Part shown: one piece after another, positions 1 through 64,000 of the stretch | Layout of the letters: the number at the start of each line of letters is the position of its first letter | Numbering within the stretch: the stretch's first letter is position 1 | Position numbers and translations under genes: made by a program | Assembly: GCA_963792585.1 (NCBI GenBank) | Contig: CAWBWI010000001.1 | Coordinates: 1,056,001-1,120,000, forward strand | Reading direction: 5' to 3' | Length of the DNA: 64,000 bases | Source of the DNA: Candidatus Eiseniibacteriota bacterium | GTDB taxonomy: Bacteria > Eisenbacteria > RBG-16-71-46 > CAIMUX01 > VGJL01 | Notes under the pieces: model-generated | What the model was told of the DNA's origin: nothing | The model's input: only the letters and a program-made list of their open reading frames with translations | The model's database searches: none

Positions 1-308
1 GGCCGTCCGTCGACGGAGCGTCGGGGGCGCGTATCCGAAGCGCCGCAGCGCCCGGGCGACCGGTCGACCTGGACGCGCCCGGCGCGTCCAAGCCGAGAGA
101 CCCCGTCGACCAGGCCGTCCAGGGCCCCCGATGCTCGCTCCTCTCGCGGTAACGCATCGCCGTCGCGCAGTTCCGCCCCCGCCCGCGTGAGCGCCCCGCC
201 GCGAGCGAGTTCCTCTCCATCGCGGCCCTCCGCGCCCTCGCGGCCGAGCCCCGCTCCGGCGAGGCCCAGCAGGTAGAGAGGTCGAAGCGCCGACTGGCGG
301 ATCGACTA

Positions 309-341
309 AAGCCCCCGTCCCTGTTCAAGGGACGGGGGCTT
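309..341 (-). terminator. Intrinsic terminator hairpin after paralog 4
   Basis: AAGCCCCCGTCCCT/AGGGACGGGGGCTT perfect inverted repeat about 40 nt after the stop at 384. Confidence 0.75.
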
Positions 342-383
342 CTTCATCGAGTCGGTGTCGGGCGGCGCCGGGCCCTGCGGACT

Positions 384-1103
384 CTACCTGAAGAGTGTCC
401 TGAGGCTCCCCCAACTCACCGGCAGGATCGGATCGGCCAGCTCACACTCGAATTCCTGGCTGGCGTCGTAGGGCACACCAAAGACCGTCTCCGCGGCTAC
501 CCAGTTCGGATACCCGTAGTAGGCGCTCCGAAAGGCCGTATCGCACCCCGTCACGGCGGCCGCCGCCAGTCGCCCCATGAATGGCTCGATGGTCCCATGA
601 TCCCCTGCCTGGGCCCCGAACCAGAGCTGCACGCTTGCGGTCACGGGTACGGAAACCGAAGCCTCGTAGACGAAGATCGGGTAGAACCCATTCTGGCAGT
701 AGATGAAGGTCTCCCCCGCGAAATCGCCGACCACGTACTCGGCCAGCAGCGCGCCGGGCAAACATCCCGAGTCGTCATAGAATCGGAGATTCCAGGTGCT
801 CGACAGATGGTGATCGCCGCATCCGTTCCCACCCCAGGAGCCTCCCCACCAGCGCGCCAGCGTGATGAGCCCTGAGTCGACCGGCAAGAAGTCGTTTGCG
901 AGTTCCGTCTCCACACCGAGCTGCCCGGCGATCTCCGAAGACCCGAGCAGCCCCTCGAGATTCGGCGCTTCGCTCCAGCAAACATCCCGCCCACCGGCGA
1001 GTACATTCGAGCCGCCACCGCCGGCGGAGGGCGGAGACTGTCCGGCCGCAGCCGAACCCAACACTCCGAGACACAGAATCACATAGAGTGTGCGATTCTT
1101 CAT
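384..1103 (-). CDS. Secreted protein, divergent paralog 4 of the tandem family, with SWG-type C-terminal tail
   Basis: Signal peptide; shares ETELANDF, ARWWGG, WNLRFYDD and DASQEF with the next three genes; ends VSWGSLRTLFR. Confidence 0.85.
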   Translation of the reverse strand: MKNRTLYVILCLGVLGSAAAGQSPPSAGGGGSNVLAGGRDVCWSEAPNLEGLLGSSEIAGQLGVETELANDFLPVDSGLITLARWWGGSWGGNGCGDHHLSSTWNLRFYDDSGCLPGALLAEYVVGDFAGETFIYCQNGFYPIFVYEASVSVPVTASVQLWFGAQAGDHGTIEPFMGRLAAAAVTGCDTAFRSAYYGYPNWVAAETVFGVPYDASQEFECELADPILPVSWGSLRTLFR

Positions 1104-1276
1104 GAAGCCACCCCCTCGCTGGGAACCACGGCAACGAGTCTACTCCGGTTTCGCGGATCGCGCCACCGGGACAAGAGGGGCGGCGACCCAGCTCGTTCCG
1201 TCACGGGAGACGCGACGTCACCGACGCAACGCGCCCAGCGCCGCCGGGCGATCCGCGCAGCGCGCGGCCCAATGCG

Positions 1277-1306
1277 GAAGCCCCCACCCTTTCGGGCGGG
1301 GGCTTC
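1277..1306 (-). terminator. Intrinsic terminator hairpin after paralog 3
   Basis: GAAGCCCCCGCCC-GAAA-GGGTGGGGGCTTC on the minus strand; the G-U pair forms only on that strand. Confidence 0.75.
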
Positions 1307-1336
1307 ATTGCCTACGTCAGACGTAGACGAAACGGA

Positions 1337-2050
1337 CTACCGGTAGAGCCCCTTGACGGCGCCCCACGTGGTGTCGTGCGTCGGAACCTCGCCGGCTCCG
1401 AATTCCTGGCTGGCGTCGAACGCGACACCGAACACATCGATGCCGGGCGTCCAGTCGGGATACGAGAAGTACACGCTCTTGAACACCGAGTCGCAGCCGG
1501 TGACGAAGCCAGCGGCAACGCGACCGCACTGCGGCGGGAACACATGGTCGGCAGCCTGCGCGCCGAACCAGTACAGGGTGTTTCCGGTGACCGGGAAGCT
1601 GACGGCAACTTCGTACTTGAAGATCGGGTAGAAGCCGCCCTGGCAGTAGACGTTCGTCTCGTTCGCGAAGGCGCCGAGATACTCGGCGAGCACCGTCAGA
1701 GGAACGCAGCCGCCGTCATCGTAGAACCGGAGGTTCCAGTTCGTCGCGTAGCCGATATCGCCACAGCCGTTGTTGTTCCAGTAACCACCCCACCAGCGCG
1801 CGAGGTCGATCACGTTGTCAGCTGTGAGGAAGAAATCGTTGGCGAGTTCCGTCTCGAGGCCCACGGAACCGATGACTTCCGACGACGCGATGAGACCCTC
1901 GAGGTCCACCGGCTCACTCCAGACGATGTCACGGCCCGAGTTGACGACGTTCTGCGTGCCACCGCCGCCAGCCATGAGGCTGGGGTTGATGGCGAGCGCG
2001 CTGCCAGCGACGACGAAGCTCAACGCCACGACAAAAGCAATCTTCTTCAT
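1337..2050 (-). CDS. Secreted protein, tandem paralog 3, with TWG tail
   Basis: Start MKKIAF after GGAGG; Sec signal ending ALA; ends TTWGAVKGLYR. Confidence 0.9.
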   Translation of the reverse strand: MKKIAFVVALSFVVAGSALAINPSLMAGGGGTQNVVNSGRDIVWSEPVDLEGLIASSEVIGSVGLETELANDFFLTADNVIDLARWWGGYWNNNGCGDIGYATNWNLRFYDDGGCVPLTVLAEYLGAFANETNVYCQGGFYPIFKYEVAVSFPVTGNTLYWFGAQAADHVFPPQCGRVAAGFVTGCDSVFKSVYFSYPDWTPGIDVFGVAFDASQEFGAGEVPTHDTTWGAVKGLYR

Positions 2051-2229
2051 GATGAGGGATTCCTCCATTGTCAGGACACGTTTGCACCAAGGTTCGTTAC
2101 CTACAGACGGTTCCAGGTACGCCAAGCCCTGTAACACAGAGCCATCGTCCCCGGTGCACCCCGCATTCGCGGGGTTCGTTCCGTTGGACGGACCCCCTAC
2201 CCCGTCGCCGGATCGGTCTAGGAGATCGC
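2051..2229 (-). ncRNA. Candidate structured 5' leader RNA, copy A
   Basis: Non-coding sequence conserved with 3095-3276; four hairpins with a compensatory change. Confidence 0.55.
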
Positions 2230-2235
2230 GGGATC

Positions 2236-2264
2236 AGTATGGGCCCCGGCGGGGCATTGATCAA
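2236..2264 (-). promoter_or_regulatory. sigma70-type promoter
   Basis: TTGATC-N17-CATACT with an AT-rich tract upstream. Confidence 0.7.
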
Positions 2265-2319
2265 CATATTTTTTCGTTGATATCAGGCAATGAGGGGTGG
2301 TGGGGGCGGATGGGCAAAG

Positions 2320-2347
2320 GGGTCCCTTGCCCGAAGGCAAGGGACCC
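2320..2347 (-). terminator. Intrinsic terminator hairpin after paralog 2
   Basis: 12-bp stem GGGTCCCTTGCC with UUCG loop on the minus strand, followed by CTTT. Confidence 0.8.
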
Positions 2348-2377
2348 GATTGGTACAGCAGCACTTAGACTATCAGA

Positions 2378-3094
2378 CTACCGGTAGAGCCCCTTGATGG
2401 CGCCCCACGTGGTGCTGTTCGTCGGGGTATCACAGTTCGCCTCGAACTCCTGGCTGGCGTCGAACGCAACACCGAACACGTCGATGCCGGGCGTCCAGTC
2501 GGGGTACGAGAAGTAGGCACTCTTGAACACCGAGTCGCAGCCGACGACGCCGCCGGAGGCAACGCGACCGACCTGCGGCGGGAACGCGTGGTCCGCACAC
2601 TGCGCGCCGAACCAGTAGAGGGTGTTCGCGGTCACCGGGACGCTGACTCCAACCTGGTACACGAAGATCGGGTAGAAGCCGCCCTGGCAGTAGACGTTCG
2701 TCTCATTCGCGAAGGCGCCGAGGTACTCGGCAACCGTGCTCAGAGGAACGCAGCCGCCGTCATCGTAGAACCGAAGGTTCCAGTTCGTCCCGTAGCCGAC
2801 ATCGCCGCAGCCGTTGTTGTTGTAGTAACCACCCCACCAGCGGGCGAGGCAGAGGGTGGCATCAGAGGTGAGGTAGAAATCGTTGGCGATTTCCGTCTCG
2901 AGGCCCACGGAACCGATGACTTCCGACGACGCGATGAGGCCCTCGAGGTCGACCGGCTCGCTCCAGACCACGTTACGGCCGGAGTTGACGATGTTCTGCG
3001 TGCCACCGCCGCCCGCCATGAGGCTGGGGTTGATGGCGAGCGCGCTGCCAGCGACGACGAAGCTCAGAGCGAGCACAAAAGCAATCTTCTTCAT
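2378..3094 (-). CDS. Secreted protein, tandem paralog 2, with TWG tail
   Basis: Start MKKIAF; near-identical to its neighbours; ends TTWGAIKGLYR. Confidence 0.9.
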   Translation of the reverse strand: MKKIAFVLALSFVVAGSALAINPSLMAGGGGTQNIVNSGRNVVWSEPVDLEGLIASSEVIGSVGLETEIANDFYLTSDATLCLARWWGGYYNNNGCGDVGYGTNWNLRFYDDGGCVPLSTVAEYLGAFANETNVYCQGGFYPIFVYQVGVSVPVTANTLYWFGAQCADHAFPPQVGRVASGGVVGCDSVFKSAYFSYPDWTPGIDVFGVAFDASQEFEANCDTPTNSTTWGAIKGLYR

Positions 3095-3276
3095 GATGAG
3101 GAATTCCTCCATTGTCAGCTAATACGTTTCCACCAAGTTTTGTTGCCTTCAGACCGTTCCCAGGCACGCTCAGCCCCGTAACACAGAGCTACCGTCCCCG
3201 GTACACCCCGCGTTCGCGGGGCTCGTTCCGTTGGACTGACCCCCCATCCCGTCGCCGGATCGGTCCAGGAGGTCGC
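3095..3276 (-). ncRNA. Candidate structured 5' leader RNA, copy B
   Basis: Aligns with 2051-2229 and keeps the same stems. Confidence 0.55.
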
Positions 3277-3282
3277 GATATC

Positions 3283-3311
3283 AGTATGCAATCGTCTAAG
3301 GCTGTGGTCAA
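3283..3311 (-). promoter_or_regulatory. sigma70-type promoter
   Basis: TTGACC-N17-CATACT preceded by an A-tract. Confidence 0.75.
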
Positions 3312-3365
3312 GTTTTTTTATCGTGCAAATCGGGGAATGGCCGCTCTCGGGGTCTGTTTAACAGA

Positions 3366-3395
3366 CGGATCCCCCGCCCGAAGGCAGGGGATCCG
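3366..3395 (-). terminator. Intrinsic terminator hairpin after paralog 1
   Basis: CGGATCCCCTGCC-TTCG-GGCGGGGGATCCG on the minus strand. Confidence 0.8.
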
Positions 3396-3424
3396 CTTGG
3401 TACAAACTAACTTAGAGGATCAGA

Positions 3425-4138
3425 CTACCGGTAGAGCCCCTTGATGGCGCCCCAGGTGGTGCTGTTCGTCGGGACCGGGCCGGCCTCGAACTCCTGGCTG
3501 GCGTCGAACGCGACACCGAACACGTCGATGCCGGGCGTCCAGTCGGGATACGCGAAGTAGACACTCTTGAACACCGAGTCGCAACCGACGACGCCGCCGG
3601 AAGCAACGCGACCGCACTGCGGCGGGAACGCATGGTCGGCAACCTGCGCACCGAACCAGTACAGGGTGTTGCCGGTGATCGGCATGCTGACGGCAGCTTG
3701 ATACGAGAAGATCGGGTAGAAGCCACCCTGGCAATAAACGTTGGTCTCGTTCGCGAAGGCGCCGAGGTACTCGGCAAGCACCGTCAGCGGAACGCAGCCA
3801 CCGTCATCGTAGAACCGAAGGTTCCAGGTCGTCGCGTAGCCGACATCGCCGCAACCGTTGTTGTTCCAGTAACCACCCCACCAGCGGGCGAGGGTGATCG
3901 TGTTATCAGCGCCGAGGAAGAAATCGTTGGCGAGTTCCGTCTCGAGGCCCACGGAACCGATGACTTCCGACGACGCGATGAGACCCTCGAGGTCCACCGG
4001 CTCGCTCCAGACCACGTCACGGCCGGAGTTGACGACGTTCTGCGTGCCGCCGCCGCCAGCCATGAGGCTGGGGTTGATGGCGAGCGCGCTACCAGCGACG
4101 ACGAAGCTCAACGCCACGACAAAAGCAAACTTCTTCAT
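3425..4138 (-). CDS. Secreted protein, tandem paralog 1, with TWG tail
   Basis: Start MKKFAF after GGAGG; ends TTWGAIKGLYR. Confidence 0.9.
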   Translation of the reverse strand: MKKFAFVVALSFVVAGSALAINPSLMAGGGGTQNVVNSGRDVVWSEPVDLEGLIASSEVIGSVGLETELANDFFLGADNTITLARWWGGYWNNNGCGDVGYATTWNLRFYDDGGCVPLTVLAEYLGAFANETNVYCQGGFYPIFSYQAAVSMPITGNTLYWFGAQVADHAFPPQCGRVASGGVVGCDSVFKSVYFAYPDWTPGIDVFGVAFDASQEFEAGPVPTNSTTWGAIKGLYR

Positions 4139-4325
4139 GAGTGGGATTCCTCCAAGCTTTGATGAAAAACCAGGTGATGAGCACCTTTTCACATGTCATG
4201 GACACGGGCGACGATGGGATTCCGTAATAGGGAAACCTCGCCTTGGATCCCTCGCCGAAGCGAGGCCCGCTCTTGTCGATCCAGGGCCCTCCACGCCGCT
4301 CGCCGGAGACGGTATGTTTGGCCCT
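4139..4325 (-). ncRNA. Candidate structured 5' leader RNA, divergent copy C
   Basis: Similar length and hairpin order to copies A and B; keeps the CCGGCGA apical motif. Confidence 0.4.
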
Positions 4326-4331
4326 GTACCG

Positions 4332-4360
4332 ATTATGGGACATCGCGCTTCGATAAGCAA
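4332..4360 (-). promoter_or_regulatory. sigma70-type promoter
   Basis: TTGCTT-N17-CATAAT with an AT-rich region upstream. Confidence 0.7.
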
Positions 4361-4477
4361 CGAAATTTCACATATTGTCGTGTCATATCAGGCCATACTC
4401 GGAATTCAACAGTAGTGGCACGGGGAATAGTCGTGGATCTTGCTTGCTTGCAATAGGATATCGATTCGCACGAGGGT

Positions 4478-5521
4478 CTACTCAGCACTCTCCCGGTACC
4501 CAATCTCGGGGCAATCCAGCCCGGGCGGGTGCCCGCCGCGTCGGCATGGAGAGCTCGCGGAAGGGGTGAAGTCACCGGCGGCCGGGTCGGTGAATTGTGG
4601 GTCTGCATTGAAGTTACCGTTGCCGGCGGTCAGGCACCCGGCCAGGTCGTCCCCCCCCGCATTCCCGAATATATCGCAGCAGCGCATGAATACCTTTGCG
4701 GGCGAGCTGCAGGAGAGCGCCTCTCCGGACCGACAAGACGCGATGATAGTATTCCGTATCGTCATCTCTCCCTGGCTCGACCAGATCCCCCCGCTGGATT
4801 CGAGGCCGGCGTTTTCGAAGAACGTCCCCTGGTCCAGCGTGAGGGACGAGTTCAGGCACCAGAGCCCCCCGCCCCGCTTGGCAGTGTTCCGGACGAAGAG
4901 CACATTCGACACCTCGGCAGAGCAGAACGACTTCACGCCGAGCCCGCCGCCGTTGTTGACGGCGGCGTTGTCGATGAATCGCATGTTGATCAGTTTCGGT
5001 GAGGATCTCAGATAGCAGACCATGCCTCCGCCGAAGTGGTCCGAGCGATTGTTGACGAGCCAGCAATCCGCGATCGTCGGGGAGGCGCCCAGGCAGAGGA
5101 TCCCACCACCGTAGTTCGCGGGGAGCCGACCCTCCACGTAACCCCCGGTGATGGTGAATCCCTGAATGCGTGTCTCTCGGCCCTCGCCTTCGTGGATGAA
5201 CAGACCGCGGTGCGGTTCCCCCGGACGGCCCTGACAATCGAGGATCGTCATCCCGGGGCCGCCGCCCCCGAGGAGCACGATGGACTTCCCGCGGAGCTCG
5301 ATGTCACGGTTCCCCGGTCCCACATACGTTCCCGGTCCGACGAGCACGGTGTCGCCGTCGCCGGCCGCGTTGATCGCCTCCTGGATCGTCTGCCGATCGT
5401 CATCGCCCTCGGCATGGACCTTCAACGTCGCTGCCTCGGCCGCGGCGGGAGCAAGAGCCAGCGCTGCGAAGATCAGGGGCGGAATACACTTCCACGGCAT
5501 TCGCAACGCAGGGATCATCAT
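4478..5521 (-). CDS. Secreted right-handed parallel beta-helix (pectin-lyase-like) repeat protein
   Basis: Signal peptide; TIQEAINAA..GDTVLVGPGTY; repeated GGG..C/FxxN motifs; GNGNFNADPQF. Confidence 0.85.
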   Translation of the reverse strand: MMIPALRMPWKCIPPLIFAALALAPAAAEAATLKVHAEGDDDRQTIQEAINAAGDGDTVLVGPGTYVGPGNRDIELRGKSIVLLGGGGPGMTILDCQGRPGEPHRGLFIHEGEGRETRIQGFTITGGYVEGRLPANYGGGILCLGASPTIADCWLVNNRSDHFGGGMVCYLRSSPKLINMRFIDNAAVNNGGGLGVKSFCSAEVSNVLFVRNTAKRGGGLWCLNSSLTLDQGTFFENAGLESSGGIWSSQGEMTIRNTIIASCRSGEALSCSSPAKVFMRCCDIFGNAGGDDLAGCLTAGNGNFNADPQFTDPAAGDFTPSASSPCRRGGHPPGLDCPEIGYRESAE

Positions 5522-5534
5522 GCTTGTTCCGATC

Positions 5535-6905
5535 TCAGCGCCAGATACGACGACTGGCGAACCCGAAGTTCGTACCCTCGATCCGCCGGAGAGGAATCGC
5601 CTCTTCGCGGACCCTGCCACTTTCGCCCCATCCTACGCGGATTGTGTCGGTAGCCGCAGGCAGATCGATCACGGCCATCGAGATCTCCCGGGGCAGCGTC
5701 AACCAGGTGCGTGTCTCGGCGCGCTCGGTCGCGGCCCCGAGCAGGTTCGCCAGCATGCCGCCGACATCCCCGCCCGCCTGCTGGGCCTGACGCTTGGCCC
5801 CGAACTTCAACAACGCTCGAATCGCCGTTCGCGCCATGATCGATGGCATGTCCCGGTTGAGTTGCCCTCGGGCCAGCAATGCCACATCCGCGGCCGGGAA
5901 CGCGTCGACCTCGACTTCCTTCCAGCCTCCGCACGCGGCCAGCGGCCGGAGATGGTCCGGACCGTATGTTGGAACGGCAAGCGACAACCAGTAGTCGATC
6001 TCGACCGGTTCGTATCGGCAGCGGCCATCCCGCAGGCATCCTACCCGATCTCCCACGATTGGCCCGAGGGATGCGGCGTCCTTCCCCGACTCGACCTTCA
6101 AGATCGGGACGTCGAGACGGACCTCCTCCCTGGGAGGCACGAAACCCTGTTCGAAGTAGACGATCGCAGTGAATGGGGCCGCGCCACCGATGGCCTGATC
6201 CTCCCCGGCCGGACCGAGGAGGTCATCGAGGTCGACACCGCTTCCGCGAGCCAGCCGCCGCATCCTGCGAGGCAGCCAGGAGGAGAAGGCCACCGTATCC
6301 CCACCCGCATGCGCGGCATCCACGTAGAGCCGGCGGAAGATACGGAGCGCATCATCCCGATTGCCCGCCACCTCCTGTAGGAGCCCGGCGGTGAGATAGG
6401 TCACCGGAATCCAATCGCGGATCTCCCCACCGGAGGCATCTTGGAGTTCGTCGAGCAACCGCTCGATTCTCCTCGCCTCGACCACCGCACCCTCGAGGTC
6501 TCCGCTCTCGGCGTAGTTCCGCGCTAGGAACGTGCGCGCGAGCAGGCGCTCATACGGAGCGGGCCGGTAGGGGCGAATTCGATCGCTCGTCAGGAGGGAG
6601 GCCGCCTCGTTGCTGACGCTGCGCGTGTAGAGGTCCTCCGCGATTCGGTCGGCATCGTCGAACGCGCGGGTGCTTTCATCGAACCGTCCCTCCACCCGGA
6701 GCAACAGGGCTCGTTCGAGCTGATAGAGCGCATCATCCTCTCGTGGAGAACGATCGAGCTGCGCGAGCGCGGCGGCGGCGTCGCCCCGGGAGAGCTGGTC
6801 CAGGACGGGCTGCATCCCGCTGCGGTAGGGGGCGCAGCCGGAGAGGATCGCCGCGATCGGCAGGAGCACACCGAACGCGACGGCGGAGCGGCGAAGACGA
6901 GACAA
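5535..6905 (-). CDS. COG3014-family TPR-like lipoprotein
   Basis: Lipobox LSGC; D..PYRPAPYER and AETRTWLTLP motifs; follows lpoB as is typical; TTG start inferred. Confidence 0.75.
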   Translation of the reverse strand: MSRLRRSAVAFGVLLPIAAILSGCAPYRSGMQPVLDQLSRGDAAAALAQLDRSPREDDALYQLERALLLRVEGRFDESTRAFDDADRIAEDLYTRSVSNEAASLLTSDRIRPYRPAPYERLLARTFLARNYAESGDLEGAVVEARRIERLLDELQDASGGEIRDWIPVTYLTAGLLQEVAGNRDDALRIFRRLYVDAAHAGGDTVAFSSWLPRRMRRLARGSGVDLDDLLGPAGEDQAIGGAAPFTAIVYFEQGFVPPREEVRLDVPILKVESGKDAASLGPIVGDRVGCLRDGRCRYEPVEIDYWLSLAVPTYGPDHLRPLAACGGWKEVEVDAFPAADVALLARGQLNRDMPSIMARTAIRALLKFGAKRQAQQAGGDVGGMLANLLGAATERAETRTWLTLPREISMAVIDLPAATDTIRVGWGESGRVREEAIPLRRIEGTNFGFASRRIWR

Positions 6906-6922
6906 AGGAACGTGTCTCCCCG

Positions 6923-7552
6923 CTACTTCCCGTAGCGGCTCGTCTTGATCTCCTTCTTGATCTTCTTCTGGCCGATCCAGACCTTCTGGTTCGATTCGAT
7001 GTCGAGCAACGTCAGATCGGTCTGGTAGAAGACGACCTTCGTGCCGCCCTCCTTGTCCTCGATCGACTGGACGGTGCCCGAGAGCATGTAGTCCGCGCCG
7101 CGTTCCCGTCCCAGCTTCTTCACGGTCTCCTCCGAGGCATTCTCCCACTGGTCGGCCTTCTCGGCACGCAGGTCGAGGCGCTCCGTGGCGGTCGCCACGA
7201 CCTCGACCTTGCCCGAGTTGACGAGAGCTCGCTCGATGTCGGCAACGAACGTTCCCGCGGGGATGTGCTCGAGGCTCTGGTTGCGCACGCTCCCGACGAT
7301 GACGATGGGTTTCTTGCCCTCATGGGTCGCGTGTTCCGTGATCCAGGGTGCGTTCAGGCAATCCGTGATCATCGCCTCGGAGACCTCGCGGGAGTCGGTG
7401 TCGTTCCAGCGCCCCGAAAGGTCGGTCGTGGTGTCGGTAGCGACCCGTGTGACCTGTTTGCTCGAACCGCAACCAAAGGTCGCCGTGAGAATTAGGGCAA
7501 GCGACCCGGCTACGAGGAAGCCGTGTAGGCGGGTGCGGCAGATCTCCATCAT
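6923..7552 (-). CDS. lpoB: Penicillin-binding protein activator LpoB-family lipoprotein
   Basis: Lipobox FGC; DLSGRWNDTD, GADYMLSG and VWIGQKKIKK motifs. Confidence 0.8.
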   Translation of the reverse strand: MMEICRTRLHGFLVAGSLALILTATFGCGSSKQVTRVATDTTTDLSGRWNDTDSREVSEAMITDCLNAPWITEHATHEGKKPIVIVGSVRNQSLEHIPAGTFVADIERALVNSGKVEVVATATERLDLRAEKADQWENASEETVKKLGRERGADYMLSGTVQSIEDKEGGTKVVFYQTDLTLLDIESNQKVWIGQKKIKKEIKTSRYGK

Positions 7553-7663
7553 CGGTCTCCTTTCAAAGCCCCCAGGCCGGTGGGGCGATCGTCCGGTGTC
7601 TAGGGTTGCCGGCTGACGGCAAAATCCCTGCTGCTAGGGCCTAGACCCCAATTAGATAAGGAG

Positions 7664-7692
7664 TTGACTCTCTGGGTGCAACACAATAGACT
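7664..7692 (+). promoter_or_regulatory. sigma70-type promoter of the GT2 gene
   Basis: TTGACT-N17-TAGACT. Confidence 0.65.
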
Positions 7693-7851
7693 GCCAACGG
7701 CTCGGGGAGGCGGCCGCTGTTGCGGCCGAACGATAGGGATTATCACAACCAAGGGCATTCCTTCCCGGGTGAATCATAGGTCGACCCGTGCGGGTATTTC
7801 GTACCATGCCCGGCGACGGTCGTCCAGGTGGACTCAGGGAGGGAGACATCC

Positions 7852-8859
7852 ATGACCCAGGTCTCTGTGATCATCCCCACGTTCAACCGAAGGGAATGTC
7901 TCGTCGACACTGTTCGCTCTGCCCTGAACCAGACCTTCTCCGAGTTCGACGTCGTCATCGTGGACGACGGTAGCACGGACGAAAGCGCGGTCGCGATTCT
8001 GCGCGAATTCGGACCCGATCCGGAGAGGGCGGAGGTACTCTGGAGGCAACACTCCTCCACAACGGCCGGAACCTGTGGCTTCAACTTCTGGACCTCGGAT
8101 ATCGCCCTTCAGTACATCTACCAGGCCAATCGCGGCATGGGCGCAGCCCGCAATCGCGGTCTGCAGGCGTCCCACGGGGAGAACGTCGCCTTCCTCGAGC
8201 CGGAATACCTCTGGGAGACGGATCACCTGCAGCGGCACATGGAGTTCTTCGAGAAGAGCCCCGAATCGTGGATCGCTCACGGACGCTTGGTTGTCGGCAA
8301 ATCGCACTCCCGCAGCGCCAAGAAGCGGGCGCGCTCGGTGGGAGCGATGGGTTTCGAGGAAGTCGTCGCCGGGAACGATCTGGCCGCTTCGGCGATCGTC
8401 TGCCGGCGCCGGTGTCTCGAGCTGCATGGCGGCTTCGATGAAAACCTGCCGTCGTGCGAGGATTACGACCTGTGGATCCGCATCGCCGCGCACGTGCCGA
8501 TCTGTCTGGTCTCCGACTCCATCGTGCACGTCAAGAAGACGAGCCCGCCGCCCTCGTGGAGCCTCGATCGGTACCGCGTGTATGCACTCGAAAAGGCATT
8601 CCAGAGTGGGCACTTGACCTCGGATCAGAGACATCGGGTGGCGGAAGAGATGGTCCGGAGGTGCGATAGCCTGGTCGAAGGCTACCGCCAGCGAAACAAC
8701 ACCGAACGGGCCAACTTTTACGATCGCAAGAAGAAGAAGTTCGAGATGGAAGTTGCCAAACTCGACCGCAGCACCACCGCAGCCCAGAGTCGCGGTGGAC
8801 GCGTTCCCTCGGGCATGCGCGCGGACGAGGAGTTCCTTTCGCCGACCTTGGAGATGTAG
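7852..8859 (+). CDS. Glycosyltransferase family 2 protein with degenerate DxD motif
   Basis: VSVIIPTFNR, VDDGSTD, AARNRG, EDYDLWIR; FLEPEY where FLDSDD is usual. Confidence 0.9.
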   Translation: MTQVSVIIPTFNRRECLVDTVRSALNQTFSEFDVVIVDDGSTDESAVAILREFGPDPERAEVLWRQHSSTTAGTCGFNFWTSDIALQYIYQANRGMGAARNRGLQASHGENVAFLEPEYLWETDHLQRHMEFFEKSPESWIAHGRLVVGKSHSRSAKKRARSVGAMGFEEVVAGNDLAASAIVCRRRCLELHGGFDENLPSCEDYDLWIRIAAHVPICLVSDSIVHVKKTSPPPSWSLDRYRVYALEKAFQSGHLTSDQRHRVAEEMVRRCDSLVEGYRQRNNTERANFYDRKKKKFEMEVAKLDRSTTAAQSRGGRVPSGMRADEEFLSPTLEM

Positions 8860-8912
8860 GGGGGGTCCGCCCTCCGCGGCCTCAGGTCGCCGGGGCGGAA
8901 CGAGCGAGAAGG

Positions 8913-9567
8913 ATGGAGTCGAAGCCCCCGAACAGAGATAGGCTCGCGCAACAGATCGACGGACTCGCGGCGCGTTTCGGCGCACCGGTCCGAGAGTTGA
9001 TCCATATCCCCCAAGTCAACCGAAGCGTTGGTCCGGCAGGCTTCCCGCTCTCGAGCCGCCGAACCGCAGAGGTGGTGCTCATCATCCCCCGGCCCGATCG
9101 GAAGGTCCTCGTCCACACCAAGAGCTTCTACCCCTCCGGGGTCTGGCGACTTCCTACAGGTGGCCTTCATCGGGGGGAACGCATCGACGACGCCATCCGA
9201 CGGGAGGCCAGGGAAGAGACCGGGAATGAGCTTCTCCCCTTTCGCTTCCTCTTCCACTTGCGATTCCGGTGGGAGGGGGCTGCGAAGCAATTCGACAGCT
9301 ACGGATTCCTGACGACGGAGGCATCGGAACGGATCGAGAGCCGAGATCCGCGCGAGCAGATCACCGCATTCCACGACGCAGGCCGGGAGGAATTCGACCT
9401 CGATCACGCGTACCCTGGAAGGGATGATGGGGTCATGGTTTTCGTGGGGGCGCTTTCGAGCCGCCCCCCACCGATTGCTTCTCCAACTCTGGTCCAGGAC
9501 GGGCGGGCCGGGAGATCTCGCCCTCGACAGCGGCGAGACCCCGGATTCCCCTATGCCTTCCCCATGA
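8913..9567 (+). CDS. NUDIX hydrolase, probable indel near 9400
   Basis: Nudix box [22 protein letters not shown]; the alternative frame continues as ..[10 protein letters not shown] and stops at 9567. Confidence 0.75.
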
Positions 9568-10696
9568 CGGCATTCGAGACGATGTAGCGCTGGATCTGGC
9601 TCGTTCCCTCGTAGATCTGGAAGACCTTCGCGTCCCGCATCAGCTTCTCGACCGGGTATTCCCGGTTGTAGCCGTATCCACCGAAGATCTGGACGGCGTC
9701 CGTCGTCACCCGCATCGCCGTGTCGGCCGCCATCATCTTCGCGGTCGCGGCCTCCAAGGTGTTTCGCTCGCCGCGATCGATCTTCCATGCCGCCTTCCAG
9801 ACGAGCATGCGCGCCGCCTCGATGTCCCTGACCATCTCGGCGATCATGAACCCGATCGACTGGTGGCGGGCGATCGGAACGCCGAACGCATGGCGCTCCT
9901 TCGCATAGCGGATCGCGTGCTCCATCGCGCAACGCGCCACGCCGACGGCGGCGGCGGCCACCGGAGGGCGTGTATGGTCGAATGCGCTCATCGCGAGGAA
10001 GAAACCGCGTCCTTCACCGCCGATTCGGTTGGACTCGGGCACGACGACGTCGTGGAAGGTGATCCCGCGCGTGTCGCTCGCACGCTGGCCGAGGTTCTGC
10101 TCCTTCTTCCCGACCTCGATCCCAGGCGTGTCCCGCGGCACGACGAACGCGCTCATCCCGCGCGCTCCCCTCTTGGGATCGGTGAGGACGAGAACGAAGT
10201 ACCAATCGGCCACCCCGCCGTTGGTGATCCACATCTTGCTCCCGTTGATCACGTACTCGTTGCCCACCTTGCGCGCCGTGGTCTTGATCCCGGCCACATC
10301 GGAGCCGGCGTCCGGCTCGGTGACGCAGTAGGCGGCGAGCTTGAATTCGTTGACCATCATGCCGAGCCACTTCTTCTTCTGGTCGTCGGTTCCCCCGACG
10401 ATGACGGGCGCCTCGGCGAGGGTGTTCGCCTCGAGCGCCGTCCCGATTCCGGAGCAGGCCGCGGCCATTTCCTCCGCGATCAGGCAACCGTCGACGACGG
10501 ACAGCCCGAGCCCGCCGTATTCGGCTGGGATGTGGGTGTTCATCAACCCGGTCTCCCAAGCCTTCTTGCAGATCTCCCACGGGAACTCCCCCGTCTCGTC
10601 GTGGTGGGCCGCCTTGGGCGCGATCTCGCGGGTGGCGAATTCCCGGGCGAGCTTTTGAAACGCGAGCTGGTCTTCCGACAGTTCGAAGTCGATCAT
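9551..10696 (-). CDS. Acyl-CoA dehydrogenase
   Basis: [35 protein letters not shown]. Confidence 0.95.
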
Positions 10697-10803
10697 CCCT
10701 TCCTCCCCGCGGCGACGCCGCACCGCTGCAGTCTATGAAGCCGGTCGGGCCGCAGCAAGCCGTCGCCTGCGCCATGCTAGACTGACCGGCAGGGAAAGAC
10801 CTC

Positions 10804-11535
10804 ATGAAACAGTCGGGAAAGACGGCCCTGATCACCGGCGCGGCGCGACGGGTCGGACGGACGATCGCCCTTCGCCTTGCCGCAGAGGGGATGGTCGTGG
10901 CCGTGCATGCGAACAGCTCGTCCCGGGCTGCGGAGATGCTGGTTGCGGAGATCCGCTCCGCCGGCGGAGCCGCGCGCGCGTACGACTTCGATCTCGCAGG
11001 GTCCGAGCAGGCGGAGGCGCTCGCACGCGCGGTGCTGGCGGACTATCCCCAGGTCGATCTGCTCGTCAACAACGCCTCCACATGGCCAAGAACACCGATT
11101 GCATCCCTGACCCCCGAGGAGTTCGACCGCACTCTCGCCGTGAACCTCCGGTCCCCCTTTCTGCTCGCGCTCGCCCTCGGACGGGAAATGAAACGGAGCG
11201 GATCGGGGCTGATCGTCAACATGCTCGATTGGTCGATCGATCGGCCCTACCCTGACTACGTCCCGTATGGAATCGCGAAGGCCGGCTTGTGGGCCGCGAC
11301 CCGGGGCCTCGCGCGCGCGCTCGCTCCCGAGGTGCGCGTCAACGGCGTAGCGCCGGGGACGGTCCTCCTGCCTCAAGGGATCGACGAAGGTCGCGCCGAG
11401 GCGATTCGACGGGCGATCCCGATGGGGCGGGTAGGAGACCCCGATGACATCGCCGATGCGATCGTCTATCTGCTCGGTGCGGAATACGCGACGGGAACGA
11501 TCCTCACGGTCGACGGAGGTCGATCGCTTCGCTAG
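10804..11535 (+). CDS. SDR oxidoreductase, pteridine reductase/FolM-like
   Basis: TGAARRVG, LVNNAS, YxxxK (YGIAK), VDGGR. Confidence 0.9.
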   Translation: MKQSGKTALITGAARRVGRTIALRLAAEGMVVAVHANSSSRAAEMLVAEIRSAGGAARAYDFDLAGSEQAEALARAVLADYPQVDLLVNNASTWPRTPIASLTPEEFDRTLAVNLRSPFLLALALGREMKRSGSGLIVNMLDWSIDRPYPDYVPYGIAKAGLWAATRGLARALAPEVRVNGVAPGTVLLPQGIDEGRAEAIRRAIPMGRVGDPDDIADAIVYLLGAEYATGTILTVDGGRSLR

Positions 11536-13342
11536 CGGGAGCCCAGCGGGGACGCGCCGCGCTCATCCGGGAAAGCCACGCCCGCCGCGTGGTCGCATCG
11601 AGTGGTAGGAGGGTCGGCCTGGACGGATCGCCCGCGATTCCGAGGTCGAGACTTCCCTTACCGCCGATCAGTCTCAGGAGGCGCCCAACCTGACCATCCC
11701 CTCGGGCCACGACGCGAAAGAGCCCCAAGATGGAGTCTTCCGAAGCGTAACCCAGGCTTCCCGCGATCGTGAGTTCCTTGGCGTCGATCGTGAGCGAATC
11801 GGCCCAGATCTTCCCGGAGTCCCAGAGCCAGCGTGCGCGTGCGTGGTCGATTCGCAGGGAGCTGCGGGAACGGCTTCCGACAAGACTCGAGACATCTTCC
11901 AGCAAGGGCAGATCCGCAACCCGGCCTCCGGAGAGGACCGAGCCTCCGGTCGCACGCCACCCATACGGGGATTTCCAGACCAAGGCTTCGGTCGCCATGG
12001 GACCCGCCCAGGTGCCCGGGAGGGAGACGCGGAAGAGCGGCAGGATTCGCTCGATCGACACCTTGGCGAGTCGAATCCGAAACGGGGACTCGACCCTGCC
12101 CGTTCCTCCCAGCAGGGAAAGGGCGCCCTCGTCGATCAGCAGTTCCCCGCGGAAGCGACCCTCGGTTTTCGGGGCGGCGAGATTGGCGGTGAACTCCAGC
12201 GGACCGACATCCTCATCACCGAATCGAACCGAGGGCGCGAAGATCGTCCACCGATCCGCAGCGCGCCTCAACGCCCCGCGGACTCGAAACGGCCGACCGT
12301 CTACAGATCCCGCGAGGGCGCACCAACCCGTCCCCTCGGTCCGGGTGATCGGCATGGCCAGGCTACCGGTGATCCGGGTGGAGTCCCGCTCCAGACTGAA
12401 GTCCTCGAAGCTCAGAGTGTCCCCGCCCACGCAGACCGTGCCGTCCACGGTCCAGGCCGGACCGACACCGATCGAGAGGCGTCCGTCGCGCACATGGGCC
12501 TCGCCGTCGAGACCCGCCCGTTCGCCGCGCTCCACCCAGACGTCGACCTCTCCCTCGAACGCGAGCGAGGACCGATACGGATCCAGCGGAGGGAGCGCGA
12601 GAAGGAGGCGTCCATCGTCTCGGGCCGATGCCCTCCACGTCCATGGACCTCCCACGGGACGGCGTGCTGCAAGGTCGAGTCGGTGCCGGGAATCGGAGGA
12701 GAAGTCCGCCTGGACTTCTGCGGCGCCCACGCGTCCGGTTCCTCGGGCGCCGAAATCCACCCCTCGACCATCGGTCAACACGATCCGCGCCTCGCACTCC
12801 CATGCCGCGCGGCGCGGCGCCCAAGCCCGGCCGACGATTCGATCGACGCGGTAGTTCCCTCTCCGGAACCCCACATCCAGCAACTTGAACCGCATCGAAT
12901 TGCGATCCGCGGGCAGAGGCTTCGCGGGTTCGAGGGTATCCGCCAGCCCCTCGAGGATGGCGCGGCACCACGGCTCGGTCACGGGATCGGCCTCGATGCG
13001 CAGCCCCTCCGCGGAGATTGCCGTGATCTGCACCCCCCCGCGCACGAGGCGCAAAGGTCGCACCGCGATGTCGAGCTTGCGGCACTCGACCGACAGGGAA
13101 TCCGAGGCCATCCACTGGACATCCGACCAGGAGAGGGTCGGAGGCACTCCGAGGTGAAAGGTCGGTCCGGATCCCCGCGGGGCGCGCCCGGGCAGACCCG
13201 CTTCCTGCCAATGGGAAAGCCAGCGCGCCCCCGCGCGCGGCAGCGCCCACTGCGAGAGCAGGAGTCCTCCCGCGGCGAGCACAATCGCGGCGATCCCGAG
13301 GACCGTGAGCCATCGCGCGACCCGTGGCGAGGGCGCGGACAC
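11504..13342 (-). CDS. AsmA-like envelope protein
   Basis: N-terminal TM anchor; beta-rich body; C-terminal 'LGIAGDPSRP' AsmA_2-like ending. Confidence 0.55.
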   Translation of the reverse strand: MSAPSPRVARWLTVLGIAAIVLAAGGLLLSQWALPRAGARWLSHWQEAGLPGRAPRGSGPTFHLGVPPTLSWSDVQWMASDSLSVECRKLDIAVRPLRLVRGGVQITAISAEGLRIEADPVTEPWCRAILEGLADTLEPAKPLPADRNSMRFKLLDVGFRRGNYRVDRIVGRAWAPRRAAWECEARIVLTDGRGVDFGARGTGRVGAAEVQADFSSDSRHRLDLAARRPVGGPWTWRASARDDGRLLLALPPLDPYRSSLAFEGEVDVWVERGERAGLDGEAHVRDGRLSIGVGPAWTVDGTVCVGGDTLSFEDFSLERDSTRITGSLAMPITRTEGTGWCALAGSVDGRPFRVRGALRRAADRWTIFAPSVRFGDEDVGPLEFTANLAAPKTEGRFRGELLIDEGALSLLGGTGRVESPFRIRLAKVSIERILPLFRVSLPGTWAGPMATEALVWKSPYGWRATGGSVLSGGRVADLPLLEDVSSLVGSRSRSSLRIDHARARWLWDSGKIWADSLTIDAKELTIAGSLGYASEDSILGLFRVVARGDGQVGRLLRLIGGKGSLDLGIAGDPSRPTLLPLDATTRRAWLSRMSAARPRWAPASEAIDLRRP

Positions 13343-13696
13343 TTAGCCTCCGACCACTGGGGGTGGTTTGGTGCCTTGCGGCTCGACGGGATCCGCCCTG
13401 CGGGCGAGGAGCCAATAGACGTTCCCATCCCCGACCGTCTGGAAGGAATAGGGAACGCCGGAGGGCACGTGCAGGCGGGCGCCTGCGCCCAGTTCGACGA
13501 GAGTCTCGTTGCTTCGCACCTCAACGACTCCATGAATGACGAGGATCAGGACTTCCGCGTCGAAAGCCTGATCCGAGAGGCGCGCACCCGGGGGCGTCAC
13601 ACAGCGATCGACCGTGTACCCTTGTTCCCGAAGGTCCGCTTCCGCGCGCTCGAGGTGTCGTCGCAAGGACGAAAGCGCGTCGGAATCGCCAATCAC
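13343..13696 (-). CDS. Cupin-domain protein
   Basis: VIHGVVEV..LGAGARLHVPSGVPYS cupin pattern; GTG start overlaps the upstream stop. Confidence 0.65.
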   Translation of the reverse strand: MIGDSDALSSLRRHLERAEADLREQGYTVDRCVTPPGARLSDQAFDAEVLILVIHGVVEVRSNETLVELGAGARLHVPSGVPYSFQTVGDGNVYWLLARRADPVEPQGTKPPPVVGG

Positions 13697-14832
13697 CGGC
13701 TCGCCGTTTGGAGGGTCCGCGTCAGCCAAGTGGGCTCGGTCCAGAGGCCGACGATCGTCACGGGGGTCCCTACGTTCAGCTTCGAGAAGATCCGATCGAG
13801 GTGGTCGTTCCGGAGGCTGATGCATCCGAACGTCCAGTCCTGCCCCTTGCCCCCCTCGCCGTGGATTTCGATCAGCCCGCCGATGCGCGCGCTGCGCGAC
13901 ATCATTCCACTCGAGGTGAGGCGGTTGAAACGCCGGCGGTCCTCGTCGTTCGGATAGTTGATGAGGCAGGCCTTGTGGTACCGCGATTGGCCGTTCCCCA
14001 TCTTGCGGACGATGCGGTAGCGTCCTTCGGGCGTCGCGGAGTCGCCGGAACGAATCTTCTGGTCGAGCCACCCGGGACCGAATTCCGCCGGATAGTTCTC
14101 CACACTCTCACCGCCGCGGACGATGTGCACGCGGTGGTTGAGCTTGTCGACGACCACGGCCACGTCTCCCGTGCGCCGGGACCACTCGAGCGTCTCCCGG
14201 AGATCCACGTTCCATTCAGGACGACGCTCGAGGAATCGCTGCAGCAGATCGCGCACGTTCTGCAAAGCCAGGTTCATCTCCCCGCGCGCGATCCCCATCG
14301 CCTCGAGGGCTTCGGCGCTCTCTCTGCCGTTCAACTTGGCTTCCGCGGCGCGCACACGCGCTTCCGCGGTGAAGACATGACGGAGCGCGACGTGGTAGCG
14401 ACCCGGTAGGCGCAGAAGGAGGTCCCGAATTTCCGCGGCCTCCGCCCGAATCTGAAGGATCGAATCGTCGATCTTCGCTTGGCGGTCCGCCGCTTCCTTG
14501 CGCGCCTCCTCCATTGTCTTCGCAGTGAGATTCTGAGCATCGACGATCAGACGACGCGTCTTGCCGTAGTCCCGCAAGAATGCCGGACGACCGAACTGGA
14601 CCATCATCGCGGACCGCGCTTCGCGAAGTTTGTCCTTCGCGGCCTGATATGTCCTTGGGGCGTCGTAGTCGGCCTTCGCCTCCCGGGCAAGATTCAAATA
14701 CCGCTCCCCGGCCAGGAGATTGGCGGTGGGTGCCTCCTCTCGCTGGACGGCAAAGAGAACGACGAGGCAGACCGCCACTAGGGCGATCGCCCCCCCGATC
14801 CAGCCACCACGATTTCGCTTCGGTCGACGCAT
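13693..14832 (-). CDS. L,D-transpeptidase (YkuD) with N-terminal TM and helical region
   Basis: GDSATPEGRY, IEIHG..WTFGCI catalytic motif, GTPVTI. Confidence 0.9.
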   Translation of the reverse strand: MRRPKRNRGGWIGGAIALVAVCLVVLFAVQREEAPTANLLAGERYLNLAREAKADYDAPRTYQAAKDKLREARSAMMVQFGRPAFLRDYGKTRRLIVDAQNLTAKTMEEARKEAADRQAKIDDSILQIRAEAAEIRDLLLRLPGRYHVALRHVFTAEARVRAAEAKLNGRESAEALEAMGIARGEMNLALQNVRDLLQRFLERRPEWNVDLRETLEWSRRTGDVAVVVDKLNHRVHIVRGGESVENYPAEFGPGWLDQKIRSGDSATPEGRYRIVRKMGNGQSRYHKACLINYPNDEDRRRFNRLTSSGMMSRSARIGGLIEIHGEGGKGQDWTFGCISLRNDHLDRIFSKLNVGTPVTIVGLWTEPTWLTRTLQTASR

Positions 14833-15321
14833 CTAAAAACGAACCCCCGTTCTCTGGATCCCTCTTGCCGCTTACAGGAGCGGAACATACGGCCCTGATC
14901 CAGGCCCGTCAAGTGTACCAAGGTCCCAGGGCCGATTCAGGTTCCCTTAGAATTCTCGACCATTGGGTCGCTCAAGAAAAGGACTTCTCTCCTCCGCGGT
15001 CCGAGGGGCGCTCTCGAGACACGAAATCGCGCCGACCGCCTCATATTGCGGGTGGCCCTCTCCGGTCGATCTTCCCGGGCAATCTGCCGGAGCGCCCGGC
15101 ATCCGATACCGACAGGAGGCTGGATTTGGCTCCCGATCCGCATCCCGTTTGCCGAAAGAAGCGTTGGGATCATCGGTGTCAGCAGTCCCGACGAGAGAAC
15201 CGCGCGACCGCACGTCGGGGCTTGTCCTCGTTCGTCGAAGCGGTTCGGGACGGCGAGACACCGACCAAGTGCCGGCTTGCGATTGCAGCGCTCCCACGTT
15301 CATAAGGAGGAAATCGGCGCG

Positions 15322-15762
15322 ATGATGTCGAATGCGGACTATCGGATCCTTGTCGCGGAAGACGACCCGACCAACCAGTATGTGTTTCGGGCGATCCTCA
15401 GGAGCGCCGGGTACGAGCCCGTTATCGTGGAGAACGGTCTGCAGGCGCTCGAACGGGCGCGCATCGAGACTCCTCACTTGTTCCTCCTCGATATGATGAT
15501 GCCCGTGATGGACGGCTATGAAACCGCCTGGCGCATCGTTCAGGATCCGATCTTCGACGGAGTGCCGATCGTCGCCCTGACGGCCCGCGCAATGCAGGGG
15601 GACGCCGACCGGACCCTCCAGGCGGGATGCGACGACTACCTTGCGAAGCCGATCCGAAGGCAAGAGTTCCTCGACAAGGTCGCCGCCTGGCTGACCAAGT
15701 CCCAGGAGAGTTGGATGCCGCGCCGCCTGGCGATGCGCGTCCCCAACGAGAGAATCGCGTAG
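15322..15762 (+). CDS. Single-domain response regulator, DivK/CheY-like
   Basis: AAGGAGG RBS; ILVAEDD, LLDMMMPVMDG, ALTA, GCDDYLAKP. Confidence 0.9.
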   Translation: MMSNADYRILVAEDDPTNQYVFRAILRSAGYEPVIVENGLQALERARIETPHLFLLDMMMPVMDGYETAWRIVQDPIFDGVPIVALTARAMQGDADRTLQAGCDDYLAKPIRRQEFLDKVAAWLTKSQESWMPRRLAMRVPNERIA

Positions 15763-15941
15763 TCTGTCTCAGGCGATTTCCGGCGCAATGCGGGGGTGGG
15801 GCGTTTCTCCCCACCCTCTCTCGGCACTCTTCCCCCTTTTGCAGCTTGCCATGGAACCTCGAAGCGCGACAGAATCACGGGCGTTGGCATTGGGACCCGG
15901 TCCCCAGACCGGGAGGGGTGTGTTTTTCATAGGAGGGGAAA

Positions 15942-17286
15942 GTGCCGAACTCGGTTTCGTCCTTCATGGAGTACGTCAAATCCAAGAACCCCGGAGAAAA
16001 AGAGTTCCACCAGGCAGTCCACGAGGTCGTCGAGTCGATCTGGCCGTTCCTCGAGCAGCACCCGCACTATCTCGAGGCCAAGATCATGGAGCGGATCGTC
16101 GAGCCCGAGCGGATCATCATGTTCCGCGTCCCGTGGCTGGATGACAAGGGCGCCGTCCAGGTCAACAAGGGCTATCGCGTCGAGTTCAACAGCGCCATCG
16201 GTCCCTACAAGGGCGGCCTTCGCTTCCACCCGACCGTCAACCTCGGCATCCTGAAGTTCCTGGGCTTCGAGCAGGTCTTCAAGAACAGCCTCACCACGCT
16301 GCCCGATGGGCGGCGGCAAGGGTGGATCCGACTTCGATCCGAAGGGAAAGTCGGACAACGAGGTCATGCGTTTCTGCCAGAGCTTCATGACCGAGCTGCA
16401 GCGCCACATCGGCGCCAACACCGACGTCCCCGCCGGCGACATCGGCGTCGGCGGCCGTGAGATCGGCTTCATGTTCGGGCAGTACAAGCGGCTCCGCAAC
16501 GAGTTCACCGGCGTGCTCACCGGCAAGGGGCTCAACTGGGGCGGCAGCCTCATTCGTCCCGAAGCCACCGGCTACGGCACGGTCTACTTCGCCCAGGAGC
16601 AGCTGGCGAACGCGCGGCGAATCGTTCAAGGGCAAGATCGTCGCGGTCTCCGGCTCGGGCAACGTGGCGCAGTACGCGGTCGAGAAGGTCAACGAGCTCG
16701 GCGGCAAGTGCGTCACGCTCTCCGACTCCAACGGCACGATCCACGACCCGAAGCGGGATCGACGCCGAGAAGCTCGCGTACGTCATGCGAGCTGAAGAAC
16801 GTCAAGCGCGGCCGGATCCAGGAGTACGCGACGAAGTACAAGTGCGAGTACCTCGAAGGCAAGCGTCCGTGGGGCGTCAAGTGCGACGTCGCCCTGCCCT
16901 GCGCGACCCAGAACGAGGTCAGCGGCGACGACGCCGCGACGCTCGTGAAGAACGGCTGCATCTGCGTCGCCGAGGGCGCGAACATGCCGACCGAGCCGGC
17001 CGGCATCGAGGTCTTCCTCAAGGCCAAGATCCTCTACGGCCCGGGCAAGGCCGCCAACGCCGGCGGCGTCGCCACCTCCGGCCTCGAGATGTCGCAGAAC
17101 TCCCTGCGCCTCTCCTGGACGCGCGAGGAGGTCGACCAGCGCCTGCACGGGATCATGAAGAGCATCCACGCGACCTGCGTGAAGTACGGCAAGCAGCCGG
17201 ACGGCTACATCAACTACGTCACCGGCGCGAACATCGGCGGCTTCATCAAGGTGGCCGACTCGATGCTCGACCAGGGCGTCGTCTAG
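15942..17286 (+). CDS. gdhA: NADP-specific glutamate dehydrogenase, with several indels that are probably sequence errors
   Basis: [51 protein letters not shown] across three frames. Confidence 0.93.
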
Positions 17287-17313
17287 TCAAGATTCCGACC
17301 GATCGGAGTGCGC

Positions 17314-17350
17314 AAGAGCCCGGAACGCCTAACGGCGTTCCGGGCCTCTT
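17314..17350. terminator. Bidirectional terminator between convergent genes
   Basis: AAGAG-CCCGGAACGCC-TAAC-GGCGTTCCGGG-CCTCTT. Confidence 0.75.
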
Positions 17351-17376
17351 CTCTGGCGGCATTCCTCGAGGTCGTG

Positions 17377-20372
17377 CTAGACCCCGGTCTTCAGCACGAG
17401 ACCGCGCCGGGAGCGGCCGTCGACCCGGACGTCGAGAGGACGATCGAGCCGGACGTGCCGGAGGAAGACCGTCTCCTTGAAGACCGGCTGCGCGGCGAGC
17501 CACTCGTAGTCGACGAAGCTCTCTTCCGTCACCCCGGTGGATGTTGAAGTAGCCGATCCCGAACGCGGTCAGGTTCTGAAAGAAGTGCGTCCCCTCCGAC
17601 GGCGTGACCGGACGTTTCGCCGAGGTCGGTTTCGATGATCGCGCCCGTCGCCAGCGATCTGATGCCACTCGACAGGGATTCCAAGCCACGGGTCCGAGGT
17701 GCCCCAACGGCCGGGACCGATCAGGAGATACGGCCGCCCTTCGCGGATCAAGTCGGCGTTCAGGATTCCGACCTCCTGCGCCACGGCGTGGGTGCGGCTG
17801 CGCTCGAACGCTTCCGGGCGGCACGTACAGGATGTCGACGATATCGCGGATCCGTCCCTGTCCGAGGGCATGACTGCTTGCCACCAGAACATCCTCGCGG
17901 GGAACACTCCCGGCCAGTTCATCCATGTTCGCGGCCGCGACTTCGATCGCCATCGGACGAATCTGGAGGAAGGCGAATTCCGGCAGCCCCGCCCGTGGTC
18001 CGGAGCGAGGTTCGCAGCGAACTCGATCTCGACGGGGCAACTGACCAGCTCGGCTTCCAAGCGCCAGCAGGTGCGCCAGGATCCGGGGCAACGGGAACGC
18101 TTCGGTCTTCAGGATTGGCGCGAAGCGTGACGAGGCGGATCCCCTGCCGGGAGATTCCGTCGTAGACCGCGTCGTTGTCCGCCGAGTAGGTCGAGGCCAC
18201 GGCGCCCAAGGTTCCATGCGCCTCCGCGGTTTCGAGATCGAGGTGGACGATCGCCTCGTCCGCGTCCGCGTGGATGTGCCCGATCCTCCGGCCGAGGTCG
18301 AGGGCGTAGAAGTCCCGCTGGGCGTTCTCGAGATAGTCCGCCGTGCTCGAGAACTGCGGCATCGATCGAGGGCGGCCGGGTGAGAAGCGGACAGCGCGCT
18401 CCCCATCGACGACGGTCTTCCCCAAACCGAGCGCCACGAGGGCCACTCCGTCCTCGGGGCTCGTCCCCAGCACCGGGTAGTAGTTGTAGCAGCACGCCAC
18501 GCCCGCGAGATCGGGGTAGAAGTACGACTCGTGGCGCCTCCCGACGAGCTTCTGCAGCACGACCGCCATCTTCTCCTCTTCCATCCGGTGCTGGCGTGTT
18601 CTGGAGATAGGCCTTCGCATTGCGAAAGAAGATCGAGGCGTAGACGAGGCTGATCGCGTCGCAGAGGTGCTCGAACCGCACATCTTCGTCCGGATCGTTG
18701 TTCGCGAGCATGTAGGTCCGATAGATCCCGGCGAATGGCTGGTCGTGGGAGTCCTCGAGCATGCTCGAGGAGCGCACGGCGAGCGGTTAACGCATCCGCC
18801 GGATGTAGACACGCAGGTCTTCCAGAACCGCGTTCGAGAATAGTCCCGCGGAGAAACCCAGGGCGATCTCCTCGTCGGGGGCATCGGAGAGCGCGAGCTC
18901 GGCGAGATCGTTCCGTCTCAAGAATTCATCGAAGACATCCGTCCCGATCACGACCGACGGCGGGACGTAGATTCTGAACTCCGCGCAGATCTTCCGGCAT
19001 CTCGTGCTGGGAGAGAAGCGCGTTGATGAAGCCCAGACCACGCCCCTTTCCCCCCATCGATCCGGAGCCGATCCGGCCGAAGACGGTCGTCGGGTCGAAC
19101 TCGCGCAGCGAGAACTCGGCCACCACGCCGCGCCGCGCATCCGCTACGCAACCGACTGAAGACGTCGATCAGGTATCCCCGGAGCATTTCGATGCTCTCG
19201 AACTCGGAGACGCGGACGGGCCGGATCTTCGCGGCGAGTGCGAACTCCGTCCGGGCCATGCACCAGTTCGAGAAGTGGTTGCGGGTCGCGTGGTAGCGAA
19301 GAGAGTCGTCGGGGACCGAGGCCAGCGCTGCCGGCCATCGCGGCCAGGTCGCGGACACGCGCGCACCTCCCTGCCGTCGGGCAGGACGAAGACGAAATCG
19401 CCGAAACCGAGGCTCACCTGGATGAACCGGCGCAACTCCTCCAGCAGATGGGGAGAGCGCTTGTTCAGGAAGGCGGCCCCGAGGCGCCCGCCCTTCTCCG
19501 CGATCGTCTCGTCGGAGGACTGGATCAGGGCCGGCATGTCGGGATCGATCGTCTTCATGCGACGGACGAACTCGAGACCCGCCTCCGGGTCGGCGCGTCC
19601 CTTCACGAGGGAAGCGGGCGTCGGTGATGATCCCGAGCACGTGATCCCGGTAGCGCTCGAACAGCTCCCATCCCTCTTCGAAGCTCTCCGCGAGGAGGAT
19701 CTTCGGACGGGCCCTCATCCGTCGGAGCCGCTGCTTCGCGTTGACCCCGTCGACCATGAGCGATTGGTTCTGCCGCATCAACTCCATGTAGAGCAGCGGA
19801 AGATAGGACGAGTAGAAGCGCACGGAGTTCTCGATGAGGAGGATGATCCTCACGCCCGCCAGTTCGATGTCGCGCTCCAGCGTTGCTGCGGTCCTCGACG
19901 TACTTGATGATCGCCAGAAATATCCGAACATCGCCCCGCCAGACGAAGACCTGGTCGATCGCCGCGCGCCATTCCGACTCCTTCAGGCGAGCCGCCTCGA
20001 TCGAGTTGTAGGCGAGCAGGACGATCGGGCAGATCGGGGATAGCCTTCCTTCACCACGCGTCCGAACTTGCGGACGTCCATCTCGCCGAGTCGGGTCATC
20101 GTGATCACCAGGTCGAAGTGGCGCGCCTCCAAGAGCGCGAGGGCTTCCTCCCCCGTCGCGACCCGGGTGATCCGTGGCGCGGCGCTCAGGTTCAGCTGCA
20201 GATACTCGACGTCGAGACTCTCTCCGAGGAGCCCGTCCTCTTCCAGGATGTAGGAATCATAGGCGCTCGAGACCATCAGAATGTCGCGCACCCTGAAGGC
20301 CATGAGATCGGCGAAGACATCGTCTCGGTTCTGGTAGATCTCGATCGGCGTTCCGTGATTCGCTTCGTTCAC
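17377..20372 (-). CDS. Receiver-domain plus PEP/pyruvate-binding (PPDK_N-like) protein, multiply frameshifted
   Basis: Fragments ILMVSSAYDSYILEEDG, GSMGGKGRGLGF, RSSSMLEDSHDQPFAGIY, GPGRWGTSDPWLGIPV, SEGTHFFQN in successive frames. Confidence 0.85.
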
Positions 20373-20656
20373 GCCAGCCCCCCCGGATGCAGAGATCCCA
20401 TCTGTCGTTCTTCCGCGCTCAGGATAGAGGGCCGGTGATCCTCCTGTCGACCCGCGGGGCGCTGTTCTCGAGGGCCTCCCGGCGACGAAGCTCCCTGTGC
20501 AGTTCGACGATCAGCGGATGGCTCACGGGCGCCCTCCCCGGAGGGATCGTATCGCATGAGGGTTGGCCTTGATGAACATCCGTCGGGGGCTTACCCTTTG
20601 CTGCGGCTGCGCGTCCTCCGACGTCATCGGCGACGGCGGGGCGCCGAGGAGGCTTG

Positions 20657-22225
20657 ATGAACCACTGGCCGTGGGTTCTCATCACGATCTGTATCCCCCT
20701 TTCCCTGATCCTCCCTCCTTCGACGGTCTCCGCCCCTGCGCCCGAGTTCGTCTCGGCCTCCGCGCGGGAGCTCTCGGGAGACCATCTTGGAGCTGTCCAC
20801 GATTACGAGTCGTTCATCGCGCGCGCGCCGGCCGACCGTCTTGCGCCGGTCGCCGCGCTGGCGATCGCCGCGATCCAGATCTCCGGGGCAGCCGACTCGA
20901 CGGCCGGGCTCACTTGGCTCGACCGCGTATTGGCCGACTATCGGTCGAGCCCCGAGGCGCCGCGCGCCGCGCGGCAGAAGGGCGAGATCGCTGAAGCGCG
21001 CAGGAAGTGGGCGGACGCTGCGGAGGCCTATGCCGAGGCCCTCGAGCTTGGAGGAGGCGCCGGAGGAGCCGCATGGGTCAACGAGGTGGCCGGCGCGGGC
21101 GCCCGGTGCCACGAGCGCGCGGGACAGCCAATGAAGGCGCTCGAGACCTACCGCAAGCTTCTCGACGGAGATCCGCCGCCCGAGGTTGCGGCCAATGCCC
21201 ACTATCGAATCGGCGTGGTCGAGGAAGCGGCAGGAGATTCAACGGCGGCCGCCGAGAGTTACGCAAAGGTCCTCGCGGACTTCCCCTGCACCCCCTCGGC
21301 GGATCCGGTGTTCGCCAAGCGGGCGATGATCGACCGGCACGTCTCGATCGACTGGAAACCTCTCGACACCTATGCCGCCGGGACACGGATGGTCGGACAG
21401 CGGGACTGGGACGGCGCCCTGAGATCGTGCGAGGAGATTCTCGCCGGTCCCGAGGACTCCCCTCTTCATGAATGCGCCGAGTACCGCAAGATCACGATCC
21501 AGACCCTGCTTTCCGGCGACTATACGGAAGGATCCCGGCGGATGCGGGCTTTCCTGTCCGATCACGCGGGTGGGCAACGGACGGACATGGCGGAGACGAC
21601 GATCGCGCAAAGGTGGGCTCCGGCCGTGGCGTTGGAAGCGCGCGTGCGCGAGCATCCGGACGATCCGGTGGCGTTGCGGGCGCTCGGATTCTACATGCTG
21701 CAGATTCGTTCGGGCGTCAAGGCTCTCGAGATGATGGAGAAAGCCCGCGCGATCGATCCCGACAATCCCGAAACGCAGCTCGGGCTCGGCTATGCGTACT
21801 CCATGCACGGACGCTCCGAGGAGGCGGCGCGCGCATTCGACGCCTACCTGAAGGCGAACCCGGACGACATCGATTCCCTGAACATGATCGGATACAGCTA
21901 CCTTGCGATGGGCCAGGCGGAGCGGGCGATTCCCTACTTCGAACGCTATGCCTCCGTCGCCATGGACGATGCGAACGCGCACGACAGCCTGGGCGAGGGG
22001 TATTTCCGCGTGGGACGGCTCGCGGACGCCGCGCGCGAATACGAGAGGGCGGTCGCCTTGAATCCGGCGTTCTCGAACTCATTCTTCATGCTCGGTCAGG
22101 TCTACCAGCAGCTCGGCGAGGGGGCGAAGGCCGCCGCGGCCTACCGGCGCTTCCTCGACCTGAGCCCCGACGGCCCGCAGGCGGACGAGGCGCGCGCGGC
22201 GCTTCCCGCCCTGACGGCCGAGTGA
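20657..22225 (+). CDS. Exported tetratricopeptide-repeat protein
   Basis: Hydrophobic N-terminus; TPR helices such as AHDSLGEGYF..A..EYERAVALNP. Confidence 0.85.
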   Translation: MNHWPWVLITICIPLSLILPPSTVSAPAPEFVSASARELSGDHLGAVHDYESFIARAPADRLAPVAALAIAAIQISGAADSTAGLTWLDRVLADYRSSPEAPRAARQKGEIAEARRKWADAAEAYAEALELGGGAGGAAWVNEVAGAGARCHERAGQPMKALETYRKLLDGDPPPEVAANAHYRIGVVEEAAGDSTAAAESYAKVLADFPCTPSADPVFAKRAMIDRHVSIDWKPLDTYAAGTRMVGQRDWDGALRSCEEILAGPEDSPLHECAEYRKITIQTLLSGDYTEGSRRMRAFLSDHAGGQRTDMAETTIAQRWAPAVALEARVREHPDDPVALRALGFYMLQIRSGVKALEMMEKARAIDPDNPETQLGLGYAYSMHGRSEEAARAFDAYLKANPDDIDSLNMIGYSYLAMGQAERAIPYFERYASVAMDDANAHDSLGEGYFRVGRLADAAREYERAVALNPAFSNSFFMLGQVYQQLGEGAKAAAAYRRFLDLSPDGPQADEARAALPALTAE

Positions 22226-22250
22226 GCAACCCCGCCAGGAGGAAATCGGA

Positions 22251-23164
22251 ATGGAGATCGATGTCACACGACGCAGATTCTTGCGACACTCGGCCCTCTT
22301 CGGGGCGACCCTCGCGTCCGCGAGTCTGGCAGGCTCGCTCTTCCGGAGCGCCCGCGCGGACGAGGGGACGGCCGGCGTCGACTTGGCCGTGGCCAAGGGA
22401 GACTCGCCCGCGAAGAACGCGCTGGCCGCGGTTGCGGCGATCGGAGGATTCGCCAGGTTCGTCCACCCGGGTGACAAGGTCGTCATCAAGCCAAACCCGA
22501 TTGGAACCAGTCCCCCGGACCGTGCGCTGAACACGCATCCCGAGATGATCGAGGCGGTGATCCGCGAGTGCTTCCGCGCCGGGGCGCGGGAAGTCGTGGC
22601 GATCAGCCATGACGAACCCCGATCGATGGAGACCAACGGAACCAGCGGCGCCGTAGAGAGGGCGGCGGGGTGCTGCGGGCGCTGGGCACGATGGACCAAT
22701 TCCGAGAGGTCTTGGTGCCGCGCGGTCGCCTCCTCCGGCAAGTCCACATCGCCGCCGATATCATCGATGCCGACGTCTTCATCAACATGCCGATCGCCAA
22801 GCACCACGCCGGATCGCAGGTCACCGGCGCGATGAAGAATCTCATGGGGGTCAACTGGGATCGGAACTACTTCCATGCAACCGACCTCCAAAGGTGCATC
22901 GGGGAGCTCGCGACCGCGATCCCCCACTCGCTCGTCATCATGGATGCGAACCACGTGCTGCTCACGAACGGACCTTCGGGTCCGGGTGAGGTCCTGCGCG
23001 CGCGGCAGGTCATCGCCTCGGTCGATCCGGTCGCCGTCGACGCGTACGCGACGCGCTTCTTCGGCTTGGAGGCCGGGGAGGTCGGCCACATCCAGACCGC
23101 GTACGATCTCGGCGTCGGGGAGATCGACCTCGCGAAGCTGCGCGTTCAGGAAGTGGAGGTCTAG
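22251..23164 (+). CDS. DUF362-domain protein with Tat leader, indel near 22665
   Basis: TRRRFL leader; GDKVVIKPN, INMPIAKHH, TGAMKNLMG, DPVAVDAY. Confidence 0.85.
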
Positions 23165-23235
23165 AGGAGGGCGTTCGAACTCCGGGACGTCGGGTCTGGT
23201 AGCATGTGTAGGGGCCGCAGGGTGGAGGGGAAGCC

Positions 23236-26014
23236 GTGGACGTCCACAAGCTCGATTCGATCTTCAAGCCGCAGCGCATCGTCCTCTTCGGGGCAAGCGA
23301 GAATCCGAAGAGCGTCGGCTGCACGGTTCTTCGCAATCTCGTGGGCGCCGGTTTCCGGGGCGTCGTCTATCCGGTCCACCCGACGATCGAGGCGGTCCTC
23401 GGGATCCAGACCTACCCCGACGTCGCCGGACTCCCCCGCCGCCCCGACCTGGCCGTGATTTGCACCGCCGCCGGGCAGGTCCCCGGCATCGTCCGCGCGT
23501 GCGGCGAGGCGGGAATCCTCGGAATCGTGATCATCTCGGCCGGCTTCCGCGAGGTGGGTGAAGGGGGTCGGGCCCTCGAGGAAGCGGTCCGGACCGAGCA
23601 GCGGCGATTCGACGGCATGCGCATCATCGGCCCCAACTGCCTCGGAATCATCGTACCAGGGCTCATGCTGAACGCGAGCTTCGCCATCGGAACTCCCAAA
23701 GCCAGGCCATGTCGCGTTCATCTCGCAGTCGGGCGCGCTGTGCACCTCGGTGCTCGACTGGGCCATCGAGGAGAACATCGGCTTCTCCTACTTCGTGTCG
23801 ATCGGCAACATGCTCGACGTGGATTTCGGGGACCTGATCGACTACTTCGGCGAGGACGAACGGACCCGGTCGATCATCCTCTACATCGAGTCGCTCAACG
23901 ACGCGCGCAACTTCATGACCGCGACCCGCGCCTTCGCCCGGCACCAAGCCGATCGTCGCCTACAAGGCGGGACGCTTCGCCGAGTCGGCCCAGGCGGCCG
24001 CCTCGCACACCGGCGCGATGGCCGGCGAGGACGCCGTCTACGAGGCGGCTTTCGAGCGCGCGGGCATCGCCCGGGTCTTCGAGATCGGCGACATCTTCGA
24101 CTGCGCCGAGCTGGTCGCCCGCCACCAGCCGCCGCGCGGGGCGCGCCTGGCCATCGTCACCAACGCCGGCGGCCCGGGCGTGATGGCGACCGACGCGCTG
24201 ATCGCCCGCAAGGGGCGACTCGCGACCCTATCGCCGGCGACGATCGAGCAACTGAACGAGGCGCTGCCGCCCTCCTGGTCGCACGGCAATCCGGTCGACG
24301 TGCTCGGCGACGCGCGACCCGAAGCGCTTCGCGAAGGCGATCGAGATCGTGCTCGCCGACCCCGGCGTCGACGCGGTGCTCGTGATCCTCACGCCGCAGG
24401 CGATGACCAATCCGACCGTCGACGGCGAAGGCCGTGGGCGAGCTCGCGGCGGGCGCGTCCAAGCCGATCCTCGCCGCCTGGCTCGGGCGGCAAGAGCATG
24501 CGCGAGGGGATCGCCCTGCTGAACCAGGCCGGCATCGCGACCTACTCGACGCCGGAGCAGGCGGTGCGCGCCTTCATGACACTGGTGGCCTACGCGCGCA
24601 ACCTCGAGATGCTCTACGAGACGCCGCGCGACATCCCGGTCGCTCTTCACCCTCGACCGGCAGGAGATCCGGCGCGTCTTCGCTCGAGTTGCTCCCCAAG
24701 GAAGGCGACATCCTTCCGCGAATCCGTCTCCAAGGCGCTGCTCGACGCCTACGGCATCCCGGTCACCACGCCCGCGGGGCGCGCGATCCGCCGACGAGGC
24801 CGTCGACGCTCGCCGCCGAGAGTCGGCTATCCGGTCGTGCTGAAGATCCTCTCGCCCGACATCACCCACAAGACCGACGTCGGCGGGCGTCGCGCTCGAA
24901 CCTCGAGCGACGAGGCGGCGGTGCGGGACGCGTTCGAGCGAATCGTCACGACAGGCGCGCCGCGCAGCGACCCGACGCGCGCATCGACGGCGTCACCGTG
25001 CAGCGGATGGTCCGACGCGCGAGACGGCTTCGAGCTGATCCTCGGCGCGAAGAAGGACCCGATCTTCGGCACGGTGATCATGGTCGGCATGGGCGGCGTC
25101 GCGGCCGAGGTGTTCGGCGACCGGGCCCTCGGCTTGCCGCCGCTCAACGAGCGGCTGGCGCGCCGCATGCTCGAGTCGCTCGCAGTCGTGGCCGCTGCTG
25201 CAGGGTTACCGCGGCCGCCCGGGGTCAACATCGACCGGCTGATCGAGATCCTGATGCGCTTCTCGCTACCTCGTGGCCGACTACCCCGAGATCCGGGAGC
25301 TCGACGTCAATCCGCTGCTCGTCACGCCGGAGGACGTGAGTCGCCCTCGACGCCCGGGTCGTCGTCGACCGCGAGATCCTCGCGCGCGGTGCGCGGCCCT
25401 ACGCGCACCTGGCGCTCCGCCCGTATCCCGAGGAATACGTGACCGAGCTCGCGTTGAAGGACGGGACGGCGGTCGGACTGCGTCCGATCAAGCCCGAGGA
25501 CGAGCCGACTGTGGACGGAGCATGCTCTCCCGCTGCTCCCCGGAGACGATCTACGCCCGCTTCCGCTCCCTCTTCCAGTGGAGCACGCACGAGATCGCCA
25601 CCCGCTACTGCTTCATCGACTACGATCGCGAGATCGCGATCGTGGCCGAGGTGGAGGAGGGCGGCGTGCGCAAGCTCGCTCGGCGTCGGGCGGCTGGTCG
25701 CCGATCCGGACCACGAGACGGTCGAGTACGCGGTGCTCGTCGCCGATGCCTGGCAGAATCGCGGGCTCGGCGGGCTCCTCACCGACTACTGCTGCGAGAT
25801 CGCGAAGCACTGGGGCCTGAAGCGGATCGTGGCCGAGACCGCGCCGGACAACGCGCGGATGCTGGCCCTCTTCCGCAATCGCGGCTTCGAGATGAAGCAT
25901 GACGCCGAGGGGGACGTCGTCGAGGTCGAGAAGGAGCTGCCCGAGGCGGAAGCCTCGTCGGGCAGCCGATCGTTGAACGTCGGCCGGGACGGTGGTATTC
26001 TTGGCCCGGGTTGA
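23236..26014 (+). CDS. Acetate-CoA ligase-like plus GNAT protein (Pat/PatZ-type lysine acetyltransferase), multiply frameshifted
   Basis: [43 protein letters not shown]-terminal GNAT WQNRGLG. Confidence 0.88.
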
Positions 26015-26053
26015 TTCCACGATGCGCTTGGGTTGGGGGCAGAGGGAGGGAAT

Positions 26054-26618
26054 GTGAGCTACGCATCGATCGGCCGCCTGCGCGGCCAGGCGGTATTCTT
26101 CTTGTTGGCCGCATGGCTCGGCGCCGGCTGTGGTGGGGACTCAGGCCCCGACAGCCCTTCCGTCGTCCGCCATCCTCAGGACTTCCTCCCCCAGCAAGTC
26201 GGAAACATGATCCCGGCGGGGACCGCGCGAACCGCGACGACCGCGACCGAGCTGCAGGAGATCATCGACGGGGGCTACTCGACCTATACGAAACACGCCT
26301 TTCGCGAATTCGTGCAGCAAACCTATCAGGGCACGGTCGGGGGCACGGAGGCGGTCGTGGTCGTGTGGATCTTCGAGGTCGCGACTTCGGACGACGCCCA
26401 CGCCCTGCATTTGGATGAGGACGTTCGAGACCGGCAATTGCCAGGACCTGACGGGAATCGGCCAGGAAGAACGCCTGTGCCTCGGGCTCGGAAACAAAAC
26501 CCTGCAGATCCGCCGGGAGCAGTACTGGACCAGGATCACGATCGATGAAAGTTCCGCGGATGCCGAGGAGCTCCTGAAGCTCTTCGCCGCCCACGTCGAC
26601 CAGAAGATCACCGAGTAG
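26054..26618 (+). CDS. DUF6599-like lipoprotein, indel near 26430
   Basis: Lipobox LGAGC; ELQEIIDGGYSTY..HAF motif shared with 31841..32458. Confidence 0.65.
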
Positions 26619-26626
26619 GCCGATCA

Positions 26627-27556
26627 ATGGACCGGCGCCGGTTCCTGTGGTCGAGCCTTGGCCTTGTCGGGGCGAGAATCATCTATCCACGCACCGCACG
26701 CGCCGCCGACGAGATCGGGGCCGGCTCGTCGGACGACGGTTTTCCGGACATCGTGCGGGTCAAGGGGGAGGCGCGCGCGGCCACCCGCCGGGCGATCGAT
26801 GCCATCGGGGGCATGGAGCGCTTCGTGAAGCCCGGCCAGGTCGTCCTCGTCAAGCCCAACGCGGGATTCGACAGTCCGCCCGAGTGGGGCGCCAGCACGC
26901 ATCCAGAGGTGCTCGCCGGCGTGCTCGACGCGTGCATCGCCGCGCAGGCGCGCCGGATTCTCGTGGTCGACCACACGTTGGCCCCGTCTCAACGCTGCTT
27001 CCAGCGCACGGGACTGAATCGAGCGGTCGCCGACTATCCGACGGTTAAACTGGTCGCATTGGACGATCCGAAAACGTATGTCGAAACGCCGATCCCCCTC
27101 GGTCAGGCCCTGAAGACCACACAGGTCGCCGCCGTGGTCGGCAAGGTGGACGTCTTCATCAACGTCCCGACGGCGAAGGCCCACTCCGCGACCGAGGTGA
27201 GCCTCGGGCTCAAGAACCTGATGGGCCTGGTGTGGGATCGACATGTCTTCCATCAGGGGATGGATCTTCACGTCGGGATTGCCGATCTCGCGACGGTTCT
27301 GCGCCCCCACCTCACGATCCTGGATGCGATCCACATCCTGAAGACGGGAGGCCCTACCGGCCCCGGCGAAGTGGAGGAAGCGAACGTCGTCATTGCGGGC
27401 GTCGATCCCGTGGCCGTCGATGCGGTCGGCGTCGGTCTTTCGACCTGGAATCGAGAGACGCTCACGCCCGATGCAGTTGGATACATCCGGCATGCGGCCG
27501 CCCGCGGCCTGGGATCGATGCGCTTGGATACACTGCGGATCGTGGACCTCACCTAG
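26627..27556 (+). CDS. DUF362-domain protein with Tat leader
   Basis: DRRRFL leader; GQVVLVKPN, INVPTAKAH, LGLKNLMG, DPVAVDA. Confidence 0.9.
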   Translation: MDRRRFLWSSLGLVGARIIYPRTARAADEIGAGSSDDGFPDIVRVKGEARAATRRAIDAIGGMERFVKPGQVVLVKPNAGFDSPPEWGASTHPEVLAGVLDACIAAQARRILVVDHTLAPSQRCFQRTGLNRAVADYPTVKLVALDDPKTYVETPIPLGQALKTTQVAAVVGKVDVFINVPTAKAHSATEVSLGLKNLMGLVWDRHVFHQGMDLHVGIADLATVLRPHLTILDAIHILKTGGPTGPGEVEEANVVIAGVDPVAVDAVGVGLSTWNRETLTPDAVGYIRHAAARGLGSMRLDTLRIVDLT

Positions 27557-27563
27557 GATCGCA

Positions 27564-30500
27564 ATGGGTCGCCTGATCGAGGCCGCCCTTCATCTCCTGC
27601 TCCTGACTGCGGGCGGCGTGGGTGAAGCGGCCCATGCCGCTGCGGCCCCTGAGCCCTTCGCCGCGACCCGCGCCGAGGATCTTCGTCCCCGGATCGCCCT
27701 GTCCGATGGTCGGCTTTTGTTGCTCACCCCGGAGGCCCTCTACCGATTCCAGCCGGAATCCGAGGCTTGGACGGTGACGACGTCAGCGGATCATCTGCCC
27801 GAACCTCCCCTGGTCAACCTCTCGGCAACGTCCAAGAGCATCTGGATCGCGGGGACGGGCGCCGCCTTCTCGGATCCCCGGTACGACGACTGGCAGGGGT
27901 ACTCGACTGCCGACGGCCTCCCCGGCCGGGAGGTCTTGAGCGTCGAAACCGACGATGATTACGCATACGCCGCTACGGATGCGGGCGCCGGACGATTCGA
28001 CATGTACACGCTCGAGTGGGAGGCGCTGACCACCGCCTCCGGCGAGCGCCTCGGGGCGATCTCCGACGTTGCGCTGGGTGAGGACCGCGTCTGGTTCGCG
28101 CTCGCCTTCGGGGTCGCCGAGTACCAGAAGGACACCGAGACGTGGCGGGTCGACCGCCAGCTCGGCCAGATCACGGCACCTCGCGTCCTGGCGCTTCGTC
28201 AAACCACCCGATTCCTCTGGGCCCTCACGGAGACGGGACTCGCCCGCTACGAAAAGTCGCTCCGGACTTGGACGAGCTACCCGGTCGGCACCGATCTACC
28301 GGATGCCCGCGTGCGCCAGTTCACGCTGCAGGGTGACGATGTCTGGTTGGGCACAGACGCGGGCCTCTGGCGCTACGGCACGGAGACGGGGATGTGGCGC
28401 CGCGACGAGTCGTCGACCACGATGCCCGGCTCTTCCGTCCTCGCATTCGCTCTCGAAACCGGCCGCATCTGGGTTGCGACCGAATCTGCATTTGCTCAGT
28501 ACGACCTGGAAGCCTCCCGCTGGACCGAGTTCACGGCCGGCGTGTCCGTGCCCCCCTCGGAGGCCGTCGCGATCACCCGGGCCGGCGACATCCTGATGAT
28601 CCTCGGATCGAACGGGATTGCCTACGGCCTGGCGCAGGGGCACACGAATCCGAATCTCTTCACCTGGAGGAGCCGCCCCGTGCTCCGCGCGCGGACGGCC
28701 CGAGCGGAGACGCGTGGGTGGCACACGGTCCTCGATGAGAGTGGACTGGGTCTCGCCTCCGATTCCGGAGAGGCCGTAACGGTCAAGGGTGGCGCGACCG
28801 TCTACATCGACAACGGCGCCGGACACATCGGCAGCGGAATCGGCGCGCTTCACAGCGACACCCGCTACGATCTCACGCTCAACGGTCGTCTCGACAAGGA
28901 GCGCACGTTGAGCGGGTTCTACAACTCGACGGACCCGGAAAACTCCGCCTACCAGTTGACGTTCCGCGGCGCCAGGTCGGATGCCCTGAGATCCCTCAGC
29001 CTCGGAGAGATCGAGGTCCAACCTTACAACGCCAGGCTCACACCCGGAACGGGGCTCAAGGGCGGGCAGATCCGCCTGGAGAAGGGGGAGCGCTCCGAGG
29101 AAACGCATCGGCGCCTCGTCACCGTCGATGGTTGGGTGGGGCGACGCCGCACCCTCCCGGGTCGGGACACCTTCGTCGGGGGCAGTTCCCAGGTGGAGGG
29201 CGAGGTTCGGGACGTCGACTACGTGAAGGGTCAGGTCTTCCCCATTCCGGACGGATGGTCAGCGACCGACCTCGCGAGCGCCCTCCTGTACGTCGACGAC
29301 GGAGACCCAGCCACGGACGATGCGAACACGCGCCATGGTGAGATCGCCGGTCGCCCAGGCGATTGGGATCTGCTGAAACGGAATCGAGACTACGTTCTCG
29401 GACCGAGCGGACGGTCATTGATCCTGAACGAGCCGCTTCACGCGGGACAGGCGCTTGCCGTCGCCGGCAGGGACCTACCGGAGTTGCAGGCGGACCTGAC
29501 CCATCTGCCCCTGCGAAATCACTACGCAATCGGGGGCGAGCCCGTGGCAGGTTCGATGCGCCTGGCAATCATCGACCGAGAGGGATCCGATCGGGACGAG
29601 ACCGGGGACACCTACCTGCACCGCTTCGGCCTGGATCCCGCAGGGAACGGTCAGATCGCGCCGGAGCGTATCAGCGCGATTACCGGCCTGTTGAGCTTCC
29701 CCGACACCCTCCCCTTTCCGTCCGAGGTCTATGGAACTGACCCCGTTCACCTCTACACGATCCAGTTCGCCTATCGCGCGTCGGTCCACACGTTTCGCCT
29801 GAGCCACGCGAACGTCGTCCCCGGCTCGGAGCGGATCACGGTGGACCGGGAACCGCTCCGGCCGGATATCGACTACTCGATCATTCCGTCCTCGGGGCTG
29901 TTCATCTTCTTCGAGACCGTCCTGCTCGACGAAGACAGCGCCATCGAGATCCGCTACGAGTACGAGACCGAGGGCGGGCCAGACGAGCCGATCGTCTCCG
30001 CCGGCCAGGTCGGCCTCGCGCCGACGGACCACCTCTTCGTCGGGGCCAACGTCATACGATCCGGAAGCGGGAGCGAAGGGACGACGACCGCCGACGTGAG
30101 CAGCCGTCTGGAGTGGAAGAACGAGAGTCACTTCCTCCGGCTCGTGCCGGAACTCGCCTGGAGCCGTGAGGATCGCGAGTCCGTGTCGGGGTCGGCGAGC
30201 GGGATCGCGATGCAGGGGCGCTTCCGCAAGCTCGAAGTCGCCGCCTCCCAGCGATCTCTCGGAAAGACGTTTACCTCGTTCGAGGACCGAAGCACGATTG
30301 CCGGCCGTTTGCGCGAGGAGGCGAACGGATGGGGTCGTGTCGACCTCGGACATGATCTTCAGGCGGAGGTGGATTGGCGGCGGGCGCTCTCCGATTCCCC
30401 TGGAGGAGCGGGGGTTCGAGCCCTGGGAGAGGAGTCCTCCCTCTCCGGAAAGGTCCGGCTCCTCCGGGGAGGATTGCCGAATCTGGAAGTCCGTCGTGGG

Positions 30501-31742
30501 CGCGTCCTCCTGGACGCGGAGGATGCGCGAAGCGAGAAGTGGATCACACGCGCCGACCTCGAGATCAGCCCCGATCAGGCCGGGTTTGCGCCCCTGGGCA
30601 TCCGGCGGCTCTGGCTGAGAACCTTCTTTCAGCGCAGCGATCGTCGCTACGACGCCACAGGCGGCGTCCCGACCGACTCCACCCGGGACAGGGTCACGGA
30701 TCATGCATTCGCGCGGCTCAACGGATCGGTGGGCTCTCCCCTGTCCTGGAACATCGCCTTCGAGGATCGATCGACGAAGCAGTCCAGAGACCAGGGGAAC
30801 GCCCGGCTCCGGCGATTCCAGAAGCTGGACGCCAGCCTTCAGTCGCAACCACATCCAAGTGTGGACACGTTCCTGCGATGGGAGGCGGATCGAGATCTCG
30901 CTTGGATCCCCTCCGGGGGAAACGGAGGCTTCCGCACGCGGCGCCTCTTCCAGTCGACCTCCTACCTCTACCCGGGTCGGATCACCACGCGTCTCGCCCC
31001 TCTCTCCTTTCGGCTCGATCTGAGCCGGGATGGTTCGGCGGACGGCGAGCCGGGAATCCGAATGCCGGGAGCGAGCAGCCTCTGGAGCGAACCCGCGCGG
31101 AACTCGCGCCGGCAGAATCTCCACAATCGGATCGTCGAAGGTCGGCTCCAGATCACGCCGGCCCTGCGCATCGTCGAGAGGTGGGAAGACGAGGCATCGC
31201 GATTCGACCGCGAGGGGCTTGCCAACGACTCCGACGGCCGTCGGCTGGAGCACCGCTTCGAGCTTCGCATTTCCGGCGGCTGGATCAACCTGAGGGCGAT
31301 CACGGGTCGATCCAGCGGAGATGATCTGCCCACCACGAGGCAGGAGCGGCTCTTCGGCGAGTGGGAGCAGACGTGGCGCGGCGGATGGCTCACCTATCTC
31401 GCTCTCGACGGCGAACGATCTTGGGATCGCGATCGGGCGGTGGAGGCGCGCAGCCAGGCTTTCGGCCCGCAGGCCCGCCTGACCTGGCGCCAAGCGCGGT
31501 GGCAAACGGATGCGGGCTTGGGCGCCTCGCTCGACTGGACCCGCACGTGGGATGCGTCCGTCGGCGCCACCAGTCCGTGGTCGGAAAGCCGAAGACAAAC
31601 GTTGACCACAACGCTTAGCCTGCAACCCTTCAAGCTCTTCTCGATCAAGGCCCTCTACGAACTGAACCGCTCCCGGAGCCCCTCCGGGGCGAACTGGCGC
31701 GCGGGACAGAACCTGCGCATCCGGCTCCTCGTCCGGACGTGA
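27564..31742 (+). CDS. Large outer-membrane protein: N-terminal beta-propeller repeats, SprA-like motifs and C-terminal beta-barrel
   Basis: Signal peptide MGRLIEAAL..AAHA; propeller repeats (VWLGTDAGL, DGLP); SprA-like RDYVLGPSGRSLILN, LRNHY, YLHRFGLD, GLLSFPDTLPF, SERITVD..DY..G; alternating amphipathic strands to the C-terminus. Confidence 0.75.
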   Translation: MGRLIEAALHLLLLTAGGVGEAAHAAAAPEPFAATRAEDLRPRIALSDGRLLLLTPEALYRFQPESEAWTVTTSADHLPEPPLVNLSATSKSIWIAGTGAAFSDPRYDDWQGYSTADGLPGREVLSVETDDDYAYAATDAGAGRFDMYTLEWEALTTASGERLGAISDVALGEDRVWFALAFGVAEYQKDTETWRVDRQLGQITAPRVLALRQTTRFLWALTETGLARYEKSLRTWTSYPVGTDLPDARVRQFTLQGDDVWLGTDAGLWRYGTETGMWRRDESSTTMPGSSVLAFALETGRIWVATESAFAQYDLEASRWTEFTAGVSVPPSEAVAITRAGDILMILGSNGIAYGLAQGHTNPNLFTWRSRPVLRARTARAETRGWHTVLDESGLGLASDSGEAVTVKGGATVYIDNGAGHIGSGIGALHSDTRYDLTLNGRLDKERTLSGFYNSTDPENSAYQLTFRGARSDALRSLSLGEIEVQPYNARLTPGTGLKGGQIRLEKGERSEETHRRLVTVDGWVGRRRTLPGRDTFVGGSSQVEGEVRDVDYVKGQVFPIPDGWSATDLASALLYVDDGDPATDDANTRHGEIAGRPGDWDLLKRNRDYVLGPSGRSLILNEPLHAGQALAVAGRDLPELQADLTHLPLRNHYAIGGEPVAGSMRLAIIDREGSDRDETGDTYLHRFGLDPAGNGQIAPERISAITGLLSFPDTLPFPSEVYGTDPVHLYTIQFAYRASVHTFRLSHANVVPGSERITVDREPLRPDIDYSIIPSSGLFIFFETVLLDEDSAIEIRYEYETEGGPDEPIVSAGQVGLAPTDHLFVGANVIRSGSGSEGTTTADVSSRLEWKNESHFLRLVPELAWSREDRESVSGSASGIAMQGRFRKLEVAASQRSLGKTFTSFEDRSTIAGRLREEANGWGRVDLGHDLQAEVDWRRALSDSPGGAGVRALGEESSLSGKVRLLRGGLPNLEVRRGRVLLDAEDARSEKWITRADLEISPDQAGFAPLGIRRLWLRTFFQRSDRRYDATGGVPTDSTRDRVTDHAFARLNGSVGSPLSWNIAFEDRSTKQSRDQGNARLRRFQKLDASLQSQPHPSVDTFLRWEADRDLAWIPSGGNGGFRTRRLFQSTSYLYPGRITTRLAPLSFRLDLSRDGSADGEPGIRMPGASSLWSEPARNSRRQNLHNRIVEGRLQITPALRIVERWEDEASRFDREGLANDSDGRRLEHRFELRISGGWINLRAITGRSSGDDLPTTRQERLFGEWEQTWRGGWLTYLALDGERSWDRDRAVEARSQAFGPQARLTWRQARWQTDAGLGASLDWTRTWDASVGATSPWSESRRQTLTTTLSLQPFKLFSIKALYELNRSRSPSGANWRAGQNLRIRLLVRT

Positions 31743-31840
31743 CCATCGGGTCATCATCGTGGGTGCGCGCCCTTGTGAAATCAGGTACAATTGTCCCACG
31801 TGTGTTGTCGATCCGTGATCCTTCACATCGGGAGGGCTGT

Positions 31841-32458
31841 ATGAGCCGCACCGCCGGACGTTGGGCCGTTCCGGCACTGTTCGCTTTCGCGCTTCTCACG
31901 TTGATCATCGCCACTCCTGCGGCGGCAACCTGTGAGACCGTCGATCCCCTCTTCATGCTCCCCTCAGACGCCGACTGCGCAGGCTGGGCGCGCGACGGCG
32001 ACCCGCGCACGGCCTACACCTACGAGGAGCTGACACAGATCATCGACGGAGGCGCGGGGCTCTACGTGGAGTATGGATTCGTTGCCGCGGCCTTCCAGAA
32101 CTACCTCGGTGACGTCGCCGGCGCGTTCGTCCCGGCAACCGTCAGCCTGTTCAATCAGGGCACCGCAGAGAACGCTCAGGCGTTGTTCGACGACCCGAAC
32201 AGCGGGATGGGCGAGCCCATCGAAGACTGGACGGGCACCGGCGAGGCGCGCATGCGCGTTGCCTTTGGAATCACCACGCTTCAGTTCCGGGAGGAGTGCT
32301 TCTTTGGCTCGATCGTCGTGATGAGTGAGGATCCGGCTGCCGTCGGCGCGGCCGACTGCCTCGCCCTGAGCATCGTCACAAATATCCAAGGGGCCGTGCC
32401 CACGCAACCGGTTTCCTGGGGCACGATCCGCTGGGCGTTCATGGGGAGGTCGCGATGA
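31841..32458 (+). CDS. DUF6599-like secreted protein with SWG-type tail
   Basis: Signal peptide; YEELTQIIDGGAGLYVEYGF; ends VPTQPVSWGTIRWAFMGRSR. Confidence 0.75.
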   Translation: MSRTAGRWAVPALFAFALLTLIIATPAAATCETVDPLFMLPSDADCAGWARDGDPRTAYTYEELTQIIDGGAGLYVEYGFVAAAFQNYLGDVAGAFVPATVSLFNQGTAENAQALFDDPNSGMGEPIEDWTGTGEARMRVAFGITTLQFREECFFGSIVVMSEDPAAVGAADCLALSIVTNIQGAVPTQPVSWGTIRWAFMGRSR

Positions 32459-33879
32459 GGGATCCGGGGCAGGGTCGCTTCCCTCGAGCAAGCCTGGGAG
32501 ATTGGATCACGCGCAGACGCTTTCTGGGTGGGACGGTCGCGGGCGTGTCGGGTCTCGTCGCGGCGTCTCTGACTCGATCCGGTCTCGCACGAGCGGACTC
32601 GCGGGCGGTCAAGATCGTTCGCACCTATCACCCCAACGCGACGACCGGCTGGACAACGGTCAACCAGGGACCGGTGGACATGATGGTTCACGCCGCCATA
32701 CGGGAACTTACCGGCATCGGCGACACCGCCATGGCCTGGAGGTCTCTCTTCCCCGGCATCACCCCCGAGAAGTTCGTCAGCATCAAGATCAACCTGGCAT
32801 GCGGAGACGTGCCCACACATCCCCAGATCGTCAATTCGATCATCGACGGACTTCTCATGATGAACCTCGACGGCGGCCCGATCCCCGAGAACCACATCAT
32901 CGTCTGGGACAACGACAACGCCTTCTTCTGCGCCCAGACCGGATACCAGGTGAACTACGGGGGTTCCGGAGTCCAGTATTTCGGAACGGACCACGCCGGC
33001 GTCGGATTCGACATGAGTCGCGTCTTCTCGATCAGCCATCCGCACAACTCGACGACCTCCCACCACCCAAGCCGCATCATCACGCAGATGTCCGACTACA
33101 TGATCAACGTCGGCGTGATCAAAGATCACAGCGAGGCCGGCGTCACCCTCACGCTGAAGAATCACTATGGCTCGTTCGACGGGGTTGCCGTCAGCCAGAT
33201 GCACGTGAGCGGCTACTACGGGGATGGGCATAGCAGAGGGGAGCCGGAGTTGAACCGGGTCCTGCGAGATTCGCTGGGCGATAAGACAAAGCTCTGGCTG
33301 ATCGACTCCACCTTCGGCCTCTACAACGGCGGGCCGGGATACACCCCCCCGTACCACACACCCCCGAACTGGAGATACAACAGCCTGCTCGCGGGTCTGG
33401 AACCTGTCGCGATCGATCGCGTCGGCACGATGAAGATCAACGAGGAGCGGATCCGCAACGGCCTGGCGGCGCTCGACCCGAGCCATATCCGCGCGGCCGC
33501 GCAGCCGCCCTACAGCCTCGGGACCGACGACCCGCTGGATATCAACCTCGTCGAGATCGACGCCTCGCTCGCGGCCGATACGTTCGAGCCGGAACAGCTC
33601 GGCCCCGCCGGGCTGCTGGCGGCATACCCCAATCCAACTCGGGGAGCCTGCACCCTGCGGGTCGAATGCCGGGAGCTCGTCGGCGTACGGATCTCAATCG
33701 TGAGTGCGGCGGGAGCGATTGTCCGCGACGTTGCGACTACGGACCTCACGCCCGGCGTCCACCGGATCCGTTGGGACGGAAGGGATCAACGCGGCCACGC
33801 TGTGGCCGCAGGCACCTATTTCTGTCGACTCACTGCCGCTGGGGCGTCGCATAGGATCCGAATCACCGTGGTCAGTTGA
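32455..33879 (+). CDS. Tat-leader DUF362 protein with FlgD-Ig C-terminal domain
   Basis: TRRRFL; IKIN, IKDH..TLTLKNHYG; AYPNP..WDGRDQRG..AGTYF. Confidence 0.85.
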   Translation: MRDPGQGRFPRASLGDWITRRRFLGGTVAGVSGLVAASLTRSGLARADSRAVKIVRTYHPNATTGWTTVNQGPVDMMVHAAIRELTGIGDTAMAWRSLFPGITPEKFVSIKINLACGDVPTHPQIVNSIIDGLLMMNLDGGPIPENHIIVWDNDNAFFCAQTGYQVNYGGSGVQYFGTDHAGVGFDMSRVFSISHPHNSTTSHHPSRIITQMSDYMINVGVIKDHSEAGVTLTLKNHYGSFDGVAVSQMHVSGYYGDGHSRGEPELNRVLRDSLGDKTKLWLIDSTFGLYNGGPGYTPPYHTPPNWRYNSLLAGLEPVAIDRVGTMKINEERIRNGLAALDPSHIRAAAQPPYSLGTDDPLDINLVEIDASLAADTFEPEQLGPAGLLAAYPNPTRGACTLRVECRELVGVRISIVSAAGAIVRDVATTDLTPGVHRIRWDGRDQRGHAVAAGTYFCRLTAAGASHRIRITVVS

Positions 33880-33918
33880 GACGCGCGCCGGAGCGCGAAT
33901 TTCAGGGAGGAACAGGCA

Positions 33919-35295
33919 ATGGACCATCCGACGAAGCCCGGGCCCAAGACGCTGAGGGCGCGTGACGAATCGTTGCATCCGGGCAGGCGCGCGTTTCTCA
34001 AGGCGTCGAGCCTCGCCGCCATCGCGGCGACCGGCGTCCCGGCCATGGAATGGCTGACTCCTCTTCCCGTCCATGCGGAGGGGATTCGTGGAAACGGCAT
34101 GCCCGGACGCATCGTGATCCTCCATGAGCCGGCCATGGGCGGTCACCTCGCCATGATCAACAAGGTCCGGGTCGCGATCACGGTCCACCAAGGGATTCGG
34201 CTCCTGACCGGACAGGCCACGACCGCCGCCGCTTACGAGTCCCTGTTCCCCGGACTGACGGCGAGCTCGAAGATCGCGATCAAGGTCAACTGCATCGGAC
34301 CAACGGACACGCGGTGGGAGACGGCTCGGGCCGTTGTCGAGGGGCTCTCGATGATGCTCGGCGGGACCTACAACGTGGCCAATGTCACGGTCTACGACAA
34401 TCAGGATATCTTCGGACATGGCTACAGCACGGCTGAGTTCACATTCAACGGCCACGCAGCCATCCTCAGCTCTTCGAACAATCCGGGAAGCTACTACGTC
34501 TACCAGTCGTACCGCTTGTCGAACTACCTACTGAACGCCAACTACGTCGTCGACATCCCCGCCATCAAGAGCCACAACGACGGCAACAACCAGATCACGG
34601 TGGCACTGAAGAACCACTACGGGTCGTGCAGTCCCTCGAGCCTCTGCGGGAACATCACCGGCATGTTGACCGTCAACGCGGATGCGAACATCAAGAACAA
34701 GACCTGCCTCGTGATCACGGACGCGATCAGGGGCACGTATACGGGTGATCCGGGCCAGCCTCCACAGCTCTGGAACACATTCACGGAGCAAACGCCCAAC
34801 AGCCTCTTCTTCGGCACCGATCCGATCACCAACGATTACTGGGCGCGCGACATGATCAACGACGAGCGGCAGACGCATGGCTGGTCCGCCAAGCCGTGTC
34901 CATGGATCGAGCAGGGCTCCGGCGCTCCCTACAGCCTGGGAGTCAGCGACCCGGCGCAGATGACCGTTCTCCGGTACGAGGCATCCGATGTCGAGGAGCC
35001 GTCGGGCGCAGTTGGAGACACGACCTTCTTCGCCCCCAACGTTCCGAATCCCTTCGGCGAGTCGACGACCATCCGATTCCGGATGGGTCGGGCCGGTTCG
35101 GCGTCGCTGCAGATCGTGGCCGCCGACGGCCGGATGATTCGGGATCTTGGCCGGCGGGATCGGCCCGCGGGTTCCGCGGAGCTCTCCTGGGACCGGCGAA
35201 ACGACCACGGGCAACGCGTTGCTGCCGGGGTCTACTTCGCGAGACTCCAGACGGCGAATCGAATGCTCACCCATCGGATGGTGGTCATCGACTGA
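33919..35295 (+). CDS. Tat-leader DUF362 protein with FlgD-Ig C-terminal domain
   Basis: GRRAFLK; IKVN, IKSH..VALKNHYG; NVPNPF..WDRRNDHG..AGVYFARL. Confidence 0.85.
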   Translation: MDHPTKPGPKTLRARDESLHPGRRAFLKASSLAAIAATGVPAMEWLTPLPVHAEGIRGNGMPGRIVILHEPAMGGHLAMINKVRVAITVHQGIRLLTGQATTAAAYESLFPGLTASSKIAIKVNCIGPTDTRWETARAVVEGLSMMLGGTYNVANVTVYDNQDIFGHGYSTAEFTFNGHAAILSSSNNPGSYYVYQSYRLSNYLLNANYVVDIPAIKSHNDGNNQITVALKNHYGSCSPSSLCGNITGMLTVNADANIKNKTCLVITDAIRGTYTGDPGQPPQLWNTFTEQTPNSLFFGTDPITNDYWARDMINDERQTHGWSAKPCPWIEQGSGAPYSLGVSDPAQMTVLRYEASDVEEPSGAVGDTTFFAPNVPNPFGESTTIRFRMGRAGSASLQIVAADGRMIRDLGRRDRPAGSAELSWDRRNDHGQRVAAGVYFARLQTANRMLTHRMVVID

Positions 35296-35322
35296 CGGGG
35301 TCCGCGGCCGATAGACAGGGAG

Positions 35323-36498
35323 TCAGCGGACGATCACGATGCGCTGTTCGCTGCGTTCGGTTCCGACACGAACCCGGCACCAGTACGATCCGTTGGCGAC
35401 GGCTTGGCCGTGGAGGTCGCGGGCATCCCAAATGAGATCCTGCACGCCCGCCAGAACAAATTGCGGCGGGCTCCGCCAGACAATCCGCCCCCCCGCGTCC
35501 AGCACCTCGCACGTCGCGCGTACGCCCGCCTCGGGCGCTGATATCGGAATCGCGATCTCCCCGCGCGACGGATTCGGCGTGACGCGGCCGATCCGGATGC
35601 CGGGCGCGGGCGCGGCGACCCCGCTCGTGGGCCCGGCCGTGACGGCCAGCAGCACCGGCGCCTGCCCAGGGACGAGGACGGCGAGTGTCCGCGCGGGCAC
35701 CGTGGTCCACCCCTCCGGCTCGGATCCCAACGCCTGCGACGCGGCGATCCAGTACGGGGAAGGCGACAGCCCCGCCGGATAGAAGCGGACGGGATCCAGC
35801 TCATCGCCCGTCGCCTGGCGGAGGACGAAGAGGGTGTCCCCCGAGGCGAGGACGAAGTTGAGACGCGTTTGCGTCAACATCGAAAGTTCGTAGACGGCAT
35901 GGCGTAGCGCATCGGCACGCGACTCCTCGGGGTGCCGGTGGCCGTACTGCAGCAGATAGAGGAAGTAAAGTTCCGAATCGATGTAGGTGCTGTCGTAGTC
36001 GGGCGGATTGTTGAGCAGGTAGTCGGGGTCGTCCGCCGTCAGCAATGCGACCATCAGCGAGTCGCTCATCCTGCCGTTGTGGGCAAAGAGGATCCCCTCG
36101 CGCTGGAACGGATGGGGATCGGGAACCCCGCAATGGCTGATTGTGCACTTGCGTACATGGGCGATGGCGACGCGGGGCCGAATCGTCTCGAGTTCATCCA
36201 CGGCAAGGCCGAAATCGAGGATCCCGGGATGATTGGCCGGCGAGCCGCCCCGCCGCACGATCGGCCGATTGAGGGCGTGGGGCTCGGTGTCGTTGTGGAC
36301 GAAGGCGATCCCCCACCCATCGCGGTGGGTGTTACTCAGTTGTCGCAGGTTCGTCGGAGTCCCTTCGCGCAGTTGATCGACGATCATGTTCACGGGATAC
36401 CCGTCGCCCACGAGGCCCCAGAAGCGACACGCATCCGCAGGGCCGCCGGCGGCGGCAACGGCGGTGAGGAGGACGCACAGGAGGCAGGCAATCCGCAT
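35323..36498 (-). CDS. Secreted class II glutamine amidotransferase (Ntn hydrolase, YafJ/EgtC-like) with FlgD-Ig domain
   Basis: Signal peptide ending ADA directly before CRFWG; DGWG, AHVRK, HPF, FAHNG, DSE; TPNP..WDARD..G..NGSY. Confidence 0.85.
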   Translation of the reverse strand: MRIACLLCVLLTAVAAAGGPADACRFWGLVGDGYPVNMIVDQLREGTPTNLRQLSNTHRDGWGIAFVHNDTEPHALNRPIVRRGGSPANHPGILDFGLAVDELETIRPRVAIAHVRKCTISHCGVPDPHPFQREGILFAHNGRMSDSLMVALLTADDPDYLLNNPPDYDSTYIDSELYFLYLLQYGHRHPEESRADALRHAVYELSMLTQTRLNFVLASGDTLFVLRQATGDELDPVRFYPAGLSPSPYWIAASQALGSEPEGWTTVPARTLAVLVPGQAPVLLAVTAGPTSGVAAPAPGIRIGRVTPNPSRGEIAIPISAPEAGVRATCEVLDAGGRIVWRSPPQFVLAGVQDLIWDARDLHGQAVANGSYWCRVRVGTERSEQRIVIVR

Positions 36499-36572
36499 TC
36501 GGGTTCCCTTTCCTCGGGACTCCTGGAGTCCATCTTCGGCCGGAAGGCGCCGATGCGGGTCCATGCCCGAAC

Positions 36573-38555
36573 CTATCGAATGACGAGAATCGGCCGCGCG
36601 AGAATTCTCGTGTGCGTCTGCGCCCGGACGAAGTATACCCCCGAGGCGAGCGGGCGCGCCCCGTCATCCCGCAGATCCCACACGACTTCCGTCACACCGA
36701 GGGGAAGGGGACTCGTGGAGAGTCTGCGGACGAGCCGGCCACCCCCGTCGAGGATCTCGATGGCGCCCCCCGATTCCATGGAGAGCCGGAGATTGATGAA
36801 CGCGGTCTCGCGGCATGGGTTCGGGTGAACGCTGAGATCGTCCGCGAAAGATCTCGCGGGGCTCTCTGCGACCTCCATGACGTCCGAGCAGCTCTGCCCG
36901 AGCGCGTCGCGAACAATGTCGACGTCCGTGTCCCCAACCAGCCCCGACCCGTCGAGGTCCGCACAGAAATCGGTCGTGCCGAGTCGCGACTCGACGTAGG
37001 CGACATCGTTGTCACGAACGGCGCAGTCGCCGTCCACATCGGGCGACTTCACCCCGGCCCACCCGATCTCCGCATAGAATCCGTACTCGCACATCGCCAC
37101 CACCGAGCCCGCTTGGGAGCACCCACCACCGCGCAAGGCAAACGACGCCTCCCCCAGTGCATTGGTGTTCCGTTCGACTCGGGGATGCTCCTGGAGCGGA
37201 TCCCAGTGGATCGCGGCATCCAGGGCGGGGCTGAAATCCAACATGAGCGGGCGATTCGCGAATGGGTTGCCGTTGCAGGTATCTTCGAATCGCAAGAGGT
37301 TCGACGGAACGCCACCCGGCGCGACGATGATCGAGGGCGGCCCGGTGACCTGGGCCGACGAGCAGCCGAGGATGCTCCCCCGGCGGGACACGAGAGCGGC
37401 CATGCCACCGGCATCCTCCACCCAGAGCTGCATGAGACCCGCCGCCGGGCTGCCCTCGATGGCGCCCATCACCGCGTGCGTCAGGCCGTTCCTTGGCAGG
37501 AGATCCTCTCCCGCAGGGATACTGCAGTAGGGCCGCATCACGGTTCGATGCTCCACGGCGCCCGGCGCGACCTCATCCGACCAGGTGATGAAGTCGATGG
37601 GGTGCGGTCCACCCCACCCGCAGTAGGAAGAGCTGAATGCAAAGGCCGCCGCGCTGGGGCGGACCGACGGGACCCCGTCATCGGCGGAGATGCGCTCGAT
37701 CACGCCGCCGTAGCAGTCGACCACCCATGTCTCCGTCGACCCGCCGGGATTGGTTCCTTCGAAAGCGATGAACGGAGCGTCATCCATGGCGTCGCCGCAG
37801 CACTCCTCGGAACGAAGCGAAGGACGCCTGCAGGCGATCGGTAGATTCGTCATCCGCTGCTCCGAATCCCACGAGGAGCCGAGGAAGCCGTTTCTCAGGT
37901 AGATCTCGGGGTCTCCGTGGCGGAAATCGGCCCATGCGACCATGACTCTCGAGACAAAGGACTGAATCGATACGGACGGCTCAAGGGCAACGCCGGTGGC
38001 CGGCGAGATCGCCTCCGCGGTCCGCCACGAGCCCGAGTGGAAGGAGCGTCCCCAGATCCGCACACCCGTCTCCGAGCTGTCGGCCCAGGCCGCATAGGCG
38101 ATATCGTAACCCGCGGCGATCACAGGACCGTGTGAGGCATCGCCGGCGCAGCTGAGGCATTCCTCTTGGTTCCAGGAGGATCCGTTGAACTGTCGCGTCC
38201 AGACTTCCGGCTGCCCGCTCCGTGAGTCCTCCCACACGACGATGAGAGATGCGTCCGTGGCGTCGAGATGCGGAGCCGTCTGCAGGCCGGGGTCCGTTGT
38301 GAGCCGAACCTGGGCATTCCATCCGCCCGCGCCGCGGGAGCGGCAGTAGATATCCCCATATTTCTCGTAGACCACCCACCACTGCCCCTGCCATGAGACC
38401 ACGGAGACGCCGGTGCTCGAGGACGGGTAGGCGACGTCCTCGTCGACCATCTCCGCCGCTTGCCAGGTGAGATCGGGGATCTCGGCGCGGGAGGAAGTAC
38501 CGGCGGCAACCAGAATCGCGAAGGCTAAGAGCGCGGGGAAGAGGATGCGACCCAT
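36573..38555 (-). CDS. Secreted propeller-like protein with dockerin-like Ca-binding pair and FlgD-Ig domain
   Basis: Signal peptide; VVWEDSR/VAWADFR repeats; DVDGD..D and DLDGSG.V...D pair; HPNP..WDLRDDG..SGVYF. Confidence 0.8.
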   Translation of the reverse strand: MGRILFPALLAFAILVAAGTSSRAEIPDLTWQAAEMVDEDVAYPSSSTGVSVVSWQGQWWVVYEKYGDIYCRSRGAGGWNAQVRLTTDPGLQTAPHLDATDASLIVVWEDSRSGQPEVWTRQFNGSSWNQEECLSCAGDASHGPVIAAGYDIAYAAWADSSETGVRIWGRSFHSGSWRTAEAISPATGVALEPSVSIQSFVSRVMVAWADFRHGDPEIYLRNGFLGSSWDSEQRMTNLPIACRRPSLRSEECCGDAMDDAPFIAFEGTNPGGSTETWVVDCYGGVIERISADDGVPSVRPSAAAFAFSSSYCGWGGPHPIDFITWSDEVAPGAVEHRTVMRPYCSIPAGEDLLPRNGLTHAVMGAIEGSPAAGLMQLWVEDAGGMAALVSRRGSILGCSSAQVTGPPSIIVAPGGVPSNLLRFEDTCNGNPFANRPLMLDFSPALDAAIHWDPLQEHPRVERNTNALGEASFALRGGGCSQAGSVVAMCEYGFYAEIGWAGVKSPDVDGDCAVRDNDVAYVESRLGTTDFCADLDGSGLVGDTDVDIVRDALGQSCSDVMEVAESPARSFADDLSVHPNPCRETAFINLRLSMESGGAIEILDGGGRLVRRLSTSPLPLGVTEVVWDLRDDGARPLASGVYFVRAQTHTRILARPILVIR

Positions 38556-38730
38556 CGGCCCCTCCTTGTTCGATTCACGGACATTCCTTTTGACGCGCAT
38601 CAAGATTAGCACTCCGCGGCGTCCCGGTGAATCGCTCAATCGACCGACCTCCGAGCGGAGGTCGAGGAAGACGCGAAGGGCCGGAAACGCGTTGGGAGTC
38701 CGAGGAGGAGGAGCGGCGGGCCGGCGAGCT

Positions 38731-38804
38731 TGTCCCCAACGGGATTCGAACCCGTGTTGCCACCTTGAAAGGGTGGAGTCCTAGGCCGACTAGACGATAG
38801 GGAC
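38731..38804 (-). tRNA. tRNA-Glu(TTC)
   Basis: GTCCCTATCGTCTAG..CCACC-CTTTCAA-GGTGG..GGTTCGAATCC..GGGGACA cloverleaf; CCA not encoded. Confidence 0.95.
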
Positions 38805-38862
38805 GTCCGAACGCGACACGTAGAGGGCGAGAGTAGCGGAGGCCCGCTCCCCGAGGCAAGCC

Positions 38863-40314
38863 TCAGGTGGTCGCGTTCGGCGGCGGTTCGGGCTCCGGCC
38901 CCGGATCACCCTCTGGAGCCTCCTCGACCGGCCCGGCGGAATAGAACCCGTGGGTCCGCCGTTGGTGGGCCTTCACGAGATCGGGTTCCCTCCCCTGGTC
39001 GGATGGCCTGTAGACGAGCGCCTGCTCGGGCGGAACGCCGTCGGGAAGGTAGGACTCCGCCACCCAATGACCGGAGGCCTCGTGCGGATACCGGTATCCG
39101 TGGCCGTAGCCGAGGTCGTCCATCAAACGGGTCGGGGCGTTGCGGATCCGCAGGGGCACGGGCAAAGGCCCGAGTTCACGCACCATCTGGGCCGCCCGGC
39201 CGTAGGAGGTGTAGATGGAGTTCGACTTGGGGCACATTGCGAGGTAGACGACCAGCTGGGCCAGGGCCAGATGCCCTTCGGGAGGGCCGACGAAGGTGTA
39301 GGCGGCGGTCGCGGCATTGGCGTGGTGCAGGGCCGAAGGGTCGGCGAGCCCCACGTCCTCGGAAGCGAAGCGAACGAGGCGGCGAACGATGTAGCGCGGA
39401 TCCTCCCCCGCTTCGATCATCCGCGCCAGCCAGTAGAGCGACGCGTGCGGATCGCTCCCGCGGAGGCTCTTGTGCAGGGCGGAGATCAGGTCGAAGTGGT
39501 CCTCCCGCCCGTGATGAACGGGGATCGGCCGTTCGCAGACCTTCGCCACCCAGGATGCGTCCGGTCTTCGAACGCCGTCGGCGGCGGGCGAGGTCGTCGC
39601 TGCGACCATCTCGAGGGTGTTGAGAAGTCGCCGGCCGTCGAGCCCCGCGTGCCGCAAGAGAACGGTCCAGGACGCATCATCAAGCGCCAGTGGTGTACGC
39701 CCGAGTCCCCGGTCCGGATCGTTCAATGCCCGCTCACCGAGCAGTCGCAGCTGCTCATCGTTCAAGGGGTGCAGGACGTAGACGCTGCAGCGCGAAAGGA
39801 GGGCGGGGATGACCTCGAAGGATGGGTTCTCCGTCGTCGCGCCGATCAGCACGATCCTCCCGGCCTCGACGTGCGGAAGGAATGCATCCTGCTGTGCGCG
39901 ATTGAAACGGTGGATCTCATCGACGAAGAGAACGGTTCGGAGTCCTTCCCGGTCCCAGCGCCTGCGAGCTCGATCGACAACCTCTCGGACGTCTCGGACG
40001 CCGGAGAGGACGGCGCTGAAGTGCTCCTCCGCATATCCGGGCAACTCCGAGAGCAGACCCGCGAGACTCGTCTTCCCGGCGCCCGGCGGACCCCAGAGGA
40101 TCAGAGAGGAGAGGCGGCCTCCCGCGTGGAGCTGGCGGAGCGGCGCACCGGGGCCCGTGAGGTGTTCTTGGCCGACGACCTCGTCCCAACTTCGGGGTCG
40201 CATTCGATCGGCCAGAGGGGGCGGTGGACCTGACGGGTTGGAGGCGGCGCGGCCCGCGCGGGCCGGCTCTCCGAAGAGCCCCTCACCGTCATCCTCGGTG
40301 GCTTTCTTCCCCAT
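38863..40314 (-). CDS. rarA: Replication-associated recombination protein A (MgsA)
   Basis: [45 protein letters not shown]. Confidence 0.95.
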
Positions 40315-41284
40315 ATCCGTTCGGATGCCCTTCCATCCAGCGCCAGGCTGTCTCGATGATTGTCTCGAGCGCGGCGTGGCGCGGATTCCAGCCGAGAATC
40401 GCGCGGGCCCGATCGTGTGAGGCCACCAGGCGCGGCGGGTCCCCGGGCCTGCGCGGCGCCGCCTCCCATGGAGTCTTCATCCCGGTGACCCGATCGACGG
40501 TCTTGATCACCTCGAGGACCGAGAATCCGGAAGCGCTGCCGAGGTTCAACACGAACCTCTCCTCTTCGGAGAGTCTCTCCAGCGCGAGGATGTGGGCGTC
40601 CGCAAGGTCGAGGACGTGAACGTAGTCGCGGATGCATGTTCCATCGGGAGTGGGGTAATCGGTCCCGAAGACCCTCAGGAGTCGCCCATCCCCACGAGCG
40701 GCGGAGAGGGCGAGCGGAATCAGGTGCGTCTCGGGGGTGTGGTCCTCGCCCCGCTCCAGGCTCGCCCCTGCGGCGTTGAAATAGCGCAGGGAAGCATAGC
40801 GAACTCCATGGACGCGTCGATACCACTCGAGGATCTGCTCGCCCATGCGCTTGCTCTCGCCGTAGGGGTTCGTCGGCACGGTCGGGGCGTCCTCGGGAAT
40901 CGGCACCGTTTCCGGATCCCCATAGGTCGCCGCGGAGGAGGAGAGGAGGAGCCGCCGACAGCCGCTCCGGACGCAAGTGTCGAGCAGCGTGATGATTCCG
41001 CCGACGTTGTTCCTGAAATAGAGCCCTGGATCCTGCATCGACTCACCGACCTGGCTCGATGCGGCGAAGTGGAGGACCCCCTCCGGCCGCTCCCGGGCAA
41101 AGATCTCATCGAGCCGCGGCGAATCGAGGATCGAGGCAACGTGTAGATTCGCGCCTGCGGGCACAGCGGCCCGATGCCCCCTGCTCAAGTCATCGATAAC
41201 GGCGACTTGGTGTCCCCGGCCGACCAGGAGTTCGCAGGTAATGCTGCCAATGTACCCGGCTCCGCCGGTGACGAGAATTCGCAT
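40289..41284 (-). CDS. galE: UDP-glucose 4-epimerase
   Basis: [35 protein letters not shown]. Confidence 0.93.
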
Positions 41285-41353
41285 CCCCGACACGCTACCA
41301 GACGGATCGTTCCGTGCAAAGCGGTGACGGGATTCCAGCATAGTTTAGAGGGA

Positions 41354-41382
41354 TTGACACTACCCGGGACCTTTGCTAGCTT
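41354..41382 (+). promoter_or_regulatory. sigma70-type promoter with no ORF downstream
   Basis: TTGACA-N17-TAGCTT. Confidence 0.7.
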
Positions 41383-41389
41383 GGCCGGC

Positions 41390-41525
41390 AGCGAAGAGAC
41401 GTGTTCCCTGCCCCTACGATCGTCTCCGGCGCCTAGTACCTAGATTTGAAGAAGCAGGCTATCTTTCTTCAGAGGTCAGGCGGGCCGTAGATCCGTACGC
41501 GGCGGGGAACACTTTTTGGTCTCTT
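41390..41525 (+). ncRNA. Candidate rod-shaped ncRNA
   Basis: Long nested hairpin starting just after the promoter; G-U pairs form only on the plus strand. Confidence 0.55.
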
Positions 41526-41607
41526 GCCCTTCCCTGGGCAGCGGAGGAAGTACGGGGGCCAGGAGTCGAACCTCTAGGCCCCCCTCGAAGCGGTCTTAGA
41601 CCGTCCC

Positions 41608-41841
41608 CTAGAGGGGCGGCAGGGCCGGCATTCCGGCCATCTTCTTGGACTTCTTCGCCTTCTTCTTGGCGACCTTCTTCTTTGCAGTCTTCTTCTTCGC
41701 TACCTTCTTCTTCGCAGTCTTTTTCTTCGCAGTCTTCTTCTTCGCAACCTTCTTCTTCGCAGTCTTCTTCTTCGCGACCTTCTTCTTGGCGACCTTCTTC
41801 TTCGCCGTCTTCTTCTTCGCGGTCTTCTTCTTCGCCACCAT
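41608..41841 (-). CDS. Histone H1-like lysine-rich DNA-binding protein
   Basis: 77 aa with 11 tandem AKKK(T/V) pentapeptides; GGAG RBS. Confidence 0.85.
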   Translation of the reverse strand: MVAKKKTAKKKTAKKKVAKKKVAKKKTAKKKVAKKKTAKKKTAKKKVAKKKTAKKKVAKKKAKKSKKMAGMPALPPL

Positions 41842-41873
41842 CTGGGTACACTCCCTTCCGTGGGTTCCGAGGG

Positions 41874-42281
41874 TTACGCGGTCGCGCCACCCTCCGCACG
41901 AGCGGCTCGGTCTCCTGCGCCGTTTGCGAGGCCCCGAACCAGTTGCAACAGCTTCTCCAGATCAAAAGGCTTCCGAAGGTAGTGGTCGACCGACAACGCC
42001 CGGCATACCCGCTCGGAGTCAGGATTGTCGAACGCGGTCATGACAACCACACGGCCCGCGAATCCCGCTTCACGACGCTCCCGAAGCAGATCCAGTCCGG
42101 ACCGCCCAGGTAGCTTCACGTCGAGAACGAAGATGTCCACCGGGTCCGCCTTCGCCAGTTGGCGCTCCGCGTCTTCAGCGCTGGACGCAGCCAGCACATC
42201 GAAGCCATCCTCGCGCAGCGCGCTGGAGAGGGTCCGGAGGAGCAAGACCTCGTCATCGACGAGCAGGACTCTTGGACTCAC
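41874..42281 (-). CDS. Single-domain response regulator
   Basis: VLLVDDE, VLDVKLPG, MTA, LRKPFD. Confidence 0.9.
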   Translation of the reverse strand: MSPRVLLVDDEVLLLRTLSSALREDGFDVLAASSAEDAERQLAKADPVDIFVLDVKLPGRSGLDLLRERREAGFAGRVVVMTAFDNPDSERVCRALSVDHYLRKPFDLEKLLQLVRGLANGAGDRAARAEGGATA

Positions 42282-42310
42282 CGTGGAAACCTCATGGTTT
42301 TACTACTGTT

Positions 42311-42325
42311 ACCAGCTTCGTGCCA
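42311..42325 (-). promoter_or_regulatory. Putative sigma54 (-24/-12) promoter
   Basis: TGGCACGAAGCTGGT: perfect -24 box, imperfect -12; in an AT-rich intergenic region just after an NtrC-family gene. Confidence 0.45.
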
Positions 42326-42542
42326 AGCCGCGATTTACCTTTATTTGATTCCGTAACTGGTGTGGGCATCTGCAGTTAGACATCTGACAGAGACTTTGAT
42401 CCTGAAAATCGACAACCGGGCAAGAACCCGCAACTGCAAACAATTCCGTCGGTTATCTGGTGTCCGAAAGTCAACTCGCTGATCAGAAATGAGTTAGCAG
42501 CTCAATCCGAGGGTGTCCAATATTCTGACATGCACAGGATGT

Positions 42543-43922
42543 TTACACACGATCGAGCAAAGCCGTGCGCTTCAGCCTGTCCAACAGCCCTTGCCTCGAC
42601 AGACCGAGGATGCGCGCAGCGTGGCTCTTGTTTCCCTTGCAGTGGTTCAGGACACGGAGGATGTGCTCCTCTTCCACATCCTGCAAGCTGCGCATCGGCG
42701 AAACGGCTCCGTCCGTTCCATCCTCGACGCGGGGCGCGCCCTGGGCGCGCCCGAGGAACTCCGACGGGAGGTGCCGGGGTTCGAGTGCCTCACCCTCCTC
42801 GAGCAGGACGATCCGTTCGACCAGGTTGCGTAGTTCGCGCACGTTGCCCGGCCATCGGTATTTGAGGAATTGATCCTGCACCTCCGGACTCACCCTCCGG
42901 AAACCCTTGCGGAACTTGGTCGAGAAGGTCTGGAGGAAGTGCTCGGCGAGGAGGTTCACGTCCTCTGCCCGTTCGCGAAGGGGCGGAATCTCGACACGCA
43001 CCACCTGAAGTCGCCAGAAGAGGTCCTCGCGGAAGCTCCCGTTGCGAACGGCCGCCTCGAGATTCACGTTCGTGGCGGCGACGATCCGGATGTCGACCGA
43101 GATGTCCACGTTCCCGCCGACACGCTTGAAGGTCCGGTGTTCGATGAAGCGCAGCAACTTCGCCTGTGTCGAGGCGGGGAGATCCCCAACCTCGTCCAGG
43201 AAGAGCGTCCCGCCGTCCGAGAGTTCCACCAAACCGCGTTTCAGGTGGGTCGCGCCCGTGTAGGCTCCCCGTTCGTGCCCGAACAGCTCGTTCTCGAGCA
43301 ATGTCTCCTGCATCGCGGAGCAGTTGAGTTCCATGAATGGGGCCCGTCGGCGATCGCTCTCGAAGTGGACGGCCCGCGCCACCAGTTCCTTGCCCGTGCC
43401 GCTCTCCCCCAGCACCAGCACACTCGTCGCGTCCGATCGGGAAACCCGGCGGACGAGATCGATCGTCTCCCGCATCCGATCGCACTGGCCGAGCAGTTGC
43501 TCCTCCGCATACCGGCCCTGCTCCCTGCGTCGGTAGACGGCGAGGTAGCCGTCGCGGGCGGAGGCCTTGCGCGCCGTCTCGACCGCCAGGACGACCTCGT
43601 CCATGTCGTACGGCTTGCGGAGAAAGTCGGCCGCTCCACGCTTGATCGCCTGAACGGCGACCTTCGTGTCTGCATAGGCCGTCAGGACGATGACCTGGGT
43701 CGTGGACTCCACCCGCCGGATCTTCGGAAGCAGATCGAGGCCGTCGGCATCGGGGAGCTTGACGTCGAGCAGGATGATCTGTGGGCGCCAGGCTTCGGCC
43801 TCGGCGAGACCTTCCTGCCCCGTTCCCGCCGAGCGAACCTGGTAGCCGCGATCCTCGAGGACCCGCGTCAGGGAGCGGGCGATCGAGGGCTCATCGTCAA
43901 CGATCAGGACCTTGCTCTTCAC
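42543..43922 (-). CDS. sigma54-dependent NtrC/AtoC-family response regulator
   Basis: Receiver domain; GESGTGKE, ELFGHERGAYTGA, WPGNVRELRN; Fis-type HTH. Confidence 0.95.
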   Translation of the reverse strand: MKSKVLIVDDEPSIARSLTRVLEDRGYQVRSAGTGQEGLAEAEAWRPQIILLDVKLPDADGLDLLPKIRRVESTTQVIVLTAYADTKVAVQAIKRGAADFLRKPYDMDEVVLAVETARKASARDGYLAVYRRREQGRYAEEQLLGQCDRMRETIDLVRRVSRSDATSVLVLGESGTGKELVARAVHFESDRRRAPFMELNCSAMQETLLENELFGHERGAYTGATHLKRGLVELSDGGTLFLDEVGDLPASTQAKLLRFIEHRTFKRVGGNVDISVDIRIVAATNVNLEAAVRNGSFREDLFWRLQVVRVEIPPLRERAEDVNLLAEHFLQTFSTKFRKGFRRVSPEVQDQFLKYRWPGNVRELRNLVERIVLLEEGEALEPRHLPSEFLGRAQGAPRVEDGTDGAVSPMRSLQDVEEEHILRVLNHCKGNKSHAARILGLSRQGLLDRLKRTALLDRV

Positions 43923-44994
43923 GAGGTGTCGCCTCCGCCGGAACCGGGAACGAGAGCCGGAACGTCACACCGCCCTGCGATCGATTGCGCACTGTGATCC
44001 GCCCCCCCTGTTCGCGGACCAACTGCAGGGAGATCGAGAGTCCCAGCCCTGTTCCCGATGATTTGGTCGTGAAAAATGGGTCGAAGATACGGTCGAGGTC
44101 TTCCTCCGAGATTCCACATCCCGTGTCGCTCACCGCAACCTCCACCGCCAAGCGGGACCGATAGCGGCGGCTGGAGGTGACCAACCGCAGCGTTCCGCCC
44201 TCCGGCATCGCATCGAACGAGTTGCGGATGATGTTGAGGAGGACCTGGTGCATGGCGTCCGGGTCCATCGGGACCCGGGGCAGTTCCGGCGTGAGATCGG
44301 TCTTGACCACGACCGACGCGTTCGAGAGCTGCACGGACAGGGTGTCGAGGACCTTCTCGATCACCTGATTGACGTCTCCGTCGATCCGCTGGAGATTCTT
44401 CGGCCTGCCGAGCTGGAGAAGATCGGTGGTGAACTGCTCGATCCTATCGAGCTCCTTGATGATGTCCTCGAGGTCCTCACGCAGGGGTCCGTCGATCTTG
44501 GATCGAACGAACTGGATCGTCGTCCGGATGCCGGTCAGCGGATTGCGGATCTCGTGGGCGATGACGGCGGAGAGGTTGCCGATCGAGGCGAACCGGTCGA
44601 GGCGGCGCTGGAACTCGAGTTCTCCGACCGACTCCGTGATGTCGTCGAAGGAGAGGATTCCGCCCAAGATCCCCTCGTCCCGGGCAACGGGGATCCAGCG
44701 GGCCTCGACGGTCAGCTCGCGATCCTCCGAAGCGATCACCATGTCCCGGGTCATCCATTCCCCTATGTCCGGCGGCCAGAGGCTGGCCCCATGGGACGGC
44801 GATCGAACCTGGATGACCTCCACGATCGGGCGCTCCCGCACCTTGTCCGGCTGAAGCCCCAGCAACTCCTGCACGCGGCGGTTGATGAAGAGGATCTTGC
44901 CCGTTCTGTCGACGGCGATGATCCCCGAGTCGAGGGCATCGAAGAGGAAACGGGCAAACTCCCGGTCGGAATCGATCAGAGCGGTCGTACTCAT
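43897..44994 (-). CDS. Cytoplasmic PAS sensor histidine kinase (NtrB/AtoS-like)
   Basis: PAS; AHEIRNPL H-box; DTGCGI, FFTTK..GTGLGL; no TM segment. Confidence 0.95.
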   Translation of the reverse strand: MSTTALIDSDREFARFLFDALDSGIIAVDRTGKILFINRRVQELLGLQPDKVRERPIVEVIQVRSPSHGASLWPPDIGEWMTRDMVIASEDRELTVEARWIPVARDEGILGGILSFDDITESVGELEFQRRLDRFASIGNLSAVIAHEIRNPLTGIRTTIQFVRSKIDGPLREDLEDIIKELDRIEQFTTDLLQLGRPKNLQRIDGDVNQVIEKVLDTLSVQLSNASVVVKTDLTPELPRVPMDPDAMHQVLLNIIRNSFDAMPEGGTLRLVTSSRRYRSRLAVEVAVSDTGCGISEEDLDRIFDPFFTTKSSGTGLGLSISLQLVREQGGRITVRNRSQGGVTFRLSFPVPAEATPREEQGPDR

Positions 44995-45092
44995 CCGCGA
45001 ACTCTCCCACCGAATTGCCTGCGCCCCGTGCGCGCGGGGCGTGCTAGCCTCTGGTTCGCCGCAAGCGCCGCGGCGATGGAGGAACTTCGAGC

Positions 45093-45596
45093 GTGGAACC
45101 CCTTTGGACCCCCTGGCGAATGCCGTACATCCAAGCGATCAAGAGCTGCAATCGGTGCGTCTTCTGCGAGGAGGTGCTCGTCGAGGGAGCCGACCCCGAC
45201 CTGGTGATCCATCGAGGTCGTCATGCATTCGTCGTGATGAACCTCTACCCCTACACGACAGGACATCTGATGATCGTGCCGTACCGCCACGCCGCCTCCC
45301 TCTCCGGTCTGGACGAGGCCGAGATGGAGGAGGCGACGATCCTGCTCCAGCGGGCCGAGCGGGCGGTCGAGGCGGCCTTCGGGACCCGCCGGCACCATGT
45401 GGGAATCAACCTCGGCCGGTGCGCCGGCGCGGGGGTCGAGGGACACGTCCACATCCATCTCGTCCCACGCGCGTCCCGATCCGCGGACGATTCCCCCGCC
45501 ATGCTCGAGACGGAAGGAACCATGCCGCTCATCGAGGCGCGGGATCTCCTGGCTGCCGCGTGGAGTCGGACGGCCGATCATAGAACCGCCTCCTGA
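45093..45596 (+). CDS. HIT-family hydrolase (Ap4A phosphorylase-like)
   Basis: LWTPWRMPYI, CVFC, NLYPY..GH, HVHIHLVPR. Confidence 0.9.
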   Translation: MEPLWTPWRMPYIQAIKSCNRCVFCEEVLVEGADPDLVIHRGRHAFVVMNLYPYTTGHLMIVPYRHAASLSGLDEAEMEEATILLQRAERAVEAAFGTRRHHVGINLGRCAGAGVEGHVHIHLVPRASRSADDSPAMLETEGTMPLIEARDLLAAAWSRTADHRTAS

Positions 45597-46969
45597 CCGA
45601 GCTCCGGGAGCTCGACGGTCCCGAACCCCCGGTCCCGGAGCGTCGCGGCAAGCGCTTCCCCCTGGTCCAACGCGCCATGGACGACGAAGGTCTTCCGCGG
45701 GCGGTCATGAATCCGTTCCGCCCAAGCGAGCAGCTCGTCGCGGTCGGCGTGGGCGCTGAAGCCCTCCATCACCACCACCTCCGCCCGGCGCGAGAATTCC
45801 TCGCCGAAGATCCGCACCGTCGGGCGTCCCTCGGCGAGGCGCCGGCCCAGCGTCTCCTCGGCCTGGAACCCGACGATCAGGATCACGACCCGGGGGTCCT
45901 CGATGTTGTTGCGGAGATGGTGCAGAACGCGTCCCGCCTCGCACATCCCCGACGGCGAAATCACGATCCACGTGCCCGGCTTGCCGTTGAGCTTCTTCGA
46001 TTCCTCGACGTCCTGGACGTAGTGGACCAACCGGAATCCGAACGGATCGCCGTCGCGGCGTAGGGCCGCCATCGTCTCGGCGTCGAAGCACTCCGGGTGC
46101 CGGGCGAAGATCTCCGTCGCATCGACGGCCAAGGGGCTGTCGACGTAGATGGGAATGTTCGGGATCCTCCCGGAATCGATCAGTCCCTTGGTGATCCAGA
46201 CGATTTCCTGGACGCGGCCGACGGCGAAGGCCGGGATCAGGACCTTGCCCCCTCGGGCGCGGGCGCGATCGAGGAGCGCGGCGAGTTGCTCCGGAACATC
46301 GTCGATGGATGGGTGCAGGCGATCCCCGTAGGTGCTCTCGATCATGAGGACATCGCACCCGGAGACGAATGCCGGATCCCGTAGGATCGGCAAGTGTGGC
46401 CGGCCGAGGTCCCCCGTGAACACAAGGCGGCGTCGAACCCCCTTCTCCTGGAGGTCGAGCTCGAGGATGGCCGAGCCGAGAATGTGCCCCGCGTCCCGAA
46501 AGGTGACCGTCACCCCCTCGCAAACCGGGACCGGCTGATCGTACGGATGCCCCTGGAAGAGCTCGATGGCCGCCTCGGCATCCTCGAGGGTGTAGAGCGG
46601 CTCGCGATTCCGCGGGCCGCGGCGGCGCGGATGCTTGTTGACGAACTCGGCATCCTTGACCTGGATATGGGCGCTATCGCGCAGCATGATCGAACAGAGA
46701 TCGGCGGTCGCCGAGGTCGCATGAATCGGGCCCCGGTAGCCTTGACGCGCCAGGGTCGGGAGATTCCCGCTGTGATCGATGTGCGCATGCGAGAGAATCA
46801 CCGCATCGATGGAGGCGGGATCGAACGGCAGCTCGCGGTTGATCCGATCTCCGACTTCGCGCTTGCCTTGGTAGAGGCCGCAGTCGAGGAGGATGCGGCG
46901 GCTCCCGACGGTCAGGAGGTGCCGGGATCCGGTCACCGTGCGCACGGCTCCAAGGAAGGAGATCTTCAC
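45578..46969 (-). CDS. MBL-fold beta-CASP ribonuclease
   Basis: FLGAVRTVTGS, SHAHIDHSG, AGHILGS, ESTYG, FSAHAD. Confidence 0.92.
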   Translation of the reverse strand: MKISFLGAVRTVTGSRHLLTVGSRRILLDCGLYQGKREVGDRINRELPFDPASIDAVILSHAHIDHSGNLPTLARQGYRGPIHATSATADLCSIMLRDSAHIQVKDAEFVNKHPRRRGPRNREPLYTLEDAEAAIELFQGHPYDQPVPVCEGVTVTFRDAGHILGSAILELDLQEKGVRRRLVFTGDLGRPHLPILRDPAFVSGCDVLMIESTYGDRLHPSIDDVPEQLAALLDRARARGGKVLIPAFAVGRVQEIVWITKGLIDSGRIPNIPIYVDSPLAVDATEIFARHPECFDAETMAALRRDGDPFGFRLVHYVQDVEESKKLNGKPGTWIVISPSGMCEAGRVLHHLRNNIEDPRVVILIVGFQAEETLGRRLAEGRPTVRIFGEEFSRRAEVVVMEGFSAHADRDELLAWAERIHDRPRKTFVVHGALDQGEALAATLRDRGFGTVELPELGQEAVL

Positions 46970-47136
46970 CGCGCACTCCGGAGTCGTCTTGTCGAGACGG
47001 TTTGCATTATCGCCATCTATAGAGAGTGACACCATGGCTGTCAATGGATTGCGCGTCGCGCGTCGCGGCGCGGAGCGGTTGACGGGGCGCATCGGTCGAA
47101 GGTAGCGTCTCGACGACCGGAAAGGAGGCCGCTGGA

Positions 47137-48249
47137 ATGACGGGATGCGCGAGGATTCTCTGCGCCGCGGGTGCGCGACCCAACTTCATGAAGGTCGCCC
47201 CGATTCTCGACGCGATGCGGAAGAACCCGCGCCTCGAGGCGATCCTGGTCCACACCGGACAGCACTACGACGAATCGATGTCGGACGCCTTCTTCCGGGA
47301 CCTCGGAATCCCCCGACCGGACATTTCCCTCGGCATCGGCTCGGACACCCCGTTGCGTCAAATCGCCCGGATTCTCGAGCGCTTGGAGCCTGAGATCGAG
47401 CGGCTCACCCCTGCATGCGTCGTCGTCGTGGGCGATGTCAACTCGACGCTGGCCTGCTCGATCGCGGCAATCAAGCTCGGGGTGCCGCTGGCGCATGTCG
47501 AGGCGGGCCTTCGCAGCCGCGATCGGACCATGCCGGAGGAGATGAATCGGATCCTGACCGATGCCGCCTCCGACCTGCTGTTCACGACCTCGCGGGACGC
47601 AGACGAGAACCTGCTCGCCGAAGGGATCGGCGCGGAGAAGATCCACTTCGTGGGAAACGTCATGATCGATACCCTCCGGCGCTTCGAGGCGAACGCGCGG
47701 TCCTCCGCCATCCTCCGGGAGATCGGCATCGAGCCGGCGGGCTACTCCCTCGTGACCTTGCACCGGCCCTCAAATGTCGACCACAGGCAGGATCTCGAGC
47801 GGATCGTCGCGGTCCTCGAGGGCGCCGCGGCGCGCCTTCCCGTCGTCTTCCCCATCCACCCGAGGACCCGGGCGCGTTTGGAGGCCGAGGGGATGCTTGC
47901 GCGCCTGCTCCGGTTGCCCGCCGTCCATTTGCGTCCGCCCATGGGGTATATCGATTTCATCCGGTTGCTCTCCGATGCGCGCATCGTGTTGACCGACTCG
48001 GGCGGGATCCAGGAGGAGACGACCGTCCTGGGAGTTCCCTGCCTCACACTCCGGCCCAATACCGAACGACCCGTGACGATCCTGCAGGGAACCAATCGCC
48101 TGGTCGGATCCGACCCGGATCGCGTGCTCGCCGCCATGGACGAGGAACTCGCCGGGCGAACAGCCGGCGTCCGCCGTATTCCCGAGCTGTGGGACGGCGG
48201 GGCGGCGGAGCGAATCGTCCGCGTCCTCGAGCAGGCGTTCGCGGGGTGA
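47137..48249 (+). CDS. wecB: UDP-N-acetylglucosamine 2-epimerase (non-hydrolysing)
   Basis: GARPNFMK, HTGQHYD, HVEAGLRS, TDSGGIQEE, TERP. Confidence 0.9.
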   Translation: MTGCARILCAAGARPNFMKVAPILDAMRKNPRLEAILVHTGQHYDESMSDAFFRDLGIPRPDISLGIGSDTPLRQIARILERLEPEIERLTPACVVVVGDVNSTLACSIAAIKLGVPLAHVEAGLRSRDRTMPEEMNRILTDAASDLLFTTSRDADENLLAEGIGAEKIHFVGNVMIDTLRRFEANARSSAILREIGIEPAGYSLVTLHRPSNVDHRQDLERIVAVLEGAAARLPVVFPIHPRTRARLEAEGMLARLLRLPAVHLRPPMGYIDFIRLLSDARIVLTDSGGIQEETTVLGVPCLTLRPNTERPVTILQGTNRLVGSDPDRVLAAMDEELAGRTAGVRRIPELWDGGAAERIVRVLEQAFAG

Positions 48250-48254
48250 GCCCT

Positions 48255-49448
48255 ATGCGGATCGGGATGCTCCTCGATCGCACGTTCCCCCCCGATCCCC
48301 GGGTCGCGAACGAGGCCCGCTCTCTGGTGGCGGCGGGTCACGAGGTCCACCTGCTCTGCCTCCGCCACGGAGAGAAGCAGCCGGCGCGGGAGGAGTGGCA
48401 GGGAGTGCACGTCCACAGACTCGAGATCCCGCGGTGGTTCTACCGGAAACTCTCGGCTGTGAGCCTGGAGATCCCGGTCTATCGGTGGACCCTGTTGGGT
48501 CCGCTCCGTCGCATGGTCAAGGAGGAGCGGATCGAGGTCGTGCACACGCACGATCTGCCGATGGTGGCGATCGGTCGCACCGTTGCGCGGTCCCACGGGA
48601 TTCCGTTGGTCGCCGACCTCCACGAGAACTGGCCCGCGGCGCTGGCGACGTACGGCTACGCGACCCGGTTTCCCGGTCGTTTCATGATCTCTTCCACGCG
48701 CTGGGCGCGCCACGAACGCTCGATTCTGCCGCGAGCCGATCGGATCATCGTGGTGATCGAGGAGGCGATGGAACGACTCGTCGCCATCGGAATCGATCCG
48801 GCGAAGATCGCGATCGTTCGGAATACAGTCGAGGTGGACGAGTTCCGCGGGTTTGGAAACGACCCTGGGATCGCGGACCGGTTCCGGGGCCGCTTCGTTC
48901 TCTGCTATCTCGGAGGCTTCGAGCGCCACCGCGGTCTCGAAATGGTGGTCGAGGCGATGCCCCTTCTCGCGAGGCTCGTGCCCGAGAGCCTTCTCCTGCT
49001 CGTGGGAAGCGGCTCGACGGAGGGCGGTCTGCGCGCGTTGGCTGCGAGGCTCGGCGTGGCGGATCGGGTGGTGTTCGAAGGGTGGCAACCATTCCAGAGG
49101 TTCCCGAGCTACATCCAGGCCGCGCAGGTCTGCCTGATCCCCCACGTCCGCAACCCCCACACCGACACGACGATCCCCCACAAGCTGTTCCAGACGATGC
49201 TGCTGGGACGGCCGGTCTTGACATCCGACTGCCGCCCCCTGCGGCGGATCGTCGAAGAGACCGGCTGTGGTCTCGTCTTCCCCTCGGGCGACGCCGAGGC
49301 CTTCGCCGGGGCGGCCGCGAGTCTCGTCGATCCGCTGCTGCGCGGGCCGATGGCGGAGGCCGGCCGGCGCGCGGTTCTGGAACGCTACAACTGGAGCCGT
49401 GACGCGGCGACCCTCGTCGAAGCCTACCGGACCCTCGCGCGCTCCTGA
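48255..49448 (+). CDS. Glycosyltransferase family 4
   Basis: DPRVANEA, VHTHD, PHKLFQ..GRPV, YNW. Confidence 0.88.
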   Translation: MRIGMLLDRTFPPDPRVANEARSLVAAGHEVHLLCLRHGEKQPAREEWQGVHVHRLEIPRWFYRKLSAVSLEIPVYRWTLLGPLRRMVKEERIEVVHTHDLPMVAIGRTVARSHGIPLVADLHENWPAALATYGYATRFPGRFMISSTRWARHERSILPRADRIIVVIEEAMERLVAIGIDPAKIAIVRNTVEVDEFRGFGNDPGIADRFRGRFVLCYLGGFERHRGLEMVVEAMPLLARLVPESLLLLVGSGSTEGGLRALAARLGVADRVVFEGWQPFQRFPSYIQAAQVCLIPHVRNPHTDTTIPHKLFQTMLLGRPVLTSDCRPLRRIVEETGCGLVFPSGDAEAFAGAAASLVDPLLRGPMAEAGRRAVLERYNWSRDAATLVEAYRTLARS

Positions 49449-51784
49449 CGGGCAAGCACCAACCCCACCCCCCCCAGGGCGAGAAGAAGGAATCCGCCGA
49501 TCCGATTCAGCATACGGCCGGTCTTGTAGCCCTTGGAGGCGAAGCGCATCTCGATCGTGTGCGCCCCGGCCGGCACGACGAGGCCCCGCAGGCAGTGGTT
49601 CGCCTGGAGAATGGGCGTCGCGCTCCCGTCGATCGTCGCGCTCCAACCCGCCGGATAGAAGATCTCGCTCACGATCAGCAGTCCCGGCCCCTCGCCGTCG
49701 GAAACGCGGAGTTTGAGAAGGTGCGGCGTTTCGGACTCGATCCGGACATCGCGCAGCGGCAGACCCGAGGAAGGCAGCTGCGGCGCGTGACCGCGCGCGA
49801 AGAAGGCGGTCGCGGCGGGATCGAAGTCCCGCCCGCCGAGGGCCTGGATGACCGCCGCCTCGTTCGCGGTCTCGCGCCACGAGGGAACGAACCAGGCGCG
49901 CGGCATCGCGTCCCGGTATTCGTAGACCCCCTCCGCCACGGGGGTGAAGGCCGGCATCCCCGGATTCTGGTCTGAAACCAGATAGCGGACGTTCAGCATC
50001 GCGAGCACCGGCGGGTTCATCATCAGCTGCTGGTCCAGCAGGTCCTGATAGACGCGCAGCTTCGCGGGCTGATAGCCGCCGACGGTCGCGACCTTGAACG
50101 CCACGAACTTGTTCGAGGAGAAGTCCTCGAGGGGCAGCACTCGGAACGGGCCCGATTGCCGGCGGAGGAAATCGATCTGCGGCGTCGCACGCTGGACCGA
50201 CTCGACCTCGGACTTCGGCACGAAGTCGACGAACTTCGCCCCAACGATCCAGATGTCTGCGACGAGGATCAGGCCGAGTAGGGCAGCGCCGGCGGGCTGC
50301 CGGAGGCGGCGCGAGAAGGGAACGGCGGTGAGGAACGCACCCAGGAGGAACAGGCCCAGGGCAACGGAGCCGCTGCGGAGCGACCAGCGGGCGGCGCGCA
50401 GGGCGTCCATCTGATCCGACGAGATGCGTCCTGCTTCCTGGGGACGGATGAAGCCGGAGTCGGGGGCTCCGCCGGCCCTCGAGATCGCGAAGACCGCGGC
50501 GGCGATCACGATGGCGGTGGCGCCCGCGATGAACCAGGTCCGGCCGGAGTCGGCGCGTCCCTTGCGGGGGACCCCGATCGGCTCGCCGAGCGCGTCCAGT
50601 CCGCCGGCCACGAGGAACCCGATCGTGAGCGGCAGAAGCGAATAGATCATGGACGGAACGCGGAACTTGTTGAAGTAGGGCATCAGCTTGTAGAGGGGGC
50701 CGTAGAGAATCGGCAGGTGGTCCCCGAACCCGATCAGGAGCAGGACGAAGGAGATCGCAACCCAGATCCACCCGAAGGTCGAGCGCCGGCGGAGGGATCC
50801 GAGGAGGGCGACCGTGAGAGCGATGATGCCGAAGTAGTGGGTGCTCTGCGTGAAGGGGACGAAGCCGAAATAGGTCGAACCCCGGAAGCCGAAGAAGCCG
50901 GGGAAGATCAGGCTCATCAGTTCTCTCGGACTGAACGACCACGCGGTCGCGTACTGCCAGCTCGCCCCGCCCCCCTCCGCCGCGCCGCGGATGGAGTAGG
51001 GGGCATACTCGCGCACCGCGAGCGTCGGCTCGGCGATCAAGAAGAAGGCGATGACCGCGGCGCCGGCGAACCATGCGGCCGTCACGGCGAGCCGCCTGGC
51101 CGGCCAACCGGCCCGGTCGGTGAGGATTCTGCCGAAGACGTAGAGGGCGCCGATCAACCCCGCGTAGAAGAGGATCTGGGGGTGGTTCGACCAGCCGAGC
51201 ATGGCCAGGGCCAGCGCGAAGGCTGCGGCGGTGAGCGGGCGCGCCCGATCGAGGAGCAGATCGAGGGTCCAGAGGACGAGCGGGACATGCATCAATGCCC
51301 GGATCTTGGTCGCGTGGCCCGCTTCGACGCATCCCGGCAGATAGGGCGTGAGGACGAAACAGAGCGCCGCGGCCGCGCATGCGGGCGGACTGAAGCCGTG
51401 ACGGCGGAAGAAGGCGAAGGCGGAGAAGCCTCCGAGCAACAGGAATAGAAAGTAGCGAATCCCGCGCGCATCGGCGAATGGTCGCAGGAACCAGTCGAGC
51501 GGCGAGAGCGGGCTCGAGGGCGTGTAGACGTAGCTGCCGTACGAGGGCATTCCCGAGAAGAGGTACGGAATCCACAGAGGGGTCGTCCCCATCTCGCGCG
51601 CCGCCTCGCGCGCCCACGCGCCGAGGGGACGGACGGCCATCGTGTCGGGTGCCGCCGGTTCCTTCCCTCCCAGGATCATCGCCCCATAGAAGATCAGGGG
51701 GAGCAGAACCAACGCCGCGAGCGCGTACCAGAGCCCCCGTCTGCCACCCAGCCCCTGCGCCATAGGATCGCTCTTCGCCGCCAT
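49424..51784 (-). CDS. YfhO-family multi-pass membrane protein (GT-C-like)
   Basis: PLWIPYLFSGMP, HPQ, FNKFRVP, GGYQPAKL, SEIFYPAGW..ANHCLRG. Confidence 0.85.
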   Translation of the reverse strand: MAAKSDPMAQGLGGRRGLWYALAALVLLPLIFYGAMILGGKEPAAPDTMAVRPLGAWAREAAREMGTTPLWIPYLFSGMPSYGSYVYTPSSPLSPLDWFLRPFADARGIRYFLFLLLGGFSAFAFFRRHGFSPPACAAAALCFVLTPYLPGCVEAGHATKIRALMHVPLVLWTLDLLLDRARPLTAAAFALALAMLGWSNHPQILFYAGLIGALYVFGRILTDRAGWPARRLAVTAAWFAGAAVIAFFLIAEPTLAVREYAPYSIRGAAEGGGASWQYATAWSFSPRELMSLIFPGFFGFRGSTYFGFVPFTQSTHYFGIIALTVALLGSLRRRSTFGWIWVAISFVLLLIGFGDHLPILYGPLYKLMPYFNKFRVPSMIYSLLPLTIGFLVAGGLDALGEPIGVPRKGRADSGRTWFIAGATAIVIAAAVFAISRAGGAPDSGFIRPQEAGRISSDQMDALRAARWSLRSGSVALGLFLLGAFLTAVPFSRRLRQPAGAALLGLILVADIWIVGAKFVDFVPKSEVESVQRATPQIDFLRRQSGPFRVLPLEDFSSNKFVAFKVATVGGYQPAKLRVYQDLLDQQLMMNPPVLAMLNVRYLVSDQNPGMPAFTPVAEGVYEYRDAMPRAWFVPSWRETANEAAVIQALGGRDFDPAATAFFARGHAPQLPSSGLPLRDVRIESETPHLLKLRVSDGEGPGLLIVSEIFYPAGWSATIDGSATPILQANHCLRGLVVPAGAHTIEMRFASKGYKTGRMLNRIGGFLLLALGGVGLVLARQERARVR

Positions 51785-51879
51785 CGACACCCTCCCTGCG
51801 TTGACCGTCCGTCCGTCCGCGGATAGAATCCGCGCGAGTTCACATGCGGCCCTATCGGCCGCGGGCAGGAGATCCCCTC

Positions 51880-52680
51880 ATGCACTCGAGCCCCGGCGAC
51901 ACGGTCGCGCTATTCGATGAAGCGGCCTCGTGGGAATCCTACGAGGCGAACCCCTATATCGAACAGAGAAGCCGCATCGTCCGGTCGATGATCCCCGACG
52001 GCGTGCACACGATCACCGACGTCGGCTGCGGAAACGGGATCCTCCTGCGATCGCTCTCCGAAGCCCACCCGGTCGTCGGGATCGATCCAAGCCTTACAGC
52101 GCTGCGGACCTTCCAACTCCCCCGCGCCTGCGGCCGAGGTGAGGCGCTCCCATTGCGTACAGCTTCGGTCGATCTTGTGACCTGCCTCGAGGTGCTCGAA
52201 CACCTCCCTGACGCCGACCTTCGAGCATGTGCGGACGAAATCGCCCGCGTCACCCGCCGATGGCTCCTCGTTGCCACGCCCGACCAGGAGAACCCCCGCC
52301 GAAACGCCCTTTGCTGTCCGCAGTGCGGAACGATCTTCAATCGAAGCCACCACCTGCAGAGCTTCGACGCGCGCCGCCTCTCCTCGCTCTTCCCCGACTT
52401 CCAGATTCGCGAGGAGCGCCGGGAAGGCCAGCCCGTACGCGACTATTCTCGCCCGCTCCTCTGGGTGCGCCACCGGATCGCCCGGAAATTCTACAAGGGC
52501 CCGGGCGAGACCCATGGGCTTTGTCCCGCATGCGGCAACCAGGAGTTTCCGGTGTTTCGGCCGAGCATCCTCTCCGTCCTTCTCGACGGCGCGAATCGGC
52601 TCCTCAACCGCCGCAGACCCTACTGGGTCCTGCTGCTCCTCGAGAAGCGGTCCGGCGGCAGCATAGGCGGCGGTCTGTGA
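51880..52680 (+). CDS. Class I SAM-dependent methyltransferase with CxxC motifs
   Basis: DVGCGNG, LEVLEHL; CPQC and CPAC. Confidence 0.85.
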   Translation: MHSSPGDTVALFDEAASWESYEANPYIEQRSRIVRSMIPDGVHTITDVGCGNGILLRSLSEAHPVVGIDPSLTALRTFQLPRACGRGEALPLRTASVDLVTCLEVLEHLPDADLRACADEIARVTRRWLLVATPDQENPRRNALCCPQCGTIFNRSHHLQSFDARRLSSLFPDFQIREERREGQPVRDYSRPLLWVRHRIARKFYKGPGETHGLCPACGNQEFPVFRPSILSVLLDGANRLLNRRRPYWVLLLLEKRSGGSIGGGL

Positions 52681-54050
52681 CCGGTCAAACGATGGCTGGC
52701 GGGCACCCTGGACCGGCGGAGCGGACCGTACTGCTCGTCACCTACTACTTCCCCCCCGCCGGCGGTCCCGGAGTGCAACGGATGCTCAAGTTCGCGAAGT
52801 ACCTCCCCGAATTCGGGTGGAGGCCGGCGGTCCTCACGGTCCGCGAGGACGCGGAGTACCCGGTGCGGGATCCATCCCTCTTTGCCGACGTGGCGGAGGG
52901 AATGCCGATCGAGAGGACGCGGGTCACCGAGTTCTATCGCATCTATCGCGGCGCCGCCCGGACCTCGACGCCGCTGGACGGTACTCCGCAGGGCTCTCGC
53001 GACGGGGTCGCCACGCGACTTCTTCGAGCAATCCGGGCCGGGGTCTTCATCCCGGACGGCCGCGTGGGCTGGATCCCCCACGCGCTCGGGCCCGGCCGAC
53101 GCTTCGCGCGGGCCACGGGGGCCCGGGTAATCCTCAGTTCGGGCCCCCCGTTCAGCGCGAATCTGATCGGAGGACTGCTCCACCGGCGGACCGGACTGCC
53201 GTGGGTACAGGATTTCCGCGACCCGTGGACCCGCGCTCCGTTCTATCCGCACCGCCCCGCTCCAGCGCGCAGGCTCGACGAGAAGCTGGAACGATGGACT
53301 CTGCGTCACGCCGCCCGGACCCTCGCGGTCAACCGGAGCATGATCGAGGATTTCCTCGCCCGCTATCCGGAGGTTCCCCGTGAGCGGATGGTCACGCTGC
53401 CGAACGGCTTCGACGAGGCGGACTTCGCGGGAGTCGAGCGGACCGTCCCGCGAAAGCTGACGTTCGTCCACACCGGAACCATGTACCTCGCGCGCGATCC
53501 GCGGGGACTGAGGGAAGCGCTCTCCGACCTCTGCAGAGAAGAGGAGGACTTTGCGGACGGAGTGGACCTGGTGCTCGCGGGGCGCGTCGACCCGGAGTTG
53601 GTGGACCTGTTCCGCATTTCCCCGCTGGATCGGATCGTCCGCTTCGTGGGGTACGTCGGACACGGCGAGAGTCTGCGTTTGCTCCGCAGCGCCGACTATT
53701 GCCTCCTCTTCATCGGCGAGGAGCCCGAGGTTCGCGGCATGTTGACCGGCAAGATCTTCGAATACCTCGGGTCCGGGACCCCGATCCTGGCCGTCGCCCC
53801 GAGCGATGGAGAGGCGGCGGCCGTGATCCGCGAGTGCTCCGCGGGCGCGGTGATCGCGCCGATGGATTTTGCGGGCGTGAAGGAATGGCTGCGGGGCGCA
53901 TGGAGACGGTACCGCGCCGGCGAGCGGACGGGACCCTCCCCGGACGCCGCCAAGGTCGCGGAGTACGGCCGCCGACGTCTCACCGGGCGGCTGGCCGGTC
54001 TCCTCGATGAGGTCACCGCAGGCATACCGTCGAATCCCCGCTCCTGCTAA
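52677..54050 (+). CDS. Glycosyltransferase family 4
   Basis: TYYFPPAGGPGVQRMLKFAKYL, DFRDPW, PNGFD, GKIFEYL. Confidence 0.9.
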   Translation: MTGQTMAGGHPGPAERTVLLVTYYFPPAGGPGVQRMLKFAKYLPEFGWRPAVLTVREDAEYPVRDPSLFADVAEGMPIERTRVTEFYRIYRGAARTSTPLDGTPQGSRDGVATRLLRAIRAGVFIPDGRVGWIPHALGPGRRFARATGARVILSSGPPFSANLIGGLLHRRTGLPWVQDFRDPWTRAPFYPHRPAPARRLDEKLERWTLRHAARTLAVNRSMIEDFLARYPEVPRERMVTLPNGFDEADFAGVERTVPRKLTFVHTGTMYLARDPRGLREALSDLCREEEDFADGVDLVLAGRVDPELVDLFRISPLDRIVRFVGYVGHGESLRLLRSADYCLLFIGEEPEVRGMLTGKIFEYLGSGTPILAVAPSDGEAAAVIRECSAGAVIAPMDFAGVKEWLRGAWRRYRAGERTGPSPDAAKVAEYGRRRLTGRLAGLLDEVTAGIPSNPRSC

Positions 54051-54088
54051 GATCGCGCAGGAGGGGAAGGAAGGGAGGGGTGGCTTCC

Positions 54089-55168
54089 ATGGAACTTGCC
54101 GGAATTGCACTCATCGGCTGCGGGAAGATCGCGCGCAAGCATGCCAAGGTCATGCCGGGACTCCCGGCGACGCAGTTGGTCTACGCGTGCGACAGCTCCC
54201 TCTCGAGGGCCCAAGAGATCGCGGCGCTGGCCCCCGGGTGCGTCGCCACGACCGACCTCGAGGAGGTCCTCGCCAACCCGGCGGTCACGATCGTCTCGGT
54301 CTGCACGCCAAGCGGTACGCACGCCGCCCTCGGCTTGCGCGCGGCGCGGGCGGGCAAGCACGTGATCATCGAGAAGCCCCTCGCGTTGCGGATCGATGAG
54401 GCCGACCGGCTGATCGAGACGTGCGATCGCCGGGGCGTCAAGCTCTTCGTCGTCCAGCAGAACCGCTACAACAAGCCGGTGCAGGCGTTGCGGCGGGCGC
54501 TCGAGGCCGACCGCCTCGGCCACGTCTTCCTCGGCTCGGTCCGAGTCCTCTGGAACCGGTCGCAGGACTACTACAATGAGGAGCTCTGGCGCGGCACCTG
54601 GTCCCAGGACGGAGGGGTTCTCACCAACCAGGCCAGCCATCATATCGACCTGCTGATCTGGATGCTGGGCGAGGTCGAGTCGGTCTTCGCGCGCGGACGG
54701 ACCGTGATGCACCAGATCGAGACCGAGGACCTTGGAGTCGTCCTGATCAAGTTCCGCAACGGCGCATTCGGGGTCGTCGAGGCGACGACCTGCGCGCAGC
54801 CGAAGGACCTGGAAGGCTCGCTGAATCTCTACGGCGAGAGCGGGACAGTCGAGATCGGCGGCTTCGCGGCCAGCGAGTTGAAGCGCTGGACATTCCGCGA
54901 ACCGGCGCCCGAGGATGCGACGATCTTCGAGGAATGGGGCAAGAATCCTGAGGAATTCGGTTACAACCACAAGGCATTCTATCTCGATGCCCTCGACGCG
55001 CTGCGGTCGAGCCGCCGAGCCCTGATCGACGGCTTCGAGGGGCGCAAGAGCCTCGAGGTGATCAATGCGATCTACGAATCGATAGAGACGGGCCAGGAGG
55101 TATTCCTGCGCTTCGAGCCGAAACGCTGCAAGCTCGGCGCGCCGGATGGGCGCCGGCATCAAGGATAG
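54089..55168 (+). CDS. Gfo/Idh/MocA oxidoreductase (WbpB/WlbA-like NDP-sugar dehydrogenase)
   Basis: IGCGKI, CTPSGTH, IEKP, QNRYN, WRGTW..DGGVLTNQASH. Confidence 0.88.
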   Translation: MELAGIALIGCGKIARKHAKVMPGLPATQLVYACDSSLSRAQEIAALAPGCVATTDLEEVLANPAVTIVSVCTPSGTHAALGLRAARAGKHVIIEKPLALRIDEADRLIETCDRRGVKLFVVQQNRYNKPVQALRRALEADRLGHVFLGSVRVLWNRSQDYYNEELWRGTWSQDGGVLTNQASHHIDLLIWMLGEVESVFARGRTVMHQIETEDLGVVLIKFRNGAFGVVEATTCAQPKDLEGSLNLYGESGTVEIGGFAASELKRWTFREPAPEDATIFEEWGKNPEEFGYNHKAFYLDALDALRSSRRALIDGFEGRKSLEVINAIYESIETGQEVFLRFEPKRCKLGAPDGRRHQG

Positions 55169-55200
55169 GGTTGGGGACGGGCGGGGGTAAGGAGAACGGC

Positions 55201-56322
55201 ATGGCCACGCAGACGAAGATCCCTCTGGTAGACCTGAAAGCGCAATACGCATCGATCAAGTCGGAGATCGACGAGGCGGTCCACCGCGTCATCGAGACGA
55301 CCGGGTTCATCGGTGGTCCGGAAGTTCGTGGCTTCGAGGAGGAGTTCGCACGCTTCTGCGGCGCGGGATTCGCGGTTGGCGTCTCATCGGGCACGAGCGC
55401 GCTCCACATGGCCCTGATCGGCGCGGGCGTGGGACCGGGCGACGAAGTCGTGACCGTCGCGCACACGTTCATCGCAACCGCCGAGATGATCATCCGCTGC
55501 GGCGCCCGGGTCGGCTTCTGCGACATCGACCCATCGACGGGCAACATGTCCCCCGTCGATCTCGAACGGAAGGTGACCAAGAAGACGAAGGCGATCCTGC
55601 CGGTCCACCTTTACGGATGCCCCGCCGAGATGGACTCGATCCTGGAGGTCGGCCGTGCGCACGGGATTCCCGTGATCGAGGACGCCGCGCAGGCGCACGG
55701 TTCGAAGTACAAGGGACGGACGGCCGGCAGCATCGCCCCGCTCGGCTGTTTCAGCTTCTATCCCGGCAAGAATCTAGGCGCCTACGGTGACGGCGGCGCA
55801 GTGACGTGCGCCTCCAAAGAGATCGCGGAGAAGTTGACGAGTCTCATCAATCACGGCCGGCGCGACAAGTACGTCCACGACGAGGAGGGATACAACTACC
55901 GTCTCGACGCCCTGCAGGCGGCGATCCTGCGCGTGAAGCTGCGCCACCTTGCCGACTGGAACGCGGCGCGGCGGCGGGCGGCGGCGTGGTACGACAGCCG
56001 TCTGGGCACCGTGGACGGGATCGAGATCTATCGTTACCCCGCCGACATCGCGCCGGTCTATCACCTCTACGTGATCCGCCTGGAGAAGGACCGGGACGGC
56101 GTCCTCGCGCGACTGCGCGAAAGGGGTGTCGATGCGGGGGTCCATTACCCCGTGCCGCTTCACCTGCAACCGGCCTATCGGCACCTTGGGATCGCACCCG
56201 GCACTCTCCCCGAGACGGAGAAGTCGGCCGCGCGTTGCCTCTCGCTTCCCCTCTACCCGGAGCTCACCGAGGAGCAGGTAGAGACTGTCGTGGGGCAGCT
56301 CAAGGAGGCGTTGAAGAGCTGA
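55201..56322 (+). CDS. DegT/DnrJ/EryC1/StrS aminotransferase
   Basis: IPLVDLKAQY, EDAAQAHG, FSFYPGKNLGAYGDGG, LSLPLYP. Confidence 0.92.
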   Translation: MATQTKIPLVDLKAQYASIKSEIDEAVHRVIETTGFIGGPEVRGFEEEFARFCGAGFAVGVSSGTSALHMALIGAGVGPGDEVVTVAHTFIATAEMIIRCGARVGFCDIDPSTGNMSPVDLERKVTKKTKAILPVHLYGCPAEMDSILEVGRAHGIPVIEDAAQAHGSKYKGRTAGSIAPLGCFSFYPGKNLGAYGDGGAVTCASKEIAEKLTSLINHGRRDKYVHDEEGYNYRLDALQAAILRVKLRHLADWNAARRRAAAWYDSRLGTVDGIEIYRYPADIAPVYHLYVIRLEKDRDGVLARLRERGVDAGVHYPVPLHLQPAYRHLGIAPGTLPETEKSAARCLSLPLYPELTEEQVETVVGQLKEALKS

Positions 56323-56642
56323 GCGGGAAACTGATCAGCGAGCCGATTCGACCGATCGCGGGAAGTTTCGACCCGGAGGCAATGAGCCGAGGGGAACCGG
56401 GGCTTCCCGCGGGGTTTGTCTGGCGGGATCGGGAGTGCCGCATCATCCGCGTCGTGCGGCGGTGGAAGCAACTGGGACCGGAGGCCGGCAGCAAGGAAGT
56501 GTACCTCCGGCGCCACTACGCGGAGACGGTCATGGACGACGGGACGACCTGGGTCATCTACTGCCTCAGGCAACCCCACGGGCCGGGAGGAACCGGAGGG
56601 CGGTGGTTCCTCTATTCGGTGGAAACCGGCCCCAATCCATAG
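56319..56642 (+). CDS. Small DUF6504-like protein, possible CTG start
   Basis: ISEPI..MSRGEPGLP..FVWR..YLRRHY..W.LY pattern; AAGGAGG upstream. Confidence 0.6.
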   Translation: MSGKLISEPIRPIAGSFDPEAMSRGEPGLPAGFVWRDRECRIIRVVRRWKQLGPEAGSKEVYLRRHYAETVMDDGTTWVIYCLRQPHGPGGTGGRWFLYSVETGPNP

Positions 56643-56681
56643 GATTGCGGCCGGGGTGACGGCCGGCCCGCGAGCCCGACC

Positions 56682-57391
56682 TCACTTGCCCCGAAGACTC
56701 CAGAGGTGGCCGAGCGTCTTCTCGAGCGTGGCCCCCAGCGGCGCCGGGTCGTGGGTCACCTCCGGCTCGTTCGGGAAGATCGAGTACGGCACCGCCACAC
56801 CCTTGGCCGTGATGTGGGTTGGACTCTGCGCGGCGAGCTTCTCCCAGTCGTTCGTCTTGTAGTAGAACTCCATCTTCGCATCGGGAAGCGAGTGGTAGAG
56901 GATCGAGTGGGCGAGCTCGGGCTTGAAACGGCGTCGGTTTTCCGGACCGACTCCTCGTAGCTGACCTTGATGTAGACTAGCCCCGCCTTGCGCAGGATCT
57001 CCTCCGAAAGGTAGCTCATCGCCTCCCCGATCCCGTTCTCTCCCCCGCGCGCGAACTCGATGACCGCCGTGTGGCTCCTCAGCCAATCCGGATTCTCGGC
57101 GAGGCGCTTGGCGAAGGCGAGGTTGATCCGCTCGATGTACAGGTTCCAGACAAAGGGGTCGGTGAAGTAGTAGTCAGGGTCGGTCCAGAGACGCTTGCGC
57201 CCGTGCCGCTCCAGGATGTCGTCGACCTCGAAGGTCTCCCAGACGTAGGGGAAGTCGTCGAACTCCTCGAACTCGCCTATGTGGAAACGGCGCGCCCGTT
57301 CCTCTGCGGGGCACTTCTTCAGGTAGTCGATGACCTCGGATTTCCCCGCCGCAGGGCGGCCGGTCAGGATGATGACGTCAAACGTCTCCAT
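56682..57391 (-). CDS. Uncharacterised P-loop protein, indel near 56940
   Basis: ILTGRPAAGKS Walker A, IEFARGG; the C-terminus continues in a second frame (RRFKPELAHSILYHSL). Confidence 0.75.
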
Positions 57392-57589
57392 GCATTCCCT
57401 CCCCTCGCGTTGCTATGCACAACCGCCTGGGAAGGTAGGACGGGCGCGCCCTGGCTGTCAACCGAGGCGGCCCGGTCACACGGGGCCGCAAGCGCCGTTT
57501 GTCACGGCGCCACCGCAGTACTTGCGGACAGCCCAGATGGTTCGCGCTGCGCGCGCGGGTCCGATGGATCCCGGGGATCGTGCGCCGCC

Positions 57590-57715
57590 TACGGTTCGAA
57601 CGGCCCCTATCGATCGAACGGTCCCCAATGGATCGAACGCCCCGACGGATCGAGCAGTCCTTGCGGGTCGAACGGCCCCTGCGGATCGAGCGGCCCTTAC
57701 GGCTCAAACGGCCCC
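57590..57715. repeat. 18-bp tandem repeat, 7 clear units
   Basis: Consensus about TRCGGNTCGAACGGCCCC; the last unit overlaps the HNH stop; about 3 decayed units back to 57536. Confidence 0.85.
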
Positions 57716-60009
57716 CGCACTCGCCGGTTGCCCCGGTAGACCAGCAGCGGCGTCCCGTTCCTGCGCCTCCCCAGCTCGTAGCGCAGCGCGTGCGGCGCCG
57801 TGCCCCCGATCTTCACGTGGCCCCGGTGCACGCCATGCTGGTGATGACCATGACAGAGGACGGCGAGGTTGCCCGGATCGTTGCTCCCACCTTGCGAGCG
57901 CGGCTTGATGTGGTGCGTCTCGAGATGGTCGCGCCTCGTGCAGCCGGGGACGACACACCGGTAGCGGTCGCGTTCCAGGATCTTCACGCGCACCGGGACC
58001 CGCTCCGGATCCTGTTGTTCCCAGATCTCCTTCACCTCGGAGAAGAGCATCGCCATCGCTGCCCACTCGGGCATCCGCGGGATCCGGCCCGGGTGCCTCT
58101 CGGTGGGTTCCTCGCGTCGGTATGCCCACAGAACTTGCTTCAGATCGATGTAGGTCTGTCTCGGGAGCGGGAAGCGCGTCCACGTCTCCGCCCGCTGATA
58201 GGCTAACGTTTGCCGGTCCGCTTCACCGGTCTCCGGGACCTCCTCCCAATGACGGAGCGCGAGGAGCTGGACCATCGTCTCCAGACGATCCATCAAGATG
58301 GGGTTCTCGGCCGGGTCGGTCGGGCCGCCAGGCGGGAGCGGAGGGATGCCCCTGAGCCGCAGCGACTCCTCGATCGCCTCCCGGTCCCCGCCCAGCGCGG
58401 CGACGAGGGCTTCCTCGATGTCCCCCTTCGACAGCGGCCGCAGCGCGTGCCTGCCCAGGTCGCACGTGCGCATGAGCACCAGCAGGCGGTACTCCCGCTG
58501 GAACTGCCGCCAGGTGGTCTCGCGCGCGCGCTCGATGAACTCATCGACATCCTCGGTGTGCTTGAGCTGCCGGATCAGGTGCGCCTGCATCGTCGAGATG
58601 CGTCCCGTCGCGAAGGCATGTTCCATGGCCGCGCTGCCCTCGAACATCAGCGACTCGGCCACCCGGATGCGCGCCGAGCGCTCGGAGATCTTCAGCAGGT
58701 CCTCGACCATGCGGGCCACGGAGGAATAGCCGAGCAGCTCCACCGCCCCGACACGGCGCAGATCGCGGATCAGATGCGCGAGCAACACTTTCCCGGGGGC
58801 GCGCAGCAGTTGGATCTGGCGCAGGATCAGGAGCGCTTCCTCCGGTGACCCCGGCTCCTCGGTTCGATCGATCTGCTCGACGTCCTCGAGGTACTCGGCC
58901 ACGAGGGCGAGGGTCTGTTTGGCATGCGCGATCGCCTCGGGACGGACGGGGATGGCCACCGGCGGACGTCTCTCGATGACCGGACCCAGCGCGGGCCGCC
59001 TCGGAGGCGGGCCGTCCCCGCCGATTCCCGGCCATGCGACCTCGGCGAGCATCGCCTCGATGCACTCGTGGATGGGCGCCTCGTGGCCGAGGACCATGCG
59101 GGTGCGCTCCATCATCTCATCGAAGGAGACCTGGAACCCGAGGGGGTGCTTGAAGGCGAAGGGGACCATCTCGGGGTCGTCGCAGTGTTCATCCACGAAA
59201 ATCGAATCGGGCACCGGGGCCTCATCCTCATCGCGTTCCCATAGCTCCTTTTCCAGCGCCGCCAAAGCTCCGGCCGACATCGACTCCTCATCCTCCGTGC
59301 AGGCGATTTCCCCCCTCTGCCCCGCCTCCGCCCGCCTGCGGGCGCGCTCTTCTTCGCTTCGCGCCCGATAGCGGAGCTGGTCCACGGGGACCGCGCTAAT
59401 CCTCTCGATGAATGCTCGAATCAACTCGTCAGGAACGGGAAGCGCCTCGATGAGCCGGGCGATGTAGGGGAGCTGGCAGGCGCTGATCCCGCCACCGAGG
59501 AAGGCCCGTTCGAGCTCGGGGTGCTTCGCGAGCACGCGGTGCAAGGCAAGGCGGGATCGGGTCGTGCGCGGCCGCAGGCCGAGCGTCTCGAGGGCGAGGC
59601 TGCTGATGGAGGAGAAACCGCAGCGCTGCACGCGTCCTCCCTCGGAGAGCCAGGCGAGCATGCGCGCTTGCGAGCGGACGAATCGTGCCTCGGCGTGACG
59701 CGTGGAGAGGGTCGCCGTAGTGAGCGAGCGAACCAGCGTGGCGCTGGCGAGGGTGGGTCCAGCGGGCTGCGTAGCGGGCCGAGTAGCAGGCTCCTGAACG
59801 GGCTGCTGAACAGGTTGGGTGGAGGGCGATGCGATGGAAGTCGATGACACGCCATCCCCCGCGGACTCCTCGGCGTGCGACGATGCGTCCCCGGAGCGCG
59901 CAGCATCGTCCGCCCCGTAACGAGGAGTGTCCTCGCGACAGGTCCACGCGTGCGGGAACCCGCGCTCCACGCGGCTTTCCGGTGGGTATGTGAGGGTGGG
60001 TGCGGCCAT
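57697..60009 (-). CDS. DUF222-like HNH endonuclease
   Basis: C-terminal RDRYRCVVPGC..HHIKPRSQGG..NLAVLCHGHH; two copies of a G(F/Y)SS..L....AF..G.IS helical module. Confidence 0.85.
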   Translation of the reverse strand: MAAPTLTYPPESRVERGFPHAWTCREDTPRYGADDAARSGDASSHAEESAGDGVSSTSIASPSTQPVQQPVQEPATRPATQPAGPTLASATLVRSLTTATLSTRHAEARFVRSQARMLAWLSEGGRVQRCGFSSISSLALETLGLRPRTTRSRLALHRVLAKHPELERAFLGGGISACQLPYIARLIEALPVPDELIRAFIERISAVPVDQLRYRARSEEERARRRAEAGQRGEIACTEDEESMSAGALAALEKELWERDEDEAPVPDSIFVDEHCDDPEMVPFAFKHPLGFQVSFDEMMERTRMVLGHEAPIHECIEAMLAEVAWPGIGGDGPPPRRPALGPVIERRPPVAIPVRPEAIAHAKQTLALVAEYLEDVEQIDRTEEPGSPEEALLILRQIQLLRAPGKVLLAHLIRDLRRVGAVELLGYSSVARMVEDLLKISERSARIRVAESLMFEGSAAMEHAFATGRISTMQAHLIRQLKHTEDVDEFIERARETTWRQFQREYRLLVLMRTCDLGRHALRPLSKGDIEEALVAALGGDREAIEESLRLRGIPPLPPGGPTDPAENPILMDRLETMVQLLALRHWEEVPETGEADRQTLAYQRAETWTRFPLPRQTYIDLKQVLWAYRREEPTERHPGRIPRMPEWAAMAMLFSEVKEIWEQQDPERVPVRVKILERDRYRCVVPGCTRRDHLETHHIKPRSQGGSNDPGNLAVLCHGHHQHGVHRGHVKIGGTAPHALRYELGRRRNGTPLLVYRGNRRVRGPFEP

Positions 60010-60018
60010 CCGGAGTGT

Positions 60019-60048
60019 ATACTACCAAACGTATGTTCGGTTCCGCAA
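60019..60048 (-). promoter_or_regulatory. Promoter containing a LexA/SOS-box-like palindrome
   Basis: TTGCGG-N18-TAGTAT with extended TG; CCGAAC-ATAC-GTTTGG (60025-60040) in the spacer; ATG begins 10 nt after the -10. Confidence 0.6.
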
Positions 60049-60339
60049 GAAGAAAGTGAAAATGCTCGAAGGAAAGATTGCGTCAGCACGCGACCGGCCG
60101 CGGTCTCACATGGCCGAAGGAGGTGTCCGGTCTTCCGACACCGTCAGTCACTTCGCGGGCAGCCTTCGCATGGGTAGTATTCGCTGCGCAGTGCATCAAT
60201 CGAGCACGATGACACGGCCCACGCCACCCATTCCACCAGCCTGCATGCGGACGAACCACACCACGACCGCCGCGCGTTGCCCCTCGCGGGTTTCACCGGA
60301 CCAAGTGGTCGTCCTGCCCGAAACGAACGGAGCCGACCG

Positions 60340-60640
60340 TGCTGCAGCGCCCACGCCGTGTGGTTCACCAGGACTTCCATCGGGCCATCTCCATCCACGT
60401 CCATCAGGTATGAGGTGACGAAGAGGTCCGTCTGGTCCCCCAGCGGGAGTTCCCACTCGACCGCGCCGGAACTTGCGTCGTGACACACGATCGCCGAGTT
60501 CGATTCCGAGGTCGGCCATGTAAAGAGGATCACCTCGACGGCCCCGTCACGATCCAAGTCTCCCAGCACAGAGGCCGCGCCCTGCTGATGCTCTCGGTCA
60601 CCCACACCAGCCAGTTCGAGCGGCAGAAACACGCGATCGA
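60340..60640 (-). pseudogene. Remnant with FG-GAP/VCBS-like motifs
   Basis: GDLDRDGAVEVI and MDVDGDGPMEVLV in one frame; no convincing start or signal peptide. Confidence 0.35.
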
Positions 60641-60697
60641 GGGCGCTCGGAATCTGCGCAGACGTGTCCTCGGCGCGTTCCCAAAGGCAATCGTGGG

Positions 60698-60982
60698 CTA
60701 CAGCATCCGATCCACCTTCCAGACGACCATCCGCATTGCGCTCCGGCACTCGGAGCAGGAAGCGTCGATCGCGGCGAGCAACTCGTCGACCTTCCCTTCC
60801 TCGACCACCGTGAAGATGATCGAGGAAGATTCCGGAAACGCGCGCGATCCCAGCCGCGGCCCGGACGTCCCCGTTCCGTAGACCGTCGGGATCTCCGTGT
60901 ACCCAAGGACGTGCTTCTCGGAGAGGGCGGCTTCGAGCCGCTCCTTGTGATCGCTCTGCACGATGATCATGAGCATCTGCAT
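60698..60982 (-). CDS. PG0541-family PII-like transporter-associated protein
   Basis: GYT..VYGTGTSGPRLGS..FP motif; downstream of an RND pump. Confidence 0.75.
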   Translation of the reverse strand: MQMLMIIVQSDHKERLEAALSEKHVLGYTEIPTVYGTGTSGPRLGSRAFPESSSIIFTVVEEGKVDELLAAIDASCSECRSAMRMVVWKVDRML

Positions 60983-61002
60983 GCTCGCGGGCGCTGCGGT
61001 GC

Positions 61003-61191
61003 TCACTCCCGCACTCCAGCCTTGCGAAGAATCGAGATCATCGGACACCACTTCGTGAAGGCCGATTGCAGCAGGTTCAGCCCCACGAAGGCCGTGAAGA
61101 GGAAGAAATACGGGCTCACGAAATGTCCCAGCGCCACCGAGGCAAGGACGAAGAGGCCGGCAATTGCGCGAAGGGCTTCATTGAGAGTCAT
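61003..61191 (-). CDS. DUF2892 (YgaP-like) membrane protein
   Basis: LR.IAG..FVGLNLLQSAFTKWCPM. Confidence 0.85.
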   Translation of the reverse strand: MTLNEALRAIAGLFVLASVALGHFVSPYFFLFTAFVGLNLLQSAFTKWCPMISILRKAGVRE

Positions 61192-61194
61192 GTG

Positions 61195-64000
<2,806 letters not shown>

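Follow-up and report, generated by a model that had tools for sequence, protein, structure and literature searches.

SprA is the one large, general translocon that a cell with type IX secretion (T9SS) uses to move cargo across the outer membrane. Folded proteins pass through SprA, which alternates between PorV and Plug (PMC9251779, PMC10202324), and its N terminus is bound by SkpA/SprE (PMC10994853). The 64,000-nucleotide stretch of a Candidatus Eiseniibacteriota genome analysed here (the window) encodes a much smaller protein of similar predicted fold, amid genes for exported DUF362 and DUF6599-like proteins. An earlier note on this DNA described it as a shortened, propeller-fused SprA homolog, a description that our results bear out, and went on to the inference of a dedicated translocon for neighbouring cargo.

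The plus-strand reading frame at 27564-31742 encodes 1392 residues and contains the motifs quoted in the earlier note, which put its length at about 1390. The N-terminal beta-propeller is likewise supported, residues ~31-361 weakly matching two-component-regulator propellers (PDB 4a2l/3ott, E ~1e-3); relatives match Reg_prop and PorZ propeller models, and a gate-like propeller is present in every full-length member examined. The remainder is predicted to form 36 long strands (model pLDDT 81.5). When this model is searched with Foldseek, four SprA chains take ranks 1-4 (E 5e-22 to 2e-14, TMq 0.50-0.60) and the first match to anything else has E 1.7e-8. The SprA alignments cover 830-920 of the 1018 model residues and span SprA 102/132-2401, whereas porins align over only ~240-320 residues; the VIA alignment to SprA, the best fold match, gives Z 18.4 and rmsd 7.0 over 830 of 1018 residues. 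A TonB-dependent receptor (22 strands) or LptD (26 strands), which the earlier note had named as folds that would speak against SprA, does not fit a model of 36 strands, and BtuB and LptD score far below SprA (E >= 3e-5, TMq <= 0.21).

The barrel protein is nevertheless not SprA itself: it reaches 17.8 bits against a cut-off of 200 with the SprA family model TIGR04189, it appears to lack most of the SprA cap, and a separate SprA is encoded in the genome. Its barrel has ~1000 residues where SprA has ~2270. A Pfam search gave no match to SprA_N, PDB sequence searches with the protein and with its profile gave no match to SprA, and no alignment was obtained between the profile and the C-terminal 1103 residues of the same genome's own SprA. 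Among 11 barrel orthologs, loop lengths vary by 160 residues after odd strands and by 1 after even strands, which in terms of the model would place the insert after strand 7 outside the cell and the propeller inside. Apart from this insert, 281 residues long, the outer side of the model has 131 residues in loops. Residues ~546-743 of the insert are deleted in several orthologs, some 200 residues having been lost at least three times on a FastTree tree; with most of the cap apparently missing, such repeated loss agrees better with a barrel open at its outer end than with the sealed lid and side exit of SprA. Strands 3 and 4 of the model are short (8 and 7 residues), a feature only suggestive of a SprA-like lateral opening for PorV.

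Table. Genes of the six-gene module and predicted parts of its barrel protein, in window positions
Feature	Position	Strand	Basis or remark
DUF6599-like lipoprotein, lipobox LGAG-C, start codon uncertain	26033..26618	+	one-base frameshift at 26427
Untailed Tat-DUF362, predicted periplasmic, 309 aa	26627..27556	+	close orthologs in barrel-carrying genomes
Propeller-fused SprA-type outer-membrane barrel, 1392 aa	27564..31742	+	fold, strand prediction
N-terminal beta-propeller region, aa ~31-361	27654..28646	+	weak propeller matches; presumed periplasmic
Barrel strands 1-7, aa 404-528	28773..29147	+	structure model
Insert following strand 7, predicted to face outward, aa 529-809, with SprA-like motifs	29148..29990	+	loop variation, model
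Barrel strands 8-36, aa 810-1391	29991..31736	+	structure model
Signal-peptide DUF6599-like protein with TWG-type tail	31841..32458	+	likely ATG 31841 after GGAGG; ORF opens 31739
Tat-DUF362, FlgD-Ig/T9SS-type tail, type c	32455..33879	+	tail models
Tat-DUF362, FlgD-Ig/T9SS-type tail, type d	33919..35295	+	tail fold like PorZ/PorU tails

The conserved unit is six genes: the barrel, a DUF6599-like lipoprotein, an untailed Tat-DUF362, a TWG-tailed DUF6599 and two tailed Tat-DUF362 proteins (Table). The locus was earlier drawn at 20657-38555; the core of barrel, DUF362, DUF6599 and tails is there, but its true span is narrower, 26033-35295. All four DUF362 paralogs proposed lie on the plus strand (22251-23164, 26627, 32455, 33919) with twin-arginine motifs in their sequences, but the first, whose gene is split by a frameshift, is not conserved beside the barrel; like a TPR gene and an acyl-CoA ligase/GNAT gene, it adjoins the barrel in 0/15 ortholog loci. 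Neighbourhoods of the ortholog loci also argue against MgsA, a GATase-tail gene and the 36573 gene as members. The four FlgD-Ig tails reported at 32455-38555 are all present (35.3, 25.5, 22.7 and 26.5 bits; cut-off 27), but the last two genes (35323-36564 and 36573-38555) are on the minus strand, are beside the barrel in none of 15 ortholog loci, and are regarded as bystanders. Scans for promoters and terminators gave results at chance level, and RNA-library contigs of relatives cover module and flanks equally and do not indicate expression.

Two DUF6599-like genes and one TWG-type tail were expected, and both expectations hold. The lipoprotein (26033-26618) has no Pfam match itself, and its orthologs match DUF6599 with up to 40 bits; an extra base at 26427 splits its gene, is missing from contigs of near relatives, and is probably an assembly error. 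The 31739-32458 frame matches Pfam DUF6599 at E 0.0019, under the cut-off, and carries the TWG-type tail. In other lineages the same partner protein bears a T9SS-type tail, which suggests that the common TWG tail, too, is a signal for export. The proteins of the 32455 and 33919 genes end in the C-terminal Ig-like sorting domain of T9SS type A cargo, scoring 22.1 and 27.1 bits respectively with TIGR04183 (cut-off 23), and Foldseek matches of a tailed DUF362 model include the tails of PorZ and PorU.

Co-inheritance was assessed in 151 genomes of the phylum. A strong barrel match occurs in 12 (this genome and 11 others), which are related by kinship and hence not independent. The tailed-DUF362 family (E<=1e-10) occurs in the same 12, with types c and d in each, and close orthologs of the untailed DUF362 (E<=5e-87) occur in the same 12 again, the best non-carrier scoring 7e-55. 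Two strong DUF6599-like genes are found in 12/12 carriers; genome G072 has two DUF6599-like genes and no barrel match. Type d lies on a different contig from the barrel in nine of the 11 other carriers, so that linkage alone does not account for the pattern. Physical linkage is tightest for the untailed DUF362 and the lipoprotein (11/13 close loci), the lipoprotein ortholog standing immediately upstream of the barrel in 12 of the 13 close loci having upstream DNA. Tailed DUF362 genes stand beside the barrel in only 6/15 close loci, and the TWG-tailed DUF6599 adjoins type c in 10 of the 11 other carriers. The same operon is kept at ~25-30% identity: at all 13 distant loci with at least 5 kb of upstream DNA, tailed DUF362, DUF6599 and untailed DUF362 genes stand beside the barrel, so that the synteny on which the earlier note made its case depend is present. 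At locus L072 (11.6 kb, 3.1 kb of it upstream) the barrel stands without module genes next to it, and module genes occur at 0/5 loci of longer, propeller-less relatives. The family is not confined to non-Bacteroidota; two of its members carry a Bacteroidota label in their source data.

The rest of the genome, where the earlier note advised looking for a canonical SprA and for PorV, supplies a separate full-size SprA and eight PorV-family genes, along with PorU and TatC. Full-size SprA also occurs in 10 of the 11 other barrel carriers. SprA works with a GldL/M motor and a GldK/N ring; searches did not find GldM in this genome, nor GldL or GldN in any of the 12 carriers, with controls equally silent. 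The genome has 294 tailed and 107 TWG-tailed reading frames, and three other plausible Tat-plus-tail proteins are encoded elsewhere in it; among random 7-kb windows, 37% hold one tailed reading frame and 0.5% hold four.

Our best explanation, favoured tentatively and with somewhat less than even confidence, is that the barrel adds to the general SprA an export channel reserved for the tailed DUF362 enzymes, with the propeller at its inner end. The DUF362 proteins would fold and load a cofactor, possibly of nickel-pincer type, in the cytoplasm and be carried over the inner membrane by Tat. Two proteins, the lipoprotein and the untailed DUF362, would remain periplasmic and see to the delivery or maturation of the cargo, in some lineages perhaps with a 4Fe-4S membrane protein as helper. 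The propeller would gate the periplasmic mouth and select cargo, doing the work of SprA's separate Plug, and the tailed DUF362 proteins and their TWG-tailed DUF6599 partner would traverse the pore, probably with a PorV that also serves the general system, to finish on the surface. Against dedicated export stand the barrel's nearest neighbours, which are the non-cargo pair, the mostly missing cap, the presence of full-size SprA and the other Tat-plus-tail proteins elsewhere. The tails of the two DUF362 candidates are moreover ordinary (percentiles 47 and 63 against the 292 other tails of the genome), so that their export could also be the work of the general SprA.

The main rival, which we rate as somewhat less likely, is that the barrel has given up protein export and is a standing conduit that would hold or bridge DUF362/DUF6599 pairs on the surface and in the periplasm. 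The surface pair would be exported by the general T9SS, and substrate, hydride or electrons would pass, with transfer toward the 4Fe-4S membrane protein. Ordinary tails, a resident SprA and repeated loss of the cap all agree with this, as do the putative mirror pairs on the two sides of the outer membrane (lipoprotein with untailed DUF362; TWG-DUF6599 with type c). The 4Fe-4S membrane gene is in the operon at 8/13 distant loci, but beside the barrel at none of the 15 close loci; the untailed DUF362 lacks conserved cysteines from which an electron wire could be built; and protein export is the sole characterised role of the SprA-type fold.

DUF362 proteins are probable metal enzymes. Their family shares Pfam clan CL0471 (PMC11770544) with DUF2088, the family of the lactate racemase LarA, a nickel-pincer enzyme. 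In LarA, His174 is catalytic and Lys184 binds the cofactor, further residues being Asp72, Arg75, His108, His200 and Lys298 (PMC7583248). The invariant His186 and Lys196 of DUF362, with the same spacing of ten residues, line up with that pair in a weak profile alignment (P 0.045, probability 1.2%), a match that is not significant alone and to that extent counts against the conduit as well as for it. LarA has D-x-x-R where DUF362 has K-P-N, and DUF362 is shorter and bears twin-arginine signals and export tails. The untailed DUF362 has invariant KPN, K-x-H, K-N, H and GGP-GPG, and a His 13 residues after the Lys that is invariant and outside the LarA-aligned stretch. Shallower DUF362 profiles gave no significant hhalign alignment to LarA, and a global-mode alignment was meaningless. 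A PDB sequence search with DUF362 gave no LarA match, an Atlas search gave no match outside DUF362, and LarA was absent among the Foldseek matches listed for the DUF362 model (pLDDT 69.7), which the tail domain dominated. LarC is encoded in this genome; LarE does not exceed its cut-off in this genome (84% complete), and is present in 10 of the 11 other barrel carriers and in 124/151 genomes overall. A fuller version, with a T9SS translocon rebuilt as a propeller-gated trans-envelope enzyme conduit that joins a Tat-exported, nickel-pincer-type DUF362 on the surface to its periplasmic twin and, in certain phyla, to the 4Fe-4S membrane protein for cytochrome-free hydride or electron transfer, we consider unlikely.

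It is quite improbable that the barrel works as a back-up translocon for tailed proteins of every kind, its linkage to DUF362 being historical. The hundreds of tailed proteins would give it work, unrelated tailed genes often come after the barrel, and genome G130 (92% complete) has the barrel and no full-size SprA match, but across the 151 genomes the barrel and two subfamilies of DUF362 overlap exactly, even when unlinked, and the operon is kept at such low identity, both of which argue otherwise. Very improbable is a propeller-gated importer, in which a released DUF362 picks up a cofactor or a bulky substrate outside the cell and passes it through the pore to the periplasmic DUF362: homologous proteins of binding type on either side, conserved His and Lys residues in the pocket and the gate-like propeller would suit it, but the 36-strand lumen is far larger than known small-molecule importers require, TonB-dependent receptors are a far poorer fold match than SprA, and the Tat signals suggest DUF362 proteins exported already loaded.

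Searches of openly available literature found no paper on the barrel family, and DUF6599 did not occur among the literature matches listed. If dedicated export is true, a compact, propeller-gated SprA paralog working with one Tat-exported set would mean that specialisation of the 36-strand barrel is possible, and would offer a natural minimal version for probing the purpose of the cap, Plug and motor. DUF362 and DUF6599 gain a concrete context as paired proteins, apparently on both sides of the outer membrane, with possible nickel-pincer chemistry.

Besides LarA, two known systems come closest. The barrel shares with SprA/Sov a predicted 36-strand single chain that aligns end to end, and the insert motifs after strand 7; the candidate cargo carry T9SS-type tails, and the host genome encodes PorU and PorV-family proteins along with tailed proteins in the hundreds. 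It differs in its ~1000 rather than ~2270 residues, in a mostly missing outer cap, in a propeller that replaces the SkpA-bound N terminus, and in being patchy (12/151 genomes), coexisting with full-size SprA and tied to one Tat-exported module. MtrAB-MtrC (PDB 6R2Q) is a porin-cytochrome conduit, and 4Fe-4S membrane proteins of the NapH/MauN/NosR type are partners of periplasmic metalloenzymes. Here too a barrel is found with redox-type proteins presumed on both sides and, at 8/13 distant loci, with a polyferredoxin membrane gene; MtrB matches the barrel model weakly (E 1e-5, TMq 0.22) and the module has no heme proteins; MtrAB-MtrC serves as a working analogy only.

Matches to the propeller-fused SprA-type barrel are found in 31 of 151 genomes of the phylum, 12 of them strong (E <= 4e-92) and 19 weak. 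The unpublished genome G015 is counted among the 151, and none of the conclusions depends on it alone. The tailed DUF362 family, whose members end in a FlgD-Ig/T9SS-type domain, occurs at E <= 1e-10 in exactly the 12 strong-barrel genomes, or carriers, each with both of its types, c and d. Untailed DUF362 reaches 1e-45 in 20 genomes, with the 12 carriers at E <= 5e-87 and the best non-carrier at 7e-55, and all carriers have two strong DUF6599-like genes, by a search profile that includes the carriers' own sequences. An order-level sample has a DUF6599-like match in 13/31 genomes, the extras being G072 and G103 (G151-G153 lie outside the barrel search). Type d and the barrel are on different contigs in 9 of the 11 other carriers, and the second DUF6599 adjoins type c in 10. 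Carriers are related to one another; presence is patchy in families (2/5, 1/10, 7/12) and in one genus (1/4).

The four DUF362 genes, two DUF6599-like genes and four FlgD-Ig tails of the earlier note are found where it placed them. The assembly is rich in indels, at window 22251-26014 among other places, and they split the first DUF362, the acyl-CoA ligase and the lipoprotein gene; since base 26427 is missing from near relatives' contigs in two of four runs, the lipoprotein is probably intact in reality. In 15 close barrel loci, the TPR gene, ligase, GNAT and MgsA have no tblastn match. The two minus-strand tailed genes (matched there via tails only) and the first DUF362 (matched only as a paralog) were rejected as unit members. 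The lipoprotein and untailed DUF362 lie directly 5' of the barrel in 11 of the 13 close loci having upstream DNA (one other has the lipoprotein only, one neither gene), and tailed DUF362 genes are present in 6/15.

Features of the locus, its host genome (G000) and compared genomes and loci
Feature	Location	Strand	Remark
Lipoprotein	window 26033-26618		split
Untailed Tat-DUF362	window 26627
Barrel	window 27564-31742	+	1392 aa
TACAAT hexamer	window 31775-31810		5' of likely start 31841; no call by consensus scan; could mean that the exported genes have a promoter of their own
TWG-tailed DUF6599	window 31841-32458
Tailed Tat-DUF362, type c	window 32455
Tailed Tat-DUF362, type d	window 33919
Tailed genes	window 35323-36564, 36573-38555	-
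1291-aa ORF and two neighbours without Pfam match	window 47742-51617, 52620-55252, 57697-60009	-	among the genes of 47742-60009, a 770-aa ORF has a C-terminal HNH match
Full-size SprA (L049)	C4:15482-21700	-	about 2050 codons, frameshifted into several frames
Tat motif plus T9SS-type tail, unlinked to locus	C3:1301872-1302825, C3:530124-531704, C3:976436-977929		G000
DUF6599, FlgD-Ig tail	L069:4096-5403, L074:16612-17706		distant loci
Exported-type DUF362 without Ig tail	L069:2925-4103, L071:4061-5239, L074:17779-18819		two with a short different tail, one with a lipobox-like Cys after twin arginines
Frames of 1120-1280 aa	G011:C18:53293, G044:C17:22785, G057:C2:102633, G076:C133:18928, G080:C56:4002, G105:C1:167171		match SprA model positions ~604-652 only; possibly a third SprA-like paralog family

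The barrel frame carries the motifs quoted for it earlier. It has no Pfam match and one weak NCBIfam match, to SprA TIGR04189 (residues 731-801, 17.8 bits, cut-off 200). Residues ~31-361 resemble sensor-kinase propellers, and the propeller of its relatives matches Reg_prop and PorZ propeller models; close relatives bearing a taxon name are Ca. Eisenbacteria. The proposed likeness to SprA is borne out by the predicted fold. Foldseek with a predicted structure of residues 375-1392 (mean pLDDT 81.5) ranks four SprA chains 1-4 (E 5e-22 to 2e-14); Deinococcus SlpA-type barrels follow at 1.7e-8, with MtrB, BtuB and LptD at 1e-5 or above. VIA aligns 830-920 of the 1018 model residues to SprA (chain range 102/132-2401; Z 18.4, rmsd 7.0 against 6H3I); porins give comparable Z yet align over only ~240-320 residues. 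The model has 36 long strands, counted from the DSSP list. Across 11 orthologs, loops that follow odd strands vary in length by 160 residues in all and those that follow even strands by 1, as outer loops and periplasmic turns do, so that in this model the 281-residue insert after strand 7 would face outside and the propeller would sit in the periplasm. Other outer loops total 131 residues, hence most of the cap, described in PMC10202324 as closing SprA on the outside, appears to be absent. The insert is shortened by about 200 residues in 3/11 other carriers and in further relatives, and a FastTree tree (87 chosen rows) requires at least three separate insert losses; it also sets all 55 propeller-bearing rows apart from the 32 longer ones that lack a propeller (support 100).

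Searching with the barrel profile matched 401 proteins (E <= 0.001); of 20 relatives looked up among the 150 matches listed, four clusters are taxon-named (Ca. Latescibacter, Ca. Coatesbacteria, two Bacteroidota). A metagenome scan gave 44 loci, of which 33 were examined and 27 are of the propeller family. Thirteen of these have at least 5 kb upstream (some are almost identical to one another, which lowers the number of independent cases), and in 13/13 tailed DUF362, DUF6599 and untailed DUF362 adjoin the barrel, so the linkage first noticed in the window is conserved. The module lies upstream, in that order, in 12 and downstream in one; 8/13 additionally have a 4Fe-4S membrane protein. L072, a locus with 3.1 kb upstream, has no module gene, and the remaining short loci are truncated. 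DUF362 and DUF6599 are both absent from five loci of the longer relatives that lack a propeller. Propeller-less SprA-like proteins of 1550-2080 aa (P0109, P0115, P0133 and others; L090-L094) have N-terminal strands and the insert in common with the barrel. The exported DUF6599 partner has a FlgD-Ig tail in two distant loci and a TWG tail in the window; the latter is a possible signal for export.

Of the components that the earlier note suggested seeking elsewhere in the genome, canonical SprA and PorV were found: G000 encodes a separate full-size SprA and eight PorV-family genes (over cut-off). It also encodes PorU and TatC. GldM, GldN and GldL were searched for and not found, with search controls equally silent. 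Full-size SprA is over cut-off in 10/11 other carriers, and the carrier G130 (92% complete) gave no full-size match. Models built for this analysis count 294 tailed and 107 TWG-tailed ORFs in G000.

In SprA, as described in PMC10994853 and PMC9251779, cargo is bound by its tail to PorV loops and to the wall of the barrel, and Plug seals the periplasmic end. Because the barrel is strictly paired with Tat-exported tailed proteins, a dedicated export pore is the most favoured single reading of it, if one that could well fail. The 36-strand lumen would have room for folded proteins and the propeller would form its own gate; helpers in the periplasm would be the lipoprotein and the untailed DUF362. 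Against export, nothing marks out the tails of the two tailed DUF362 within G000 (47th and 63rd percentile among 292 others), three plausible ones of the seven tailed ORFs with an RRxF motif lie outside this locus, and the barrel cap is reduced; a standing conduit joining outer and periplasmic DUF362/DUF6599 pairs is therefore a serious, if doubtful, rival to export. Both are stronger than a general back-up translocon, which is unlikely, or a gated importer, which is very unlikely.

DUF362 and LarA are placed together in Pfam clan CL0471 by PMC11770544. Invariant residues of untailed DUF362 are Lys76-Pro-Asn, Lys184, His186, Lys196 and His209, with no invariant Cys; tailed types retain Lys/Asn, Lys, Lys-Asn and mostly His. 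Shallow DUF362 profiles gave no alignment to LarA homologs, and deeper ones a weak match (147 columns, P 0.045, probability 1.2%) with the DUF362 His and Lys in register with the equivalents of LarA His174/Lys184 (residue roles as in PMC7583248). The predicted structure of the type d product (pLDDT 69.7) matches PorZ and PorU tails, and LarA is not among its structural matches listed. G000 has LarC and no LarE over cut-off; LarE is in 124/151 genomes (G015 among them), so its presence does not discriminate. Genome family f4 (G057, G076, G080, G092, G105, G111, G112 and others) has LarE in 12/12 and LarA in 0/12, and may thus have another user of the nickel-pincer cofactor; homologs of aldo-keto reductases are known as one such user (PMC13524815). 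Nickel-pincer binding by DUF362 is a lead rather more apt to fail than to hold.

Literature searches showed no description of the propeller-fused barrel family. The present analysis tested whether all six genes are co-inherited across genomes, how the loops are oriented, how often the insert was lost and whether the tails stand out. MtrAB and NapH/MauN/NosR-type proteins, by their roles, offer a working analogy for the barrel system. In predicted fold the barrel resembles SprA, yet it fits neither the SprA family models nor SprA's N-terminal feature, and is therefore treated as a variant outside SprA family membership.
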